A DNA stretch of 64,000 nt. Origin: an uncultured delta proteobacterium. GTDB taxonomy: Bacteria; Desulfobacterota; Desulfomonilia; Desulfomonilales; Desulfomonilaceae. The stretch spans positions 32,001 through 96,000 of the forward strand of contig CAWBKB010000001.1 of NCBI GenBank assembly GCA_963789265.1. Reading direction: 5' to 3'. The notes beneath the pieces were generated by a model. That model was not told where the DNA came from. It saw only the letters and a program-made list of their open reading frames with translations, and ran no database searches. Shown here one piece after another: positions 1 through 64,000 of this stretch (position 1 is the first letter of the stretch; every line of letters starts with the position of its first letter). The translations under genes and the position numbers were made by a program.

Positions 1-1
1 C

Positions 2-94
2 AACGAAAAGATACAGAAAGCCAAATTGAGAGAGTCTGGCATTACGCCGGATACCTGGGATCGGGAAAAGGCTGGATATCAGGTAAAGAGATAA
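2..94 (+). CDS. C-terminal end of a CaiC-like ATP-dependent acyl-CoA ligase (5' part outside the window)
   Basis: Frame from base 2 reads NEKIQKAKLRESGITPDTWDREKAGYQVKR*, a typical C-terminus of crotonobetaine/carnitine-CoA ligase-like proteins. Confidence 0.65.
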   Translation, partial: NEKIQKAKLRESGITPDTWDREKAGYQVKR

Positions 95-226
95 CCAATC
101 AGAACAACGGGATAGGCCGGAGGTTTAGGTAAAGCCGAAGATCGAATTTGAAAGTTGACCAACAAAATAAAGAACTAGTAGGGCTGAGCAGTGATCCGGC
201 CAACTGATGGAGATAAGGAGTACCAA

Positions 227-622
227 ATGTCAGAAGTGGTTCCATTTTGGGAAGGGGTCTTCGTACAGGATAGCGAGGGAGGGAGGTTGCTTGGGAATAA
301 ATGCCTCGCGTGCGGAAGGATCTACTTTCCCAGGGCAGAGTTCTGTTTTGATTGCCTGGCTCAGGACATGGAAGACTTAGTATTAAGCCGTCGAGGGAAA
401 CTGTACTGGTACACGATCGCTCGGATGCCCTCTGCCCATTTTGCCCCGCCATACACGCTGGGACTCATTGATCTCCCTGAGGGTCTGCGCGTTTTTGCCC
501 CGCTCGAACTTCTCGATGATGATTCGTATCGGCTTGGGATGGAAATGGAAGTCTGCATAGACGTCTTGTGGAAAGAGGGAGATCAACAGGTCATGGGATA
601 CAAATTCAAACCCGTGATCTGA
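227..622 (+). CDS. DUF35 zinc-ribbon/OB-fold protein (thiolase partner, BbsA-like)
   Basis: CxxC...CxxC (CLAC...CFDC), PYTLGLIDLPEG, C-terminal YKFKPV; AAGGAG RBS before ATG 227. Confidence 0.9.
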   Translation: MSEVVPFWEGVFVQDSEGGRLLGNKCLACGRIYFPRAEFCFDCLAQDMEDLVLSRRGKLYWYTIARMPSAHFAPPYTLGLIDLPEGLRVFAPLELLDDDSYRLGMEMEVCIDVLWKEGDQQVMGYKFKPVI

Positions 623-636
623 GGAGGAGGTTCTCG

Positions 637-1782
637 ATGAGAGAAGTAGCAGTAATAGGGGTCGGACAAAGTGCCTTCGGGAAGTTCCCCTGGCGGTCTG
701 CGGCTTCCCTTGGGGCCGAAGCGGTAAAGGAGGCCATAGCAGATTGCGGTATCTCCCCTCGGGCCATTCAAGTGGCGTATTGCGCCAGGGCATACGATGC
801 CAATTGCACCGCCCAAGGCATATTGAAAGAGGTGGGGATTCGAGGCATCGAGATGATCAACGTTGAAAATGCTTGCGCCGGCGGCGCAACCTCTTTTCGA
901 GAGGTCTGGAAAGAAATAGCCGACGGCCGTTATGACGTGGGTATCGCCATGGGGGTGGAGTCCATGACGACTAGTCCCGTGGCGGGCAGGCTGATTCCGC
1001 CGGAAAAATCCGATCTGGATGGGCACTTGGGACTGACCATGCCAGCAATGTTTGCCATGGTAGCGAGAAGGCAAATGGAACAGGGAGCCACCGTGGAAGA
1101 TTTTGCACAGGTCTCGGTCAAAAACCACAATAACGGCTGCCTAAATCCTCAGGCACAGTACAAAAAGGAGTTTTCCGTCGAGGATATCCTTAGTTCCCGC
1201 ATGATTTGCGATCCGATCACCCTCCTCATGTGTTGTCCCAACACAGATGGGGCCGCGGCCGCCATCCTATGTTCTATGGAGGTAGCCCGAAAGTACACCA
1301 GCCATCCCATACGGGTACTCGCTTCTGCGCTCTGTTCGGCGGACTACAAATTTACCCAAGAAGATATCTGCGCCTCGCCTGTGGGGATCAAGGTGGCGAA
1401 GATGGCTTACGAAATGGCCGGCGTGGACCCCAAAGATATCGACCTGGTGGAAATGCACGACGCCTTCGCCAATGAAGAGGTCTTGCGCTACGAGGACCTC
1501 ATGCTCTGCGCGCCAGGTGAAGGCCTGGATTTGCTTCGCTCGGGTGCCACCGCCATCGGCGGTAGGATCCCGGTTAATCCCAGCGGCGGACTTCTCGCGC
1601 TCGGACATCCTTTGAGCGCCTCAGGAGTCCGCACCGTGTGCGAGGTAGTCCTCCATCTCCGGGGCCAGGCTGGGGCACGGCAAACGCCCAAGGCCAAGGT
1701 CGGTCTGGCTCAGATGTTGGGCGGCCTAGTAACCAACCTGGAACACGGGGCGGTGGCCGGTATTCACATTTTGGCTCGCTGA
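637..1782 (+). CDS. Thiolase family protein (SCP2/BbsB type, catalytic Cys intact)
   Basis: ENACAGG, HDAF and GHPLSASG motifs; GGAGG RBS before ATG 637. Confidence 0.92.
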   Translation: MREVAVIGVGQSAFGKFPWRSAASLGAEAVKEAIADCGISPRAIQVAYCARAYDANCTAQGILKEVGIRGIEMINVENACAGGATSFREVWKEIADGRYDVGIAMGVESMTTSPVAGRLIPPEKSDLDGHLGLTMPAMFAMVARRQMEQGATVEDFAQVSVKNHNNGCLNPQAQYKKEFSVEDILSSRMICDPITLLMCCPNTDGAAAAILCSMEVARKYTSHPIRVLASALCSADYKFTQEDICASPVGIKVAKMAYEMAGVDPKDIDLVEMHDAFANEEVLRYEDLMLCAPGEGLDLLRSGATAIGGRIPVNPSGGLLALGHPLSASGVRTVCEVVLHLRGQAGARQTPKAKVGLAQMLGGLVTNLEHGAVAGIHILAR

Positions 1783-1792
1783 GAGGTGGTGG

Positions 1793-2191
1793 ATGATTAA
1801 GCGATTCAATCACGTAGGAATTGCCGTCAAAGATTTGGATAAGGCAGTGGCTTTTTTCGAGGAGATGTATGGCACCAGGCTCATAAGACGAGACAGGTAT
1901 GAAGCCCAACAGTTCGAAACGGCCCTGGTAGGGATCGGTGATATGCGTCTGGAATTGATCGCCAGCCTTGATCCAGAAAGTTTGATTGCACGTTTCATTG
2001 AAGACAGAGGAGAAGGGATCCACCACATGTCGCTGGAGGTCGATCAGTTCGAACAGGCCATAAGGGAATTCAGAGGAAAGGGGCTCAAATTACTTGGTGT
2101 AGCCGAAACCGGTGATTTCAAAGCTGCGTTTATCCATCCCCAGGGAAACCTTGGGGTCCTCACTGAAATCATGGAGCCCAAAGAGCGGTAG
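1793..2191 (+). CDS. VOC family protein, methylmalonyl-CoA epimerase-like
   Basis: HVGIAV...LELI...GEGIHH...AFIHP...GVLTE metal-binding pattern. Confidence 0.88.
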   Translation: MIKRFNHVGIAVKDLDKAVAFFEEMYGTRLIRRDRYEAQQFETALVGIGDMRLELIASLDPESLIARFIEDRGEGIHHMSLEVDQFEQAIREFRGKGLKLLGVAETGDFKAAFIHPQGNLGVLTEIMEPKER

Positions 2192-2239
2192 CGGTAGAGC
2201 TTTCACAGACACAAGGATACCAGAAGGAGGATCGAGGCT

Positions 2240-3242
2240 ATGGGAGAAAAAGAGCAGACCTTTGAAGAACTGAAGCCAATGCTTAGGCCCAACGGGGTCG
2301 AACCAGGGGTGATGAAGGTCGATCCGGAAAAGTGTACCAGTTGCGGGCTTTGCATTCTGAACTGTCCCTTTAAGTGCCTGGAGATGGACGAAGACAACCA
2401 CCCGAAGATGAAGAGTGACTACGTATGCATGTCCTGCTTCAACTGTGCGGTCGCCTGCCCGACGGATGCCCTGTCGATTGCGTCCATCTATAACGTAAAG
2501 GGAGGGTTCTTCGATACCCAAACCCCCGCCATTAAAATGCCGCTTCCGCCGAACGATGCGGAGGGTAAACAGGTCGAATGGAACGCTGTGGAACGATTGG
2601 TACTGGAACGAAGAAGCGTGAGGCATTTTAAGAAAGACCCGATTCCTGAACCGCTAATACTCCGTGTGCTGGAAGCAGGACGCTTTGCCCCTAGCGGCGG
2701 CAATCATCAGCCGTGGAGATTCACTGTAGTCACCAATCAGGAAACGATAGCCGAGCTGGAAACAGCCTGCCAAAACTTTTGGGCCGGTGTTTACCCCGTG
2801 TTCAAAAATGATGAGACGATAATGAACATGGTGGGAGTTGTGGAAACAGGGGTTTTCGATCCCAGAACCCAGTTCGGCATCCGATGTATAGCTCTAAAGG
2901 AGTTACCCGTATTCCTCGGTGCCCCCGCGGTCATCTTCCTGGGAGCCCATCCTAAACTGAATAATCCGGCTCTTGTCATCGGTATCTGCGGCCAGAATAT
3001 GACTATCGTGGCCAATTCTCTCGGCCTAGGAGCCTGCTGGACCAATTTCGGAGGTGTCGCGGTCAATGCCGTTCCCGAGCTGAGATACAGATTAGGATTT
3101 GAAGACCCCTGGGTCTGTACATACGGCCATCGTACTGGGCTATCCGAAATTCAAACAATCCGGAATGGTGCCGCGCCACTACCGGCCCGTCACTTGGTTT
3201 CGCACCGAGTCCAAGGACCCTCAAATCGAGGAACAAGTTTGA
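2240..3242 (+). CDS. Nitroreductase with N-terminal 2x[4Fe-4S] domain; apparent +1 frameshift near 3112
   Basis: CTSCGLCILNCP and CMSCFNCAVACP; RRSVR and APSGGNHQPW; the C-terminus TAIVLGYPKFKQSG...EEQV* lies in another frame, ending at TGA 3240-3242. Confidence 0.85.
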
Positions 3243-3341
3243 CCAAGGCTGCGTCGAGCCCCACCCGGCAGGGGAAAGACGATGCCCGTTCGAGCCAAAG
3301 GGCAGGCATAGCGGTACACGCAAAAAAAAGGAGCAGGAACC

Positions 3342-4592
3342 ATGGACTATTTTGACCTAAACATGAATCTGTCGCCGGAGGACATCGCCTTGAGGGAGAC
3401 CGCCAGCAAGTTTGCCAGAGAGGTCATGCGCCCCATTTCCATTCAACTTGACCAGATGAGTGCCGAAGACGCCTTCGCGACCGCATCACCGTTTTGGGAT
3501 TTCATGCGAAAATCTTATGAACTCGGCTATCATAAGCTCCCGTTTCCCGAAGATTTCGGCGGACCCGGTCTCACGCCCTTACAGATTCAGATTGTCATGG
3601 AGGAATTGGCCTGGGGGAGTTTCGGATTGACTCTAACCCTCAATACGAGCCTGGACGCTGCCGTTGCGATGGGAGGGACCGAGGAACACATCAAGAGTTT
3701 CACCATTCCGTATTGCCAATGCACAGATGCCAGCTACATTGGTTGTTGGGCCATCACTGAGCCCGACCACGGCTCAGACACGCTCATGGTCGGTTATCCC
3801 AGTTTCCGAGACCCAAGCATCCAGGCCCAGTGTCGAGCCCGCCTGGACGGAGACGAGTACGTGATTCACGGCCAGAAATCGGCCTGGGTTTCCGCGGGTC
3901 CTCTCGCCAACCGCATCCTTTTGATGTGCCAGATCGATTCCTCGATCGGACACGCTGGAGGCGGCATGTTTATTTTCTCTCTGGACCGCCAAGGAGTCTC
4001 CAAGGGCAAACCCGTTGAAATGGTGGGCGCGCGGGACCTATGTCAGGGCGAGGTCTTTTTCGACGAGGTCCGCGTCCCCAAAGAAGCCTTGATTATAGGG
4101 CCGGAAGGTTATGAGGCGGCGCTGGAAGCGCACTTATGTATGACTCTTCCCATGGTGGGTACGTGGTCGACAGGGCTGGCACGGGCTGGTTTTGATGAGG
4201 CCCTTGCTTACGCGAGGGAACACGTTCAGGGCGGCAAACCTCTCATTGATCACCCGAATGTCCAGCAAAAGCTTTTCGACATGTTTCGTAAGGTGGAAGC
4301 CAGTCGGCAGTTGTGCCGTGCAGTCTTTGTTTATAACTGGTCCCATCCGATGCAACCTGAAAAGCGTGCCATCGAGTACGCCATGGCTGCAAAGACTTTT
4401 GCAACCCAAACTGCATTGGAAGTTACAAGCGACGCAATCCAGATTCTGGGAGGCAATGGACTGACGAGAGAGTATTTTGTGGAGAAGCTATTCAGGGACG
4501 CCCGAACTACTTTAATTTGTGATGGGTCCAATGACACACTCTCTGTTGCTGGAGGGAATAAGATCGCTCGGACGTACCCGCGGAACAGGTGA
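3342..4592 (+). CDS. Acyl-CoA dehydrogenase
   Basis: WAITEPDHGSD, GQKSAWVS, IQILGGNG, EKLFRDAR motifs. Confidence 0.93.
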   Translation: MDYFDLNMNLSPEDIALRETASKFAREVMRPISIQLDQMSAEDAFATASPFWDFMRKSYELGYHKLPFPEDFGGPGLTPLQIQIVMEELAWGSFGLTLTLNTSLDAAVAMGGTEEHIKSFTIPYCQCTDASYIGCWAITEPDHGSDTLMVGYPSFRDPSIQAQCRARLDGDEYVIHGQKSAWVSAGPLANRILLMCQIDSSIGHAGGGMFIFSLDRQGVSKGKPVEMVGARDLCQGEVFFDEVRVPKEALIIGPEGYEAALEAHLCMTLPMVGTWSTGLARAGFDEALAYAREHVQGGKPLIDHPNVQQKLFDMFRKVEASRQLCRAVFVYNWSHPMQPEKRAIEYAMAAKTFATQTALEVTSDAIQILGGNGLTREYFVEKLFRDARTTLICDGSNDTLSVAGGNKIARTYPRNR

Positions 4593-4662
4593 AATCGAGA
4601 TGCCAGTGGAGAATGCACCGTTTTGGTCTGATACGGAACTAGACATGGAAAGGAGGTGTTGA

Positions 4663-5496
4663 ATGAAGTTGGAAGGCAGAGTTGCCCTGATTACGGGTGC
4701 CGGCAGCGGCTTTGGCAGAGAAACAGCCATACAAATGGCGCAGGAAGGGGCAAAAATCGGAGTTAACGATGTCCATGCACAGGCCATTGAAGAAACCTTG
4801 ACGGCTATTCATCAGGTGGGATCCGAGGGATTGTCCCTGCTGGCCGACGTGGGGAATGTTGATCAGGTAAAAGCGATGTTTGAGAAAACTATTTCAAAGT
4901 GGGGAACAGTGGACATCCTGGTCAACAACGCTGGCATCGCCATGAAACCAGACTGGAAGGACTATGAGGAACTCCACAATACCGCTGTTCTTAAGATAGT
5001 GGATCAGGTGATGAAGACTGGAAAAGCGCAGGAGTCCATGAAAATCACGTCCACATTTAAGGATGAATGGTGGCACGCCACCCTGAATGTGAACCTCAAC
5101 GGCACCTTCTACTGCACCCGCGAGGCGCTTAGAGTGATGGAAGAGAAAGGGAAGGGTAAAATTATCAATGTAGCATCGATCGCAGGAGTTCATGGTGAAC
5201 CTAATATTCCTGCCTATTCTGCCTCTAAGGGTGGGATCGTAGCCTTCACAAAATCCGTGGCTAAGGAGGTCATCGGTTCCGGTATTATTGTCAATGCCGT
5301 AGCCCCAGGGTATTGCGATACTCCCCTTTTGACGAGCATTGATCCAAAACTCCTGCCGATCCTGAAAAGCCAAATACCTATCGGACGTTTGGGAACCGCC
5401 ACCGAAATAGCCAGCCTGGTTGTTTATCTGGCCACTGACGAAGCCGATTATATTGTGGGCCAGGTCATCGGGGCCAATGGTGGTATGGGGATTTGA
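4663..5496 (+). CDS. Short-chain dehydrogenase/reductase (FabG-like, with an insertion)
   Basis: TGAGSGFG, NNAG, YSASK motifs. Confidence 0.92.
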   Translation: MKLEGRVALITGAGSGFGRETAIQMAQEGAKIGVNDVHAQAIEETLTAIHQVGSEGLSLLADVGNVDQVKAMFEKTISKWGTVDILVNNAGIAMKPDWKDYEELHNTAVLKIVDQVMKTGKAQESMKITSTFKDEWWHATLNVNLNGTFYCTREALRVMEEKGKGKIINVASIAGVHGEPNIPAYSASKGGIVAFTKSVAKEVIGSGIIVNAVAPGYCDTPLLTSIDPKLLPILKSQIPIGRLGTATEIASLVVYLATDEADYIVGQVIGANGGMGI

Positions 5497-5578
5497 TCAT
5501 GTAAGCGCGGGGTTAGATCTCTCTCAGTGGAGAGAATGGATTCTGGCCTTTAACCAAACTGCAAAGGAGGATTAGGCA

Positions 5579-6778
5579 ATGAAGCGCATGGGATTGTTTC
5601 TAACTTTGGTTTTCATTCTTGCTGCTTTTGCCGTTGGTTGGCAGCCTTGCTTTGCCGCCGGCACCAAAACACTGAAGATAGGGGCACTGGATTCCCTGAC
5701 AGGGGTAATGGCGCCTGGGGAAGGTCCTATGCACCAGGGGGTGTTGCTGGGAGCCGACTGGATTAATGACAAAGGGGGTATCACCATTAAGGGACAGAAA
5801 TATCACATCCAAGTGGTCTCTGAAGACACGAAAAGCACCGGTGAAGGTATGATCGCTGCTGCAAATAAATTGATTATGGAGCAGGGCATCAAATTCCTGG
5901 TTGGTGGAGTTATGACCGAAATGAATCTAGCCGCAAATTCGGTCGTAGTGCCGGCTGGAGTAACCCTTATCCGACAATATATCTGTCTGGCCCCTGATGA
6001 ACTGGGACCCAATGCCCCACAGGTATTCAGCAATTCTCCGGGCATCGTGGCCGGCATGAGGATAGCCTTCGCTTATCTTAAGGAAAAATATCCCAAGGCC
6101 AAAACCATGTCCTTCATTTGGCCCGCTGACGGCGGTGAACCTTACCGGCAGAAATATCTTAAAATGGTGGCCGATGAATTCGGTTTCAAAGTGGTCTTCA
6201 CCGGGTCGTTCCCCAACGACACCACGGACTTCAATCCGATTGTGGCCAAGGCCCTTGAGGCCAAGGCGGACATCTTTTCCCCCATGGACGGATGGCCTTA
6301 TCACATAGGCTCAATCATTAAAGCCTCTCGGGCCATGGGATACAAAGGGCCCCTCTTCAACGTTACTCCCAGTGCCCTTTCAGACATCATAGACGCCGCC
6401 GGTCACGGAAAGGAAGTAGAGGGTTTCTTTATTGTCAGTTGGCATATGGATGATCCCAAGTTGGGGCCTCTCATGGCTGAAATAATCAAAAGAGGGAAGG
6501 CCAAGTTTGGGAAGACTTCTCATTGGCACTCATTCGGGTTCAACACCGTCTGGGCTCTGGTTCAGGCCATTCAGTCAGCCCAAAGCTTGGATCCGAAAGT
6601 GGTAGCCAATCACTGGCGCACCATGAAAAGCCTACAGACGGTAACCGGACCGGGGATCATGGGTGGACAGAAGACGTTTGGAATCAACAACGTGGTCTGC
6701 CAGCCTCTGGCCATAGTTCAGTGCATAAAAGGCAAACCGGTAAACGTCAAGTGGGCCGCCAATAATCATACGCCGTGA
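5579..6778 (+). CDS. HAAT/Liv-family ABC transporter substrate-binding protein
   Basis: Signal peptide, LKIGALDSLTG, periplasmic binding protein type 1 pattern; precedes permeases. Confidence 0.9.
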   Translation: MKRMGLFLTLVFILAAFAVGWQPCFAAGTKTLKIGALDSLTGVMAPGEGPMHQGVLLGADWINDKGGITIKGQKYHIQVVSEDTKSTGEGMIAAANKLIMEQGIKFLVGGVMTEMNLAANSVVVPAGVTLIRQYICLAPDELGPNAPQVFSNSPGIVAGMRIAFAYLKEKYPKAKTMSFIWPADGGEPYRQKYLKMVADEFGFKVVFTGSFPNDTTDFNPIVAKALEAKADIFSPMDGWPYHIGSIIKASRAMGYKGPLFNVTPSALSDIIDAAGHGKEVEGFFIVSWHMDDPKLGPLMAEIIKRGKAKFGKTSHWHSFGFNTVWALVQAIQSAQSLDPKVVANHWRTMKSLQTVTGPGIMGGQKTFGINNVVCQPLAIVQCIKGKPVNVKWAANNHTP

Positions 6779-6812
6779 GTAGGCCGTTAGGAAGAAATCT
6801 GGAATTCGAAAC

Positions 6813-6862
6813 CCGAAACCGGGACCCAATCGGTGACGGCAGATCCAGGTTCCCGGTTTCGG
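6813..6862 (+). terminator. Intergenic stem-loop after the binding-protein gene (mRNA stabiliser or partial terminator)
   Basis: Perfect 12-bp inverted repeat CCGAAACCGGGA (6813-6824) / TCCCGGTTTCGG (6851-6862). Confidence 0.55.
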
Positions 6863-6947
6863 ATTTGACCCACTGAGTCTATTTGCGGCCCTGGGCAGAC
6901 AATGATTCAGCCTTTTCCATCGGAAAAATAGAACGGGGTATCAGAGA

Positions 6948-7808
6948 GTGGTTTCACAAGTGGCAGGGCATTTGATAAATGTGCTGATGATATCGTCCAT
7001 ATATATATTGGCCGCCCTGGGTTTTGCTCTCGTTTTCGGCGTCATGCGCATCATGAATTTTGCCCACGGCGCTTTCTACATGGTCAGCGGTTATGTCTGT
7101 TACTATTTCTGGGTCATTCTAGGTTTGAATCCATGGCTGGCCCTGCCGCTGACTATGGCCGTCATGGCACTCATCGGTCTTTTCCTTGAGAAGTTTTGTT
7201 TCCGCCCTTTCCGAGGCGACTTTGAAAAAGCAACTATCATGGCCATCATTCTGGTCATCATCCTGAAAACCGGGGCCGATCTGACTGTTGGTCCTTATAC
7301 GAAAAGGCTACCCTCCATATACCAAGGCGCTATCACCATCGGGAATATCAGCGTGAACGCCGATAGGCTGGCTATCCTAATTATCTGCGCCGTCCTGTTG
7401 ATAGCACTTACCCTCTTCATCCAAAAGAGCAAGACCGGTCTGTCCATGCTAGCCATTGCAGAGGATCAGGAAGCAGCCGCTTTGCAGGGGATCAATATTG
7501 ATCGCATTTCCGCCCTGGCGTTTGCCATGGGCACCGGCTTGGTCGGGCTGGCCGGGGGAGTTATGGGCTCGGTATCCGTTTTGCATGTTGGGGTGGCAGA
7601 CGTAATACTGATACGAATCATAGCCGTGGTCATTCTTTCCGGTATTGGAACCATCGGCGGCATTTGGGCCGGAGGGCTCGTTATGGGCGCACTGGATGCC
7701 CTTTGCCCCTATTTCTTGCCGGCGGCTTTTTCCGATTTATTTAGTTTTAGTCTAATCATCCTGATACTGGTAGTCAGACCCCAAGGTTTTTTTGGACATG
7801 AGGTGTGA
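6948..7808 (+). CDS. livH: Branched-chain amino acid-type ABC permease (LivH family)
   Basis: YILAALGFALVFGVMRIMNFAHG signature; RPQGFFG end. Confidence 0.9.
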   Translation: MVSQVAGHLINVLMISSIYILAALGFALVFGVMRIMNFAHGAFYMVSGYVCYYFWVILGLNPWLALPLTMAVMALIGLFLEKFCFRPFRGDFEKATIMAIILVIILKTGADLTVGPYTKRLPSIYQGAITIGNISVNADRLAILIICAVLLIALTLFIQKSKTGLSMLAIAEDQEAAALQGINIDRISALAFAMGTGLVGLAGGVMGSVSVLHVGVADVILIRIIAVVILSGIGTIGGIWAGGLVMGALDALCPYFLPAAFSDLFSFSLIILILVVRPQGFFGHEV

Positions 7809-8764
7809 TTTTGTTTGACCGACTATTTCTCCCCGGAGTCGCTTGGGGCAAGCACGGCGGCCTCACTGGTTTCACAATCCTCTTGTTCCTCGCCCCGCTA
7901 TATTTAAGTAGTTACCACCTACACCTGGCCAATCTGGTGTTGGTATATGTACTTCTCACTAGCAGCCTTCGCACTATCTACATTTCAGGACAGTTATCGC
8001 TTGGTCATGCGGCATTCATGGGTATCGGGGCCTATAGTTCCGCCATATTGGCCAAGCAGTTGGGCTGGACGCCCTGGCTCACGATTCCGATCGGCGGACT
8101 TTCAGCCATGATAGCCGGCATCCTGATAGGCTTCCCTTTTTCCCGGTTAAGGGCAATCTATTTTTCCATGGCCAGCCTTTTTTTTGGGATCACGGTGACT
8201 GCCCTCACCGGCGTTTTTCCCGACTGGACTGGCTATCTGGGCGGGATGCCTGGTATTCCCCGCCTGCTAGGCTATTCCAAGGTTCCTTACTTCTATTTCT
8301 TTCTGATCTTGACCTTGCTCTCACTCTTTATCCTTTATCGGATTGAACATTCTCGAATAGGCCTGACCTTTAGGAGTGTCGCCCAATCCTATCTGGCGGC
8401 ATCGAGTAGGGGCATAAACGAGGCAGGCGCCAGGATCCGAGCCCTGGGTATAGGCTGTTTTTTTGCCGGTATAGCCGGCGCAGGCTATGCCCACTATAAC
8501 ACGTTCATTGCTCCTTCCAACTTTTCTTTGCTGCCGAGTATCTTTTTGGTGGTTTACCTTTTGGTCGGCGGGACGGAAAGCTTCGCCGGCCCTATTGTCG
8601 GCGCGTTCGTTCTGTACCTGATCCCTTACGTTATGAGCGGGCTCAAGGGATACACCCCATTCTTGCTTGCCGGCGTGCTGGCTGTGGTCATCTTCCTGAT
8701 ACCGAAGGGCATCGTCAGTTTGCCGGACCAAGTTAAGTCGTGGTTTAATGGAGACCGAAAGTAG
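7805..8764 (+). CDS. livM: Branched-chain amino acid-type ABC permease (LivM family)
   Basis: GQLSLGHAAFMGIGAY signature. Confidence 0.9.
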   Translation: MILFDRLFLPGVAWGKHGGLTGFTILLFLAPLYLSSYHLHLANLVLVYVLLTSSLRTIYISGQLSLGHAAFMGIGAYSSAILAKQLGWTPWLTIPIGGLSAMIAGILIGFPFSRLRAIYFSMASLFFGITVTALTGVFPDWTGYLGGMPGIPRLLGYSKVPYFYFFLILTLLSLFILYRIEHSRIGLTFRSVAQSYLAASSRGINEAGARIRALGIGCFFAGIAGAGYAHYNTFIAPSNFSLLPSIFLVVYLLVGGTESFAGPIVGAFVLYLIPYVMSGLKGYTPFLLAGVLAVVIFLIPKGIVSLPDQVKSWFNGDRK

Positions 8765-8778
8765 AGAGGTTCTGAATC

Positions 8779-9543
8779 ATGCTTCTTGAAACTGCCGGAC
8801 TGACCAAGATTTTTGGAGGATTGATTGCACTTCACGATATCAATATGTCTATAGAGGAAGGTGAGATCGTCGGCCTGATCGGTCCCAACGGAGCAGGAAA
8901 ATCGACTATCATCAATTTGATCAGCGGTTTCTTGCGACCCCACAGCGGAAGAATCCTGTTCGAAGGGAAGGACATAACCGGGTTAAAACCTCATTTGATG
9001 GCCCGGCTGGGAATTGGCCGTACCTTTCAGATTACCCCTTTCTTTGGTGAGTTTACCACGTTACAAAATATCGTGGCATCCTTCTATCTGTCTGCCGACA
9101 ACAGCTTGTTCGGATCCATCTTTAACACACTGTCCTATCGCCAGAAAGAAAAAGCAATTTTAAACCAAGCCGAGAAGAACTTAGAATTGGTAGGTTTAGG
9201 GCCGGTGAGAGACGAACTGGCCAAGAACTTGCCTCACGGATTTCAAAAGGTGCTCGATCTGGCTACGGCCCTTTCCGTTAAACCTAAAATACTATTGCTG
9301 GATGAGCCTATCGGCGGGATGGACCCAGACGAAATTGCCCTGGCCTTGCAAGTTATTGACAGAATTCGCGCCCAGGGGACTACGATCCTCTTAGTGGAAC
9401 ATAATGTCGGTATCGTCATGAGCCTTTGCGATCGGATCATGGTAGTCAATTACGGACTAAAGATTGCCGAGGGACCACCCGATGAAGTGAGGGCCAATAA
9501 CGAGGTCATCCGGGCTTATTTTGGTGAAGAATATGCTGCTTAA
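8779..9543 (+). CDS. livG: ABC ATP-binding protein (LivG family)
   Basis: GPNGAGKST, GIGRTFQ, LLLDEP. Confidence 0.93.
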   Translation: MLLETAGLTKIFGGLIALHDINMSIEEGEIVGLIGPNGAGKSTIINLISGFLRPHSGRILFEGKDITGLKPHLMARLGIGRTFQITPFFGEFTTLQNIVASFYLSADNSLFGSIFNTLSYRQKEKAILNQAEKNLELVGLGPVRDELAKNLPHGFQKVLDLATALSVKPKILLLDEPIGGMDPDEIALALQVIDRIRAQGTTILLVEHNVGIVMSLCDRIMVVNYGLKIAEGPPDEVRANNEVIRAYFGEEYAA

Positions 9544-10240
9544 GGCGAAGGGAATTACCGTTCAGTATGGTAAGGCCAAGGCTGTAGAAGAAGTTTCCTT
9601 GAACATGGCCGAAGGAGACTTAATTTCCATCATCGGAAGTAACGGAGCGGGGAAGAGCACCATTTTACGGGCCTTGTCCGGATTGAAATCGCTCACCTCC
9701 GGAGAAATTTGGTTCCGGAATAAACGGATTGACGTGATGGACATTCACGAAATCGTGAAACACGGCCTTGTCCATGTTCCCGAGGGCCGGAGGCTTTTCG
9801 CTAATCTAAGCGTCCAGGCCAATCTCAAACTGGGCGCAGTGTTACGCCACGACCCTGTGGTCATAAAGCGGGACATGGAACAGATTTTTCAGTACTTTCC
9901 GAGATTGAAGGAGAGACTCAATCAAAAAGCCGGAACCTTAAGTGGTGGCGAACAACAAATGCTGGCCATAGGACGCGGTTTGATGGCCGCTCCTAAGCTG
10001 CTTCTGTTGGATGAACCTTCTTTGGGACTGGCTCCTCTGGTGGTCAACGAACTGGGTTCGGTGATTAAGCGCATCAATCAGAGCGGGATCAGCGTCATTT
10101 TGGTCGAACAGAATGTCCCGCTGGCCTTGCGCGTAGCGAACAGAGGATATGTACTTCAGGTTGGCCAAATTATTTTAGAAGGTGATCGTGAGGTACTCAA
10201 GAATAGTGCCCTCATCCAGAAAGCTTATTTGGGCGGTTAA
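9533..10240 (+). CDS. livF: ABC ATP-binding protein (LivF family)
   Basis: GSNGAGKST, VPEGRRLF, LSGGEQQM, AYLGG end. Confidence 0.93.
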   Translation: MLLKAKGITVQYGKAKAVEEVSLNMAEGDLISIIGSNGAGKSTILRALSGLKSLTSGEIWFRNKRIDVMDIHEIVKHGLVHVPEGRRLFANLSVQANLKLGAVLRHDPVVIKRDMEQIFQYFPRLKERLNQKAGTLSGGEQQMLAIGRGLMAAPKLLLLDEPSLGLAPLVVNELGSVIKRINQSGISVILVEQNVPLALRVANRGYVLQVGQIILEGDREVLKNSALIQKAYLGG

Positions 10241-10399
10241 CAGGAAACGCAGGACAGGACTTTCTTGACTGAGCTGGCAAGGCATAACATGTAGGCTATG
10301 CAGCCCTGTCACTCCTTTACCATGTGGTTGGCGCTGCAGCCTCAAGATACTATTGAGTCGATCTGACTTCCCGCGCCCATTACGTGGCCTTCTTTTGGT

Positions 10400-10462
10400 T
10401 TGTCCCACCCTATACCGGTAACAAGCTATGTAGAGGGCGAACCGAAGACCATGAAGTGGTCA
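10400..10462 (+). pseudogene. Remnant of the 3' end of a Liv substrate-binding protein gene
   Basis: HPIPVTSYVEGEPKTMKW matches HPLPVVSYVKGQPKTMKW of the gene ending at 55734. Confidence 0.65.
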
Positions 10463-10884
10463 CCATATTCGACAAACGATTCGGATCCGATTGGAGAAGC
10501 TCTGAACAGGAGTTTTGGGACTGATTTGAAAAAGACTCTCCTTGGACGAAGCGGCGATCATAAAGTGAGTCATGTTAGTTTCTCGAACCCGCACAAACGT
10601 TTGATTGGCAAAGCCCCCGGCGAGCCTAGTTGAGGTTGGTCTTGCTCCATGTGCTGAGGCTGACCCGGTCTGAGATAAGCTCGCGTAAAGGCTGCACATC
10701 AGTTGTCACTATTTGTAGCCGATTTGCTCAACCGTCTTCTTGCTAGGGCTCTGTCCTATAGTTCCCTGCAAGGACTTACGAGCTTAACAGGCAACAGAAT
10801 TAGTTTGGGTGAGGATAGTGAGAAACGTCTCGATAAGCGGTGATGGATTTGCTATTGAGGCTCTTTTGTTCCTGTCAGGAGGAG

Positions 10885-11144
10885 GGCCGATGGGCAGCGC
10901 GAAACTACTGCTGATGGCTGAGCCTTCGCTGGGGTTGGCACCGATAGTGGTCAACGATCTGGCCGTGGTGATCGAAAGTTTAAATAGTCGGGGAGCGCCT
11001 GTGTTGCTCATTGAGCAAGGCATTCGTCTGGTCCTTCGCGTTGCGCAGCGGGGTCATGCTCTGCAAATGGGCAGGGTCGTGATGGATGCCGATACAGCAC
11101 ACTTTAAGGCCGGCCTTTTCAAAAATGCTTGCCTAGGCGGATGA
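10885..11144 (+). pseudogene. Degenerate 3' fragment of a livF-type ATPase
   Basis: Colinear with 53245-53504, including the downstream UTR; Walker B DEP changed to AEP; Walker A missing. Confidence 0.85.
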
Positions 11145-11195
11145 GGTAGACACCGAGATTCAACGGATTAATCATGATGAGGAGGAGGACAGATC

Positions 11196-11957
11196 ATGCG
11201 CTTAGAAAACAGAGTCGCGCTGGTAACGGGGGCTGGGACAGGCCTAGGCAGGGCCATCGCCAAAAGGTTTGCCGCAGAGGGTGCAAAGGTGGTTGTCAAT
11301 GATATCAATGGAGTCACCGCCAGTGAGACGGTTGACGAGATCAAAGCAAAGAGTGGAAGCGCTGTCCATATCCACGGAAACACAAGCAATGAGGCGGATG
11401 CGGAAAAGGCAGTCCGAGTTGCCGTTGAGACTTACGGGGGACTGGATATTCTGATCAACAACGCCGGGGTAGAAGTATGGAAACTGGTCCATGAATTGGC
11501 CGTAGAGGAATGGGAGCGCGTTATGAGCGTCAACATGAGGGGAGTCTTTCTCATGTCAAAGCATGCCGTTCGGCAGATGTTGGCACAGAACCGGGGAGGC
11601 AAGATTGTGAATCTCTCCTCCGCTGGAGGTCTCGTTGGTCTTCCGCAACTGGGGGCGTACTGCGCCTCTAAGCATGGCGTCATCGGGTTGACCAAGACTA
11701 TGGCGCTGGAACTACGGGCACACAACATCAGGGTGAACGCTGTCTGCCCTTCCTTCATTGATACTGAGATGGTCAGACGCTCATTCGAGCTTCTTAGAAA
11801 CCGGGGGGTGCCTATCGATGACCTTCTGGTCCAGCTTTCCGGACGCCTGGGTACGCCGGACGAGGTCGCCGATCTCGCCCTGTTCCTGGCAAGCGACGAG
11901 TCTTCCTTTGTGAACGGTGCGGCCATACCCATCGACAATGCCTGTACGGCCCAGTAG
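11196..11957 (+). CDS. Short-chain dehydrogenase/reductase
   Basis: TGAGTGLG, NNAG, YCASK; strong RBS. Confidence 0.93.
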   Translation: MRLENRVALVTGAGTGLGRAIAKRFAAEGAKVVVNDINGVTASETVDEIKAKSGSAVHIHGNTSNEADAEKAVRVAVETYGGLDILINNAGVEVWKLVHELAVEEWERVMSVNMRGVFLMSKHAVRQMLAQNRGGKIVNLSSAGGLVGLPQLGAYCASKHGVIGLTKTMALELRAHNIRVNAVCPSFIDTEMVRRSFELLRNRGVPIDDLLVQLSGRLGTPDEVADLALFLASDESSFVNGAAIPIDNACTAQ

Positions 11958-11994
11958 GCCGCTCTGCGAAAGCTCTTGCCGAGAGCGTTCCTCA

Positions 11995-12430
11995 TGGCCT
12001 CTGGGGCAAGGCAAACCACATGGACAAACTCGTGTACCATACATCCCTGCCACTCGCTTCAAGGGTCGTCGCACGAACCCACATCGAACCTGTAGAAAGA
12101 CAAGAGATGGAGCAGTACCTACTCCATCACCTTGCTCTCACCGGCGTCAAATCCAACCTCTTCGATGATCCGGTCATCACAGCCATCCATCAAGGCTCAG
12201 GAGGAATATTCAGAAAGGCAAATCATCTGGCAAGAGGGGCTCTCATCGCAGCGGCCGACAGCCAATCTACCCTCGTTACCGCCGACCACGTCAGGCTGGC
12301 TGCCACTGAAATCTTTTAAGCAACCAAAACCGGGCCGGCACTCCCGGCTCGGTCCACACAATCTAAAAAACCAGGAGGTCTGTCCCAAATAATCAGGAAA
12401 AACCAGTCAATTTAATGTGAGAAACCAACC
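11995..12430 (+). mobile_element. Remnant of a DDE-transposase/ExeA-type AAA ATPase element (ATPase C-terminus plus probable element end)
   Basis: PLASRVVAR..HL...AIHQGSGGIFRKANHLARGAL...HVRLAATE is the C-terminus of transposon-associated ExeA-like ATPases; N-terminus absent; AT-rich tail to about 12430. Confidence 0.7.
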
Positions 12431-12612
12431 CTGCTTTGTCAGGCGCACCAATTCTTGCGCTGGGGTCATTCTTCACGGTTGGATCTCCGGTTGACAGACA
12501 CGAATTAGATCTTCTATGATCAAGGTTCGCAAAGGCTTCGGCTTCCCTTTCGCCCGATCCGAATATGCCCGACACTTCAGGTGAAAACCACGTGCAAGCG
12601 TAAACCGCATCC

Positions 12613-14823
12613 ATGACTAAGGGTGACAGAAAAAGCACAAATTCCAGGCTATTGAAATTCGGCTCTCGGAAAGGAAGAGGCTGGATTGATGTAGGGGGGA
12701 CTCGAATGTGCCTCCTGGACATCCCCGGTGGCTGGCTTAGTATTGCGCGGTCAATAACTCTGTTCGCAGGAGAGGATACGGCAAAAAGGGTTTTGTTCGA
12801 AGCAGGGTTGGGAGAGACCTTTTCAGCGACGGCACTGGAAGCTGGAATTCTCAGTAGGACCTCTCAAGGCTTCAGGGATGCAGTGGACACCTATTCGGAG
12901 GCCGGCTTCGGAAACTTTATCGTGAGGGAATTAGGCTTCTCAGAAGGATACTCACGAATAATGTGCGAGGACACGTTTGAAGCATGGGCCTTGCTCAGCA
13001 ACGGAAAGGTCTTTGATTCAAGGGTCTGCTACTATTCTACCGGGGTTCTGCTGTCTTTTATGAAGCATATTTCAGGGAAAACGGATCTCGTGGCAACTGA
13101 GACAAAGTGTATCAGTAGGGGCGATAACGAATGTGAGTTCGTCATTGGACCGGAAGACCGATTGCTGCAACAGGGAATAATTTTGCCCGAATGGGGCATG
13201 ACTATTAGGGAGAAGGCGGAATTCCTTGAAAGCCTTTTGGAAGAAAAGAGGAAGGTGGAAAAGGAAATCCGGCGGAAAAATATCGAATTGGCCTTGCTCA
13301 ACAAGATTTCTGCTACAGTCAATCAATCTCTGGATCTCGAAGAGATCTCGAATCTTGCAATCAGCGAACTTCGGAAAATGGTCATGGATAAGGCCGTTGC
13401 TATTTATGTAATTGATCCGAAAGAGAATGAGCTTATTCTGACGGCACATGAAGGATTTTCCGAGGAGTTCTTTACAAGCGTCAAAAAGCTCGACGTCGGG
13501 GAGGGGCTCACTGGAATTGTTGCCCGTGAAAAAAAGGCTATGGTTTGCGACGATTACGCGCAATGCTCCGAAGCAATCGAGTCGGCGGTACGAGAAGAAA
13601 AGATCAAATCTCTTTTATCCGTCCCTCTGATGGCCAAGGAGGTAATGGTTGGAGTTTTAACTATCACAAGTAAAACTCCATACCATTTTACAGACGAGGA
13701 GATAGCTCTTATGACTCATATCGGCAATCAGTTAGGTATGGCAATAGAGAATGCCCGATTGCATGAAGAAATCAAGGAATCGGAAAGCAAATACAAGACA
13801 CTGGTTGAAGACATTAACGACGGGTATTTCGTATCCCAGAATGGTAGAGTTGTATTCGCAAATAATGCATTTCTGACCATGAGTGGGTACGCGAAGGATG
13901 AGGTCATCGGAAGAGATTTCAAAATGTTTATCTCCACTGAATCTGTCCAGCACGTGAAGAAAACCATAGTGGACATGATGATGGACGAAATAGTTCCGGA
14001 GCATTTAGAATTTTTTAGAAAACATAAGGATGGAAGAGACCTGCCGACAGAACTGAAAATCGATTTGTCGGAATTCGATGGCAAGCCCGCAGTGATAGGC
14101 ATATTTAGGGACATCAGCGAACGTAAAAGACTGGAACAAAAAATCCTGGAGAATGAGAGACTGGCATCCATCGGACAACTGGCATCGACGATTGCTCATG
14201 AAATCAGAAATCCTCTTGGTGCAATCAAGATGAACGTCCAGATTCTTCTCAAGACCCTGAATATCCAAGGATTCGATAAGGAACGACTCGAAATCGCTGA
14301 AACTGAAATAAAGCGCTTGGACAGTTTCCTGCACGATATGCTGCATTTTGCCAAACCCGTTAAAATGAAGACAGACCTAAATTCCATTTGGGACATAATT
14401 GATGAATGTGTGGCAAGGCTCTCTGAAAGGCTGAGCCAAGCCAACATAAAAGTCCTCCGTAACAAAGTGGCAACGATCAGAAAGATACCGCTGGATTTTG
14501 GGAAAATGGAAGAAGTTTTCCTAAACATAATACTCAACTCCATAGACGCCATGCCGCGGGGAGGAGAAATAGAAGTTTCTGCTTTCGAGGCTCAAGAGTC
14601 AGGTCAATCGATGATACGGGTTGACATCAGAGATAATGGTGTAGGAATACCGGCAGGGCAAGTGCGTATGATCTTTGAACCTTTCTTCAGCACCAAGACT
14701 GAAGGCGTAGGTTTAGGCCTATCGAACGTTAAGAAAATAGTTGAGGCCCACCGCGGAATCATTGAGGTGGAAAGTCGCGTGAATTTGGGAACTTCTTTCA
14801 AAATCCTGCTCCCTGCGAGGTGA
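12613..14823 (+). CDS. Sensor histidine kinase with N-terminal V4R (XylR-like) domain, GAF and PAS
   Basis: ETKCISRGDNECEF (V4R), GAF (SLLSVPL...LGMAIENARL), PAS, IAHEIRNPL H-box, FFSTKTEGVGLGL. Confidence 0.92.
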   Translation: MTKGDRKSTNSRLLKFGSRKGRGWIDVGGTRMCLLDIPGGWLSIARSITLFAGEDTAKRVLFEAGLGETFSATALEAGILSRTSQGFRDAVDTYSEAGFGNFIVRELGFSEGYSRIMCEDTFEAWALLSNGKVFDSRVCYYSTGVLLSFMKHISGKTDLVATETKCISRGDNECEFVIGPEDRLLQQGIILPEWGMTIREKAEFLESLLEEKRKVEKEIRRKNIELALLNKISATVNQSLDLEEISNLAISELRKMVMDKAVAIYVIDPKENELILTAHEGFSEEFFTSVKKLDVGEGLTGIVAREKKAMVCDDYAQCSEAIESAVREEKIKSLLSVPLMAKEVMVGVLTITSKTPYHFTDEEIALMTHIGNQLGMAIENARLHEEIKESESKYKTLVEDINDGYFVSQNGRVVFANNAFLTMSGYAKDEVIGRDFKMFISTESVQHVKKTIVDMMMDEIVPEHLEFFRKHKDGRDLPTELKIDLSEFDGKPAVIGIFRDISERKRLEQKILENERLASIGQLASTIAHEIRNPLGAIKMNVQILLKTLNIQGFDKERLEIAETEIKRLDSFLHDMLHFAKPVKMKTDLNSIWDIIDECVARLSERLSQANIKVLRNKVATIRKIPLDFGKMEEVFLNIILNSIDAMPRGGEIEVSAFEAQESGQSMIRVDIRDNGVGIPAGQVRMIFEPFFSTKTEGVGLGLSNVKKIVEAHRGIIEVESRVNLGTSFKILLPAR

Positions 14824-14826
14824 AGC

Positions 14827-16170
14827 ATCGCTCTAAGGATACTGATAATCGACGATGAGAGATCCATCCGTAAGTCCCTTGAGATGTTCTTTCAAGAGAA
14901 AGGATATGACGTACTCACTGCTGAGAACGGCGAAAAAGGGCTGCTGATTGTCGAAACCGAAAGGCCCGAAATACTGATCTTGGACATCCGCCTGCCCGGC
15001 ATGGATGGATTGGAGGTGCTGCGCGCGGTGCGGGCCAGGCATCAAATTGTCAGTGTTATTGTGATCACCGCCTTTCATGACATGGACACTACGATCCAGG
15101 CAATGAAACTTGGGGCCTATGAATATATCCACAAGCCTATTGATAGTGACGAGCTGGAAATCGTCGTTGACAAGGTTGCCAGAAACATCAGGCTGAGCGG
15201 GCGGTTGGAAGATTTAATTACCGAAATTTCCAGGGATTACAAGGTACATAACATCGTCGGCGAGACGTCGGCGATGCAGGAAATCTTTAAACTTATAGGT
15301 CTGGTGTCTGAAAATAGAGCGACAGTTCTCATACAGGGTGAAAGCGGCACTGGCAAAGAGTTGATTGCCAAGACCATTCATTACAACAGCCAATTTGGTA
15401 GAGAGCCTTTTGTTCCCGTAAATTGTTCAACGCTTGTTGAAAATCTGTTCGAAAGTGAATTGTTCGGGCATGAAAAGGGGGCCTTCACCGGCGCCGAGTA
15501 TCTGAAAAAAGGTAAAATCGAATACGCTCACAACGGGACGATATTCTTTGACGAAATAGGAGACACTTCTCTTTCGGTGCAAGTGAAGCTATTAAGGTTT
15601 CTTCAAGAAAGGGAGTTCGAGCGAGTCGGGGGAAAGGAGCTATTGCGCTCAAAAGCTAGAATAATCGCGGCCACCAATAGAGGCCTTCCCGGACTCGTGG
15701 CCGAAAAGAGCTTCCGACAGGACCTGTATTACAGGCTTAAGGTAGTGGAAATCCAGGTTCCGCCGTTGCGGGATCGGAAATCTGACATTCCACTTCTTGT
15801 CGATCACCTTTTGAACAAGATCAACGAAGAACTTCATAAGAAAGTGACCAAAGTTCCCAAGAACATTATGACTTGCTTGATGAATTATCACTGGCCGGGA
15901 AACGTGAGAGAGTTGGAAAATATACTGACCAGGGCTGTTGTGCGGTCCAAAGGCGACGTGTTATCGCCAGACGATTTTTCGGATCTCAACCTTAGCGATT
16001 CGTGCTCCGCTACACGGCTCCCCGTCAAGCGGCTGGAGGACGTGGTGAAACGTCATGTTTCGGAGATCCTCAGATACACGAACTGGCACAAAGGTAAGGC
16101 CTGTGAATTGTTGGGAGTAACGAGACCCACCTTGAGGGACATGATCAAGAAGTACAATCTTTACCCGTGA
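14827..16170 (+). CDS. Sigma-54-dependent response regulator (NtrC/AtoC family); start codon position reads ATC
   Basis: Receiver ILIIDDE lies upstream of the first ATG (14884); GESGTGKE, GAFTGA, WPGNVREL, Fis-type HTH. Confidence 0.9.
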   Translation: MALRILIIDDERSIRKSLEMFFQEKGYDVLTAENGEKGLLIVETERPEILILDIRLPGMDGLEVLRAVRARHQIVSVIVITAFHDMDTTIQAMKLGAYEYIHKPIDSDELEIVVDKVARNIRLSGRLEDLITEISRDYKVHNIVGETSAMQEIFKLIGLVSENRATVLIQGESGTGKELIAKTIHYNSQFGREPFVPVNCSTLVENLFESELFGHEKGAFTGAEYLKKGKIEYAHNGTIFFDEIGDTSLSVQVKLLRFLQEREFERVGGKELLRSKARIIAATNRGLPGLVAEKSFRQDLYYRLKVVEIQVPPLRDRKSDIPLLVDHLLNKINEELHKKVTKVPKNIMTCLMNYHWPGNVRELENILTRAVVRSKGDVLSPDDFSDLNLSDSCSATRLPVKRLEDVVKRHVSEILRYTNWHKGKACELLGVTRPTLRDMIKKYNLYP

Positions 16171-16217
16171 CACGGCTACTGGTTCAAGAAGGCATCCCCC
16201 TTGCCGGCCTTGTCGAC

Positions 16218-16265
16218 TGAAAGAAACTTTCACCCCTCTGACTAAGAGTTTGAAAAAATCTTTCA
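16218..16265. promoter_or_regulatory. Tandem palindromic enhancer (UAS) sites TGAAA-N5-TTTCA
   Basis: TGAAAGAAACTTTCA (16218-16232) and TGAAAAAATCTTTCA (16251-16265), 33 bp apart, upstream of a -24/-12-like element. Confidence 0.65.
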
Positions 16266-16348
16266 AGTCTCCATCTCGCATGAGCACCTCCCGTGCTTAA
16301 TCGACCCCAAAGTTTAATTATTTCACGGCACGATTCTAGAGCAGCTTT

Positions 16349-16363
16349 TGGCACAGTTCTTGA
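16349..16363 (+). promoter_or_regulatory. Putative sigma-54 (-24/-12) promoter
   Basis: TGGCAC-AGTTC-TTGA (GG-N10-GA, one deviation from GC). Confidence 0.6.
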
Positions 16364-16712
16364 TGCCTTTACAGACGGCTTCTTCACAGCGAGCTTTGCT
16401 GTCGATCATCAGTCTTAATGTTTCAGAAACTCCTTGTCAGGTCATGCAACATCGAACGCCTCCTTAGGTTTTTCGAGAAGCATACTTGGCATGCTTTCGT
16501 GCCCACTTCACGTTGTGATGCGCCCATGGCCTTTCATGAGTGTTAGAGGAAGGGCTCCCTTCCCGGTCAATGAATTGCGATTTTGTCGCAGAACTCCTAC
16601 GCCGGATGCCATGCGTGGCTCGTTCACGGTGCATGCAGCTTGAGGTGCAAGGAGGTTTCACAGGATTTCTTGGACCTAGATCGGACCAAGACAACACAGG
16701 AGGACGATTTCA

Positions 16713-18683
16713 ATGGCCGCAGAACAAAAGTTTCCCAAGCTGATGGAGCCGGGTGAGATCGCAAACTTGACCCTCAAAAACCGCGTCGTCTCCGCACCCA
16801 TGGTTACTGGGTACGCCACACGCGATGGAATGGTCACCGAACGACTGCTAAGGTTTTACGCGGAGAAGGCCAGAGGTGGAACCGGACTGATTGTCGTAGA
16901 GTATTCCTACATAGACCAGGAAGCCAGCAAGTCGGCCTATTGTCAACTCGGAGTATATGATGACGAATGTGTCATAGGTCTCGCTCAGTTGGCAGAATGC
17001 ATTCAGGAAAATGGGGCGAAAGCCTGTTTACAGATAGAGCATTGCGGAAGGCAGAAGTTCATTGGGACTTTCCCAATGGTAGCGCCCTCTCGTGTTCCCT
17101 GGGAGGCCCTCTTGGCAATGGGAGCCGTGATTCCAACTGAGCTCGGGATAGAAGAAATTCGGCACATAGTGGAATCCTTCGGCGATGCTGCACGCAGAAC
17201 CAAGCAGGCTGGTTTCGACATGGTCGAAATTCACGGGGCCCATGGATACTTGATCACCAACTTCCTCTCTCGCCACACTAATCGACGCACAGACATGTAC
17301 GGGGGCAGCCTCCATGAGAGGATGAGATTTGGCCTTGAGGTGGCAGAGAACGTCAGAAAAAAGGTGGGACCAAGCTACCCGGTCTGTATAAGGCTGAGCG
17401 GGACTGAATACATCGAAGATGGTGTCATGATTGAACATACCATAGCCTTTGCCAAGGAGTTGGAAAACATCGGGATCGACGTTTTCCACATCTCTGGAGG
17501 AAATCACCACACAATGCACTGCCAAGTGGTTCCGTCAAACCAACCTCTCGCTTTTAACGCGTGGGCTGCTGAAGCGGTGAAAATGGAAGTGAAGGCCCCT
17601 GTCATTGCCTCTGGTTCCATCACCAGCCCGGAACTGGCCGAAAGTATCCTGCGGGAAGGCAAAGGAGATTTCGTGTCTCTCGGCCGGCCTCTCGTTGCCG
17701 ACCCGTATTTCCCAAAGAAAGCGGAACTGGGTAACCCTGAGGAAATTCGTCATTGCGTGAGATGTAATCAGGGTTGTCTGCAAAAAGGGATTATGGCCGG
17801 AAAAAGTCTCATGTGTTCAGTTAACGTGGCTATTGGTAGAGAAGATCGGTTTGCGCGCCTGCAATACGATGAAAATGATCCTGCACCGCTATCAAAAAGC
17901 GTCTTCGTGGTAGGCGGCGGGCCGGGAGGCATGGAGGCAGCGCGAGTCGCGGCTCTGCGAGGGCATAAAGTTCAGCTCTTTGAAAAAAGGGAGCAACTGG
18001 GTGGGGCGCTTCTCGAGGCTTCTGTCCCTGAATTCAAACATGAGCTCAAAGACCTGATTGATTATCTGTCCAATCAGCTGAAAAGACTCAACGTGGATAT
18101 CCATCTGAACACCGAAATCACGGCAGCCCAAATTCTCAAGAAACGTCCCGACGCCGTCGTAGTTTCAGCCGGAAGCAAGCCGTCCATGCCGGAGATTCCT
18201 GGGATTGAGAGCGAAAACTGCATCAACGGCCTCGAAGTGTACAGGGGAAAAGACGTCGGTGAGACCGTGGTTATAGTTGGTGGCGGCATGCTTGGTTCCG
18301 AATTGGCCCTTCACCTCGCGGAGAAAGGGAAAAAGGTCATTCTGACTACCCGGCAGGAAAAGATCGCTTATGACATGGAGATGGCCCACTTCATTGTGTT
18401 CATGGGAAGACTTGCGAACTCAGGCGTCCAGGTTCACACCAACAAATTGCTGTCCCAAATTACTCCCGAGGGAGTTGTCATGCTGGATCTGGCAAGGCTG
18501 GGAGAGAGGACGGAAGTGAAAGCGGATACGATCATCGTCATGGGTGGTTTTCAACCAGATCAGAGTCTGTGCGAACAGCTCAACGGAAACGGACTGCAAG
18601 TTATACCCGTAGGTGACTGCAACCAACCTCGCGGCATCCACGAAGCCATATATGAAGGCCATCTAGCGGCCAGATCCATTTGA
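16713..18683 (+). CDS. Old-yellow-enzyme family NADH:flavin oxidoreductase (FMN barrel, [4Fe-4S], FAD domain)
   Basis: EIHGAHGYL, CVRCNQGC...C, GGGPGG Rossmann motif. Confidence 0.92.
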   Translation: MAAEQKFPKLMEPGEIANLTLKNRVVSAPMVTGYATRDGMVTERLLRFYAEKARGGTGLIVVEYSYIDQEASKSAYCQLGVYDDECVIGLAQLAECIQENGAKACLQIEHCGRQKFIGTFPMVAPSRVPWEALLAMGAVIPTELGIEEIRHIVESFGDAARRTKQAGFDMVEIHGAHGYLITNFLSRHTNRRTDMYGGSLHERMRFGLEVAENVRKKVGPSYPVCIRLSGTEYIEDGVMIEHTIAFAKELENIGIDVFHISGGNHHTMHCQVVPSNQPLAFNAWAAEAVKMEVKAPVIASGSITSPELAESILREGKGDFVSLGRPLVADPYFPKKAELGNPEEIRHCVRCNQGCLQKGIMAGKSLMCSVNVAIGREDRFARLQYDENDPAPLSKSVFVVGGGPGGMEAARVAALRGHKVQLFEKREQLGGALLEASVPEFKHELKDLIDYLSNQLKRLNVDIHLNTEITAAQILKKRPDAVVVSAGSKPSMPEIPGIESENCINGLEVYRGKDVGETVVIVGGGMLGSELALHLAEKGKKVILTTRQEKIAYDMEMAHFIVFMGRLANSGVQVHTNKLLSQITPEGVVMLDLARLGERTEVKADTIIVMGGFQPDQSLCEQLNGNGLQVIPVGDCNQPRGIHEAIYEGHLAARSI

Positions 18684-18715
18684 CACCGAGAAATAGCCTG
18701 CAAGGAGCGTGCAAA

Positions 18716-20797
18716 ATGAAGTACGTGGTCGGAGTAGACATAGGAGGAACATTCACTGATTTGGTCTGCGTCGATGAGGCCGGAGAGATTGCCATCGTAA
18801 AGACTCCCTCAACACCTGACGACCCATCCATTGCGGTCTTGAATGCTCTTCAAAGGGCAGCTGCTGAACTGGGACTCGAGTACAGTTCATTCCTTACCAA
18901 CATTACGCGCATATGTCATGGAACCACCGTGAGTACCAATACGGTGCTCACCTGGACTGGTGCAAAGGTCGGCTTTCTCACCACAAAGGGATTCAGGGAT
19001 ATCTTGGGGATGCGCTTTGGCATTAGAGAAACTCCCTATGACTACACGGTACCTAAGCCCAGATCGCTATCCCGAAGGTACCTGCGCGTCCCGGTTGAGG
19101 AGCGGATTAAATGGAATGGGGAGGTCATGGTCCCCCTCAACGAAGATGAGGTCAGAAAAGCGTGCAAGTACCTCAAAGAGCAAGGAGTTCAGGCGGTGGT
19201 CGTGGGATTTCTCTGGTCATTCAAGAATAATGCCCACGAGAACAGAGCCGTAGAGATATGTCGCGAAGAGCTTCCCGATGTATATGTTTGCTCGTCATGT
19301 GACATTCAGCCAGAGATTCGAGAATACTGGCGCTTCAGCACCGCGGTGCTCAGCGCCTATGTAGGACCGAATCTTTCGGGGTATATACATAATCTGGTGG
19401 AATCTCTTGATGGGGCCGGCTTCAAGGGAGAACTCCTCATCACGCAATCGAATGCCGGCGTCATTTCTCCGGAGCTTGCGGTTGAGCAGGCCGTCCGCAC
19501 AATCCTTTCTGGTCCAGCCTGTGGTCCGGCCGCCGCCGCCTATCTAGCTTCGCCCCTAAACATGAAGGATCTGATAACCGTAGACATGGGCGGCACGAGC
19601 TTCGACGTGTGTCTCATCAAAGACGGCCAGCCGGCCACAACCTTGGAGACAGCCGTTGCAGGTGTATACCACATGAGGCTCCCTATGATCGACGTTCATA
19701 CCATTGGAGCCGGCGGAGGCAGCATAGCATGGTTGGACAAAATGAATGTACTGCACGTCGGCCCTCAAAGCGCTGGCTCGGTCCCCGGTCCCGCATGCTA
19801 CGGCCGTGGGGGTACCGAACCGACGAGCACGGACGCGGACTTGATTCTGGGCTATCTTAACCCAGCGTTCTTTAATGGCGGAGAGATGGTTCTCGACGTT
19901 AGCTTGGCTGAAAGGGCTATCAAGGAAAAAATCGCAGATCCATTGGGGATAAACACAGTAGACGCGGCCAGAGCCATAAGAAAAATAGTTGATCACAACA
20001 TGTCGGACGCAATATCTACGGTTTCCGTGGAGAGGGGAGAGGATCCTAGAAAATTTACGCTCGTCGCGGCCGGTGGCGCAGGTCCGGTCCACGTGACGGA
20101 TCTGGCCAAGGACCTTGGTATTAAACAAATCCTCATCTCCAGAAGTTCTTCGATATTCTGTGCGATGGGGAGCATCATTGCAGATCTCAGGCACGATTTT
20201 GTCACCTCTGTGGTCACCAAGGCGAATGCCGCGGATCTTGATGCCATTAACGTAGCATACCTGGACATGCGGGCCATGGGAGACCGTTACCTTTCTCGCG
20301 AGGGCATTGCCGAGACGGATAGATATTACGAAAAATCGGTTGATATGAGATACAAGGGCCAATTCCATGAGGTTGAGCTTCCTTTACCCAAGGGTCCCCT
20401 CAGCGACGCCATGAGAGAATACATGGTAAACGGATTTCACAAGAAGCATGAGGATCTCTATGGGTACAGAGATGAGGTGGAGACGGAGGTCATCAACCTC
20501 CGTAGATCCTGTTACGGCAAGGTCGTAGTCCCCGAGAGAAAGGCTATGCCCTGGTCATCTCCGGATGCAAAGAAATTCATCAAAGGGAAAAGAGATGTTT
20601 ATTTTGAAGAAGAATTCGGTTTTGTTCCAACAAACATATTCGATGGGGATCGGATGCAGCCTGGAAACATTGTCGAAGGGCCTGCCATAGTTGAACAGAA
20701 AGCTACCACAGTGGTAGTTCCCCCGAAGGCCAGACTCGAGGTCACTACCTATGGCGATTATTTGCTGAGGTTGGGAGCCGCGGGCTATTCCCTTTGA
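18716..20797 (+). CDS. Hydantoinase/oxoprolinase family subunit A (ATP-binding)
   Basis: DIGGTFTD, HGTTVSTN, SGPA, DMGGTSFD, GAGGGS, GPACYGRGG. Confidence 0.94.
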   Translation: MKYVVGVDIGGTFTDLVCVDEAGEIAIVKTPSTPDDPSIAVLNALQRAAAELGLEYSSFLTNITRICHGTTVSTNTVLTWTGAKVGFLTTKGFRDILGMRFGIRETPYDYTVPKPRSLSRRYLRVPVEERIKWNGEVMVPLNEDEVRKACKYLKEQGVQAVVVGFLWSFKNNAHENRAVEICREELPDVYVCSSCDIQPEIREYWRFSTAVLSAYVGPNLSGYIHNLVESLDGAGFKGELLITQSNAGVISPELAVEQAVRTILSGPACGPAAAAYLASPLNMKDLITVDMGGTSFDVCLIKDGQPATTLETAVAGVYHMRLPMIDVHTIGAGGGSIAWLDKMNVLHVGPQSAGSVPGPACYGRGGTEPTSTDADLILGYLNPAFFNGGEMVLDVSLAERAIKEKIADPLGINTVDAARAIRKIVDHNMSDAISTVSVERGEDPRKFTLVAAGGAGPVHVTDLAKDLGIKQILISRSSSIFCAMGSIIADLRHDFVTSVVTKANAADLDAINVAYLDMRAMGDRYLSREGIAETDRYYEKSVDMRYKGQFHEVELPLPKGPLSDAMREYMVNGFHKKHEDLYGYRDEVETEVINLRRSCYGKVVVPERKAMPWSSPDAKKFIKGKRDVYFEEEFGFVPTNIFDGDRMQPGNIVEGPAIVEQKATTVVVPPKARLEVTTYGDYLLRLGAAGYSL

Positions 20798-20811
20798 TAC
20801 GGAGGAAAACA

Positions 20812-22596
20812 ATGACCCAGTCAGAAAAGTTCAGGCTAAAGAGTGATGCTGCGGATTTCTCAATCCTTACCTCGGCGATGTTCACCGTTGCCCGAGAAAT
20901 GGGCAAGAACATGGAACGCACGGCCCGAGCCCCTATCTATTTCGCCGCTCACGATTTTGTTACCACCATAATCACCCGGGATGCAGAGCTTCTCGCGCTT
21001 GCGGAATACATCCCTGTACTGATCGGGACTACACCTTTCGCAGTGAAGGCGGTCAAGGAGTATTTCGGCGAAGAGATTTACCAAGGGGACGTTTTTCTGT
21101 GCAATGATCCCTACACCCTTGATGGGGGGGGCCAATTGGCCGATTGGTGCATAGTGTATCCCGTATTTTGGAACAATAACCAGATACTCTGGATTGCGAA
21201 CAAAGCTCATCAACAAGATACCGGCGGTGGGGCGCCTGGCGGTTACAATCCGGCAGCCATCGATGTCTATGCTGAAGGCCTTCGGATTCCTCCGATAAAG
21301 ATTTTTGAAAAAGGAAAAGAGAGGAAGGACGTCTTCAATCTCATCATGACCAATGTCCGAATTCCTGAAACCCAGAGAGGTGATCTTTTATCCATGATCG
21401 GCTCTGCGAGAATAGGGGAAAGACGCATTGGGGCACTGTATGATACGTACGGTGAGAAGAAGATTGAGACGTTCATGGTTGATCTTCAGAACTACGGGGA
21501 ATTTATGATGAGAGAGGAGATCAGCAAAATCCCGGATGGCACTTATCGTAGCGAAATTAGTGGCAATGATGGGGCGTCTGCTGTGGTCTGCGACATGACC
21601 GTCCGTGGAAGCGACATCTCAGTGGACTTCAGTGAAAGTGGACCGATGTCCAGGCAATACATCAATAGTCCGCTCGCGAACACGGTGAGCTGTGTATACA
21701 TGGCGCTCATGACTTCTATCGGGAAGCGGATTCAATACCGTTGCGGCGGCTGTTACCGTCCCATAAAAATCGTCACCAAGCCGGGAACCATCACTCACGC
21801 AGTCTATCCGGTCACTCAGGGCAACTGTACCAACTTCATAGCCAAGCAAATCATTGAAGCATTTTGGAGTGCGGTCAGCCAGGCTGTGCCAACAGAGGCT
21901 CCTGCCGGGTGGGGGTCCATCAATTACTGGGTGTTTGCGGGCCTGGATCCGAGGCGTATGGAAGGATACGGGAGCCCGGATTTTCAGGGTTGCGCGAGCG
22001 GTGCGGGCGCAATCTGGGGCGTGGACGGATGGCCTACCAACGGCCCACAAATCTGCAGTGGAACCCTCTACTATCCAGAAATAGAAGTGGTTGAAGGTCT
22101 TTATCCGATAATCTGGGAAAAATGGCAATGGGCCACGGACTCCGGAGGGGCGGGCAAATGGCGCGGCGGATGTGGAGTAGACAACGTCTGGGTTTGTGAT
22201 TCGGATCCCGAACCCATGCATCTGGCTTATGCGGCGGACCCTTGTGACTACATCCCGGCCCCGGCGATCGCTGGAGGAAAACTTCCTGTTGCCAACTCTA
22301 AGAGTCTCGTTCTTGCCGGCGGAAAGGTGGAAACACCCGAAGAGGTCCGGATGAAAATGATTTACATGCTGCACACTGGCGACAAAGCGATCGATCTGGT
22401 TCAAGGAGGAGCCGGTGTCGGCGACCCTCTGGAGCGGGATGTTGAAGCAGTGAGAGAGGATGTCCGAGACCAGTTGGTTTCCCTGCAAAGCGCCAAAGAA
22501 GAATACGGCGTGATTATTGATCCGGCAACATGGGAGATCGACCCGGCGGCTACCGAAAAGCTGAGGAAAGAACTCATCGCTTTGCAGCAATCATGA
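20812..22596 (+). CDS. Hydantoinase B/oxoprolinase family subunit
   Basis: NDPY, HQQDTGG, EGLRIPP, DSGGAGKWRGG, GGAGVGDPLERD. Confidence 0.92.
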   Translation: MTQSEKFRLKSDAADFSILTSAMFTVAREMGKNMERTARAPIYFAAHDFVTTIITRDAELLALAEYIPVLIGTTPFAVKAVKEYFGEEIYQGDVFLCNDPYTLDGGGQLADWCIVYPVFWNNNQILWIANKAHQQDTGGGAPGGYNPAAIDVYAEGLRIPPIKIFEKGKERKDVFNLIMTNVRIPETQRGDLLSMIGSARIGERRIGALYDTYGEKKIETFMVDLQNYGEFMMREEISKIPDGTYRSEISGNDGASAVVCDMTVRGSDISVDFSESGPMSRQYINSPLANTVSCVYMALMTSIGKRIQYRCGGCYRPIKIVTKPGTITHAVYPVTQGNCTNFIAKQIIEAFWSAVSQAVPTEAPAGWGSINYWVFAGLDPRRMEGYGSPDFQGCASGAGAIWGVDGWPTNGPQICSGTLYYPEIEVVEGLYPIIWEKWQWATDSGGAGKWRGGCGVDNVWVCDSDPEPMHLAYAADPCDYIPAPAIAGGKLPVANSKSLVLAGGKVETPEEVRMKMIYMLHTGDKAIDLVQGGAGVGDPLERDVEAVREDVRDQLVSLQSAKEEYGVIIDPATWEIDPAATEKLRKELIALQQS

Positions 22597-22736
22597 CCCT
22601 GACTCGAGCCGAGATTGGCCATGGCCTGCCTCCGGCCATGGCCGCATGGTTGGCGGACTTACGAGGCCACATGGTTGCAATTGGCCAAAGCACCTCTTGG
22701 CGCAGCGAAGGTGCCAACAACTGACAGGGGAGCATC

Positions 22737-24341
22737 ATGGTAGTTGGTGATGAATTGCGCAGGAGCTTTGAGAATCACCCCGACAAGCTTGCCATAAAGG
22801 ATATGTATGGTAAGCACTTTCCTGAGGGTTTCAATTTCACTTATCGGGAACTTTTTGAATCGGTCAATCGCCTCGCCAATGGCTTTCTTGCTATAGGCCT
22901 ATCAAAGGGGGACAGACTTGCTGTTCAGACTGGAACTGGAATTGGTCACATAGTTACTTTGCTTGCTGCCGCCAAGTTGGGACTAGCCTTCACACCCATC
23001 GACCGGTCCAACATGGCTGATGAAATCACGTATCTTGTCCAAGATAGTGGTGCCAGAGCGCTTGTGGTTGATGCCGACATATACTCAGCAAAAATTGCTC
23101 CCATCAAACAGAGACTGAATTCAGTTCAATTTTATGTTGGCATAGGGGAAGACCATCCATGTCAATTCGACTTTGACACACTTTTGAAAGAAGCGCCTGC
23201 CGATGAGCCGCAAGTGGAAGTCAACGAGGACGACATAGTAACCCTTATTTATACCAGCGGGACGACAGGAAAACCCAAGGGCGTACCCCTGACTCACCGG
23301 AACTGGACATTAAGTGCCTACATGTGGGCAGCCGAACTGGGAGTCCACCCCTATACCAAATGGCTTCTTGTAATGCCGCTGCACACCTCCGGTGGCACTG
23401 GTCTGAGCCTAGCCTCTGCCATCCGAGGGTGTTCCCTTATAGTAACCAATCCAGATCCCAAGAAGATTCTGCATTTGATCGAGAAAGAAGGAATCACATT
23501 TACACAGTTTAGCCCCACCCTGCTTGCCAATGTGATAAGGCATCCCGATGCCAAGAACTGTGATTTCTCAAGCATAGAACACTGGTTCACCTCAGCCGCG
23601 CCCATCTCAGCCGAACTGTTGAAGGAAGGGGCCCAATGCTTCGGAGAAAAGTTCACTCAGCTTTTTGGTACCACCGAAACAGCTCTGTTGGGTACGGTTC
23701 TGCGTCCAGAGGACGTGTCGGTTGAGGGTACGCTCTCCAAGAGGCTTACTTCCATCGGGAAGGCCTGTTTGGGCTACAAGACTAAAGTTATAGACATTGA
23801 TGGCAACGAGGTTGTAGCGGGCGGTTCGGGGGAATTGCTCATTAAAGGCGTGGGAGTGGCGAATTCGTACTGGAAAAAACCCGAGGCGGACGATTTCAAA
23901 GATGGATGGTGGCATTCCGGGGATATTGTAAGGATCGATGAGGACGGATTCTACTACGTAATTGACCGAATGAAAGACATGATCCTCACTGGCGGTATGA
24001 ACGTATATCCTAGGGAAATTGAGGAGGTCATAGCAGACCATCCTGCTGTCCACCTTGTCAGTGTAGTCGGGGTTCCGGATGACAAGTGGGGCGAAAGCGT
24101 GAAGGCTGTCGTCGTCCTTAAAGAAGGAGCCGAAATAACCGAAGAAGAGATCATTGAACATTGCAAGGCACGACTGGCTTCCTACAAGAAACCCAAGTCC
24201 GTAGATTTTATAAATATTGCCGAAATGCCAATGTTGGGCGGAGGATACAAGATAAAAAAAAGAGAGCTGAGAGAAAGGTACCGCAAAGAGTATGAGAAGG
24301 CCAAGGGAGCAAACATCGAAAGCTGGGGAGCAGCCTCGTGA
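22737..24341 (+). CDS. Acyl-CoA synthetase (AMP-forming)
   Basis: YTSGTTGKPKG, FGTTE, SGD, DRMKDMILTGG. Confidence 0.93.
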   Translation: MVVGDELRRSFENHPDKLAIKDMYGKHFPEGFNFTYRELFESVNRLANGFLAIGLSKGDRLAVQTGTGIGHIVTLLAAAKLGLAFTPIDRSNMADEITYLVQDSGARALVVDADIYSAKIAPIKQRLNSVQFYVGIGEDHPCQFDFDTLLKEAPADEPQVEVNEDDIVTLIYTSGTTGKPKGVPLTHRNWTLSAYMWAAELGVHPYTKWLLVMPLHTSGGTGLSLASAIRGCSLIVTNPDPKKILHLIEKEGITFTQFSPTLLANVIRHPDAKNCDFSSIEHWFTSAAPISAELLKEGAQCFGEKFTQLFGTTETALLGTVLRPEDVSVEGTLSKRLTSIGKACLGYKTKVIDIDGNEVVAGGSGELLIKGVGVANSYWKKPEADDFKDGWWHSGDIVRIDEDGFYYVIDRMKDMILTGGMNVYPREIEEVIADHPAVHLVSVVGVPDDKWGESVKAVVVLKEGAEITEEEIIEHCKARLASYKKPKSVDFINIAEMPMLGGGYKIKKRELRERYRKEYEKAKGANIESWGAAS

Positions 24342-24426
24342 AGTGGGGCCGCGTGACGAGCCTGTGACTATGGTATACGCAGACTCTCGGACACGATCCG
24401 TGGCTCTCACAGACTAGGAGCCTGCA

Positions 24427-25572
24427 ATGAATTTTGAATTTACCGAAGAGCAACGAGAATTCCGAAGGAACATAGCACGCTACGTGGATGAAAAAGTCAT
24501 ACCTGTTGCGGAGTCTCTCGATGACACTGAGGAATTTCCGCGTGATATCGTCAAGCAGTTGGGGCAACTGGGATACCTTGGGATCAAATATCCTGAAGAG
24601 TATGGCGGCAGCGGCTTGAAAGACTCTAATGTATTTCATTGCATCTTCTGTGAGGAGTTAGCCCGCGGATCCTTGGGTGTTGCTTCGGTCCTTGGCATGC
24701 ATACATCCACCGCAACCCATACAGTCTTCACATGGGGAACTGAGGAACTGAAACAAAAGTACCTGGTACCCGCCCTGTCAGGAGACAAAATTGCTGCGTT
24801 TGGGCTCACTGAACCCGGTGCCGGTTCTGATGCGGCGGCAATCAGGACAAGGGCTGTGAAAACCTCCAACGGCTATGTGCTAAATGGGAGCAAGATTTTT
24901 ATCAGTAATGGGACCGTAGCCGATTTTGTTACCATTGCAGCAAAGACCGCACCTGAAAAAGGCGTACACGGGATCTCTCTTTTTCTGGTGGACACCAAAA
25001 CCTCGGGGTTTTCAGTTGGCCGCCGTCTGGAGAAATTCAGCAACAAGTGTTCGGATACTGCTGAACTTGTCCTGGAAGACGTTGAGCTTCCACATGATTG
25101 TCTTCTGGGCGAAGAAAACAAGGGTTTTACCAATATCTATGTCTCCTTGGCTATTGATCGGATTATGACGGCCGCTCTCGCGTTGGGCCTGTCCAGGGCG
25201 GCATACCAGGCGGCTTACAATTACTCCAAGGAGAGGGAGCAGTTCGGCCAGCCTATTTCCAAGTTTCAGGCAATTCAATTCCGTCTCGTGGACATGTTGG
25301 TGCGACTGAAATCTGCTGAACTGCACACCTACTATGCTGCTAGCGTGGCGGATCGGCACGACAATCCCACGGAGGCAGCGGCTATGGCCAAACTAGTGGC
25401 CACGGAAGCTGCAAACTACATTTGCAGAATGGCAGTGTCCGTCTTCGGGGGTTATGGGTTGATGAGTGAATTCCCTGTTCAACGCTATCTCAGAGATTCT
25501 TTCTTCCCTCTCGTCGCAGGGGGCACGAACGACATCATGAAGCTGATCGTGGCCAAGCAAATCGGGCTGTGA
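24427..25572 (+). CDS. Acyl-CoA dehydrogenase
   Basis: GLTEPGAGSD, NGSKIFISNG, REQFGQPI, FGGYG. Confidence 0.93.
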   Translation: MNFEFTEEQREFRRNIARYVDEKVIPVAESLDDTEEFPRDIVKQLGQLGYLGIKYPEEYGGSGLKDSNVFHCIFCEELARGSLGVASVLGMHTSTATHTVFTWGTEELKQKYLVPALSGDKIAAFGLTEPGAGSDAAAIRTRAVKTSNGYVLNGSKIFISNGTVADFVTIAAKTAPEKGVHGISLFLVDTKTSGFSVGRRLEKFSNKCSDTAELVLEDVELPHDCLLGEENKGFTNIYVSLAIDRIMTAALALGLSRAAYQAAYNYSKEREQFGQPISKFQAIQFRLVDMLVRLKSAELHTYYAASVADRHDNPTEAAAMAKLVATEAANYICRMAVSVFGGYGLMSEFPVQRYLRDSFFPLVAGGTNDIMKLIVAKQIGL

Positions 25573-25897
25573 AAGACGCCCGGGGAGGAAGGCGCAGGGG
25601 CACGAAGTTTCTTGACCCACAGCTCATCGCGTGGCCGTATCCGATGAAACTTGTGGGCCGTGCCACTTAACAGCGCTAGCTCTGCGCGGTCTCCTTTGAG
25701 AACGGTGACACCTGGACTCACGTTTAAGACCCAGGGCGACGTGCCACGCGGGTGGCCGCCGCATAGCATTATCCAGAGACCGTTTTCGACCAATCGTATG
25801 ATACCAGCCCACAACGCAAGAATATTGGAAAGCCGGTTTCCGACCCAGTTCTCGACGGTTTTGAATCCGCAGCGTTTAGAGAAGTAGTTTATGAGAC

Positions 25898-25969
25898 CGC
25901 ATAAATAGATCTCGCATAAATAGATCTCAGGAATAGGGAGTGATGTGTCAACAACACTGTCAACAACAC
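25898..25969. repeat. Two adjacent perfect tandem duplications (15 bp x2 and 12 bp x2)
   Basis: CGCATAAATAGATCT at 25898 and 25913; TGTCAACAACAC at 25946 and 25958. Confidence 0.9.
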
Positions 25970-25986
25970 AAGAAGGAGGTCGGAAA

Positions 25987-27393
25987 ATGGATGCGAAAGT
26001 CAGATTGGCGGAGGTCGCGGATTCTCTGACGGAAATTGGCTCAAGTGAAGAAAAGATGGAGGATTATGCTCTCAGAAGCGTTCCCGACCACTTCAGGAAC
26101 ACCAAGGCAGCCAACATGGCAATGTTCGGCATCCCCATGTGCATGTACTATCTTGCAGTGGGGAGCCTCAGCGTCGCCCTTGCCGGCTTTTGGATGGGCC
26201 TGCTCGCGTCGCTCTTAGCCTACATGGTGTTTTGTCTTTTCTCAATGAGCTTCGGCTACGTCTCTTGGAAAGGAGGGTACTCTTTCGACATGATTGCGCG
26301 GTTCAGTTGGGGAAAGACAGGCTCCTTCTTGCCATCCCTTTTGGGGACCTATCTTCTCATGTCCTTTTGGGCCATGGAAACCTACTGGCTGGCGACAGCA
26401 CTCAAAACAGTCTGGCCGGATCTGAGCCTGTGGTTCTACTTCCTCCTTCTGCTTCCCCTCTTCATAGTGGTTCCGCTGTACGGGCATCGGGCCATGGCCA
26501 ATTTCAACTATATCGCGGTACCTGTCGGGGTGGCCGCCACCGCCTATGTACTCATCTACTTCTATGGAATGAAAGACTTCACTGTCTCCGGGATCATGGC
26601 AATGACCCAAAAGCCCTTGATCCCCGGGGGCTTCGGGGCAGCCCTAGATTGGTCCCTTGCGGCCGTTGGGCTTTGGGGACTCACGGCGGGTGATTTCGGT
26701 CGGTTCATTCAAAAGGAGCATAAGCAGTGGGCCCTTGGGTTCGGACCGTTTCAGGGTGCATTTTGCCACATTGTGTTCCCGGTTCTAGGTATATTCATAG
26801 TCTTTCCCATGATCCAGATCCTTACTCCCCAAATCGGGGCCGAGAAGGCCGGGATGGCTGCCCTCAGCGCTTCCGTACCGTTCGTCATGGCAATGGGCCT
26901 GGTGGGAGCCCTGATGGTCATCACCTACCAGTTGCATATTCAGTTCATCAATGCCTATTTGCCTTCTGTGAATCTAGCCAACTTCTTCTCCGTAGTCTTC
27001 GGTGTGGAACCTGGGAGGAAATGGTGGGTGGTGATTGTCAATCTGGCCGGCCTTGGTCTTCTTGCGATGGGCATTATTGGATGGATCACCCAATGGGCCT
27101 GGGTCGCTGGTCTCACTTTGGGTACTGCTTGCGTGATATCGATTTCAGACATGGCATATCGCGCGTACAGAGGCATGGCAACAGAGTACGAGGAACTGCC
27201 GAGAAATATGCGGAAAGTGAATCCAATCGCCTTTATCGTCTTCTTCATCAGCGTTGGCGTAGGTATTCTGGATAAGCTTTGGTGGAAGTTTCTTCCGTCT
27301 CCATCGTTGATGGCGTACCCGATAGCGTTTGTCCTTTACTGGATCATTTCTGCCGCAGGCAGTGGCAGATTTCAGCAGGACGTCGCCCAGTAG
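25987..27393 (+). CDS. NCS1-family (cytosine/purine/hydantoin) permease
   Basis: EDYALRSVP N-terminal motif, DFGRF, INAY, about 12 hydrophobic segments; GGAGG RBS. Confidence 0.8.
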   Translation: MDAKVRLAEVADSLTEIGSSEEKMEDYALRSVPDHFRNTKAANMAMFGIPMCMYYLAVGSLSVALAGFWMGLLASLLAYMVFCLFSMSFGYVSWKGGYSFDMIARFSWGKTGSFLPSLLGTYLLMSFWAMETYWLATALKTVWPDLSLWFYFLLLLPLFIVVPLYGHRAMANFNYIAVPVGVAATAYVLIYFYGMKDFTVSGIMAMTQKPLIPGGFGAALDWSLAAVGLWGLTAGDFGRFIQKEHKQWALGFGPFQGAFCHIVFPVLGIFIVFPMIQILTPQIGAEKAGMAALSASVPFVMAMGLVGALMVITYQLHIQFINAYLPSVNLANFFSVVFGVEPGRKWWVVIVNLAGLGLLAMGIIGWITQWAWVAGLTLGTACVISISDMAYRAYRGMATEYEELPRNMRKVNPIAFIVFFISVGVGILDKLWWKFLPSPSLMAYPIAFVLYWIISAAGSGRFQQDVAQ

Positions 27394-27553
27394 GAGGACA
27401 TTCGTAAGCATTCACTTACGTGCGGTGAAAAATTGTCATTGCGAGTCAAATGACACGGGACAGAAAGTTGGCCACGTAAGTGAATGATTACAGCTAACCT
27501 GATTATATACTTGACGAGCTGTGAAGTTTAAAATCCGATTCGGAGAGTCACAC

Positions 27554-28576
27554 ATGCGTTTGCCTTCTTTCGCCTACCATGCGCCGCACAGCCTGGATCA
27601 AGCATTGAAAATCAAGGGGGAACTTGGCACGCAGGCCGCGTTTCTTGCCGGCGGTACCGATCTTATAGTGAATCTTAAACATCGGCTTTCTTCCCCCTCA
27701 GCCCTCGTCAGTTTACGGAATATCAAAGAGATCAAAGGGATCGAAGTCAAACCCGATGCCGTGATCGTAAAGGCGGCAACCTCCCTGATAGAGATAAAAA
27801 GCAATGAGGCTGTTCGCACTCACTTCCCTATCCTCGTGAAGGCCGTAGAATCCATAGGTGCGCTGGGGATCCAGGGTTTTCGAGGCACGATAGGGGGAAA
27901 TCTTTGTCTGCAACCTCGCTGTATCCTCTATAACCAGTCGCTCTTCTGGCGGACCGGCAAAACAAAATGCCACCGAACAGGAGGCAAAGAGTGTCTTGCC
28001 CTTCAGGGCTCCGAATCGTGCAACTCCATCTGCTCGGGCGACACTGTCCCGGTGCTGGCGGCCTTGTCCGCGCAACTTTCTATCGCAGGGAGCGGCGGCC
28101 AAAGGACGGACCCGGTGGCGGATTTCTTCACGAACAAGGGAGAAAGTCCTTTTAATCTTGCTCCGGATGAGATTGTAACCGCGATACGAATACCCATCCC
28201 GTGGGCGCCGATGTCCTGGTCCTATCAGCGTCTTAGTCTCAGGTCCGCAGTTGATTTTCCTCTCGTCAACGCGGCCGCAGCGGCGATAATTGACAAGGGA
28301 AGAGTTGAAAGCTTCCGGCTAGTACTTTCCGCTCTAGGCCCGGGACCTCTGGTACTCAAAGAAGCTGAAGCCATTGTGAGAGGGAGAAAACCGGATAACG
28401 CAATGGTCCATGAAGCAGGCGAGATCGCTCGGCGAACCGCAGAAGGCGTGGTTGTTGAGAATGCTGTAACTTCCAAAGCCTACAGAGTCAAGATGGCCGC
28501 GGTTATGGCTAGGCGGGCCGTAGAAGAGGCGCTAGCTCTTGGTTCATCTCAGTCCGCGGTAATTGAGGGTCAATAA
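27554..28576 (+). CDS. Xanthine-dehydrogenase-family FAD subunit with HcrB-type Cys-rich [4Fe-4S] insert
   Basis: AGGTDL, TIGGNLCLQPRCILYNQS..WR...C...C...C, RSAVDFP. Confidence 0.88.
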   Translation: MRLPSFAYHAPHSLDQALKIKGELGTQAAFLAGGTDLIVNLKHRLSSPSALVSLRNIKEIKGIEVKPDAVIVKAATSLIEIKSNEAVRTHFPILVKAVESIGALGIQGFRGTIGGNLCLQPRCILYNQSLFWRTGKTKCHRTGGKECLALQGSESCNSICSGDTVPVLAALSAQLSIAGSGGQRTDPVADFFTNKGESPFNLAPDEIVTAIRIPIPWAPMSWSYQRLSLRSAVDFPLVNAAAAAIIDKGRVESFRLVLSALGPGPLVLKEAEAIVRGRKPDNAMVHEAGEIARRTAEGVVVENAVTSKAYRVKMAAVMARRAVEEALALGSSQSAVIEGQ

Positions 28577-29067
28577 TGAAGAAACAGCTCGTTACTATGA
28601 CCGTCAACGGCAATGAAATCGAGATTGCCGTGACCCCCAACAGCACGCTGCTGGAAGTTCTTCGCGACGAGCTTGGCTTCACGGGCGTCAAGGAAGGTTG
28701 TTCCGAAGGCGTGTGCGGAGCGTGTACCGTTCTCCTGGACGGAGCGCCGGTAAGGTCGTGCCTCACACTGGCCCTTGAAGCCGAAGGCACGTCCATCACC
28801 ACTATTGAGGGACTCGCTTCTGATGGGAGGCTCCACCCTGTTCAGCAGGCATTCATAGATCACGGGGCTGTCCAGTGCGGATTCTGCACTCCGGGTATGA
28901 TACTCTCGTCCAAAGCGTTGCTGGATAGGAGCCCTCATCCCACGGATGAAGAGATCAAGACTGCTCTGGCCGGCAATTTTTGCCGATGCACGGGGTACAA
29001 AAAGACTCTTGAGGCAGTTCGGTCCGTGGCGAGACAAAATACCACAGAGACGGGCGAGAAAGGTTAA
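28576..29067 (+). CDS. Xanthine-dehydrogenase-family 2x[2Fe-2S] subunit (HcrC/CoxS-like)
   Basis: GCSEGVCGACTV, QCGFCTPG, GNFCRCTGY. Confidence 0.95.
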   Translation: MKKQLVTMTVNGNEIEIAVTPNSTLLEVLRDELGFTGVKEGCSEGVCGACTVLLDGAPVRSCLTLALEAEGTSITTIEGLASDGRLHPVQQAFIDHGAVQCGFCTPGMILSSKALLDRSPHPTDEEIKTALAGNFCRCTGYKKTLEAVRSVARQNTTETGEKG

Positions 29068-29077
29068 CCAACACAGC

Positions 29078-29266
29078 GTCAGTAGGACCGGCATCTTGCC
29101 GGTCAAGAGGTTTAAAACAATTGACCGGCAAGATGCCGGTCCTTCTGACACTATGGGGCGCCCTTGGGCATATTGCCCGTCGTCATGCCCGCGAACGCGG
29201 GCATTCAGACTGGACCCCGGATCGAAGTCCGGGGTGACGAATGACCGGCAAGATGCCGGTCCTACT
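29078..29266. repeat. Composite REP-like palindrome cluster (three GTAG-type units plus one CGTC-type unit)
   Basis: GTAGGACCGGCATCTTGCCGGTC at 29082, inverted copies at 29121-29149 and 29242-29266; CGTCATGCCCGCGAACGCGGGCAT...GGGGTGACG at 29181-29239. Confidence 0.85.
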
Positions 29267-29360
29267 GTGGCAATGGAGCCACGTCGATCACCAGGAAAAT
29301 GCCGCCGAGTTTGAAAAGTGAATTACTTGGTCCCATCTGAACCAGTCGGAGGCGAAGACA

Positions 29361-31700
29361 TTGCCTGAGTACAGTCTCATCGGGAAAAGCATCCCCCGCG
29401 TTGACTCTCTGCCCAAGGTTACAGGCGAGGCGATTTTCACGGCGGACTTGAGCCTTCCCAAGATGCTAGTGGGTAAGATACTGCGCAGCCCTTATCCCCA
29501 TGCCCGAATCCTTGACGTTGACACGTCAAAGGCTCGGCAGCTTCGTGGGGTTCAGGCGGTGGTAACGGGCAAGGATACCGCAGGGGAAAAGTGGGGCGTA
29601 TTCAGGTACACGTGGGACCAGCAACTGCTCTGCGTAGACAAGGTCCGATACGTTGGAGACGAGGTCGCGGCCGTTGCCGCCGTTGATGAGGATACGGCCC
29701 TGGAGGCGCTCAGCCTTATCCAGGTCGATTACGAAGAATTGCCCGCAGTTTTTGACTGTCATTCCGCGTTAGCCCCGGACGCGGCTTTGCTTCACGACGA
29801 ATATGCGCATAACGTTAACGTCGCTGTTAACATTGATGTCGGTAACGTGGATGCGGCATTCAAAGGATGCGCATTGATTCGCGAGGACACCTTTGTAGCG
29901 GAAGAAGACTCGTACTTCATGATCGAACCTTACGCGGTGGTGGCAAGTTATCACGCAGACGGTTCGATTGAAGTCTGGATGCCGAACGCGTCTCCGCACA
30001 CCAAAGCCAAAGCATTATCGAATGCGCTACAATTGCCCCTTTCAAAGGTAAACGTTCGTAAGATCACAATCGGCGGTGCTTTTGGGGGTCGATCCGACGT
30101 TTTTCCTGCGGAATTCATTACCTGCCTCCTCAGCATAAAGGCTCAAAGGCCGGTCAAGCTAGTTTACTCCCGTGAAGAGAACTCCATTGCCACCCGCATG
30201 GGTCATGCAATGATTACCACAATAAAGACCGGCGTGGACAAAGCAGGTAAAGTTCTGGCAAGAGACATTGTTTCGTATCTGGATGGCGGGGCATATTCCA
30301 GTACCGGTCCCATCGCGACATCCGTCCCTTTCTTGTGCCACGAGCAGACGTACAGAATGGACAATGTCCGATTCCGAGGCTATCGCATCTATACGAACAA
30401 GCCGGTCAGAGGAATGATCCGTATTCACGGCAGATCGTTTGCATGCGGGATTGACACGCAATTGGACATGATTGCCGAGCAATTGGGGATCGACCCGGTG
30501 ACGATCCGGCTCCGTAATGCACGGCGACCGGGCGAAACGACTCCCACCGGTTCGTACGTGGCGAGCTGCGGTCTCGTGGAGTGCATAGAAAAGACAGCGG
30601 CCGAGAGCAAATTCATTGAGAAATTCCGCAATCCTGCTCCTAACCGCGGAATCGGCATGGGTCTGAATTCGGTGCAAACCGGATTCCCCTTGGGGATTCG
30701 CGGCGGTTCCCAGGCGTTCATAAAGTTTCATGAAGATGGTGGGGCCACTGTGATTTCAGGGGTCGTGGACAACGGTCAGGGAAACGACAACATGCTGGTT
30801 CAGATCGCTGCCGAGGAGCTTGGGCTTCCGCTTGAAGATATCCGGCTCATATCCGCGGACACGGAAGTCACCCCAACTGATGCAGGCTCGTATTCCATGA
30901 TTTCCACGTTTGGCGGAGGGAACACGGTAAAGACGGCAGCAGCAGATGCCAGGACTCAGCTCTTCGAGGTAGCCTCGGACATGCTCGAAGCCGATCCCGC
31001 GGATCTGGTGGCCAAGGACGGGAAAATATATGTCAAGGGCGCTCCAGGCACCGGTATTTCCATTGCCAAGGTCGTGCGCAGGGCGTTGATCATGGGCCGA
31101 CCGATAATGGGGCGAGGTGCATTTTCACCAAAGGTGGACCAGCGACGAGAGTGGATAACGAATCCTAAAGGTCAACTCTCGCAGGCGTTTTCGTTCGGTG
31201 CGACAGTTACAGAGGTTGAAGTGGACCCCGAAACAGGCCAGGTCAAGGCGCTTGAAGTTACGTGCGCTCAGGACTGCGGCTTCACGTTGAACCCTCTGGT
31301 GGTGGAAGGGCAGTTTGAGGGCGGAGTGGCAATGGGAGGCCAAGGCGGCATGCTCGCCGAGGAGCATCGCTGGAGCCAGGGGCACCTATTAAATCCCACA
31401 ATGCTCGAATACAAGATCCCAATAATAAAGGACATGCCCAATATCAAGCCGATCATCGTGGAATCCATAGATCCAAGTGGTCCGTACGGGGCCAAAGAAG
31501 CCGGCATGTCCATCGCAATGTCGGCAGCCCAGGCATACTGCAACGCTGTGAGTAAGGCCCTTGGGATCTATTTCAACCACTACCCTTTGACGCCCGAGCG
31601 AATCCTGGACGCAATCGAGAACAAGAAGCCCGGCATACATACAGCTTGGGAATTTGAGCCCGCCAGAGTAATCGAACGTGAGGGGTGCGGCCGGAAGTGA
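29361..31700 (+). CDS. Xanthine-dehydrogenase-family molybdopterin subunit (HcrA/CoxL-like)
   Basis: RSPYPHARI, IGGAFGG, GGAY, GQG, EVEVDPETG, GQFEGG, GPYGAKE; TTG start after GGAGG. Confidence 0.92.
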   Translation: MPEYSLIGKSIPRVDSLPKVTGEAIFTADLSLPKMLVGKILRSPYPHARILDVDTSKARQLRGVQAVVTGKDTAGEKWGVFRYTWDQQLLCVDKVRYVGDEVAAVAAVDEDTALEALSLIQVDYEELPAVFDCHSALAPDAALLHDEYAHNVNVAVNIDVGNVDAAFKGCALIREDTFVAEEDSYFMIEPYAVVASYHADGSIEVWMPNASPHTKAKALSNALQLPLSKVNVRKITIGGAFGGRSDVFPAEFITCLLSIKAQRPVKLVYSREENSIATRMGHAMITTIKTGVDKAGKVLARDIVSYLDGGAYSSTGPIATSVPFLCHEQTYRMDNVRFRGYRIYTNKPVRGMIRIHGRSFACGIDTQLDMIAEQLGIDPVTIRLRNARRPGETTPTGSYVASCGLVECIEKTAAESKFIEKFRNPAPNRGIGMGLNSVQTGFPLGIRGGSQAFIKFHEDGGATVISGVVDNGQGNDNMLVQIAAEELGLPLEDIRLISADTEVTPTDAGSYSMISTFGGGNTVKTAAADARTQLFEVASDMLEADPADLVAKDGKIYVKGAPGTGISIAKVVRRALIMGRPIMGRGAFSPKVDQRREWITNPKGQLSQAFSFGATVTEVEVDPETGQVKALEVTCAQDCGFTLNPLVVEGQFEGGVAMGGQGGMLAEEHRWSQGHLLNPTMLEYKIPIIKDMPNIKPIIVESIDPSGPYGAKEAGMSIAMSAAQAYCNAVSKALGIYFNHYPLTPERILDAIENKKPGIHTAWEFEPARVIEREGCGRK

Positions 31701-31794
31701 GCAAACCTACTGGTACCAGGCCAAACTTCCGCAGTACTAGCCTGCGTCTCTTCTGCCCGCACTAAGAGCAGGCCTTTCGCAGAGAGGATTCGCG

Positions 31795-32241
31795 GTGAAA
31801 GTAAAAGAAATCGATCACATTTGCTTCGCAGTCCACAGTGTGGACGAAGCCCGCAAGGTCTACGAAGGAATTATGGGACTGGAACCGGCGTGTGAGTATA
31901 TCGCTGAGGAGGAGTCCATACGAGTAATCCGGTACTATGTAGGAACAGTGGCAGTGGAGATCATGGAACCTACTGATTCAACGTGTGAAGTCGCCTCATT
32001 TCTGGAGCGCAAGGGTGAGGGCTGTTTTCTCATCTCGTACCGGGTTAACGACGTGGCCGGGGCCCTCGACGAAATTCAAGCCGCAGGACGTCAGACCATA
32101 GATAGGGAGCCGCGCCACCTTATGGGGAACCGGTACGCGTTTATCGATCCGCCTAAGGTGTTGCACGGGGTCCTCGTAGAGATATTGGACGGGGAATTCA
32201 TCAATCCCGCGTCCAGCGACGAGCCAGTGAACCGTCTCTGA
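31795..32241 (+). CDS. VOC family protein (epimerase/glyoxalase-like)
   Basis: IDHICFAV...VEIMEP...KGEG...HGVLVE. Confidence 0.85.
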   Translation: MKVKEIDHICFAVHSVDEARKVYEGIMGLEPACEYIAEEESIRVIRYYVGTVAVEIMEPTDSTCEVASFLERKGEGCFLISYRVNDVAGALDEIQAAGRQTIDREPRHLMGNRYAFIDPPKVLHGVLVEILDGEFINPASSDEPVNRL

Positions 32242-32557
32242 ACCCTAGCACTTCTTCGAAGTGAATTTACCGGTGTCAGCAGATTGTCCTTCAGATTTTC
32301 TCGCAAAAGATCCAGGCCAACTCGTCGATCGCCTTTGCCAGGCCCTGAACTGGGTTGTTGATCGAAAAACCGGAAATAAGAAAACCTGCACCATTCGGAC
32401 ATAATTATAGACACTAGCTATAAAAGACCCGACAGGTGCATGAAGTGCAGAGAAATCCGCTAAGACCCATCTGTGCTACCGTGCGGAAAGAATCGTCTAA
32501 AATTGCGCGACTTTTCCGGATGGATTTGATAAGAGCCTCCCATGATTTTTGGGAGGT

Positions 32558-32869
32558 ATGGAGATGCCCCGGATCGCGCTTAGACTTTCTGCTGACGAAT
32601 TGCAGGATGTCAGGAAGCTTCGAGCGATCCTCGAAAAGGCAGGGAAGCACAGCCTAGACCTGAGATTACGGGCTGTTCTGCTCGTCTCGCAAGGGACTCC
32701 CATCAAGCAGACCGCAGGGATGTGCGGGGTAGGCACAACTGCCGTCAGAAGATGGTTCACCACTTGTCGGGAAAAAGGTCTATGGACGCTGATCTCCTTG
32801 AAACCGTACCACGACAAAAAGCCAGGGTGGTTTCTGACAACGGGAAGCACGAACTCAATGCTCGCATGA
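32558..32869 (+). mobile_element. IS630-type transposase N-terminal HTH fragment
   Basis: RLRAVLLVSQG...A..CGVG..AVRRW...KGL pattern; no DDE domain follows. Confidence 0.6.
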
Positions 32870-33255
32870 GAGGTATTCCTGGAGGCAGCAGTCAGGGTCG
32901 GGATGTGCGAACACTATCCATCTCAGATCCGGGACATTCTGCACGGGCTGAGATTCTTTGTCCAGTGTCCTGTGCGGCACGGTGATCGAGTGAGGCGAGA
33001 AGACCGAATCATCAAGTGATTGCGAGAATCTCTAACAAATTTTGACGGCTGCTCATGAAAAGCGTAGTCACTATTGACTTGCGAATGCGGAACCAAGTGG
33101 GGTGAGAAACAATGATCCCAGGATGAGATGAGAAACAAGGGCAATTGCCCCCGTTTTCCTGAACAATAGGCTTTCAAAAGGATCAGTATGCCGCCATATG
33201 CCGCGATATCACACCGGCTTTTGCGTAACCTATTGAATTGATTAGCTCAGGAAAG

Positions 33256-33302
33256 GCCTGTCACGCCGGAGGTCGCGAGTTCGAGTCTCGTCGCTCCCGC
33301 CA
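33256..33302 (+). tRNA. tRNA-Asp(GTC) 3' fragment, att-like, not a complete tRNA
   Basis: GCCTGTCACGCCGGAGGTCGCGAGTTCGAGTCTCGTCGCTCCCGCCA: anticodon loop, T arm, 3' acceptor strand and CCA; 5' acceptor strand missing. Confidence 0.9.
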
Positions 33303-33317
33303 TTAAAAGACCGTAAT

Positions 33318-33356
33318 ATCGGGGCGTTGACGTTAGGAGTCAGCTCCCCGATTTTT
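33318..33356 (+). terminator. Rho-independent terminator-like hairpin
   Basis: ATCGGGGCGTTGAC / GTCAGCTCCCCGAT imperfect stem followed by a T run. Confidence 0.6.
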
Positions 33357-33666
33357 ATGTACCGGCAAATTTGCGCCGTTTTTTTGATTTCTTTGGAAAA
33401 GGAACTTACAGGGATGATCAGGAACGTGATGAAGGTCGGAGCGCAAGTCGTGTTTTATGGTCGGCGATGCAAACTTTATGCGGTTTAAGCGTTCCTCAGG
33501 TCCCCCCGGTACTGCCAGCTGTTTTCCGGTAAGGACGGCAAGGACATTTGTTGACAGAGAGGCAGACAGTCAGGTACGCTTGAAAAACAGGCAGAATCAG
33601 GTTTTTTCAGCACCGTTAAGACGGTTTTGCCTCCGTCAGGTCTTGTGGTGGAGGACTGAATCTAAC

Positions 33667-34215
33667 ATGATAGGAGTACAATTGGATCAATTTGGCATGA
33701 GTTCTAATGCATTGAATCTGCCGAAGGTGGGTCAGATCGGGATTCTCGTGTACGATGTTGAAAAGACCAGATCGCACTACGAAAAGGTCTATAGTATTAA
33801 GCCGTGGATTGTTTTTGAAAAAAAACCTGAATTCGCCATTGAAAGAACCGGGCCCGTGGATGCAACTCTCAAGATTGCAACGGCTTATTGTGGAGGTGTG
33901 CAGTTGGAGCTGATCCAGGTGGTGAGCGGCAGGAGCTACTACAACGAAACGCTTGACGTCCGTGAAGGGCTGCATCATCTCGGCTTCATGGTGAATGACC
34001 TTGAGAAGCGGCTCGAAATATGTAGGGCCAATGGAATAGGAGTGCTTCAGCGCGGACAGATAAAACTGAAACTGGTCACCGTGGATTACGCCTACCTCGA
34101 CACAGCGACCCAGGGGGGAATCATTTTTGAACTCATCCAGACGCGCATCGGTTCCATAAAGATGAAGATGAACTGGCTCAACCACCGGATCTCAGCTTGG
34201 ACAGGGATTCAATAG
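33667..34215 (+). CDS. VOC family protein
   Basis: QIGILV...QLELIQ...EGLHHLGF...YAYLDT...IFELI; GGAGG before ATG 33667. Confidence 0.85.
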   Translation: MIGVQLDQFGMSSNALNLPKVGQIGILVYDVEKTRSHYEKVYSIKPWIVFEKKPEFAIERTGPVDATLKIATAYCGGVQLELIQVVSGRSYYNETLDVREGLHHLGFMVNDLEKRLEICRANGIGVLQRGQIKLKLVTVDYAYLDTATQGGIIFELIQTRIGSIKMKMNWLNHRISAWTGIQ

Positions 34216-34571
34216 AACCCATGCTCGATTCCGACAGTATCGCGGCAAGAAAGCCTTTTTCATAGGAGTTCCGGGTACACCATACCTAATTTTTGTAATG
34301 ACATCCGGGAGTGTTGGTGCCCCATGTCCGAAGCCTCCGATCACTTTTGTCCCCAAATTTCTACTCTTCCCATGATCGAAGATCAGCCGATCAATCTCCC
34401 GCACGAGATCCGCATCAGTGATCGTAAGATGCACGCTCCTGACGTCCTTCTTCGAGTCGGTACCTTCTTCGATACCCACTAACCCAAAAATCTACATACA
34501 ATTCTGAGGGGTTGGGATATGATATGATGTGCCTGATGATTGCACGGCACAGAAGATCACAGGAGGGAACG

Positions 34572-35069
34572 ATGCTGTCGGTGGTTTTTTTATCAGCGTC
34601 TCTTGTGGGTTTTGCCCTACACCTGGGGTTGAGCAGGCAACCTCGGACAAGAGCCAGGATCGTCGAACTTTTACTCTTGTACCTGCTCGTGATAAACATC
34701 GGCCTCGGCGGTCTCCTGGCTTGGTTCGGACACACATTCACGGGAGATGAAATCGCTCGCGAGATAGGTTGGCAGCCGGGAAGTCCATTTCAATTCGAAG
34801 TAGCTGTAGCAGACCTTAGCTGGGGCGTATGCGGAGTGCTTTGTATTTGGCTAAGACAGCACTTTTGGACGGCCACGGGTATCGGAAGCTCTGTTTTTCT
34901 TTTGGGATGCGCTTTTGGCCACATCAGACAGATAATCCAAGAGGGGAATATGGCGATCTACAATGCAGGGCCTGTGCTATGGATCGGTGATCCGGGCGTT
35001 CCCATTACCATCTTGATTTTGCTCGTAATGCGGTCCCGACTTCAGAAAAGAGCCAGCCTAATTTCGTAG
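34572..35069 (+). CDS. Membrane protein (DUF6790-like)
   Basis: IGWQPGSPFQFEVA, GHIRQ..GN...NAG motifs; AGGAGG RBS. Confidence 0.7.
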   Translation: MLSVVFLSASLVGFALHLGLSRQPRTRARIVELLLLYLLVINIGLGGLLAWFGHTFTGDEIAREIGWQPGSPFQFEVAVADLSWGVCGVLCIWLRQHFWTATGIGSSVFLLGCAFGHIRQIIQEGNMAIYNAGPVLWIGDPGVPITILILLVMRSRLQKRASLIS

Positions 35070-35170
35070 ACAAGGGTCCTCCTCTTGACCTTGAGATGGT
35101 CTATCCCTCAAGGATTACCCTCTTGGACCCTTAAATACGAGCGGTTCGGCTTGGTTTATAAGCCGAAAAG

Positions 35171-35945
35171 GTGCAGAACATGGCAGCATTGAAATCGGCG
35201 TGGCTTGCGTGCATCCTCGCCCTGGCTCTGCTCGCGGGCTGGGGTGGGAACAACGGCGCCCTCTCCAGCGCGGAACTGGCCGACAAGCAGGCGACGCAAC
35301 CGCCGGCGAAACCAGCGGCCTTCTTTATCGGTCTGGAAAAGGCTCGGCAGATCGAGAAAGAGAATTCTCTTCCGCTTTCCAGGTTCTACGACACACCCGA
35401 TCTTCCCAAGGGAAAACCAGGTGACTTGATCCGCACCGAGGAGTGTTCGGACTATCGGTTCCCGGCTGAGCTGGCACTCGAGCCCAGTGAGATTGGGATA
35501 AAGGTCGTGCGGTTTCTTTACCTCTCGAAGTGTGCGACTGGGCAGCAGGTGCCCGCGTCGGGTGTGATTGTCATTCCCTACGGGGAACCACCTCCGGGCG
35601 GCTGGCTGGTCACCCTCGCCACCTTCGCGGAGAAAATCCCGGCCGGCAGGGTGCTGAAGCCCGATTGGGCCAACAATCGACATTTCCAGAAGTTTCGCGA
35701 GCTCAGCGTGCTGGGTGAAAGACCCACTCACGGGCCGATCTTGTTGCTCCAGGGCGAGGCGGACCAGTCCATCCCGCCCCGCCCCACGGATGCTCTCTAC
35801 GAGCGAATGAAGCGACAGAAATCGCAGGTCGAGTACCGGAAGTACCCTGGCCTCGACCATGTTCCCCTGGTGTTTGGCTCCTTCCGCGACCAAGTCCGCT
35901 GGGTGCAGGACCGATTCGCCGCTAGGCCGGTGTCCAACAACGCTG
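35171..35945 (+). pseudogene. Internally deleted secretory lipase (LIP/alpha-beta hydrolase) remnant
   Basis: N-terminal FY..P...PGDLIR...SGVIVIP...PPGGW joined to C-terminal QGEAD...YPGLDH; no GxSxG nucleophile segment. Confidence 0.65.
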
Positions 35946-36093
35946 TCACCCCCCATGGCATTGCGTTTGCGGCACTGATCAGGAACACGGGGTCTCAGCA
36001 CACGACGCAGTTCAAATTTGGCGGCCTTATCATTCCAAATTTGGCGGCCTGTTCCAAACTGAGTGAGAACCGGGACCTGAGAGGAGAAGGCAA

Positions 36094-37119
36094 ATGAAAG
36101 AATTGGGTGTGGGAATCATAGGAACTGGCTGGGTCTCTGATGAATACGTCCGCTCTTTTCAGATGAACCCTCATACAAGGGTAATGGCTATTTGCAGCCG
36201 GGACAAAGAGGAGGCTAAAGCCAAGGCGGTCCAGCACGATCTGGTAAATTGCGCTCCTGTCACCACGCCAGAGGAAATGATGAAACTTCCCGGTCTTGAT
36301 ATCGTCTGCATCAACACCCCGAACTTTCTTCACGCCGAACAAACAATCATGGCCGCCGAACACGGAAAGCACATTGTCGTTGAGAAGCCCATAGCCATAG
36401 ACTGGCAGGATATGAAACTCATGAAAGACGCAGTTGACAAAGCAGGGGTCGTAACCATCGTAGGATTCGTCTTGCGATGGAATCCTCTCTTCATGACAAT
36501 TAAGCAGATGCTAAGCGATGGCGTGCTCGGCAAGGTGAACTATGCCGAAGTGGACTACCTGCATGCGATCACCCCGGCTTATAAGTGCTATCCGTGGTCA
36601 GTAAAGAAGGAGACAGGAGGGTCGATTCTGCAAGTTGGGGGCTGCCACGCAGTGGACGGCCTTCGTTGGTTCGTGAACGATGAGGCTACAGAGGTCCTCG
36701 CCGTCTCAGGTAGGTTCCGATCAGATTTTGAACAGGACACGACGATTACTCTGTTGGTGAGATTCAGAAGCGGTTCGATTGGAAAGGTGTGCTGTTCATA
36801 TGATGTGGCGTGTCCGTACATTTACAATGTCGAACTCTTTGGGAGCAAGGGAACAGTGATCAATAACCGGGTATGGGCTCAGCAGAGCTTTCCGGGACAG
36901 GAAGACTGGATTACAATCCCGACCACAACACCGGATTCAGGAGACGTAGCGCACCATCCTTTCCCCAATCAGGTCGACCATTTCGTGGACTGCATTCTTG
37001 GTCAACGGAAGACCATTGTGGATCTGGACGATGCCACCAAAACCTTCGAGATCATCGAAGCCGCCGACCGGAGCGCCGTCTCCGGAGGACAGCCGGTGAA
37101 GCTCCCCCTGGGTTGGTGA
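36094..37119 (+). CDS. Gfo/Idh/MocA family NAD(P)-dependent oxidoreductase
   Basis: GIIGTG, TPNFLH, VEKP, GCHAVD. Confidence 0.92.
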   Translation: MKELGVGIIGTGWVSDEYVRSFQMNPHTRVMAICSRDKEEAKAKAVQHDLVNCAPVTTPEEMMKLPGLDIVCINTPNFLHAEQTIMAAEHGKHIVVEKPIAIDWQDMKLMKDAVDKAGVVTIVGFVLRWNPLFMTIKQMLSDGVLGKVNYAEVDYLHAITPAYKCYPWSVKKETGGSILQVGGCHAVDGLRWFVNDEATEVLAVSGRFRSDFEQDTTITLLVRFRSGSIGKVCCSYDVACPYIYNVELFGSKGTVINNRVWAQQSFPGQEDWITIPTTTPDSGDVAHHPFPNQVDHFVDCILGQRKTIVDLDDATKTFEIIEAADRSAVSGGQPVKLPLGW

Positions 37120-37620
37120 AAACCAACTAACCCCTTGCCTTAAAGCGCCCATGTGAGGAGCCAAGTCGTAAGGTAAAGCCGGAAACTCTGGCCACATGAA
37201 AATTGAGTCTTTGACCGTGGACCAAATCTCAATTTCAAGACAGGTCACACAGAAAATGGATCTGACTCTGCAAGAATATTGAGCAAATCCATGCTCATAA
37301 AGACATGATGCTCCTGTTTTGACTGTCCTGCATTTTGCGGTCGATGATTTCTCCCGTGGCTACAATCAAGACTACTGCAGAAAACTAAATGATTACTGTG
37401 GGCATTTCTCCTAAATCCGGCATTATGCAGGGCAGTGTAGTGTAGTTTTGGTCTGCTGCGGCAAAACGGTCTGATGTCACCGTAGACCGTGGAAGTGATC
37501 AAAATCCCAGGGCTCCCAAAGGGCTCCCAAAGTACATAATGTGGCGTTATTTAAGCTTGTAGCTAACGTGAATTGACGTGTGATATCAGCTAATGCTGGA
37601 CATTATTGCCTGGACCTTCC

Positions 37621-37667
37621 GCCTGTCACGCCGGAGGTCGCGAGTTCGAGTCTCGTCGCTGCCGCCA
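37621..37667 (+). tRNA. Second tRNA-Asp(GTC) 3' fragment, att-like
   Basis: 46/47 identical to 33256-33302 (C>G at 37661). Confidence 0.9.
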
Positions 37668-38599
37668 CAACACGCCAAAAAACACAGGAGATTTCAGGCC
37701 AGGTAATTTCCTGGTGTTAAGGGCAAAATCATTTTGCCCTTGTTGCAATTTTCAATGGGTTAATTTGAGCGATCCTTGAGGGCTTCCCCCTCCCAAGGAT
37801 TTCTATTTTGTGGGTGGGAATCCATATCGCTGTCTCCTATAATGGAAGGAAGTCAGATCGATCGCTAGCGGTTCCCAGTCCTTGGATGCAAACGATTAAT
37901 ACCATCTACATGGGATATGCTGCTCGGTGCCGAAGGGTGGCATGGAATACGCCAGTTGCTCGAGAGTAGGGCAGCCCATGCCACGCGGTGCAATTCCGAA
38001 TAATTGGCCAACGGGAAACAAAACCTTTCGACGCCGTCTCTCGGACGATGCACTCAAAGATGCATACGAGAAACTGAGGGCCCGGCCATGGGGCGTAGGG
38101 AGACGAAAATTCTCTTTGATTTCGTATCCCGAGCCTTGCGCCGCCCTGGACCATCTTTAAAGAATATCATGGAATGCCGCAGGGGCGTCACCAGAAACAA
38201 GACTGACTTCAATCCTTGGTTCAGGTGTCTTTCACTTGTCGTGAATAGTGAACTGTTGGTTCTGAGGCGCAAGTCGGATCCCACCGTTAACCTGAGACCC
38301 GAGGATAGGAACAATAACCGGTGGTTTAAGATAGAAACCGATCACATTTCCATTGCCATTCCTCAGTCTGGAGGGCAAAATTCAGGCCTTTTCGCGAGGG
38401 CACTTTCAGAAGTGCCGGGGAAAAGCCATTCATTCCCGCGCAGCATAATGACACCCGTTAAGATAAGGACGACGCTAAAAATGCCATCATTGCGACAACG
38501 CACAAGCGGATAGAAGAGAAGTCTTTGAAGGACATGTCATTCTGGTTGAGACTTAAGGATTTATCACGTTAGGTCGTCTCTTGGCTGAAAGTTCCCATT

Positions 38600-40606
38600 C
38601 TAAATGATTAGAGCCATATCAAAGCCCACTCTAACCGCGGTCGAAATTTTTCCTATTTCTTTGGCATCTCCTATCACCACAACATTGGTCCGGTCTGAGT
38701 TCACGGATCTCGCAAGATCATTCACTGGTACAGTGCCTGTAGCAACAATGACCGTATCAGCCGGAATCGATTCCGTTCCGGTATCAGTTTCTATGCGCAC
38801 ACATTTCTTGGCAATTTCGATGATTCTCGTCCTCGTTCGAATGCGCACCCCCGTGAGCTCGAGATTCTTAAGGAGTGACCAGCGAGTGCTTATACCAACA
38901 TTTGTTGCCGGGCGTTCGGTAATTTCGATGACCGTTATCTGTCGTCCACCCTCGTAAAGCAGTGCACGGAGTTGCTCTATGTTGTCAGCGGAATGGTACG
39001 CTAAGAAGGTAAACGCCTCTGCGGTCAACACGCCGAGATTGGCCACCAATAACGCCGTTTCACAGCCTGTAGCTCCACCGCCTATTATCACTACTCGCTT
39101 TCCGATATCAGACACGGTGCCGCAGAGCACATCCCAGGCATTTATGACATCAGAGCTATCCATTCCCGGAATATCCAATTTCGCCGGCTTGGCTCCGGTG
39201 GCAACAATCAGAACGTCCGGCCGCTCGGATTCGATTATTTCCGGGGTCAGCGACGTATTAAGCTTTATTTTGACGCTCGACGATGCCAAACGATTCTCAA
39301 GGCTAGTCACAGCTTCCAGATACAAGCCTTTTCCAGGCAGAGGACCGATTAGGTTTATCTGCCCTCCCAATTTGTTATCGTTTTCGTACAAAGTAATATC
39401 ATGGCCTCTTCTGCTGGCGATAAGGGCAAACTCCATACCTGCAGGGCCTCCACCGGCTACGAAAATCCGCTTTCTTACATCGGTTTCTCGGATTTCCGTC
39501 TCCGCTTCACGACCTACGCGAGGATTTAGAGTGCAGCACACGGCTGAGCCAGTAAAGATTGCATCGATACATCCCTGATTGCAGCCTATACAGGGCACTC
39601 TCTCTTGTTGTCGGCCGGTTCTAACCTTTATAGGAAGATTAGGGTCGGCGATGAGAGGTCTCCCCCAGCAGATCATATCCGCGGCTCCAGAGCGCAAGGC
39701 CCTTTCCGCCACCATGGGGTCCCCCAAACGATTTGAGGCAAAAACGGGGACCCCGACTTTCTCCTTTATTGCACGAGACAGGTACAGGTAGGCACCTGGC
39801 GGAACTTCACTGGTCACTTGCGGAACCTTTGTCTCATGCCATCCACCGGTAACATTGATGCCGTTGACTCCCGCCTTTTCGGCCTCTATGCAAAAGAGGG
39901 AAGACTCGGCAAGCGTATTTCCACCGTTGACGAAATCCTGTCCCGAGACCCTGATCCCCATAGGAAAGTCCTCTCCCAGGGCAATTCTCACTCGTTCTAT
40001 TACTTCAAGCCCGAAGCGCATTCTTTTCTCGATGGACCCTCCATATTCATCTGTTCTATGGTTGGTCACCGGAGACAGAAATTCTCCAATAAGATAGCTG
40101 CCGCCTGCCAAGACTTCGACATAATCAAATCCTGCCGCCTTGGCGCGCAATGCCGCCTTCACATAGGCTTCCTGGACCTCGGCTATATCGTCTTTTGTCA
40201 TCGCGCGAGGCAATTCTCCACTTAGCGGATTGGCTATGGCGGATGGGGCAATTGGCTTCATTCCAGTTATCTTTTCAGAAGCGTTGCGACCCTGCTGCAT
40301 GAGCTGTATACCGATTTTGGCTTCGGCGGTGTCATGAAGCTCATTAATGTATTCGAGAAACGGGCCTACAAAGGAGTCGTCAAAAAGACCGAGTATAAGG
40401 GGAGAGCTACCGATCCTGTCAATGGCCACGGGACCGATTGTCATGAGGCCGACTCCCCCCTTTGCTCTTTCTCGGTAGAAGGCCTTATAACGATCCGTTA
40501 GGCTGTAATCGTGAGTATAGAAGAGTGCCATGGCCGGCATGACTATTCTGTTTCTTAACGAAAGCCGATTGATATCAATCGGCTCAAAGAGCTTTACAAA
40601 TTCCAT
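38600..40606 (-). CDS. OYE-family FMN/[4Fe-4S]/FAD oxidoreductase (2,4-dienoyl-CoA reductase-like)
   Basis: LRNRIVMPAM, TGGWHE, CIGCNQGC...C, GGGPAG. Confidence 0.92.
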   Translation of the reverse strand: MEFVKLFEPIDINRLSLRNRIVMPAMALFYTHDYSLTDRYKAFYRERAKGGVGLMTIGPVAIDRIGSSPLILGLFDDSFVGPFLEYINELHDTAEAKIGIQLMQQGRNASEKITGMKPIAPSAIANPLSGELPRAMTKDDIAEVQEAYVKAALRAKAAGFDYVEVLAGGSYLIGEFLSPVTNHRTDEYGGSIEKRMRFGLEVIERVRIALGEDFPMGIRVSGQDFVNGGNTLAESSLFCIEAEKAGVNGINVTGGWHETKVPQVTSEVPPGAYLYLSRAIKEKVGVPVFASNRLGDPMVAERALRSGAADMICWGRPLIADPNLPIKVRTGRQQERVPCIGCNQGCIDAIFTGSAVCCTLNPRVGREAETEIRETDVRKRIFVAGGGPAGMEFALIASRRGHDITLYENDNKLGGQINLIGPLPGKGLYLEAVTSLENRLASSSVKIKLNTSLTPEIIESERPDVLIVATGAKPAKLDIPGMDSSDVINAWDVLCGTVSDIGKRVVIIGGGATGCETALLVANLGVLTAEAFTFLAYHSADNIEQLRALLYEGGRQITVIEITERPATNVGISTRWSLLKNLELTGVRIRTRTRIIEIAKKCVRIETDTGTESIPADTVIVATGTVPVNDLARSVNSDRTNVVVIGDAKEIGKISTAVRVGFDMALII

Positions 40607-40643
40607 AGTAGCAGACCTTGTGTTGGGAGCTGTTGCCTGGATC

Positions 40644-40663
40644 ATGACTGAGCCGCCAGTCAT
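40644..40663. promoter_or_regulatory. Putative TetR operator TGACTG-N6-CAGTCA
   Basis: ATGACTGAGCCGCCAGTCAT, 38 bp upstream of the minus-strand OYE start; same motif at 42207. Confidence 0.7.
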
Positions 40664-40919
40664 CTCGCTTAGCACATGTCAAGGTTGCCGGTCAAGCGTT
40701 TCTTCGAATGGCGTCCACCGAGACCGTAGGGACATAGCTGAGCCGATATCCTATTTTTCCAGCTTATTGCCCGGATTTTGGTTGCACTTCGTCCTCTTTT
40801 TTATTTACGTCGCCGTTTTCGGCTTGCCTTCACAAGTAAAGAGAATTAGATTGTTCGTGTAATCAATTCTGACTTTCAGGTCACCTCATGGAAATTTTGA
40901 CCAAAAAGGGGATCTTCTC

Positions 40920-41952
40920 GTGACAGAACTAAGGCAAATGCTCGATAAAGGGCTCCTAACGCGCGACGACGCGTCCGACCCGGAAGTCGGTGCCGGGCAG
41001 AATGAACGACCGGTGGAAACGGAGGTCTCGGACTTACAGCAGGCCAAGAGGCTGCAAATTATAGACAAATCAATTGCTTTGTTTTCCCAATTCGGTTACG
41101 ACGCCGTCAAAGTAAGTGATATCACTTCCGCGTCTTCAGATGGGCAAGGGCACCTTTTATCTCTATTTCAAGAATAAAAGAGAACTTCTGCTTGCCTGCT
41201 TCGACCGGCTATATTGGCTCTTGGTCCCTCTGGAAATGTGGGATGTGATTCGGAATGAAACGGACATCTTCCTCAAGTTGCGCCACAGGTGGGTGGGGGG
41301 GAATGAGAAGTATTCCACATTCGCGGGAGTGCTGAGCCTCATTAGGACTTCGTGTTTTTGGGACGAAGGGGAGGTGAAGGAAAATGCGAGAAAGGCCTAC
41401 GATGTAATTATTGCGCCCATCAGGAAAGATGTGGAAGAAGCAATCGCCAACGGCATAATCCGGCCTATGGATGCACAACTGGCTTCTCACGCGGTTCTCG
41501 GAATTATGGAAGGCGTCTCTTTTTTATTGAGCCTGGACCCGAGATTCTCTAATGAAGAAGGAGCGGATTTTATCTACACCTTTGTGAGATCCGCCTTAAG
41601 TGAAAATAAATCGGCCGAAGTTGTGCAGAAAGCTGGGCAGGATTTGCGTGCAACGATAACAGACGTGAATGGTGTGGTCATCGAGTTGACCGACGTCTGC
41701 TTCAACGGGTCACCTTACCTGGCCGGAAGATTAGGTGATGCTGAAATAAGTGTAGACCTGTGGCGACTTTCAAGTATCAGGCCGGGGATTGCAGATTCAA
41801 AGAAGATCGCCCTACTCACTGCGAATAATGGACAGGAGACGTCGCTCGAAATCGATGACAACATCTTGATTACTGGTGATACACCTTTTGGCGGCCTGCA
41901 AATTCCCTTCGAGAGAGTCCTTCAAATATCTTTCCAAGCGCAACAACCTTGA
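40920..41952 (+). CDS. TetR-family regulator with an extra C-terminal domain; apparent frameshift near 41130
   Basis: IIDKSIALFSQFGYDAVKVSDIT in one frame continues as LQMGKGTFYLYFKNKRELL in another; start uncertain. Confidence 0.82.
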
Positions 41953-42167
41953 TTCATACCTGGAAACCACTATAGGCCGGCTTTCTCTATCCTCTGCAAT
42001 GTGTGTGTAGGGTTGGGCTGACCGGCCATTCAGTGTTGTCTGGCCCAGTTTTCCAACTTCAGAATTGTGCCCCATCCCAGCTTGATCATCAGACCTAGCG
42101 ATATCTTCTGTAATTGCTGGGCATTATCACTCAAGGAAAACTTTTATAGTGATCGCCCAAAAAGTTC

Positions 42168-42224
42168 TTGACAGGGTAGCTCAACGCCAGCTAATGTATC
42201 GGAACCTGACTGGGACGTCAGTCA
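42168..42224 (+). promoter_or_regulatory. Sigma-70-type promoter followed by a putative TetR operator
   Basis: TTGACA (42168) -18 bp- TAATGT (42192), then TGACTGGGACGTCAGTCA (42207-42224). Confidence 0.65.
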
Positions 42225-42329
42225 CCACAATGCTCTGCGATAGGCTCTGTCCGATGGTGCTCGATCCTACCATTCTTACGCTGTTTTCCCCTTTTGAGGC
42301 CGGTTCTTTCGTCGCGGGAAGGAGGAACG

Positions 42330-43880
42330 ATGTTCACTCTCGGTGATATCCCGCGACGAAGTGCTCGCCTATACGCTAACAAAGAAGCGCTGGTATTCGG
42401 AAACCATCGGCTTACCTTCGGTCAGTTTGACCAAAGAGTCAACCGCGCAGCCAACGCCCTTTTGAGTCTGAAATGCCAGAAAGGCCAGCGCATAGCCATT
42501 CTTTCGGAAAACAGCCACAAGTACCTTGAAGTCTATTTTGCCGCAGCCAAAGCGGGTCTCGTCGTAGTACCTTTGAACTTCAGGCTTTCCGCAAACGAGC
42601 TTCTTCAGATTGCCGGCGATTCCGAACCCGTCGTATTCCTGGCGGGCGAAGGCTACGAAAACATCGCATCGAGCATCGGGCGGCTATTACCGAGCATTCG
42701 CGTATGGATTGGTCTCGATAATCCGGTCGAAGGATGCTTCCTCTATGAAGACCTTTTGCAAGGTGCTTCTGATTCAGATCCTCGAATTTCGGTAGATGAG
42801 AATGAACTTGCAGTCTTGATGTACACCGGCGGAACCACCGGCCAACCCAAGGGGGTCATGCTCTCTCACAGAAACCTCCTCTCGGCAACTCTCGGAATGG
42901 CTCTGGGATTTCAGTTCAACGAATTTGACACTACTTGCATGTTTTTGCCTCTTTTTCACGCCTCAATCTGGCCGGTTTTCGTATGCATGATGGTCGGTGG
43001 AAGCGTCGTGTTGCTGAAGCGCCCTGACCTTGAAGTCATTCTTCAGGTTATTCAGGATGAAAAATGCACACATATGAATGCAGTTCCTACTGTCTATAAC
43101 TGGCTCATGGACTATCCTGGGCTGGACAATTACGACCTGTCGAGCCTTCGCCTCATTATTTATTCCGGCAGCCCGATGCCCCTGGAAATCCTCAGGCGGT
43201 GCATCAACAAGTTCGGCAACATTATGGCCCAAGGCTACGGGCTCACTGAAGCGGCTCCGCTTGTGACAATGCTCATGCCGCATGACCACGTTTTGGAAGG
43301 TCCCAGATCGAGGTTGTTAATGAGCGCCGGTAGAGAATCGGTACCGGTTGAGGCGAGTGTTGTAGGTGTGGATGGAAAACCTCTAAAGCCAGGCGAGGTC
43401 GGCGAAATAGCCGTCCGCGGGCCTAATATCACGACCGGGTACTGGAAGAACGAGAAGCTTACAAAAGACAAGATACGGGACGGATGGCTGCATACCGGTG
43501 ACGTGGGGAAGTTCGATGAAGAAGGATATCTCTATCTCATTGATCGCAAGGCCGACATGATCGTCACCGGCGGTGAAAACGTCTACCCCACGGAAACGGA
43601 AAATGTTCTCTACCAGCACCCGGCCGTCCACGAGTGCGTAGTTGTTTCGGCGCCCGACAACCGATGGGGGGAACGGGTTCAGGCGGTTGTGGTGTTGAAA
43701 GCTGGAGCCACCGCAAAAGAAGAGGAATTGATCGCCTTCAGCAAGGAAAGATTGGCTGGGTATAAATGCCCAAAGAGAATCGAATTCTGGGAGACGATTC
43801 CCAAGAGCCCTGTCGGCAAATTGCTTCGCAAAGATGTGAAAAGAGAGTTCTGGAAGGAGATGGAAAGAAGCATCAGTTAG
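42330..43880 (+). CDS. Acyl-CoA synthetase (AMP-forming)
   Basis: YTGGTTGQPKG, YGLTE, TGD, PKSPVGK. Confidence 0.94.
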   Translation: MFTLGDIPRRSARLYANKEALVFGNHRLTFGQFDQRVNRAANALLSLKCQKGQRIAILSENSHKYLEVYFAAAKAGLVVVPLNFRLSANELLQIAGDSEPVVFLAGEGYENIASSIGRLLPSIRVWIGLDNPVEGCFLYEDLLQGASDSDPRISVDENELAVLMYTGGTTGQPKGVMLSHRNLLSATLGMALGFQFNEFDTTCMFLPLFHASIWPVFVCMMVGGSVVLLKRPDLEVILQVIQDEKCTHMNAVPTVYNWLMDYPGLDNYDLSSLRLIIYSGSPMPLEILRRCINKFGNIMAQGYGLTEAAPLVTMLMPHDHVLEGPRSRLLMSAGRESVPVEASVVGVDGKPLKPGEVGEIAVRGPNITTGYWKNEKLTKDKIRDGWLHTGDVGKFDEEGYLYLIDRKADMIVTGGENVYPTETENVLYQHPAVHECVVVSAPDNRWGERVQAVVVLKAGATAKEEELIAFSKERLAGYKCPKRIEFWETIPKSPVGKLLRKDVKREFWKEMERSIS

Positions 43881-43915
43881 CAGAGAGAACGATTAGCCCA
43901 TGAAAGGAGACACGC

Positions 43916-45274
43916 ATGTCAAACAACAGCTTCACTCATTTGCTTAGCCCTATCAAGATAGGTCCGTTCGAGCTTAAAAACCGGATCGCACTTGCCCCGA
44001 TGAACGAGACTATGGCAGGCCTCAACGGGGAGTGCACGATGCAGGAAATCGCCTATTACGCTACCCGTGCAAAAGGGGGAGCCGCACTAGTAACCACCGG
44101 CGCCATTATGGCCACCAGGCTGGGATCACGGTTTGTGTGGGGACGCAACATGCACTGCTTTAATCCCGGCCACCTTCAAGGCTTGGGAATGCTGACCACG
44201 CACATTCATTATTTTGGGGGCCTTGCCAGTGCGCAGATGAGCATGGGGTTCGGCCGCCAGGGGCATTCATATGACGAGCATGAGCTTGCACCCGCTCCCA
44301 CGGCAGGGCTTCCCTATGAAGCAGCCATGAATACCCAGACAAAGGGGCTCGAGAAAATTTTTGCCAAAAATGAGAGGGCCCGTGGGTTCCTTGTAGGCCA
44401 GATGACGCGGGAGATGAGCATATCCGAGATCCGAAGCGAACAAAAGGAATACGCTCAAAGCTGCCAGCTTGCAGTTGTCGCGGGTTTCGACATGATCGAA
44501 ATCCATGGGCCCCACGGCTACCTCGAGCATGAGTTCCTCTCTCCCCTTTCTAATAAGAGAACCGACATGTACGGCGGGGAATGGAGGAACCGCAAGCGCC
44601 TCATCAACGATACGATGGAGCAGGTGCGCTATGCCTGTCCCGGCGTGGCCGTAGGAGTTCGTATTAGCGCAGAAGAGCACGTTGAGGGCGGTTTGACGCG
44701 CGAGGAAATGATCGATGTGGCCAAGGACCTGGAAGCCCGAGGCGCTGACTTTATAAGCCTCTCCGATGGCGGGGGTTATGAAGAGACATCTCACCTGGTG
44801 GGGACGGAAGAAGCTGCTGCACACATCCCCGATGCAGGTGCAGATTTCAAAAAGGCTTTGAAAATTCCGGTCATCGTTGCCTCCCAGCACGATCCGGTAA
44901 AGGCCGATGCAGATATCGCCACCGGCAAATTCGATGTGTCCGCCATGGCTCGACAGTTGTTTTGCGATCCGGAGTTTGCCAACAAGCTTATGCAGGGGCG
45001 TGCCGATGAAATCGTTCGTTGCAAGAGATGCAATATGTGCCTTATGCGGTGCCTTTCGGGCATTACTCCTGAATGTCCTCAAAATCCTTGGCTTGGCAGG
45101 GAATATGCCGACCCCGACTACGGCTTTGGAGCCCGCAAAAAAGGCGAGTCTATACTGATGAAGGGTATGCAGAACGCACCGATGCCCGCACTGGAAAGAC
45201 CGTGGTGGAAACCCGAGGTCCCGCTGCTTGAAGAACACTGGAGAGCTTTCCGGGGTCCCGGTCCAAGGCAATAG
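43916..45274 (+). CDS. OYE-family flavin oxidoreductase (FMN barrel plus Cys cluster, no FAD/NADH domain)
   Basis: LKNRIALAPM, EIHGPHGYL, CKRCNMC...C; only 452 aa. Confidence 0.88.
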   Translation: MSNNSFTHLLSPIKIGPFELKNRIALAPMNETMAGLNGECTMQEIAYYATRAKGGAALVTTGAIMATRLGSRFVWGRNMHCFNPGHLQGLGMLTTHIHYFGGLASAQMSMGFGRQGHSYDEHELAPAPTAGLPYEAAMNTQTKGLEKIFAKNERARGFLVGQMTREMSISEIRSEQKEYAQSCQLAVVAGFDMIEIHGPHGYLEHEFLSPLSNKRTDMYGGEWRNRKRLINDTMEQVRYACPGVAVGVRISAEEHVEGGLTREEMIDVAKDLEARGADFISLSDGGGYEETSHLVGTEEAAAHIPDAGADFKKALKIPVIVASQHDPVKADADIATGKFDVSAMARQLFCDPEFANKLMQGRADEIVRCKRCNMCLMRCLSGITPECPQNPWLGREYADPDYGFGARKKGESILMKGMQNAPMPALERPWWKPEVPLLEEHWRAFRGPGPRQ

Positions 45275-45409
45275 TGGTTGAGTGTTTCGGTCCCCCTTCG
45301 CTGTTTCGCATGAGGGACCTGAGCACAATATTCCACTAAGCGCGACAGGAAGACGAGGCGAACTGGCAAGTTCATGTGGAGATTTGACCAAACAGTAGAG
45401 GAGCATCAA

Positions 45410-46423
45410 ATGACAATGGAGCTTAACCGGGATGACTTCTTCAAGATCGATCCGGAACCTCATTTGGTGGGAGATAGTGAGCCTTTCGAGTATTTTCCGG
45501 GTGTCAGACTGTGGTGGCACTCAATCGGAGCAATAACGCGGCCGATGATGCAGGGAATGCCAAAATCCTTTATGGAGACGCTTGAACCACACGAATTGAA
45601 GAAGAATGCCGATCCGGCCTCATTACTTAACGCCATGGACAAGTACGGGGTGGATATCGCCTGTCTATTGCCCGAATCCATGATGGACACAACGGGCTTT
45701 ACCGGTCGTTTTTGCAGTAACGGTGAAATGGCAAAGGTAGTCGAATCGAATCCCGACCGCTTCATGTATCAGCCTAACATCTCTCCCATCAAGTACAAGG
45801 GCGTCAAGAACACGATATGGGAACTCGAATACTGGGTAAAGGAGAAAGGCGCCAAGATCTTCAAGTACTACCCGCCCGAAGACACCCATATCAACGACCC
45901 TGACCTCTGGCCTTTCTACAAGAAGGCAGAGGAGTTGGATATCGTGCTGGATATACACACCGGCTTCGGCTGGTGTGCACCCGGAAAGTTCAACAACGGC
46001 CTTCCTGCCTACTTGGATGACGTGGCCCGCGACTTTCCGGAACTGAAAATCGTAGCCTTCCACATGGGATACCCTTATTGCGACGACCTCAACATGGTGG
46101 CAATGGCTCATAAGAATGTCTACGTCTGTATAAGCCTCGTCGTAACTTGGGCTCTTTCCTCTCCCCGTAAATTCGCCAAGATGCTCGGTGAGGCTATGCG
46201 ATGGGTAGGCCCCGACAAAATCATCTGGGGCAGCGACGATCCGGGGCTTCACATGCAGATGGCTTGCGCTGTCAGGGGCTTCAGGGATTTTGAGATACCG
46301 CAGGATTTGCAAGAGCAGTACGGCTATCCGGAGGTAACGGATGAAGATAAACGGAAAATTTTCGGTGAAAACCTTGGGAAACTTATGGGCATAGACACCT
46401 CGAAAAGAAGGGTTCCTGCATAA
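45410..46423 (+). CDS. Amidohydrolase_2 family metalloenzyme
   Basis: IDPEPH, LDIHTG, AFHMGYP, IIWGSDDP, KIFGEN. Confidence 0.88.
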   Translation: MTMELNRDDFFKIDPEPHLVGDSEPFEYFPGVRLWWHSIGAITRPMMQGMPKSFMETLEPHELKKNADPASLLNAMDKYGVDIACLLPESMMDTTGFTGRFCSNGEMAKVVESNPDRFMYQPNISPIKYKGVKNTIWELEYWVKEKGAKIFKYYPPEDTHINDPDLWPFYKKAEELDIVLDIHTGFGWCAPGKFNNGLPAYLDDVARDFPELKIVAFHMGYPYCDDLNMVAMAHKNVYVCISLVVTWALSSPRKFAKMLGEAMRWVGPDKIIWGSDDPGLHMQMACAVRGFRDFEIPQDLQEQYGYPEVTDEDKRKIFGENLGKLMGIDTSKRRVPA

Positions 46424-46462
46424 CTACTACAGTGTGGACGAATTGAAGGGAGACATGAGGTC

Positions 46463-47666
46463 ATGTCCAAGGCGGAGTTTGCAATCATAGGCACGGGCGA
46501 AGTCCCCTGTGGCATATACCCGCACAGAAGTGAGTTCGAAATAGCGTACAGGGTTGCCAAGCTGGCTATAGAAGACGCTGGGATCGACAAGAACGAAGTC
46601 GGGGCGGTGCTCAATGCAGCCCATATCATGGGTTCGGAGTTCAACACGGAGGCATTCTTCGGGCGTCTCCCGGAAGCCATTGGGGCCAAAGGCTGCAAAA
46701 TTGTGGCCACTACGGTTTCCGGGGGCGGATCGAGCTTTTCCATAAGGAAGACGGCCGAAGGCATCCTACACTCCGGTGAGACCGATTACGTTCTGGTTAT
46801 ACATGCCCAGCGTTTTTCCCAGTTTCCGGTCAACGAGCAAATAAACTTCTTTGCCCATGCCGGCTCCGATTTGGAATGGGAAGTCCCTTATGGCATGACC
46901 TACAACGCCCTCTCCGCCATGATGACCCAAGGCTACATGGCCTATACCGGGACAACTCTTGAACAGGTGGCAAGCGTATGCGTGGCTTGCCGGAAATGGG
47001 CAAATCTGCAGCCTAATGCCATGTTCTGGGACAAGATCCTCACAGTTGAGGACGTGCTTAATAGCCGAATGGTTGCATACCCCTTGACTGCACTGATGTG
47101 CAACGTCCTGGCCGACGGTGGATGCGCATACATCATGACCACTGCAAAAAAAGCAAAAGAGGTCTGTTCCAGGCCCGTGGACGGTACTGGGGGAAGGCTC
47201 CGACTTCAGCCATCGCAGCATCATAAATCTCAAAACCAAAGACCTCGACAAAATGTATGAATTCTATGCCCCCATTGCCCAAAAGGCCTATGAGCGTGCT
47301 GGCCTTGGACCGAAGGATATGGATATATATGAAGTCTATGGCGCTTATCCTATCACCTCCCTGATGTTTTTGGACTCGCTGGGCATCGTGGAGCCGGGAA
47401 AGTCCGGCGCACTCGTGGAATCAGGTCAGACTAGCCCTGGCGGGAAGTATCCAACTTCCACCAACGGGGAGGCAATGAGCTTCGGCCATACCGGTACGGG
47501 AGTCGGTTTTTCGGTTTTCGTGGAAGGTGTTCGTCAGCTTCAGGGCAAAGCTGGAAAGGCACAGGTTGAGGGTGCCCGATTCCTTATAGAAAATTGTGGC
47601 GGCGGCGCTTTCATGGACGCTCACTTCACCATTCTGGGCACCGAAATCCCGAGTCCTGGACTTTGA
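46463..47666 (+). CDS. Thiolase-fold protein lacking the catalytic Cys (Ltp2/aldolase-like); apparent +1 frameshift near 47180
   Basis: VSGGGSS at the Cys position, WEVPYG, then VLGEGS...EVYGAY...SFGHTG...RQLQG in the second frame. Confidence 0.82.
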
Positions 47667-47696
47667 ATCCCAACTCCACACCCAAGGAGCAAGGCA

Positions 47697-48152
47697 ATGA
47701 ATATGAAAGACACTCTCAAGCAGAAGTTGGGATGCACAGACAAAGATTTCATAAAGCCCCTACCTATGCCGGCGCCCTGGTCAAAACCTTTTTGGGAGGC
47801 CGCCAGGCAGCACAAATTGGTCCTCAAGAAATGTAAAGACTGCGGGCATATCGATCATCCCCCTTATCTCTACTGTACGTCTTGCTCCAGTGAGAATTGC
47901 GAGTGGGTCGAAGCGTGTGGCAAGGCTACGCTCTATGCCTACGCTGTGAACCTCTATGGAGTTCCTTTCGCGTTTATAGAAGATCTTCCCTATGTGCTGG
48001 CTCTGGTCGATCTCCCGGAAGGGCCTCGCATGATCTCGAACATTGTCGGCTGCGACCACAAGGATCTCAAGAACGGTATGGAGCTGGAGGTGGTCTTCGA
48101 TGATGTTTCGCAGGAAGTCACGCTCCCTAAATGGAAACCAGTTTCGAAGTAA
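47697..48152 (+). CDS. DUF35 zinc-ribbon/OB-fold protein
   Basis: PFWEA, CKDC, CTSC, PYVLALVDLPEGPRMISNIV. Confidence 0.92.
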   Translation: MNMKDTLKQKLGCTDKDFIKPLPMPAPWSKPFWEAARQHKLVLKKCKDCGHIDHPPYLYCTSCSSENCEWVEACGKATLYAYAVNLYGVPFAFIEDLPYVLALVDLPEGPRMISNIVGCDHKDLKNGMELEVVFDDVSQEVTLPKWKPVSK

Positions 48153-48164
48153 GGGGATGCACGC

Positions 48165-48971
48165 ATGGCAAAGCAGTACGAAAGACTCCTCTGTGAGCGT
48201 AAAGGCGTTGGGAAAGAAGCGTTATGGATCACCCTGAACAATGAAGAAATGCGCAACGCACTCGACGCCACGATGCAGCGAGAGTTGCTCGATGTCCTTA
48301 ATGAAATCGCCTTCGATCATAGTATCCGCTGTGTGGTAATTACAGGCGCAGGTGAAAAAACATTCTGCAGCGGCGGAGATATCAACGCATTTCAAGCGAT
48401 GAATCACCTGACTGGGTACGACAACATACGCCAGAGAGGCAATGCCATTCAGCAGCTTCTCAGCAATATGGAAAAACCGGTAATAGCCGCGGTAAACGGC
48501 CATTGTTATGCGGGCGGGCTAGAACTCGCGCTCATGTGCGACTTCATCTACGCCACTGAAAAATCTACCTTCGGGCTCGTGGAGATAAACCTGGGGCTTC
48601 TTCCTGCCTGGGGCGGGACAGTAGGGCTGCCCAGGGCGGTTCCAATCCGGCGGGCGAAGGAAATGATCTTTCGTGGCGAAGTCATTGAAGCCCACGAAGC
48701 TCATAAATGGGGCTTAGTAAATCGGCTTTTTGCCTCTCGCGATGAAATGATGAAAGAAATCGAAAAGGTTGTCGAAGAGATCATATCCAAACCCGCGATG
48801 GCTTTACGGGTGGCGAAGGCTATCGTGAACACGTCTATGTCTTGCAGCAGCCCGGATGCCATCATGTCGATCGAAAGAGGCAATATCATGTGGTTGTGGT
48901 CGTCTGAAGATTTGCAGGAAGGAGTCGCTGCTTTTGTGGAGAAGCGGAAACCCCAATTCAAGGGGCGATAA
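48165..48971 (+). CDS. Enoyl-CoA hydratase/isomerase family protein
   Basis: FCSGGD, AGGLELALMCD, EINLGLLP, EKRKPQFKG. Confidence 0.93.
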   Translation: MAKQYERLLCERKGVGKEALWITLNNEEMRNALDATMQRELLDVLNEIAFDHSIRCVVITGAGEKTFCSGGDINAFQAMNHLTGYDNIRQRGNAIQQLLSNMEKPVIAAVNGHCYAGGLELALMCDFIYATEKSTFGLVEINLGLLPAWGGTVGLPRAVPIRRAKEMIFRGEVIEAHEAHKWGLVNRLFASRDEMMKEIEKVVEEIISKPAMALRVAKAIVNTSMSCSSPDAIMSIERGNIMWLWSSEDLQEGVAAFVEKRKPQFKGR

Positions 48972-48982
48972 GGGAGTATTAA

Positions 48983-50146
48983 ATGGATTTCCAGTTCACG
49001 GATGAACAAAAACTTATTCGGGATACCTACCGCAAATTCCGCGAGAAGGAATTCACTCCGGACTATGTCCGATGGGTCGACGAAAACTGTGATTTTCTCC
49101 CGGAAGATATGCTGCAAAAGCTCGCCGAGCTTGGGACCATGGGCATCACGATCCCTCAGGAATATGGCGGCCTTGGCTTGGGAATGACCGAGTTCTGCAT
49201 CATCGCCGAGGAATTATCCATTGCCAGTCCGGCTATAGCGATGTGCGCACTCATTGGACTATCTTTCGGCGCTACGCCCCTACTGGGAATAGGCACTGAA
49301 GAGCAAAGGCGAGAGCACCTTCCGCGGATCGCTGCCGGAAAGGAAAAGTGGTCGTTATGCATGACCGAGCCCGACGGCGGCACCGACATTCTAGGGGCCA
49401 TAAAGACATCATCGGTTAAAGATAGCGGCAATTATGTCGTGAACGGAACCAAGATGTGGATATCAGGGGCGCATAAGGCCGATTACTTTATGACCCTCGT
49501 TATAACGGACAAAGCGGTTGAACGAAAAAAAGGACTCTCAGCCCTGATCATCGATGCAAGGAGCGAAGGGATCTCGATACGTCCCATCCAAAAGCTCGGT
49601 ATACATGGATGCGGCGTGAACGAGGTCCGCTTTGACGATGTGAGAGTGCCTGCTGAAAACCTGCTCGGAAAGGAAAACCGCGGTCGGTACCAATTGCTCG
49701 GGACCCTAAATCCGGAACGCATCTCCACGTCGCTTTTCTCACTGGGCATTGCAATGGCGGCGTTAAACTATGCCGTTCAATATTCTAAAGAGAGAACAGC
49801 CTTTGGGAAGACTATCGGCAGTTTTCAGATATTGCAGCATTACCTGGCCGATATCGCCATAGAGATCGAGAACGCACGCAACCTGATCTACAAGTGCGCA
49901 TGGCTGTGCGATACAGGGCAAAAATATGACGTGGAAGTAGCAATGGCCAAGATCGTGGCATGCCGCGCTTCCGAGCTGGCGGCTCTTCACGGAATGGAGA
50001 TCCTCGGGGGCTACGGTTTTGCCATGGAATACGACATGCAGAGATACTTCAGGGATTACAAGCAAATGAAATTTTCACCGATTTCCGACGAAATGGCCAG
50101 GAACTACATTGCGGAGGTCGGGTTTGGACTTCCCAGAAGTTTCTGA
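48983..50146 (+). CDS. Acyl-CoA dehydrogenase
   Basis: MTEPDGGTD, NGTKMWIS, LNPER, LGGYG. Confidence 0.93.
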   Translation: MDFQFTDEQKLIRDTYRKFREKEFTPDYVRWVDENCDFLPEDMLQKLAELGTMGITIPQEYGGLGLGMTEFCIIAEELSIASPAIAMCALIGLSFGATPLLGIGTEEQRREHLPRIAAGKEKWSLCMTEPDGGTDILGAIKTSSVKDSGNYVVNGTKMWISGAHKADYFMTLVITDKAVERKKGLSALIIDARSEGISIRPIQKLGIHGCGVNEVRFDDVRVPAENLLGKENRGRYQLLGTLNPERISTSLFSLGIAMAALNYAVQYSKERTAFGKTIGSFQILQHYLADIAIEIENARNLIYKCAWLCDTGQKYDVEVAMAKIVACRASELAALHGMEILGGYGFAMEYDMQRYFRDYKQMKFSPISDEMARNYIAEVGFGLPRSF

Positions 50147-50226
50147 CGAGCTATCGGACTCTGCCCGAAAACAAGACTGGTAGCTAGCCCGCTGGAGCGA
50201 CGCTGACCCTTGGAAAAGGAGAGTGC

Positions 50227-51087
50227 ATGGAAGGCCTGATCGGGACCATAGTAGATGCCTTGATGTTGTCGTCGATATACATCCTGGTGTCTGTGGGTTT
50301 CGCTCTTGTTCTTAGCATCATCGGCATCCTGAATTTCGCCCACGGCGCCCTGTACATGATCGGAGGTTATGTCTGCTACTGGCTGTCGGTGCAGTGTGGC
50401 CTGAATCAATGGCTGTCACTGCTTCTGTCCGCCTTGGTGCTCGGCCTGGCCGGCTTGTTCCTCGAGAGGTTTTGTTTTCGCCCCTTCGCCGGTGATCCTA
50501 ACCGCACGATAATTATGGCCATAGCCCTAATTCTGGTTCTGGAGACTACCATCAACGTGCTGGCCGGAGGCGTCACCAGGACCATATCACCATTTGTTCC
50601 CGGCCTATTGAAGGCAGGGGCTATATCGGTGAGTCTCGAAAGGGTGGCAACCATGATCATGGGCGGAGGCCTGTTGCTGGGCTTAACACTGTTCATAGAG
50701 AAGACTAAGACGGGTCAACAGATGCTGGCCGTGTCCCAGGACCCGGAAGGGGCAATTTTGCAAGGGATTCGCATCCATCGTGTTGCCGCATTGGCCGTTG
50801 CCATGAGTTGCGCTCTTGCCGCCCTTGCCGGATCTTTTATGGGGGCTATTTTCGATCTGAAGCCATTTATGGGTGGGCCAATGCTTGTAAAGGCGATTCA
50901 AGTGGTCGTCCTGAGTGGCGTGGGCAGCATAGGAGGCGTATTGGCAGGAGGATTGATCATCGGAACCATTGATACAGTGCTGCCTCTTTTCGCTGGCGGC
51001 GCTGTGACACAAGCAGTCGGGCTCGGCATCATCATTGTGCTCCTCCTTCTCAAACCTCAAGGGTTGTTTGGTCGCGAGGTGGCATAA
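50227..51087 (+). CDS. livH: LivH-family ABC permease
   Basis: ILNFAHG signature; paralog of 6948-7808. Confidence 0.9.
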   Translation: MEGLIGTIVDALMLSSIYILVSVGFALVLSIIGILNFAHGALYMIGGYVCYWLSVQCGLNQWLSLLLSALVLGLAGLFLERFCFRPFAGDPNRTIIMAIALILVLETTINVLAGGVTRTISPFVPGLLKAGAISVSLERVATMIMGGGLLLGLTLFIEKTKTGQQMLAVSQDPEGAILQGIRIHRVAALAVAMSCALAALAGSFMGAIFDLKPFMGGPMLVKAIQVVVLSGVGSIGGVLAGGLIIGTIDTVLPLFAGGAVTQAVGLGIIIVLLLLKPQGLFGREVA

Positions 51088-51090
51088 ATT

Positions 51091-52059
51091 ATGGCCCCCA
51101 AGTGCCGCGGATTGATAAAGGTATCGATGGTTGTGGGCCTCGTGGCTGTCCTGGCCGCAATTCCACTCTTTGTCAAGTCTGTCTATTTCTTGCACATCAT
51201 TATTCTTGTCTACATCTATGTGATTGCCGCCAGCAGTCTCCGCACGATTGCGATTTCAGACCAACTGTCTCTGGGCCACGCCGGTTTCATGGGCATCGGA
51301 GCCTATACTTCGGCCGTATTGGCCAAGCAATTAGGCTGGACGCCGTGGCTCACCATGCCCTTGGCAGGGGTGGCTACGATGGTGGTGGCCATAATAGTCG
51401 GGTACCCGTTCTCGAGGTTGAGGACATTCTATTTCTCCATGGTGAGCCTCTTCTTCGGGATGGGTATTCTGGCTGTTAATACCATCTTCAGCAGATTCAC
51501 CGGGGGCTATTACGGTCTTGCCGGGATTCCTCCATTGTTCGTAGGATCAAAAGTACCTTTCTACTTCTTCTTCCTTGGGTTGATGGTCCTCAGTCTTCTT
51601 TTCCTTTACCGTTTCGAGTCTTGCCGGATAGGCACATGCCTCAAGGCCGTGGCGCAATCACACGAGGTGGCAGCCAGCGTAGGGATTGATGAATCCGGAT
51701 ACAGGGTGCTGGCCTTGGCCGTGGGCTGTTTCATTGTCGGACTGGCAGGCGCCGGATACGCTCATTATAACCTGGTGCTCTCCGAGAGTTCCTTTGATCT
51801 TCTGGCCAGCATCAATCTGATGGTCTACATGGTCGTCGGAGGAATTGGCAGCTTCGCCGGGCCGATCATAGGTGCGGCTGTCCTCGTAGTCGTCCCCGAG
51901 ATGTTTCGCGGGCTGAAAATGTTCACACCCTACGTATTCGCGGGCATCGTAATACTGACCATCTTCCTTATTCCGCATGGGCTTGTCGGCCTCTATGAGA
52001 AGATTGGTTTTCACTCCAAAGAGTCCGCTAACGAAGGCAGGAAGACCGGTGTTGCTTGA
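51091..52059 (+). CDS. livM: LivM-family ABC permease
   Basis: QLSLGHAGFMGIGAY; paralog of 7805-8764. Confidence 0.9.
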   Translation: MAPKCRGLIKVSMVVGLVAVLAAIPLFVKSVYFLHIIILVYIYVIAASSLRTIAISDQLSLGHAGFMGIGAYTSAVLAKQLGWTPWLTMPLAGVATMVVAIIVGYPFSRLRTFYFSMVSLFFGMGILAVNTIFSRFTGGYYGLAGIPPLFVGSKVPFYFFFLGLMVLSLLFLYRFESCRIGTCLKAVAQSHEVAASVGIDESGYRVLALAVGCFIVGLAGAGYAHYNLVLSESSFDLLASINLMVYMVVGGIGSFAGPIIGAAVLVVVPEMFRGLKMFTPYVFAGIVILTIFLIPHGLVGLYEKIGFHSKESANEGRKTGVA

Positions 52060-52810
52060 AATCAAGCGATTGACCAAGCTCTTCGGCGGATTGACCGCTG
52101 TGAGTAACCTCGACATGTACGTCGAGGAAGGGGAAATGGTTGGTATGATCGGCCCAAACGGCGCGGGAAAGAGTACCCTCTTCAACTTGATTACAGGCTT
52201 TATCCGTCCAACGACAGGAAGAGTGATCTTCGATGAGAAAGACATCACGAGTACAAAACCGCACAGGATCGCCCGGCTGGGCATAGGTCGTACTTTTCAA
52301 CTGAACCCGCTTTTCGGGGAGTTTACCGTTCTGCAAAACGTGATCGCTTCTTTCTACCTGCACCCGAAATCGAGTTGGCGTGCCGCGTTTTTCAATACTT
52401 CCACGTACCGTCGCAATGAACGCCGGATCGCAGCGGAGGCCCTCGCTATCCTGGACCTGCTTGGATTGGATAAGACGAAAGATGTACCGGCAAAGCATCT
52501 GCCCCACGGATACCAGAAGATGCTCGGCGTTGCCAGGGCATTGGCTACAAGACCGAAGCTGCTCTTGCTCGACGAACCCCTCGGCGGAATGAATCCCGCT
52601 GAAATAGAGTTCGCAATGGAGATAATCGACAAAACACGGCAGCAGGGGATAACGATCCTGCTGGTCGAGCACAATATGCAGATCATGGACATCGTCGATC
52701 GGGTCGTGGTCATAAACTTCGGCCGGAAGATCTGCGAAGGCACAATTGATGAGGTGAGAGAGAACGAGCAAGTCGTGGAGGCCTACTTTGGCACCGACCA
52801 CTCTGCTTAG
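52049..52810 (+). CDS. livG: LivG-family ABC ATPase
   Basis: GPNGAGKST, GIGRTFQ, LLLDEP; GTG start. Confidence 0.92.
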   Translation: MLLEIKRLTKLFGGLTAVSNLDMYVEEGEMVGMIGPNGAGKSTLFNLITGFIRPTTGRVIFDEKDITSTKPHRIARLGIGRTFQLNPLFGEFTVLQNVIASFYLHPKSSWRAAFFNTSTYRRNERRIAAEALAILDLLGLDKTKDVPAKHLPHGYQKMLGVARALATRPKLLLLDEPLGGMNPAEIEFAMEIIDKTRQQGITILLVEHNMQIMDIVDRVVVINFGRKICEGTIDEVRENEQVVEAYFGTDHSA

Positions 52811-53504
52811 TGTAAAGGAGATAACGGTTCAATACGGAAAGGCCACGGCAATAGATGGAATTTCCCTTTCTGTTGCCGAAGGGAGCGTCGTCGGTATGAT
52901 CGGGGCCAACGGAGCAGGCAAGACAACCGTTTTGAGGGCTATTTCCGGGCTGACACCGTTGCGCTCGGGGGAGATCTTCTTCGAGGGCAAGAGGATAGAC
53001 AAGACGGACCCGGCGGACATCGTGAGAATGGGTGTGATCCACATTCCTGAAGGCCGACGGCTCTTCCCGTATCTTTCGGTTATGAGCAACCTTAAACTTG
53101 GGGCCAGCCTGCGCAAGGATAAGGACGGGATCAAGAAAGACCTGGATGAGGTCTTCGGATACTTCCCTCGGCTCTATGGAAGAAGGAATCAAAAGGCCGG
53201 TACCCTGAGCGGTGGAGAACAGGAAATGCTGGCAATCGGTCGCGGCTTGATGGCCAAACCGAAACTCCTCCTCATGGATGAGCCTTCACTGGGGTTAGCA
53301 CCGATAGTGGTCAACGATCTGGCGGTTGTGATCAACAACGTCAACAGTGGGGGAGTGTCTGTGTTGCTCGTTGAGCAAAGCATTCCTTTGGTCCTTCGAG
53401 TTGCCGAACGGGGTTATGCACTGCAAGTGGGCAGGGTCGTGATGGATGCCGATATAGGAGACTTTAAGGCCGGCCTTGTCAAAAAGGCTTACCTGGGCGG
53501 ATGA
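52788..53504 (+). CDS. livF: LivF-family ABC ATPase
   Basis: GANGAGKT, PEGRRLF, LSGGEQEM. Confidence 0.92.
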   Translation: MAPTTLLSVKEITVQYGKATAIDGISLSVAEGSVVGMIGANGAGKTTVLRAISGLTPLRSGEIFFEGKRIDKTDPADIVRMGVIHIPEGRRLFPYLSVMSNLKLGASLRKDKDGIKKDLDEVFGYFPRLYGRRNQKAGTLSGGEQEMLAIGRGLMAKPKLLLMDEPSLGLAPIVVNDLAVVINNVNSGGVSVLLVEQSIPLVLRVAERGYALQVGRVVMDADIGDFKAGLVKKAYLGG

Positions 53505-53585
53505 GATAGACACCGATGTTTAACAGATGAACTATAGCAACTACGCAATCAAAGGAATTCATCAAGGCCCGGATAAGAGGACACT

Positions 53586-54371
53586 ATGGGTCGTTTAGAG
53601 AACAGAGTCGCCATCGTTACAGGGTCGAGTTCCGGTTTCGGCAGGGCCATTGCCAAGGCCTTTGCTGATGAAGATGCCAAAGTGGTTTGTTCCGACCTTC
53701 GTGTCGAAGCACGTGATGAAGGGTTTGAGATGGATCTTGGTGTTTCTACCCATGAAGCCATCCAAAAGGCCGGTCATGAAGCGGCATTTGTTTGCTGCGA
53801 CGTTTCAAAAGTTGGTGAGGTGAAGGCGTTAGTTGAGGCAGCGGCAGAAAAGTACGGTCGCCTTGATATTATGGTTGCCAACGCCGGTATCTTTCCGGGC
53901 TTGGCCAAAATCCATGAAACCACCGAGGATGATTATAGCCTGAGCATGAATGTCAATTGTAAGGGTCTCTGGAATTCCAACCAGCAAGCCATAGTCCAGC
54001 TCTTGAAACAGGGCATAGGTGGAAAGGTTATCAACATCATCTCCATAGGGGGCTTGGTCGGGATTCCCAAGGGAGCCGCTTATTGCACGGCGAAAGGAGC
54101 GGCATCGAACCTTACGCGGCAATTAGCCGTTGATTACGGCCGCGACGGGATTACCGTCAACGGAATTTGTCCCAATTTCGCAGCGACAGCCATGACCAGG
54201 CCCGCTTATCATGACAAGGGCATGCAATCGTTCGTACAGGGCCGGACCCCGCTCGGCCGATGGGCGACCTCAGAGGACGTGGCCAGGCTGGCCGTCTTTT
54301 TGGCATCGAGCGACGCAGATTACATAACTGGAGCGCTCATACCGGTCGATGGAGGGTACACAGCGCAATAG
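53586..54371 (+). CDS. Short-chain dehydrogenase/reductase
   Basis: TGSSSGFG, ANAG, YCTAK, VDGGY. Confidence 0.93.
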   Translation: MGRLENRVAIVTGSSSGFGRAIAKAFADEDAKVVCSDLRVEARDEGFEMDLGVSTHEAIQKAGHEAAFVCCDVSKVGEVKALVEAAAEKYGRLDIMVANAGIFPGLAKIHETTEDDYSLSMNVNCKGLWNSNQQAIVQLLKQGIGGKVINIISIGGLVGIPKGAAYCTAKGAASNLTRQLAVDYGRDGITVNGICPNFAATAMTRPAYHDKGMQSFVQGRTPLGRWATSEDVARLAVFLASSDADYITGALIPVDGGYTAQ

Positions 54372-54520
54372 GCGCTGCGGTGGTGCTGCCGGAAACCTGG
54401 CATTTTAACCCGCGTTGTGGCTGGTGGAATCCTTCGGATAGTGCAGACAGTGAACCAGGCAAACAGAGGCTGTCAGAATTAGATCGTGTCAGTCTTCAAT
54501 TCAAAACGAGGAGGCCGCTC

Positions 54521-55734
54521 ATGAGGACGAAAGGGTTTTTCTGGACCATGGGAAGTATTACGATGACTTCCCTATTTGTGCTACTGGTCTTTTCTTCCGT
54601 CGGATTTTCCGCTGAAAAGACTTTAAAGATCGGATGCATCACCGCTCTGACAGGCTTTGCTGCTCCCGGGGAGGGACCAATGGGGGTGGGCAGTAGCTTG
54701 GCCGCGGATTGGATCGACGAGAACGGCGGGATCACGATCAAAGGCGAGAAATACCGTGTAAAGCTTGTCACCGAGGACCATAAGAGCACTGCTGAGGGCG
54801 CGGCAGCCGCGGCTAACAAACTTGTCTACGAGGACAAAGTGAAGTTCATTATCGGCGGCATGATGCCCTTCACCAATATCGCCATAGGCGGCGTGACGGA
54901 ACCGGCTAGGGTTCTTCACGCATCAATCGGTAACTGTTCCGCCATCCCCGACGAATACGGACCCAAAACTCCTTACTCATTCTACACGATGAACGGCACC
55001 GCTGAAGACATCTGTACCATGCTTGACTACATCAAAGCGGACCACCCAGAGGTCAAAACGATTGCGGTCACCCAACCGGATGATGGCAGTATTCCCATTA
55101 TGCAGCCCAGGGTAATGCAGATCGCCAAAGAGCACGGGATGACCCTGTCAGGGGACGTGATCGGTTATGCTCTTGATACAGTGGATTTCACTCCCATCGC
55201 GAAGAAGATTCTTGCTCGCAACGCCGACGGGATATGTATTGTAAACGGCTGGCCATCCATGGTCGGGGTGTTCTAAAAATCGCCCGCCAATCCGGCTCCA
55301 CCAAGCTTATATGTAATGTCAATCATCCTCAAGCAGAGGACATTCTCAAAGTTGCAGGTTCAGAGAATTCAACAAACTTCTACTTCCATAGTCTTCTTCC
55401 GAACGATCCCAAGAACCAGCCTATAGTTGCCGAAGTGCTGCGCAGGCTCAAAGCCAAAACTGGTAATGGCGACAATCTGTGCTACGCATCCATTGGGTTT
55501 GATAACCTCTGGATGGTAGTTCAGGCCATCGAAGCAGCACAAAGCCTTGACCCGACGGTGGTAAGGGACAAGTGGCAAACGATGGACACCATGAAAAGCG
55601 TGTGGGGAACCGCGCACCGGGGTGGTTTGAAAACCTACGGGATGAATCATACAATGACTCATCCCTTGCCTGTAGTGAGCTATGTGAAAGGCCAACCGAA
55701 GACCATGAAGTGGGTGGATATAACGGCGCCATAG
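54521..55734 (+). CDS. HAAT/Liv substrate-binding protein; apparent -1 frameshift near 55266
   Basis: Signal peptide and LKIGCITALTG; frame changes at a G run (GWPSMVG / VLKIARQ); paralog of 5579-6778. Confidence 0.85.
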
Positions 55735-55898
55735 TATGCTTGGTTGCTGCTTCTGGACCCGGGGCAGGCTCAGAGCACTGCCCTAGGTCTTTTGGGGGCC
55801 GACAGATCCATTTTACATCATCAAGTAGGTCGCCGCTGCCTCGTATAGAGAAGAACGGAATGCGAGGGCCTCAAAGCACACACGGGAGCACAGCGAAG

Positions 55899-58602
55899 AT
55901 GTCGAAGACAGCGAGTCTAGGAGAGCTCAAGCGCATCCGTACTACCTGCCGTGCCTGCGGGAAGATGGAATGCGGGGTTTGGGTGACAGTCAAGAACGGC
56001 CGTGCCATCAAGATTGAGGGTGACCTCTCTGCACATCAGAGCAGAGGGAATTGTTGTACCAAGAGTATGGCATCGCTCCAGGCTGTGTATCACCCCGACC
56101 GCATCAAGTATCCAATGAAACGCACTCGACCCAAGGGAGAAGATCCCGGCTGGGTGAGGATTTCGTGGGATGAGGCATTGGAGACGACCGCCACGAAGCT
56201 GAAAGAGATCCAGAGTAAATACGGCGGCAAGAGCATCTTTACTATGAACGGTACGATGCGAATTTGGTCGATGGGCGGCTATGCGGCTCTAAGGCAATTG
56301 GTTCAGACACCGAACTGCATCGTGACCTACCAGGTGTGCAAGGGGCCTCGACATTTCGCCACCAAACTCACCGATGAATTCGGTTCCAGTTGGATGGCTA
56401 CAGTGGACAACCCAAAGGTCTACGTTCAGTGGGGAGCATCTCCGGAGATTTCAAACTACGACGATTCCGGGCGCACTACTGTCGATGCATATACCAGGGC
56501 GCAAACTGTACATCAGCGTTAATCCCCGCTTGTCCAATGCGGGAAAGGAGGCCCACATCTGGCTGCCTTTGAGACCCGGAACTGATGCGGCCATGGCCCT
56601 ATCCTGGATCGACGTTATCATCACTAATAAGCTTTATGACCCCCTGTTTTGCAAGCGATGGACGAACGGCCCTTTCCTTTACTGCCCAGACATTGAACCC
56701 GGCGGAGGCACCCACGACAACGGCTGGGGCTTTGAGTTCCAGCTCAAGACGAGGTTGCTCAAAGAAAGCGATATAGTAGAAGGTGGGAATCCAAAGCGGT
56801 TCATGGTCTGGGACAATGTCAACAGCAGACTCACCTACTTCGACGCCGAAGTCATGCTTTGGGAAGGCGAAATTTTCCGGCCACCGACCAGTGGTACCGA
56901 GGTTCAGGGAGGATTTCTTCCCGAGCCATCGAAGTTCGATCCGCCCATTGACCCGGCAATCTTCGGTGAATTCACGGTAACACTGAGGGACGGCAAGAAA
57001 TCGAAGGTCACCCCCGTCTTTCAGCTCCTGGCTGAACGTGCGGCCCGGTATGCCCCCGAGCACGCCGAAAAGATCACGGGCGTCCCTGCTGAAAAAATAG
57101 AGCTTGCAGCCAAGACCTATGCCACCCGGCTTCATGAGCGTTGCGGAAACGGCGGCATCCAGTACATGTTGGGAGTCGAACATGGAGGCAATTGCATTCA
57201 GGCCGTCCGCGCTCTGGCCTTGCTGGTCGGCATTACCGGCAACTTCGATGGGCCCGGCGGAAACAGAGGACCCACCAAGGCGAACATTATCCAGTCCGTA
57301 GGCGGGTTCGCGCCGGGCGCTCCGCCGCCGCCGTCCGATGAGATCCTCGGCCTAGATCGGTTCCCTCTGCTCAAGTGGTGGGGAGGTATATGGGCCGATG
57401 CAACCTCAGTCTGGGAGGCAATCCATACCGGCGAACCGTATCCTGTCAAGGCCGGCATATGCCAGTCCAGCACCTTCGCGACCATGTGTAATTCCGCCTA
57501 TACCTGGGAGGCCCTGAAAAAGCTTGACTTCTTCGTGGTCATAGACCTCTGGCGCCATCCGACTGTAGAAATGGCCGATATCGTCTTTCCAGCCTGCCAC
57601 TGGCTAGAGGTGGACTGTCCGCGCATATCCCAGGGCAGCAGCGGAGGCGCCGGCGCCAACGTCCGGTGCATTGAGCCACCTGGTGAGTGCAAGCCCGATT
57701 ATGAATTTGTGCAGCTTCTATTCAAAGCAATGAGAGTGCCTTACGGTCCCGATCCCAAGGATCCGTGGCCCGGTGTGGAAGCAGATCTTGACCAGTCTGT
57801 GACCGGACTGGGGATGACCTGGAGGGAGTACAAGGAGAAATTCCAGAAGGAGGGATGGTTCGACGTCAAGAAGCTATTCCCCAAGCATTGGGGCACTTAC
57901 CGACGCTATGAAATGGGCGTTCAGCATCGGCCGCTCCGGACCGTCGGAAAGGGATTGATGGATGAATTCTTTATGGTGGACACGGACCGCGAGTTGGTAC
58001 CGGGATTCAACACTCCCACGGGTAAACAGGAGATCTGGTCCACCGTCATGGAGACCTTCCTTCCGGGACAAGACTATGAGCTCCCCAACCATGAAGAGCC
58101 TCCCGAGAGCCCAATCCGTACACCGGAGATCTACGAAAAGTATCCGATTACAATGATCACCGGGCGGCGTATTCCGGTCTACTTCCACACCGAACACCGC
58201 CAGTTGCCGTGGTGCCGCGAGCAGTGGCCGGCTCCACTGGTTGAAATCAACCCAGAAACAGCCGCAAAGTACGGCATCAAGCAGGGTGATTGGGTTTGGA
58301 TCGAGAACGACAGGGGGCGCATGCGCCAGCAGGCCGATCTCTACCACGGAATTGCTCCAGACGTCATCAACTGCGAGCACTCGTGGTGGTATCCGGAGGC
58401 TCCCGCCCCGGAGCACGGCTGGAGGTACTCGTGTGTCAACCAGCTTGTCGACAGTCGTTCTCAGGACCCGATCTGCGGTTCAGTCCATCTCCGCGGTTAT
58501 CCGGTCAGGATTTACAAGGCCGAAGAAGGTGCCCCTGAAGGAATAATTACTTCGAGCGACGCCCCGATGCTGGGGCAATGGTTGCCGCCCAACGAGGAGT
58601 AG
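55899..58602 (+). CDS. bis-MGD molybdoenzyme catalytic subunit (DMSO reductase superfamily, catechol-dehydroxylase-like); apparent frameshift near 56501
   Basis: CRACGKMECG Fe-S motif, YHPDRIKYP, CKGPRH, QWG...SNYDDS, LRPGTD, TGRRIPVYFHTEHRQLPWCRE; no Tat leader. Confidence 0.88.
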
Positions 58603-58607
58603 GCGTG

Positions 58608-59216
58608 ATGCGAAACGCAATAGTCTGCGATCTGGATCGCTGTACGGGTTGTCTGACCTGTTCGGTAGCGTGCAAGATGGAGAATAAAGTTCCCATTGGC
58701 TCCGCCCATACCAGAGTTATGAGGATAGGCCCCAACCCGAAACGTGAGGGCGCGCGGTTCCCGGACGTCGAACTGTACTTTCTGCCGCTCTCGTGCCAGC
58801 ACTGCTCCGACCCTGAGTGCATCAGCGTGTGTCCCACCGAGGCTTCGTACAAGGCCCTGGATGGGGCAGTGCTGATCGACGCGGAAAAGTGCAATGGCTG
58901 CAAGTTGTGTATAGAAGCCTGTCCGTATGGCACCCGTCATTACAATTCACAACGAGATATTGTTGAAAAATGCACCATGTGCAACCACCTAGTGGTCCAG
59001 GGCGAAGAGCCTATGTGTGTATCGCAATGCGTCGGACGAGCTCTCGTGTTCGGAGATCTGGACGATCCCCATAGCCCTGTGTCTGTGATGATCGCCGCCG
59101 CCGGGGACCATGTGTACAGCTTGCTCGACGCAGGCAATCATCCGCCGTTCAAGTACATCCTCCGGAAGGCAAAGTGGAGAGAGTATCCAAGACCAGGTTC
59201 TGAGAGTTGTGTTTAA
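58608..59216 (+). CDS. 4Fe-4S dicluster electron-transfer subunit (DmsB/NrfC-like)
   Basis: CTGCLTCSVACK, CQHCSDPECISVCP, CNGCKLCIEACP, KCTMC...CVSQC. Confidence 0.93.
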   Translation: MRNAIVCDLDRCTGCLTCSVACKMENKVPIGSAHTRVMRIGPNPKREGARFPDVELYFLPLSCQHCSDPECISVCPTEASYKALDGAVLIDAEKCNGCKLCIEACPYGTRHYNSQRDIVEKCTMCNHLVVQGEEPMCVSQCVGRALVFGDLDDPHSPVSVMIAAAGDHVYSLLDAGNHPPFKYILRKAKWREYPRPGSESCV

Positions 59217-59547
59217 CCGGAGTTTCCGCTGGAGGGCTAAACAAAGTGGTTTTATGGGTATGATATGGATTGGTTATGAGGAATTTTCATGACGCCCCAA
59301 TGCCGAGGCTACCTTTTGCAATGAGAGGATAGCACAAACATCTTGGCTTGGAGCTTCGATCTGTCGGAGATGATTTTGAAGAGCTTCCCTGAGGCGGTTA
59401 CCCAGAGCCTCAGCGAGAGGTCGGACAGTTCGTCTTTGATGATCTCCAGGCTGAGCAAGATTCCTTGCTTCCTGAGCCTGAGTTGGAGAAGCGTCAGCAA
59501 AAGCAGGCCCAGGATGCAGGTGAATGCGTGCATCACGATCTGGGGAT
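59217..59547 (-). mobile_element. IS1634-type transposase 3' remnant
   Basis: QIVMHAFTCILGLLL C-terminal motif; cut at the neighbouring element's inverted repeat; candidate terminus CCGGAGTTTCCG at 59217. Confidence 0.55.
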
Positions 59548-59548
59548 G

Positions 59549-60581
59549 GGGTCAAGTCTACTCTTGACTCATAGGAGGGTTCGCTCGATCGCTTGCACTT
59601 TCCTTCTCAGGTTCCTGTCGCTCGCGATCTTTTGCTTCATGCGAGAAACCACGCTGCTCACACTGCTGTAATGCTCCAGTCCAAAGGCATCTCCTATGGT
59701 TGACAGTGTTTGACCGGAGAGCCGTCTGGCAAGATAGACTGCCACGTTCCTGGCGTCGTTGCTCATTCCTCTTCTGCTCGACAGCAGCTCATTGCGATCT
59801 ATGCAATAGCTCGCGCATACGGCAGATTGTATCGCCTCCAATCCCGGAACGAGTAACCGTGAGGCAGGCATCTCTCGATGAGATCGGAGGCTCTGAAAGT
59901 TTGCCTTCACCCAGCCCACAAACTCATCTGATCCCAGAAGCGACGGGACATTTCTTTTGGACAACACTGCCGTGAACTCCTCTGATTCGTCCTGCACCAT
60001 GAACTCCCGGTAGGCCCTTGCCGAATCCTCTCCAGCCCGGCACAGCATGGAGAACACCATTTCCCTGTATAGCCAAGCCCATCTAGCTGAAAGGGACAAA
60101 TAAGCTATGTGGCTGCTCCAGAGGTATCGATCGAGTCGACTCACCAACCCGGCCCGCAATGGATTCCGGTGAATATATCGGACCAAATCGAGCAGATACG
60201 TGTCGGCCTCTACGAGAATGGCCTTGTAACGGCCTCGGAAGAGAGAGCCGTCGCACTTGTGGAACCAGTTGAATCGCTGAGTGTATACGCCGTCCACATG
60301 CCTCATAAACCGTGAAAGGTTAGCATCCGGAGTCTGGACCAACAGGTGGTAGTGATTCGGCATCAGGCAAAATGCTGCAATCCTGACATTCCACATGGTG
60401 GAGCCTGCCCGTAAATGTTCCATAAATCGCTGACAATCTTCCCGTCCGGGAAAAATCACTTCGTCGCGTCTGCCCCTGTTCATCACATGGTACCAGGCAT
60501 CTGGATATTGAATTCGTAATGGCCGCGACATGGACCAGCCATACCACCACGTCCGGTATGAGTCAAGAGCAGACTTGACCC
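59549..60581 (-). mobile_element. RAYT/Y1-transposase element bounded by 25-bp terminal inverted repeats
   Basis: GGGTCAAGTCTACTCTTGACTCATA (59549-59573) versus TATGAGTCAAGAGCAGACTTGACCC (60557-60581), one mismatch. Confidence 0.82.
59569..60531 (-). CDS. REP-associated tyrosine (Y1/HUH) transposase with C-terminal DnaA-domain-IV-like HTH
   Basis: MSRPLR..YHVMNRG, NHYHLL (HUH), LFRGRYKA, YIHRNP, WSS; C-terminal ARNVAVYLARR..TL..IG..FG..HYSSV. Confidence 0.9.
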   Translation of the reverse strand: MSRPLRIQYPDAWYHVMNRGRRDEVIFPGREDCQRFMEHLRAGSTMWNVRIAAFCLMPNHYHLLVQTPDANLSRFMRHVDGVYTQRFNWFHKCDGSLFRGRYKAILVEADTYLLDLVRYIHRNPLRAGLVSRLDRYLWSSHIAYLSLSARWAWLYREMVFSMLCRAGEDSARAYREFMVQDESEEFTAVLSKRNVPSLLGSDEFVGWVKANFQSLRSHREMPASRLLVPGLEAIQSAVCASYCIDRNELLSSRRGMSNDARNVAVYLARRLSGQTLSTIGDAFGLEHYSSVSSVVSRMKQKIASDRNLRRKVQAIERTLL

Positions 60582-60967
60582 TTTTTTTGCACGAATCGCG
60601 AATATTTGTTAGATGAAGTAGGAACAAGGGTGGGGCGGCAAAAATGATTCTAGAACTGCATGATGAACGAGGGCGATTGCCCCTGTTTTCATTTTGAATA
60701 GGTTAGTTTGAAACTGTCTCTTCGCATCGCCAGGCATAGAAATTTTCTGGGGGATTCAAGACGCGGGACCTGTTCGCTGCCGTACTTTCCAGAGGGAGGT
60801 GGCACCGTAATTCCGCTTTATCCTGAATGGACCCTCTGGGTCATGTCCTGCAGGACCGAGCCTCACTACTCGTAGTTACAGCGCCGCCGAAAGAGCAAGG
60901 CATTCGGAAAATACTCGGCAACCCCAACAAAAAAGAGTAACATTTACGGAGCTGAAGGAATGACCCA

Positions 60968-62563
60968 ATGAATGGAAAGCGTTTTTGTCAACCGGGAGTC
61001 GGTTCTTCCGGCATTCCGAGAGCGACCGGTCTCGCTGAAGTAAGGCCCGGTAGCCGAGTGTTGAACTGGGACAAGTTCATTCTTGGCCTGAAAAAGACCA
61101 CCAAAGAGTTCATAGAGAATGTCCTGGAAAACATAATAGAATCCATTGTGGTGGCGAGCTTGGACGGGCGGCTGGTTTTCTTCAATAAGTTCTCCGAAGA
61201 GATGTTCGAATACCGAGCGGAGGAAGTACTCAACCGGCACATAGTCATCCTTGGAGCCCATGAGCCGGATGTTCTCGGCCATATTCGACAGAACAAGTCC
61301 TTTCACGGAGAAATCATTCTAAAGACTAAAGGGGGACGACGGTTCCCCGCGCACGTCCGCTGCGTGCCGCTACGTGATGAAACTGATCGCCCCATCGCCA
61401 TGGTAGGCGTGGCCCGAGACCTGACCCGCGAAAAAGATTCGGATTTTATTGACCGCAAAGTGGCTCATCTGGAAGCCTTCAACGAGAATTTGATTTCCTC
61501 TCTTAACGATGGAATCCAGATAATCGATATCCAGGGATTCATAACCTTCGCAAACAATCGCCTGGAGGACCTCCTGGAATACGGGCGAGGCGAACTGGCG
61601 GGAGTACACTACTCTGAAGTGGTTATTTCAGAGGGATGCCCGCTTTTTGAGACGCTTATCGAAGCAGAGGGAGGTGCGCCGGGACGCTTTTCGTTCGAAA
61701 CGAGGTTCGTAACGAGTTCGGGCACGAGGATCGCGGTACTTGTCAACGGCTCACCTTTTATAGACCCTGCCGGCGGTATGGGCATAATTGCTGCGGTTAC
61801 CGACGTGTCGGAGGTTCAGAGGCTCAAAGAAGAGCTGTTTCAGTCCGAGAAAATGTCGCTCATTGGCACGTTGGCCAGTGAGGTGGCGCACGAAATCAAC
61901 AATCCGCTGGGCGGGCTGATCATGGCAGTGCAGATGCTGACTGAAGATATCCAGCACGGCAACCTGGAACCTGGCAATTTTCTCCACGAACTTGCTGAAA
62001 TCGAGGCAGACGCCCGCCGATGCAGGAGAATCGTTCAGAAACTCCTGCAATTCTCGAGGCGGGTGCCTGAAGAAAATACTCCGCTGGATTTGAACAACGT
62101 GATCGAAGAGGCGATGCTCTTGGTACAGCGTCAGGCAGAACTCGACGATATCTCCTTTTTCAAGTCTTACGCAGACAATTTGCCCCCAGTAAAGGGGAAC
62201 TCCAATGACCTCCAGCAAGTCTTCATAAACCTGATGAAAAATGCACGAGACGCTATGCCTCAGGGGGGCCGCATCGGCGTGTCCACAAACAGACTGCTCG
62301 AGGAAGGGGATGAATTCGTCTGTGTGCACATCTCTGACACTGGGTCGGGAGTATCGCCCGTAGTCGCGGACCGGGTGTTCGAATCATTTTTCACCACAAA
62401 AGAGAGAGGCAAAGGTACCGGTCTCGGATTGGCAGTCAGCAAACGGATCGTAAAGGAGCATGGTGGACGTATCGGTTTTACAAGCAATCCCGGGGAAGGA
62501 GCCGTATTCTGGGTCATCCTCCCTGCGGCAGTCGGCGCAGAATGCGGAGACAACGATGACTGA
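60968..62563 (+). CDS. Two-PAS sensor histidine kinase (start uncertain)
   Basis: Two PAS repeats, VAHEINNPL, NARDAM, FFTTK..GKGTGLGL. Confidence 0.92.
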   Translation: MNGKRFCQPGVGSSGIPRATGLAEVRPGSRVLNWDKFILGLKKTTKEFIENVLENIIESIVVASLDGRLVFFNKFSEEMFEYRAEEVLNRHIVILGAHEPDVLGHIRQNKSFHGEIILKTKGGRRFPAHVRCVPLRDETDRPIAMVGVARDLTREKDSDFIDRKVAHLEAFNENLISSLNDGIQIIDIQGFITFANNRLEDLLEYGRGELAGVHYSEVVISEGCPLFETLIEAEGGAPGRFSFETRFVTSSGTRIAVLVNGSPFIDPAGGMGIIAAVTDVSEVQRLKEELFQSEKMSLIGTLASEVAHEINNPLGGLIMAVQMLTEDIQHGNLEPGNFLHELAEIEADARRCRRIVQKLLQFSRRVPEENTPLDLNNVIEEAMLLVQRQAELDDISFFKSYADNLPPVKGNSNDLQQVFINLMKNARDAMPQGGRIGVSTNRLLEEGDEFVCVHISDTGSGVSPVVADRVFESFFTTKERGKGTGLGLAVSKRIVKEHGGRIGFTSNPGEGAVFWVILPAAVGAECGDNDD

Positions 62564-63969
62564 GAGTGTCCGCATCCTCGTGGTGGACGACGAAGACTCA
62601 GTTCGCAAGCGATGCGTTCGATTGCTTGCTCGGCATGGCTATGACGTCGTAGGAGCGAGAGACAGCAAGGCCGCCCTGAATATAGTTCAAACCACATCCT
62701 GCGATGTCATGCTGGTGGATATCCGCATGCCCGGAATGGACGGTTCTGGAGCTTCTCAAACGGGTGAAGGCATTTTCCCATTCCATCGAGGTGATCATGA
62801 TGACAGGATACGCTGCGGTGGAGACCGCTGTGAAAGCCATGAAATGCGGAGCTTATGATTACCTGGCCAAGCCTTTTGAACCGGAAGAACTCCTTCATGT
62901 AATTCAAAATGTAGCTGAGAAGAAGCGCCTGCAGAGAGAAATTACGGAACTGCGCGGACAGCTCAGAGAGCATCAGGAAAGCCCTCTGGTCGGTAATTCC
63001 GGGGCTATGGCTGCAATTATTCGTTTCATCGACAAGGTTGCTCCAGTAGACTGCAACATTCTGTTGCAGGGAGAAAGCGGCACCGGAAAGGAATTGGTAG
63101 CCAAGAGGATTCACGCGAGCAGCCCCAGGAGCCAGTTACCCTTTGTGGTAGCCGATTGCGCCGCACTGTCGGGAGCCCTGCTCGACAGCGAACTCTTCGG
63201 GCACGTAAAGGGGGCCTTTACTAGTGCGTACACCACTCGCAGAGGGTATTTCGAATCAGCGGACCGGGGGACGATATTCCTCGATGAAATTGCCGAGTTG
63301 CCGCTGGATTTGCAAGGGAAGCTTCTGCGAGCCGTCGAGGAAAACGTAGTATTCAGGATTGGTTCCAGCGATCCGATCAAAGCCGATGTCCGAATAATTG
63401 CCGCCACCAACAAAAACCTGGAAGATTACGTGTCAAAGGGCCTTTTCAGGCATGATCTCTTTTACCGGCTGAACGTGGTAGGACTCACTATTCCTCCCCT
63501 ACGTGAGCGGTCGGAGGACATTCCCCTCCTTATAAAATACTTTTCAAGTCGGTCTGCAGCCCTGCTCGGTCTCTCGAAGCTCCCTCAGATGTCTCCGGAG
63601 GTCCAGAATTCCTTGACGGCCTATGATTGGCCGGGGAATGTCAGAGAGCTGGAAAACGCTGTGTACAGGGCGTTGGTGCTGGCCGAGGACGAGCAACTGT
63701 CAGTGCATCACATGCTCCCGGTCAGTGCCTGGGGGGGTGCTTCTCATACGGTGTCCGCTCCGGCCGGCGATAAGAATTTTAAGACTCTGCGCCGACAAGT
63801 TGCCCAAGATTTTACCAAGAACTACCTGGAATCCTGCCTCAGGCTCTATGGTGGAAACGTTACGTTGGCCGCTAATGCCTTGGGCATGCGTCGAACTTCT
63901 TTGCAGAGACTCCTCAAGCGGGTCGGGCTGGATGCCGGAAAATTCCGGGGACAGGTGCCTCTCAAATAG
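62556..63969 (+). CDS. Sigma-54-dependent response regulator; apparent +1 frameshift near 62745
   Basis: ILVVDDE...DIRMPGMDG then LELL in the next frame; GESGTGKE, GAFTSA, WPGNVREL, HTH. Confidence 0.88.
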
Positions 63970-64000
63970 AGGCGGGCCTCCTATCCTGTCGTCCCCAAAA

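Follow-up and report, generated by a model that had tools for sequence, protein, structure and literature searches.

The 64,000-nucleotide stretch of DNA from an uncultured delta proteobacterium, a member of the Desulfomonilaceae related to sulfate reducers, that was analyzed here (the window; C1:32001-96000) carries an operon that is so far undescribed and that is joined here to the molybdenum (Mo) enzyme of the anaerobic auxin, or indoleacetate (iaa), pathway. A full-text literature search found no paper on such an operon. As the initial annotation had described, all of its listed genes are present in one co-oriented run on the + strand, from 16713 to 32241. The run is built of two units. 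In unit 1 (16713-25572), genes for a FadH/NCR-type OYE, HydA, and HydB are followed by those for a CoA ligase of FadD type and an acyl-CoA dehydrogenase (ACAD) with no catalytic Glu, while unit 2 (25945-32241) encodes an NCS1-like permease, a three-subunit Mo enzyme, and a VOC protein. The operon is conserved and probably opens a ring amide at the expense of ATP, passing the product into CoA-dependent breakdown. We interpret the cluster as catabolic, with unit 1 as a counterpart of the iaa pathway that does without a mutase and unit 2 as a lineage-specific add-on copied from an iaa-type locus, an interpretation whose chances of being right or wrong we would put about level.

The first gene of unit 1 (16713..18683, + strand) encodes an Fe-S flavoprotein ene-reductase of the FadH/2-naphthoyl-CoA reductase (NCR) class of OYE, as shown by Pfam (Oxidored_FMN, 1.3e-74; Pyr_redox_2, 5.8e-30) and by its best solved relatives, NCR (6qkg, 349 bits) and then FadH (279). 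The FMN barrel, Cys cluster motif (CX2CX3CX12C), and pyridine-nucleotide-disulfide-type domain of this class are all present. Overlaps of 4 bases join the OYE gene to HydA and HydA to HydB. HydA (18680..20797, + strand; Pfam Hydantoinase_A, 2.6e-90), a member of what we call clade W, and HydB (20794..22596, + strand; Pfam Hydantoinase_B, 6.1e-127) are the predicted large and small subunits of an ATP-dependent lactamase, and they display the two-subunit plan of that family, with the N and C domains of Hydantoinase_A plus Hydantoinase_B. In NCBIfam, HydA scored 720.8 bits to CapA (cut-off 1000) vs. 430 to ApcC, and HydB scored 403.7 bits to CapB vs. 118.2 to ApcD. Among solved structures, HydA matched 6yra_A at 502 bits vs. 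401.6 for the Apc subunit 5l9w_B, and HydB matched CapB (6yra_B) at 331.8 bits vs. 109.6 for Apc and 53.9 for acetone carboxylase. The comparison with carboxylases thus supports a pair that is lactamase-like more than carboxylase-like, as first proposed. HydB has three of the four residues of the Asp-His-Asp-His metal site (CapB D41, H99, D102, and H124) and also keeps Y136; H99 is replaced by Gln, which occupies this position throughout clade W and in the genome's own paralogue on contig C5. Alternatively, HydAB could be an ATP-dependent ketone carboxylase, in which case the OYE would act on an enone, reducing it, and the ligase on the resulting beta-keto acid, activating it. Common superfamily membership and the HydA match to Apc agree with this, and the V4R sensor and AtoS/AtoC-like regulators described below would fit a hydrophobic ketone. 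However, we regard it as very unlikely, since HydB is much nearer to CapB, there are two subunits only and the gaps between the genes leave no room for a gamma subunit, sister clades of HydAB occur in iaa-type clusters, and an ACAD would be superfluous after a beta-keto acyl-CoA.

The remaining genes of unit 1 encode an AMP-forming acyl-CoA ligase (22737..24341, + strand; AMP-binding, 3.3e-75) of FadD/MenE rather than PaaK type (NCBIfam PRK06187, 420 bits; PDB FadD13, 259.6, and feruloyl-CoA synthetase, 242) and an ACAD (24427..25572, + strand) with the three ACAD domains of Pfam. The canonical catalytic base of ACADs, the Glu of the YEG motif, is absent from the latter (V-A-G-G); in the alignment, VAGGT stands opposite the IYEGT of 5lnx and 4l1f, and the Glu-less motif is retained in all orthologues. 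Asp244 and Arg245 occur in 120 of 120 homologues (94 with GGG and 26 with AGG), and Asp244 presumably lies at the place of the alternative base of isovaleryl-CoA dehydrogenase. Since the canonical base is missing, the enzyme may not be a plain dehydrogenase, which weakens its earlier assignment to beta-oxidation. These Glu-less ACADs form a new family that recurs beside Mo enzymes; Mo enzymes of the XO family have a ligase and ACAD of this type next to them in L050, L055, L056, and the genome's own L043 locus.

Unit 1 would be a sigma-54 operon that is turned on by the adjoining kinase and regulator. The V4R sensor that had been placed over the run was confirmed upstream as a histidine kinase (12613..14823, + strand) with the Pfam order V4R-GAF-PAS-HisKA-HATPase, although its V4R score of 31.3 bits compares with a cut-off of 31 (GAF_2, 3.1e-22; PAS_9, 9.1e-15; HATPase_c, 5.1e-23). 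It is followed by a sigma-54-dependent response regulator of the NtrC/AtoC type (14884..16170, + strand; Pfam Sigma54_activat, 1e-64, Response_reg, and HTH_8) that scored 421 bits against NCBIfam AtoC, under the cut-off of 714. Kinase orthologues (71-81% identity) lie upstream of the core genes in L036, L039, and L041. A motif scan located two perfect palindromes, TGAAA-N5-TTTCA, at 16218-16232 and 16251-16265 (+ strand), the only perfect ones in the window, where the motif has 8 matches vs. 2.62 expected and where 0 of 100 shuffles reached 8. The pair is conserved in L036, L037, and L041 and is likely an activator binding site. A putative sigma-54 -24/-12 element, TGGCACAGTTCTTGA (16349..16363, + strand), has one mismatch, and its aligned counterpart is retained in the same three relatives; the motif is without enrichment across the window (56 found vs. 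60.8 expected). Ahead of the permease gene, scans of the window for the two motifs found neither an activator site nor a sigma-54 element.

Conservation differs between the two units. All 5 Desulfomonilaceae relatives whose flanking sequence is long enough have HydA, HydB, ligase, and ACAD together, an intact OYE is present in 4 of 6, and the permease, Mo enzyme, and VOC protein follow this core in 1 of 5 only. The exception is the closest relative, L036, which keeps the two-unit arrangement at 81-90% protein identity; elsewhere the flanks of the core are unrelated or contain transposases. The co-conservation implied by the initial annotation therefore holds for HydA-HydB-ligase-ACAD but not for all twelve genes. 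Outside the family, HydA at identities of at least 60% occurred in 2 of 400 sampled genomes, both with HydB, ligase, and ACAD, and clade W comprises 2 of the 400 together with six Desulfomonilaceae species. In G306, ligase orthologues of 64-65% identity adjoin HydAB, and a PreA-like/GltD-like pair resembling dihydropyrimidine dehydrogenase takes the place of the OYE; a second design in the same genome, on contig C302, brings together HydAB, a 65% ligase, a 69% ACAD, a racemase, and a canonical Mo enzyme. The proposed ene reduction gains from the presence of this pair where an ene-reductase is expected. That HydAB is an ordinary 5-oxoprolinase with unrelated neighbors, which would agree with its family membership only, is scarcely credible, given the rarity of its clade, the translational coupling of HydA to the OYE, the ligase and ACAD always alongside, and the dedicated sigma-54 switch over the operon.

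Unit 2 begins with the permease gene (25945..27393, + strand). Searches of its product against Pfam at E 0.001 gave zero matches, including to PF02133 (NCS1), the NCBIfam cytosine permease model matched weakly (E 1.7e-5; 23.8 bits vs. a cut-off of 326), and an ESM-Atlas feature search returned purine-cytosine/allantoin permease clusters at 0.97; we therefore call it NCS1-like, divergent. Among the relatives compared, only L036 has an orthologue (90%), and the permease/Mo gene order is repeated in this second MAG. The permease/Mo junction is spanned by an independent run contig (27311-27831) with zero differences. The FAD subunit of the Mo enzyme (27521..28576, + strand) carries the ~39-residue, four-Cys insertion of 4-hydroxybenzoyl-CoA reductase (4-HBCR) beta, and its Cys residues align with C122, C138, C146, and C155 of 1rm6_B, which we take to be the [4Fe-4S] ligands. 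All 11 FAD subunits from Met-type enzymes have this loop, and none of the 4 from canonical enzymes does. Next are the 2x[2Fe-2S] subunit (28576..29067, + strand; Pfam Fer2_2, 2e-34, and Fer2) and the Mo subunit (29361..31700, + strand), which was identified by TIGR03194 and PDB matches (4-HBCR 1rm6_A, 449 bits vs. about 256 for quinoline 2-oxidoreductase). Between these two genes lies a 166-base repeat-element insertion (29091..29256, unstranded) that is missing from the second Mo copy in the genome, where the gap is 12 bases; run X2 has a joint that skips the 166 bases, and depth there is high in 4 of 4 runs. By sequence the Mo enzyme is 4-HBCR-like, not quinoline-oxidoreductase-like, at scores under the 4-HBCR equivalog cut-offs (TIGR03194, 663.5 vs. 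994.55; TIGR03195, 213 vs. 404.55; TIGR03193, 193.3 vs. 257.8). In place of the hydroxylase motif G-A-K-G-x-G-E it has GAKEAGMS, with Met for the catalytic Glu, a form that was found in 114 of 120 homologues; Glu holds this position in CoxL, 6-hydroxypseudooxynicotine dehydrogenase, Qor, and 4-HBCR, and in the XO family it is thought essential for hydroxylation. Of 401 genomes sampled from the phylum, 64 have a member of this Glu-less subfamily. Finally, the VOC protein (31795..32241, + strand; Glyoxalase_4, 9.1e-15), encoded by a single-copy gene, is methylmalonyl-CoA-epimerase-like (TIGR03081, 79.8 bits; cut-off, 114.95).

The analogy with indoleacetate catabolism drawn by the initial annotation proved closer than could then be seen, since the Mo enzyme and VOC protein are orthologous to those of the widespread iaa-type clusters. 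An iaa operon gene set has been predicted in sulfate reducers, as given in passages of PMC8360864, and loci were called iaa-type by matching this set, not by comparison with Aromatoleum proteins. In eight such loci of the same phylum, orthologues of the Mo enzyme (54-66%) and VOC protein (53-58%) accompany a mutase, CoA-transferase, PaaK-type ligase, GGG-motif ACAD, and ETF, and in L064, L065, L066, and L071 VOC orthologues of 53-61% identity adjoin a Met-type Mo enzyme. The window enzyme shares with these the Met/Leu-for-Glu motif of the Mo subunit and the loop of the FAD subunit. The proteins of unit 1 stand further off: the ACAD has AGG and not the GGG-for-YEG of the IaaF type (36-41% to the ACADs of L061 and L068), the ligase is of FadD/MenE type whereas IaaB is of PaaK type and iaa-type loci have PaaK-like genes, and HydA is not an IaaCE orthologue. 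Clade W stands apart in the identity matrix, and its nearest neighbors are clades of iaa-type clusters at 44-50% identity; window HydA shares 44-45% identity with clade I-1, of which the genome has its own copy on contig C5, and 36-38% with clade I-2. A mutase gene is adjacent in 17 of 27 loci with HydA matches of 44-47% identity. In the window, domain and profile searches found neither the B12 acyl-CoA mutase IaaGH nor the CoA-transferase IaaL. The earlier statement that the window has no B12 mutase is thus correct, but it does not extend to the genome, in which the nearest mutase matches begin at C1:118463, outside the window, and a B12 mutase and CoA-transferase lie 2.1 Mb away beside a near-identical second Mo copy (L042).

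These genomic data also bear on whether the two units are merely juxtaposed, i.e., whether unit 1 degrades a Mo-independent lactam while permease, Mo enzyme, and VOC protein are a displaced part of a scattered iaa-type pathway. The genome's iaa-type genes are indeed scattered, with iaa-type HydAB, an IaaF-like ACAD, and ETF elsewhere, and since the genome's single VOC gene and its only intact Mo copy are in the window, these may serve that pathway instead. Because the FAD subunit of the L042 copy is truncated, it may be the window copy that functions in iaa. In the family member G239, as in L042, the Mo genes are natively beside mutase and CoA-transferase genes and not beside unit 1, and the adjacency of the units in one of five relatives and the lack of a regulator site ahead of the permease point the same way. 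However, the units share a strand, inspection of the intergenic sequence showed no convincing terminator between ACAD and permease, a second MAG has the same arrangement, and similar ligases and ACADs stand beside XO-family Mo enzymes in the four loci named above. We consider juxtaposition a serious but rather unlikely explanation.

The proposed hydroxylation beside a ring N, as a step of the same pathway as unit 1, is supported in part only. The enzyme is 4-HBCR-like, and since its Mo subunit is without the hydroxylase Glu, the sole basis for this role is what the literature assigns to the enzyme in iaa, where work by Ebenau-Jehle in 2012 is said to have given the Mo enzyme a hydroxylation. 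The enzyme might instead be a reductase that removes a ring substituent from the end product, e.g., converting 2-aminobenzoyl-CoA to benzoyl-CoA, after both unit 1 and iaa routes. Its closest relative is 4-HBCR, all 11 such enzymes examined have the ferredoxin-facing [4Fe-4S] loop, all iaa-cluster orthologues examined have Met or Leu for Glu, and three of nine iaa-type loci have an extra Mo enzyme with canonical Glu, a possible hydroxylase. However, the iaa pathway needs oxidation at C2, and at least five of the nine loci have the Met-type enzyme alone in the stretch compared, which, with the reported hydroxylation role, makes a reductase quite improbable. For Desulfatiglans anilini, passages of PMC7500099 describe proteins annotated as 4-HBCR that are induced on aniline/4-aminobenzoate, and propose a 4-aminobenzoyl-CoA reductase, which fits such a reductase.

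Ene reduction, ATP-driven lactam opening, CoA ligation, and dehydrogenation, as originally proposed, are still the best reading of unit 1, with a CapB-like HydB and a co-conserved core. The ene-reductase would saturate a ring C=C conjugated to the amide, the two-subunit lactamase would open the thermodynamically stable lactam, the ligase would convert the ring-opened amino acid to its CoA thioester, and the Glu-less ACAD would introduce a 2,3 double bond; the order might also be CoA ester first, as in iaa, rather than free lactam first. General beta-oxidation could then yield (amino)benzoyl-CoA for the genome's benzoyl-CoA pathway, of which Oah and Had are present above curated cut-offs. If the Mo enzyme oxidizes C2 beside the ring N, as the literature has it for iaa, unit 2 would make the unoxidized heterocycle usable. 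Our most economical guess at the substrate is 2-quinolinone/quinoline, for which the predicted route is 3,4-dihydro-2-quinolinone to 3-(2-aminophenyl)propionyl-CoA to 2-aminocinnamoyl-CoA; the last is the product of IaaF. The genes for anaerobic indole and quinoline degradation are described as unknown or as a black box in passages of PMC6221969 (2018) and PMC7193041 (2020). Unit 1 is a candidate for such anaerobic N-heterocycle degradation genes and offers five expressible genes with a clear prediction. A bolder proposal, with a slim chance of holding in both parts, is that unit 1 supplies the missing genes for anaerobic degradation of quinolinone-type benzo-lactams (ene reduction, ATP ring opening, CoA ligation, and a Glu-less arylpropionyl-CoA dehydrogenase) and that the Glu-less [4Fe-4S] Mo enzyme is the never-identified reductive deaminase of 2-aminobenzoyl-CoA to benzoyl-CoA, not a ring hydroxylase. 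The true role of an iaa-linked Mo subfamily that has lost the hydroxylation Glu and kept a reductase-type Fe-S loop merits a biochemical look.

Several known systems resemble parts of the cluster. The OYE is like NCR (6qkg) and FadH in its FMN barrel, four-Cys cluster motif, and FAD/NAD(P)H domain, but its best NCBIfam score, 485.7 bits, is under the equivalog cut-off of 793. Caprolactamase CapAB of Pseudomonas jessenii, a member of the ATP-dependent lactamase family according to passages of PMC8453981, has the two subunits and domains of HydAB and gives its best NCBIfam and PDB matches; however, HydAB is under the CapAB equivalog cut-offs (NF050156/NF050157; 720.8 and 403.7 vs. 1000), has Gln for His99, and lacks the vicinal Cys410-Cys411 pair, and the route after it would use CoA and an ACAD, whereas a transaminase follows CapAB. 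HcrABC of Thauera aromatica (1rm6), the best match for both the Mo and FAD subunits, shares with the Mo enzyme the three subunits and the four-Cys [4Fe-4S] insertion but has GAKEASEG where GAKEAGMS has lost the Glu. Qor (1t3q), like other N-heterocycle hydroxylases of the XO family, has the same superfamily and subunit plan, but it matches at just 255.7 bits, its FAD subunit lacks an Fe-S loop, and its Glu is kept (GIKGMGES). The reductive pyrimidine route shares the logic of unit 1, i.e., reduction of a C=C beside a ring amide followed by hydrolysis, and the G306 pair with HydAB, ligase, and ACAD parallels its dihydropyrimidine dehydrogenase; unit 1 differs in its predicted HyuA/HyuB-type, ATP-dependent hydrolase and in handling the product as a CoA ester. 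The iaa pathway of Aromatoleum aromaticum/Azoarcus evansii likewise combines an XO-family Mo enzyme and a two-subunit hydantoinase-type hydrolase with a CoA ligase and an ACAD whose YEG Glu is absent. In contrast to it, the window operon is without B12 mutase, family III CoA-transferase, and PaaK-type ligase, its HydAB (36-45% identity) falls in a different clade and its ACAD (36-41%; AGG with Asp244-Arg245 vs. GGG) in a different family, and the OYE ene-reductase and NCS1-like permease are additions.

All twelve co-oriented genes that the initial annotation had assigned to this run are present in the window, with limits at exactly 16713 and 32241. Unit 1 (16713-25572) comprises OYE, HydA, HydB, CoA ligase, and ACAD, and unit 2 (25945-32241) a permease, the Mo enzyme, and a VOC protein. 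The window corresponds to C1:32001-96000 of the host genome (G000; 6.06 Mb in 9 contigs), whose named relatives are Desulfomonilaceae MAGs. Pfam and NCBIfam searches identified an OYE of FadH type (656 residues; FMN barrel plus pyridine-nucleotide-disulfide-type domain) whose translation contains CX2CX3CX12C, hydantoinase A and B subunits, an AMP-forming CoA ligase, an acyl-CoA dehydrogenase (ACAD), a xanthine-oxidase-family enzyme in three parts (FAD, 2Fe-2S, and Mo subunits), and the VOC protein at the end of the run. Among solved structures, OYE was nearest to 2-naphthoyl-CoA reductase (349 bits; FadH, 279 bits), and the ligase was of FadD type (FadD13, 259.6 bits; feruloyl-CoA synthetase, 242 bits). 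The permease is a membrane protein with zero Pfam matches and no meaningful match among solved structures; it scored 23.8 bits against the NCBIfam cytosine permease model (cut-off 326) and grouped with purine-cytosine/allantoin permeases in an Atlas feature search (0.97), so that it is NCS1-like at most.

Upstream of unit 1 are genes for a kinase that combines GAF and PAS domains with a borderline V4R match (31.3 bits, cut-off 31), and for a sigma-54 response regulator. Two perfect TGAAA-N5-TTTCA palindromes (16218 and 16251) lie between the regulator and OYE, and a sigma-54 -24/-12 element, TGGCACAGTTCTTGA, follows ~100 bases downstream at 16349. The palindrome occurred 8 times in the window versus 2.62 expected, a count that no shuffle reached; its N6-spaced form gave nothing relevant, the sigma-54 motif was not enriched across the window, and promoter and terminator scans remained at chance level. 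Palindromes and -24/-12 element align in three Desulfomonilaceae loci (L036, L037, and L041) and fail to align in L038 and L040, both of which lack kinase and regulator. Neither kind of site was found ahead of the permease or the Mo genes.

To judge conservation, six Desulfomonilaceae loci (L036-L041, with L037 cut) whose HydA is 86-93% identical to that of the window were compared. The initial annotation had described one co-oriented run; co-conservation held for HydA-HydB-ligase-ACAD, the core, which was present in all five loci with room for it, but not for the permease and Mo genes, which followed the core only in L036, one of the five loci with at least 4.9 kb downstream. OYE was intact in four of the six loci, a remnant in L039, and absent from L041; kinase and regulator were found in three of the six, with a partial regulator at the cut end of L037, and the other flanks held unrelated genes or transposases. 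Across 400 evenly sampled genomes of the phylum plus G000 (401 in all), some HydA homologue occurred in 181, and identity reached at least 60% in only two, G315 (68%) and G306 (61%), the next being 49% among the matches listed. The G306 locus has HydA-HydB-ligase (64%)-ACAD (68%), and lacks OYE; after the ACAD come genes for a PreA-like protein (137.8 bits against a cut-off of 335), then for a GltD-like Fe-S flavoprotein and a sigma-54 PAS activator. In G315 the order is TetR gene, second HydAB pair, ligase, HydAB, OYE (53%), and, at the contig end, ACAD. Unit 1 is thus a module conserved across the relatives and these two genomes. As G306 shows, a dihydropyrimidine-dehydrogenase-like system can take the place of the ene-reductase, and the PreA-like/GltD-like pair found there would support reduction of a C=C bond beside a ring amide.

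The ATP-driven lactam opening first proposed for HydAB agrees with the profile scores. HydA scored 720.8 bits against the NCBIfam caprolactamase alpha model (cut-off 1000) versus 430 for acetophenone carboxylase. HydB is the subunit that discriminates among family members, and its scores (CapB, 331.8 bits; N-methylhydantoinase, 168; Apc, 109.6; acetone carboxylase, 53.9) mark the pair as lactamase-like rather than carboxylase-like. Asp41, Asp102, His124, and Tyr136 of CapB are kept in HydB; however, the metal ligand His99 (residue roles as described in PMC8453981) is replaced by Gln, as it is throughout HydB's clade. Judged by bit scores and an identity matrix, HydA proteins fell into clade W (window, L036, L041, G315a, and G306a; 61-93% identical to the window protein), clade I-1 (contig C5 of G000, L061, L064, and L065; 44-45%), clade I-2 (L063, L066, L067, and L068; 36-38%), and clade X (G315b and G306b; 46-47%). 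Since a mutase gene lies within 1.5 kb of HydA in 17 of the 27 loci with 44-47% HydA matches, the common HydAB of the phylum is that of the anaerobic indoleacetate (iaa) type, with clade W as a rare sister. The C5 pair, which is followed by a GGACT-like gene, was considered as a 5-oxoprolinase; this was rejected on its 67%/79% identity to HydAB from an iaa-type cluster and on the split PaaK-like gene that follows it.

The Mo genes are duplicated. Positions 27538-29090 and 29257-31667 match a second genomic copy (L042; C1:2151092-2155067) at 99.4% and 97.6% nucleotide identity, respectively. The FAD subunit of L042 is truncated to 280 residues; a PaaK-like ligase, the large subunit of an acyl-CoA mutase, and a family III CoA-transferase lie on one flank and a split ligase on the other. 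B12 mutase is absent from the window, as first observed, but the genome does encode one. G239, another member of the family, has an L042-like arrangement with a Mo subunit 83% identical, and the mutase/CoA-transferase arrangement of both is the native Mo context. The two copies look like a recent duplication or gene conversion with one copy decaying. The 166 bases inserted at 29091-29256, absent from the second locus, contain three GACCGGCAAGATGCCGGTC-like palindromes and are probably a small dispersed repeat element. Metagenome reads, which yielded short contigs only and none spanning the run, were consulted at two places, the junction of permease and Mo genes and the joint at the 166 bases; the insertion had high depth in all four runs.

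A Mo enzyme unrelated to any HydAB had been considered, given its absence beside the core in four of five relatives, and was dropped after a phylum-wide survey of the Mo subunit. A Mo subunit at least 50% identical occurred in 64 of the 401 genomes, and in at least 17 of the 63 others the contig also had a HydA homologue no more than 25 kb away. Eight of these loci were compared. All had the Mo enzyme (54-66% identical to the window/L042 protein); by labels, seven had HydA (36-45%), the exception being L062, where one long reading frame has the label HydB alone. Acyl-CoA mutase (64-72% to L042) was present in seven, CoA-transferase (46-53% to L042) and PaaK-like ligase (26-28% to L042) in five each, VOC (53-58%) in three, and a GGG-motif ACAD with ETF (36-41%) in L061 and L068. 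PMC8360864 describes iaa operons with this set of genes, including the GGG signature of IaaF and an extra ETF in strict anaerobes; we call these loci iaa-type from gene set, and NCBIfam returned no iaa-specific model for the proteins submitted. In G000 the iaa-type parts are scattered: C1:2.146-2.155 Mb; C5:193-199 kb (clade I-1 HydAB and a split PaaK-like gene); C6:382962-385321 (an IaaF-like ACAD, 52%, and ETF alpha); and, in the window, the genome's sole VOC. It is possible, then, that unit 2 serves this scattered route rather than working with unit 1.

Among solved structures, the Mo subunit matched 4-hydroxybenzoyl-CoA reductase (4-HBCR) alpha best (449 bits), with only 256-267 bits to CoxL, 6-hydroxypseudooxynicotine dehydrogenase, Qor, and nicotinate dehydrogenase; it does not belong with the quinoline oxidoreductases. 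The FAD subunit shares with 4-HBCR beta an insertion of ~39 residues, with Cys at all four aligned positions. The C-terminal active-site motif is GAKEAGMS, with Met where Glu is kept in CoxL (GAKGIGES), the nicotine-pathway enzyme (GAKGLGEI), Qor (GIKGMGES), and 4-HBCR itself (GAKEASEG). Since the Met form was common to 114 of 120 homologues (66-92% identity; the motif pattern left the other 6 unresolved), loss of Glu is not decay. All Mo subunits of iaa-type loci that the pattern resolved had Met or Leu at this place (L067b gave no match), and L066, L067, and L071 have a canonical-Glu enzyme in addition. Glu was kept in four paralogous Mo subunits (L043 and L044 of G000, L050 of G306, and L056 of G360), L045 giving no pattern match. 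The four-Cys loop was found in 11/11 associated FAD subunits versus 0/4 canonical ones, and a search of plasmids gave no match to the Mo subunit. The enzyme may either oxidise, in line with the hydroxylation first proposed, or reduce; the precedent for the latter, a reductive role for 4-aminobenzoyl-CoA in Desulfatiglans anilini, is itself a proposal (PMC7500099). Just past the window end, L045 (G000:C1:96001-112000) encodes a Mo enzyme with the four-Cys loop in its FAD subunit; a PaaK-like ligase and an ABC transporter come next, and the locus may be the genuine 4-hydroxybenzoyl-CoA-reductase-type one.

The ACAD also departs from its family. It aligned end to end with butyryl-CoA-dehydrogenase-like structures, and since their IYEGT is VAGGT here, the canonical catalytic Glu is missing. 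The change is preserved in all orthologues; among 120 homologues, the motif is GGG in 94 and AGG in 26, and Asp244 and Arg245 are invariant in 120/120. Orthology of the window ACAD with IaaF, considered because 94 of its relatives carry GGG, was rejected since the ACADs within iaa-type loci share only 36-41% identity with it and have no Asp244-Arg245; a further point against it is a 57% identical GGG relative on a Massilia plasmid, in a context with neither mutase nor hydantoinase. That operon (Massilia putida plasmid NZ_CP019037.1, 20276-49379) also encodes a CoA ligase, ETF, hydratase, hydroxyacyl-CoA dehydrogenase, thioesterase, and gentisate-type ring-cleavage enzymes, suggesting that the Glu-less family also serves aerobic aryl side-chain oxidation. 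An Atlas search with the ACAD returned generic ACAD clusters only. In G306 (C302), clade X HydAB, ligase (65%), ACAD (69%), an Asp/Glu/hydantoin racemase, and a canonical Mo enzyme occur together; ligase and ACAD of the window family adjoin xanthine-oxidase-family Mo enzymes in L055 and L056, as does the ACAD in L043. The link of ACAD family, ligase, and Mo enzyme is thus not peculiar to the window. In L043 (G000:C1:1106001-1126000), a glycyl radical enzyme and its activase lie next to the canonical-Glu Mo enzyme, to a MoeB/ThiF-like gene, and to an ACAD with the GGG motif that shares 59% identity with that of the window.

Beyond the run, ~48-base repeats resembling the 3' part of a tRNA (T arm, CCA) at 33255-33312 and 37621-37667 bracket four genes (VOC-like, DUF6790, alpha/beta hydrolase, and GFO/IDH/MocA). 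Further copies occur at C1:108316, C1:129541, and C3:16464; ARAGORN found no whole tRNA within the window, and the repeats may be remnants of integration sites. A second catabolic cluster (38600-50146) contains a FadH-type OYE (minus strand), CoA ligase, short OYE, Amidohydro_2 protein, ChsH2-like OB-fold protein, enoyl-CoA hydratase, and ACAD, then a branched-chain-type ABC transporter. The genes for a periplasmic binding protein (54260-55734) and a molybdopterin (DMSO-reductase-family) oxidoreductase (55572-58602) each consist of two overlapping reading frames, suggestive of frameshifts or of errors in the assembly.

The most likely substrate of unit 1 is a ring amide, which would be reduced, opened, converted to a thioester, and dehydrogenated. 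In gene order, C=C reduction would be followed by ring opening, CoA thioester formation, and dehydrogenation. Unit 1 could equally act on CoA esters, with the ligase first, rather than on free compounds, an order found in the revised iaa scheme (scheme in PMC8360864). With 2-quinolinone as substrate, the steps of the ring-amide route would fit one to one. A lower benzoyl-CoA pathway is encoded in G000 (Oah, 553.6 bits, cut-off 464.45; Had, 462.5 bits, cut-off 338.65). A full-text literature search found no description of such an operon; PMC6221969 calls the anaerobic indole mechanism a black box, and for anaerobic quinoline degradation the relevant parts of PMC7193041 name a single isolate and report no genes. 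The Mo enzyme, 4-HBCR-like yet lacking Glu, and the ACAD family, in which the catalytic Glu is also missing, both merit biochemical study. We file the cluster as a variant of an iaa-like N-heterocycle route, in which unit 1 would most likely be a sibling of the iaa route with no need for a carbon-skeleton rearrangement; from 2-quinolinone its end product would be 2-aminocinnamoyl-CoA, the compound that PMC8360864 gives as the product of IaaF.
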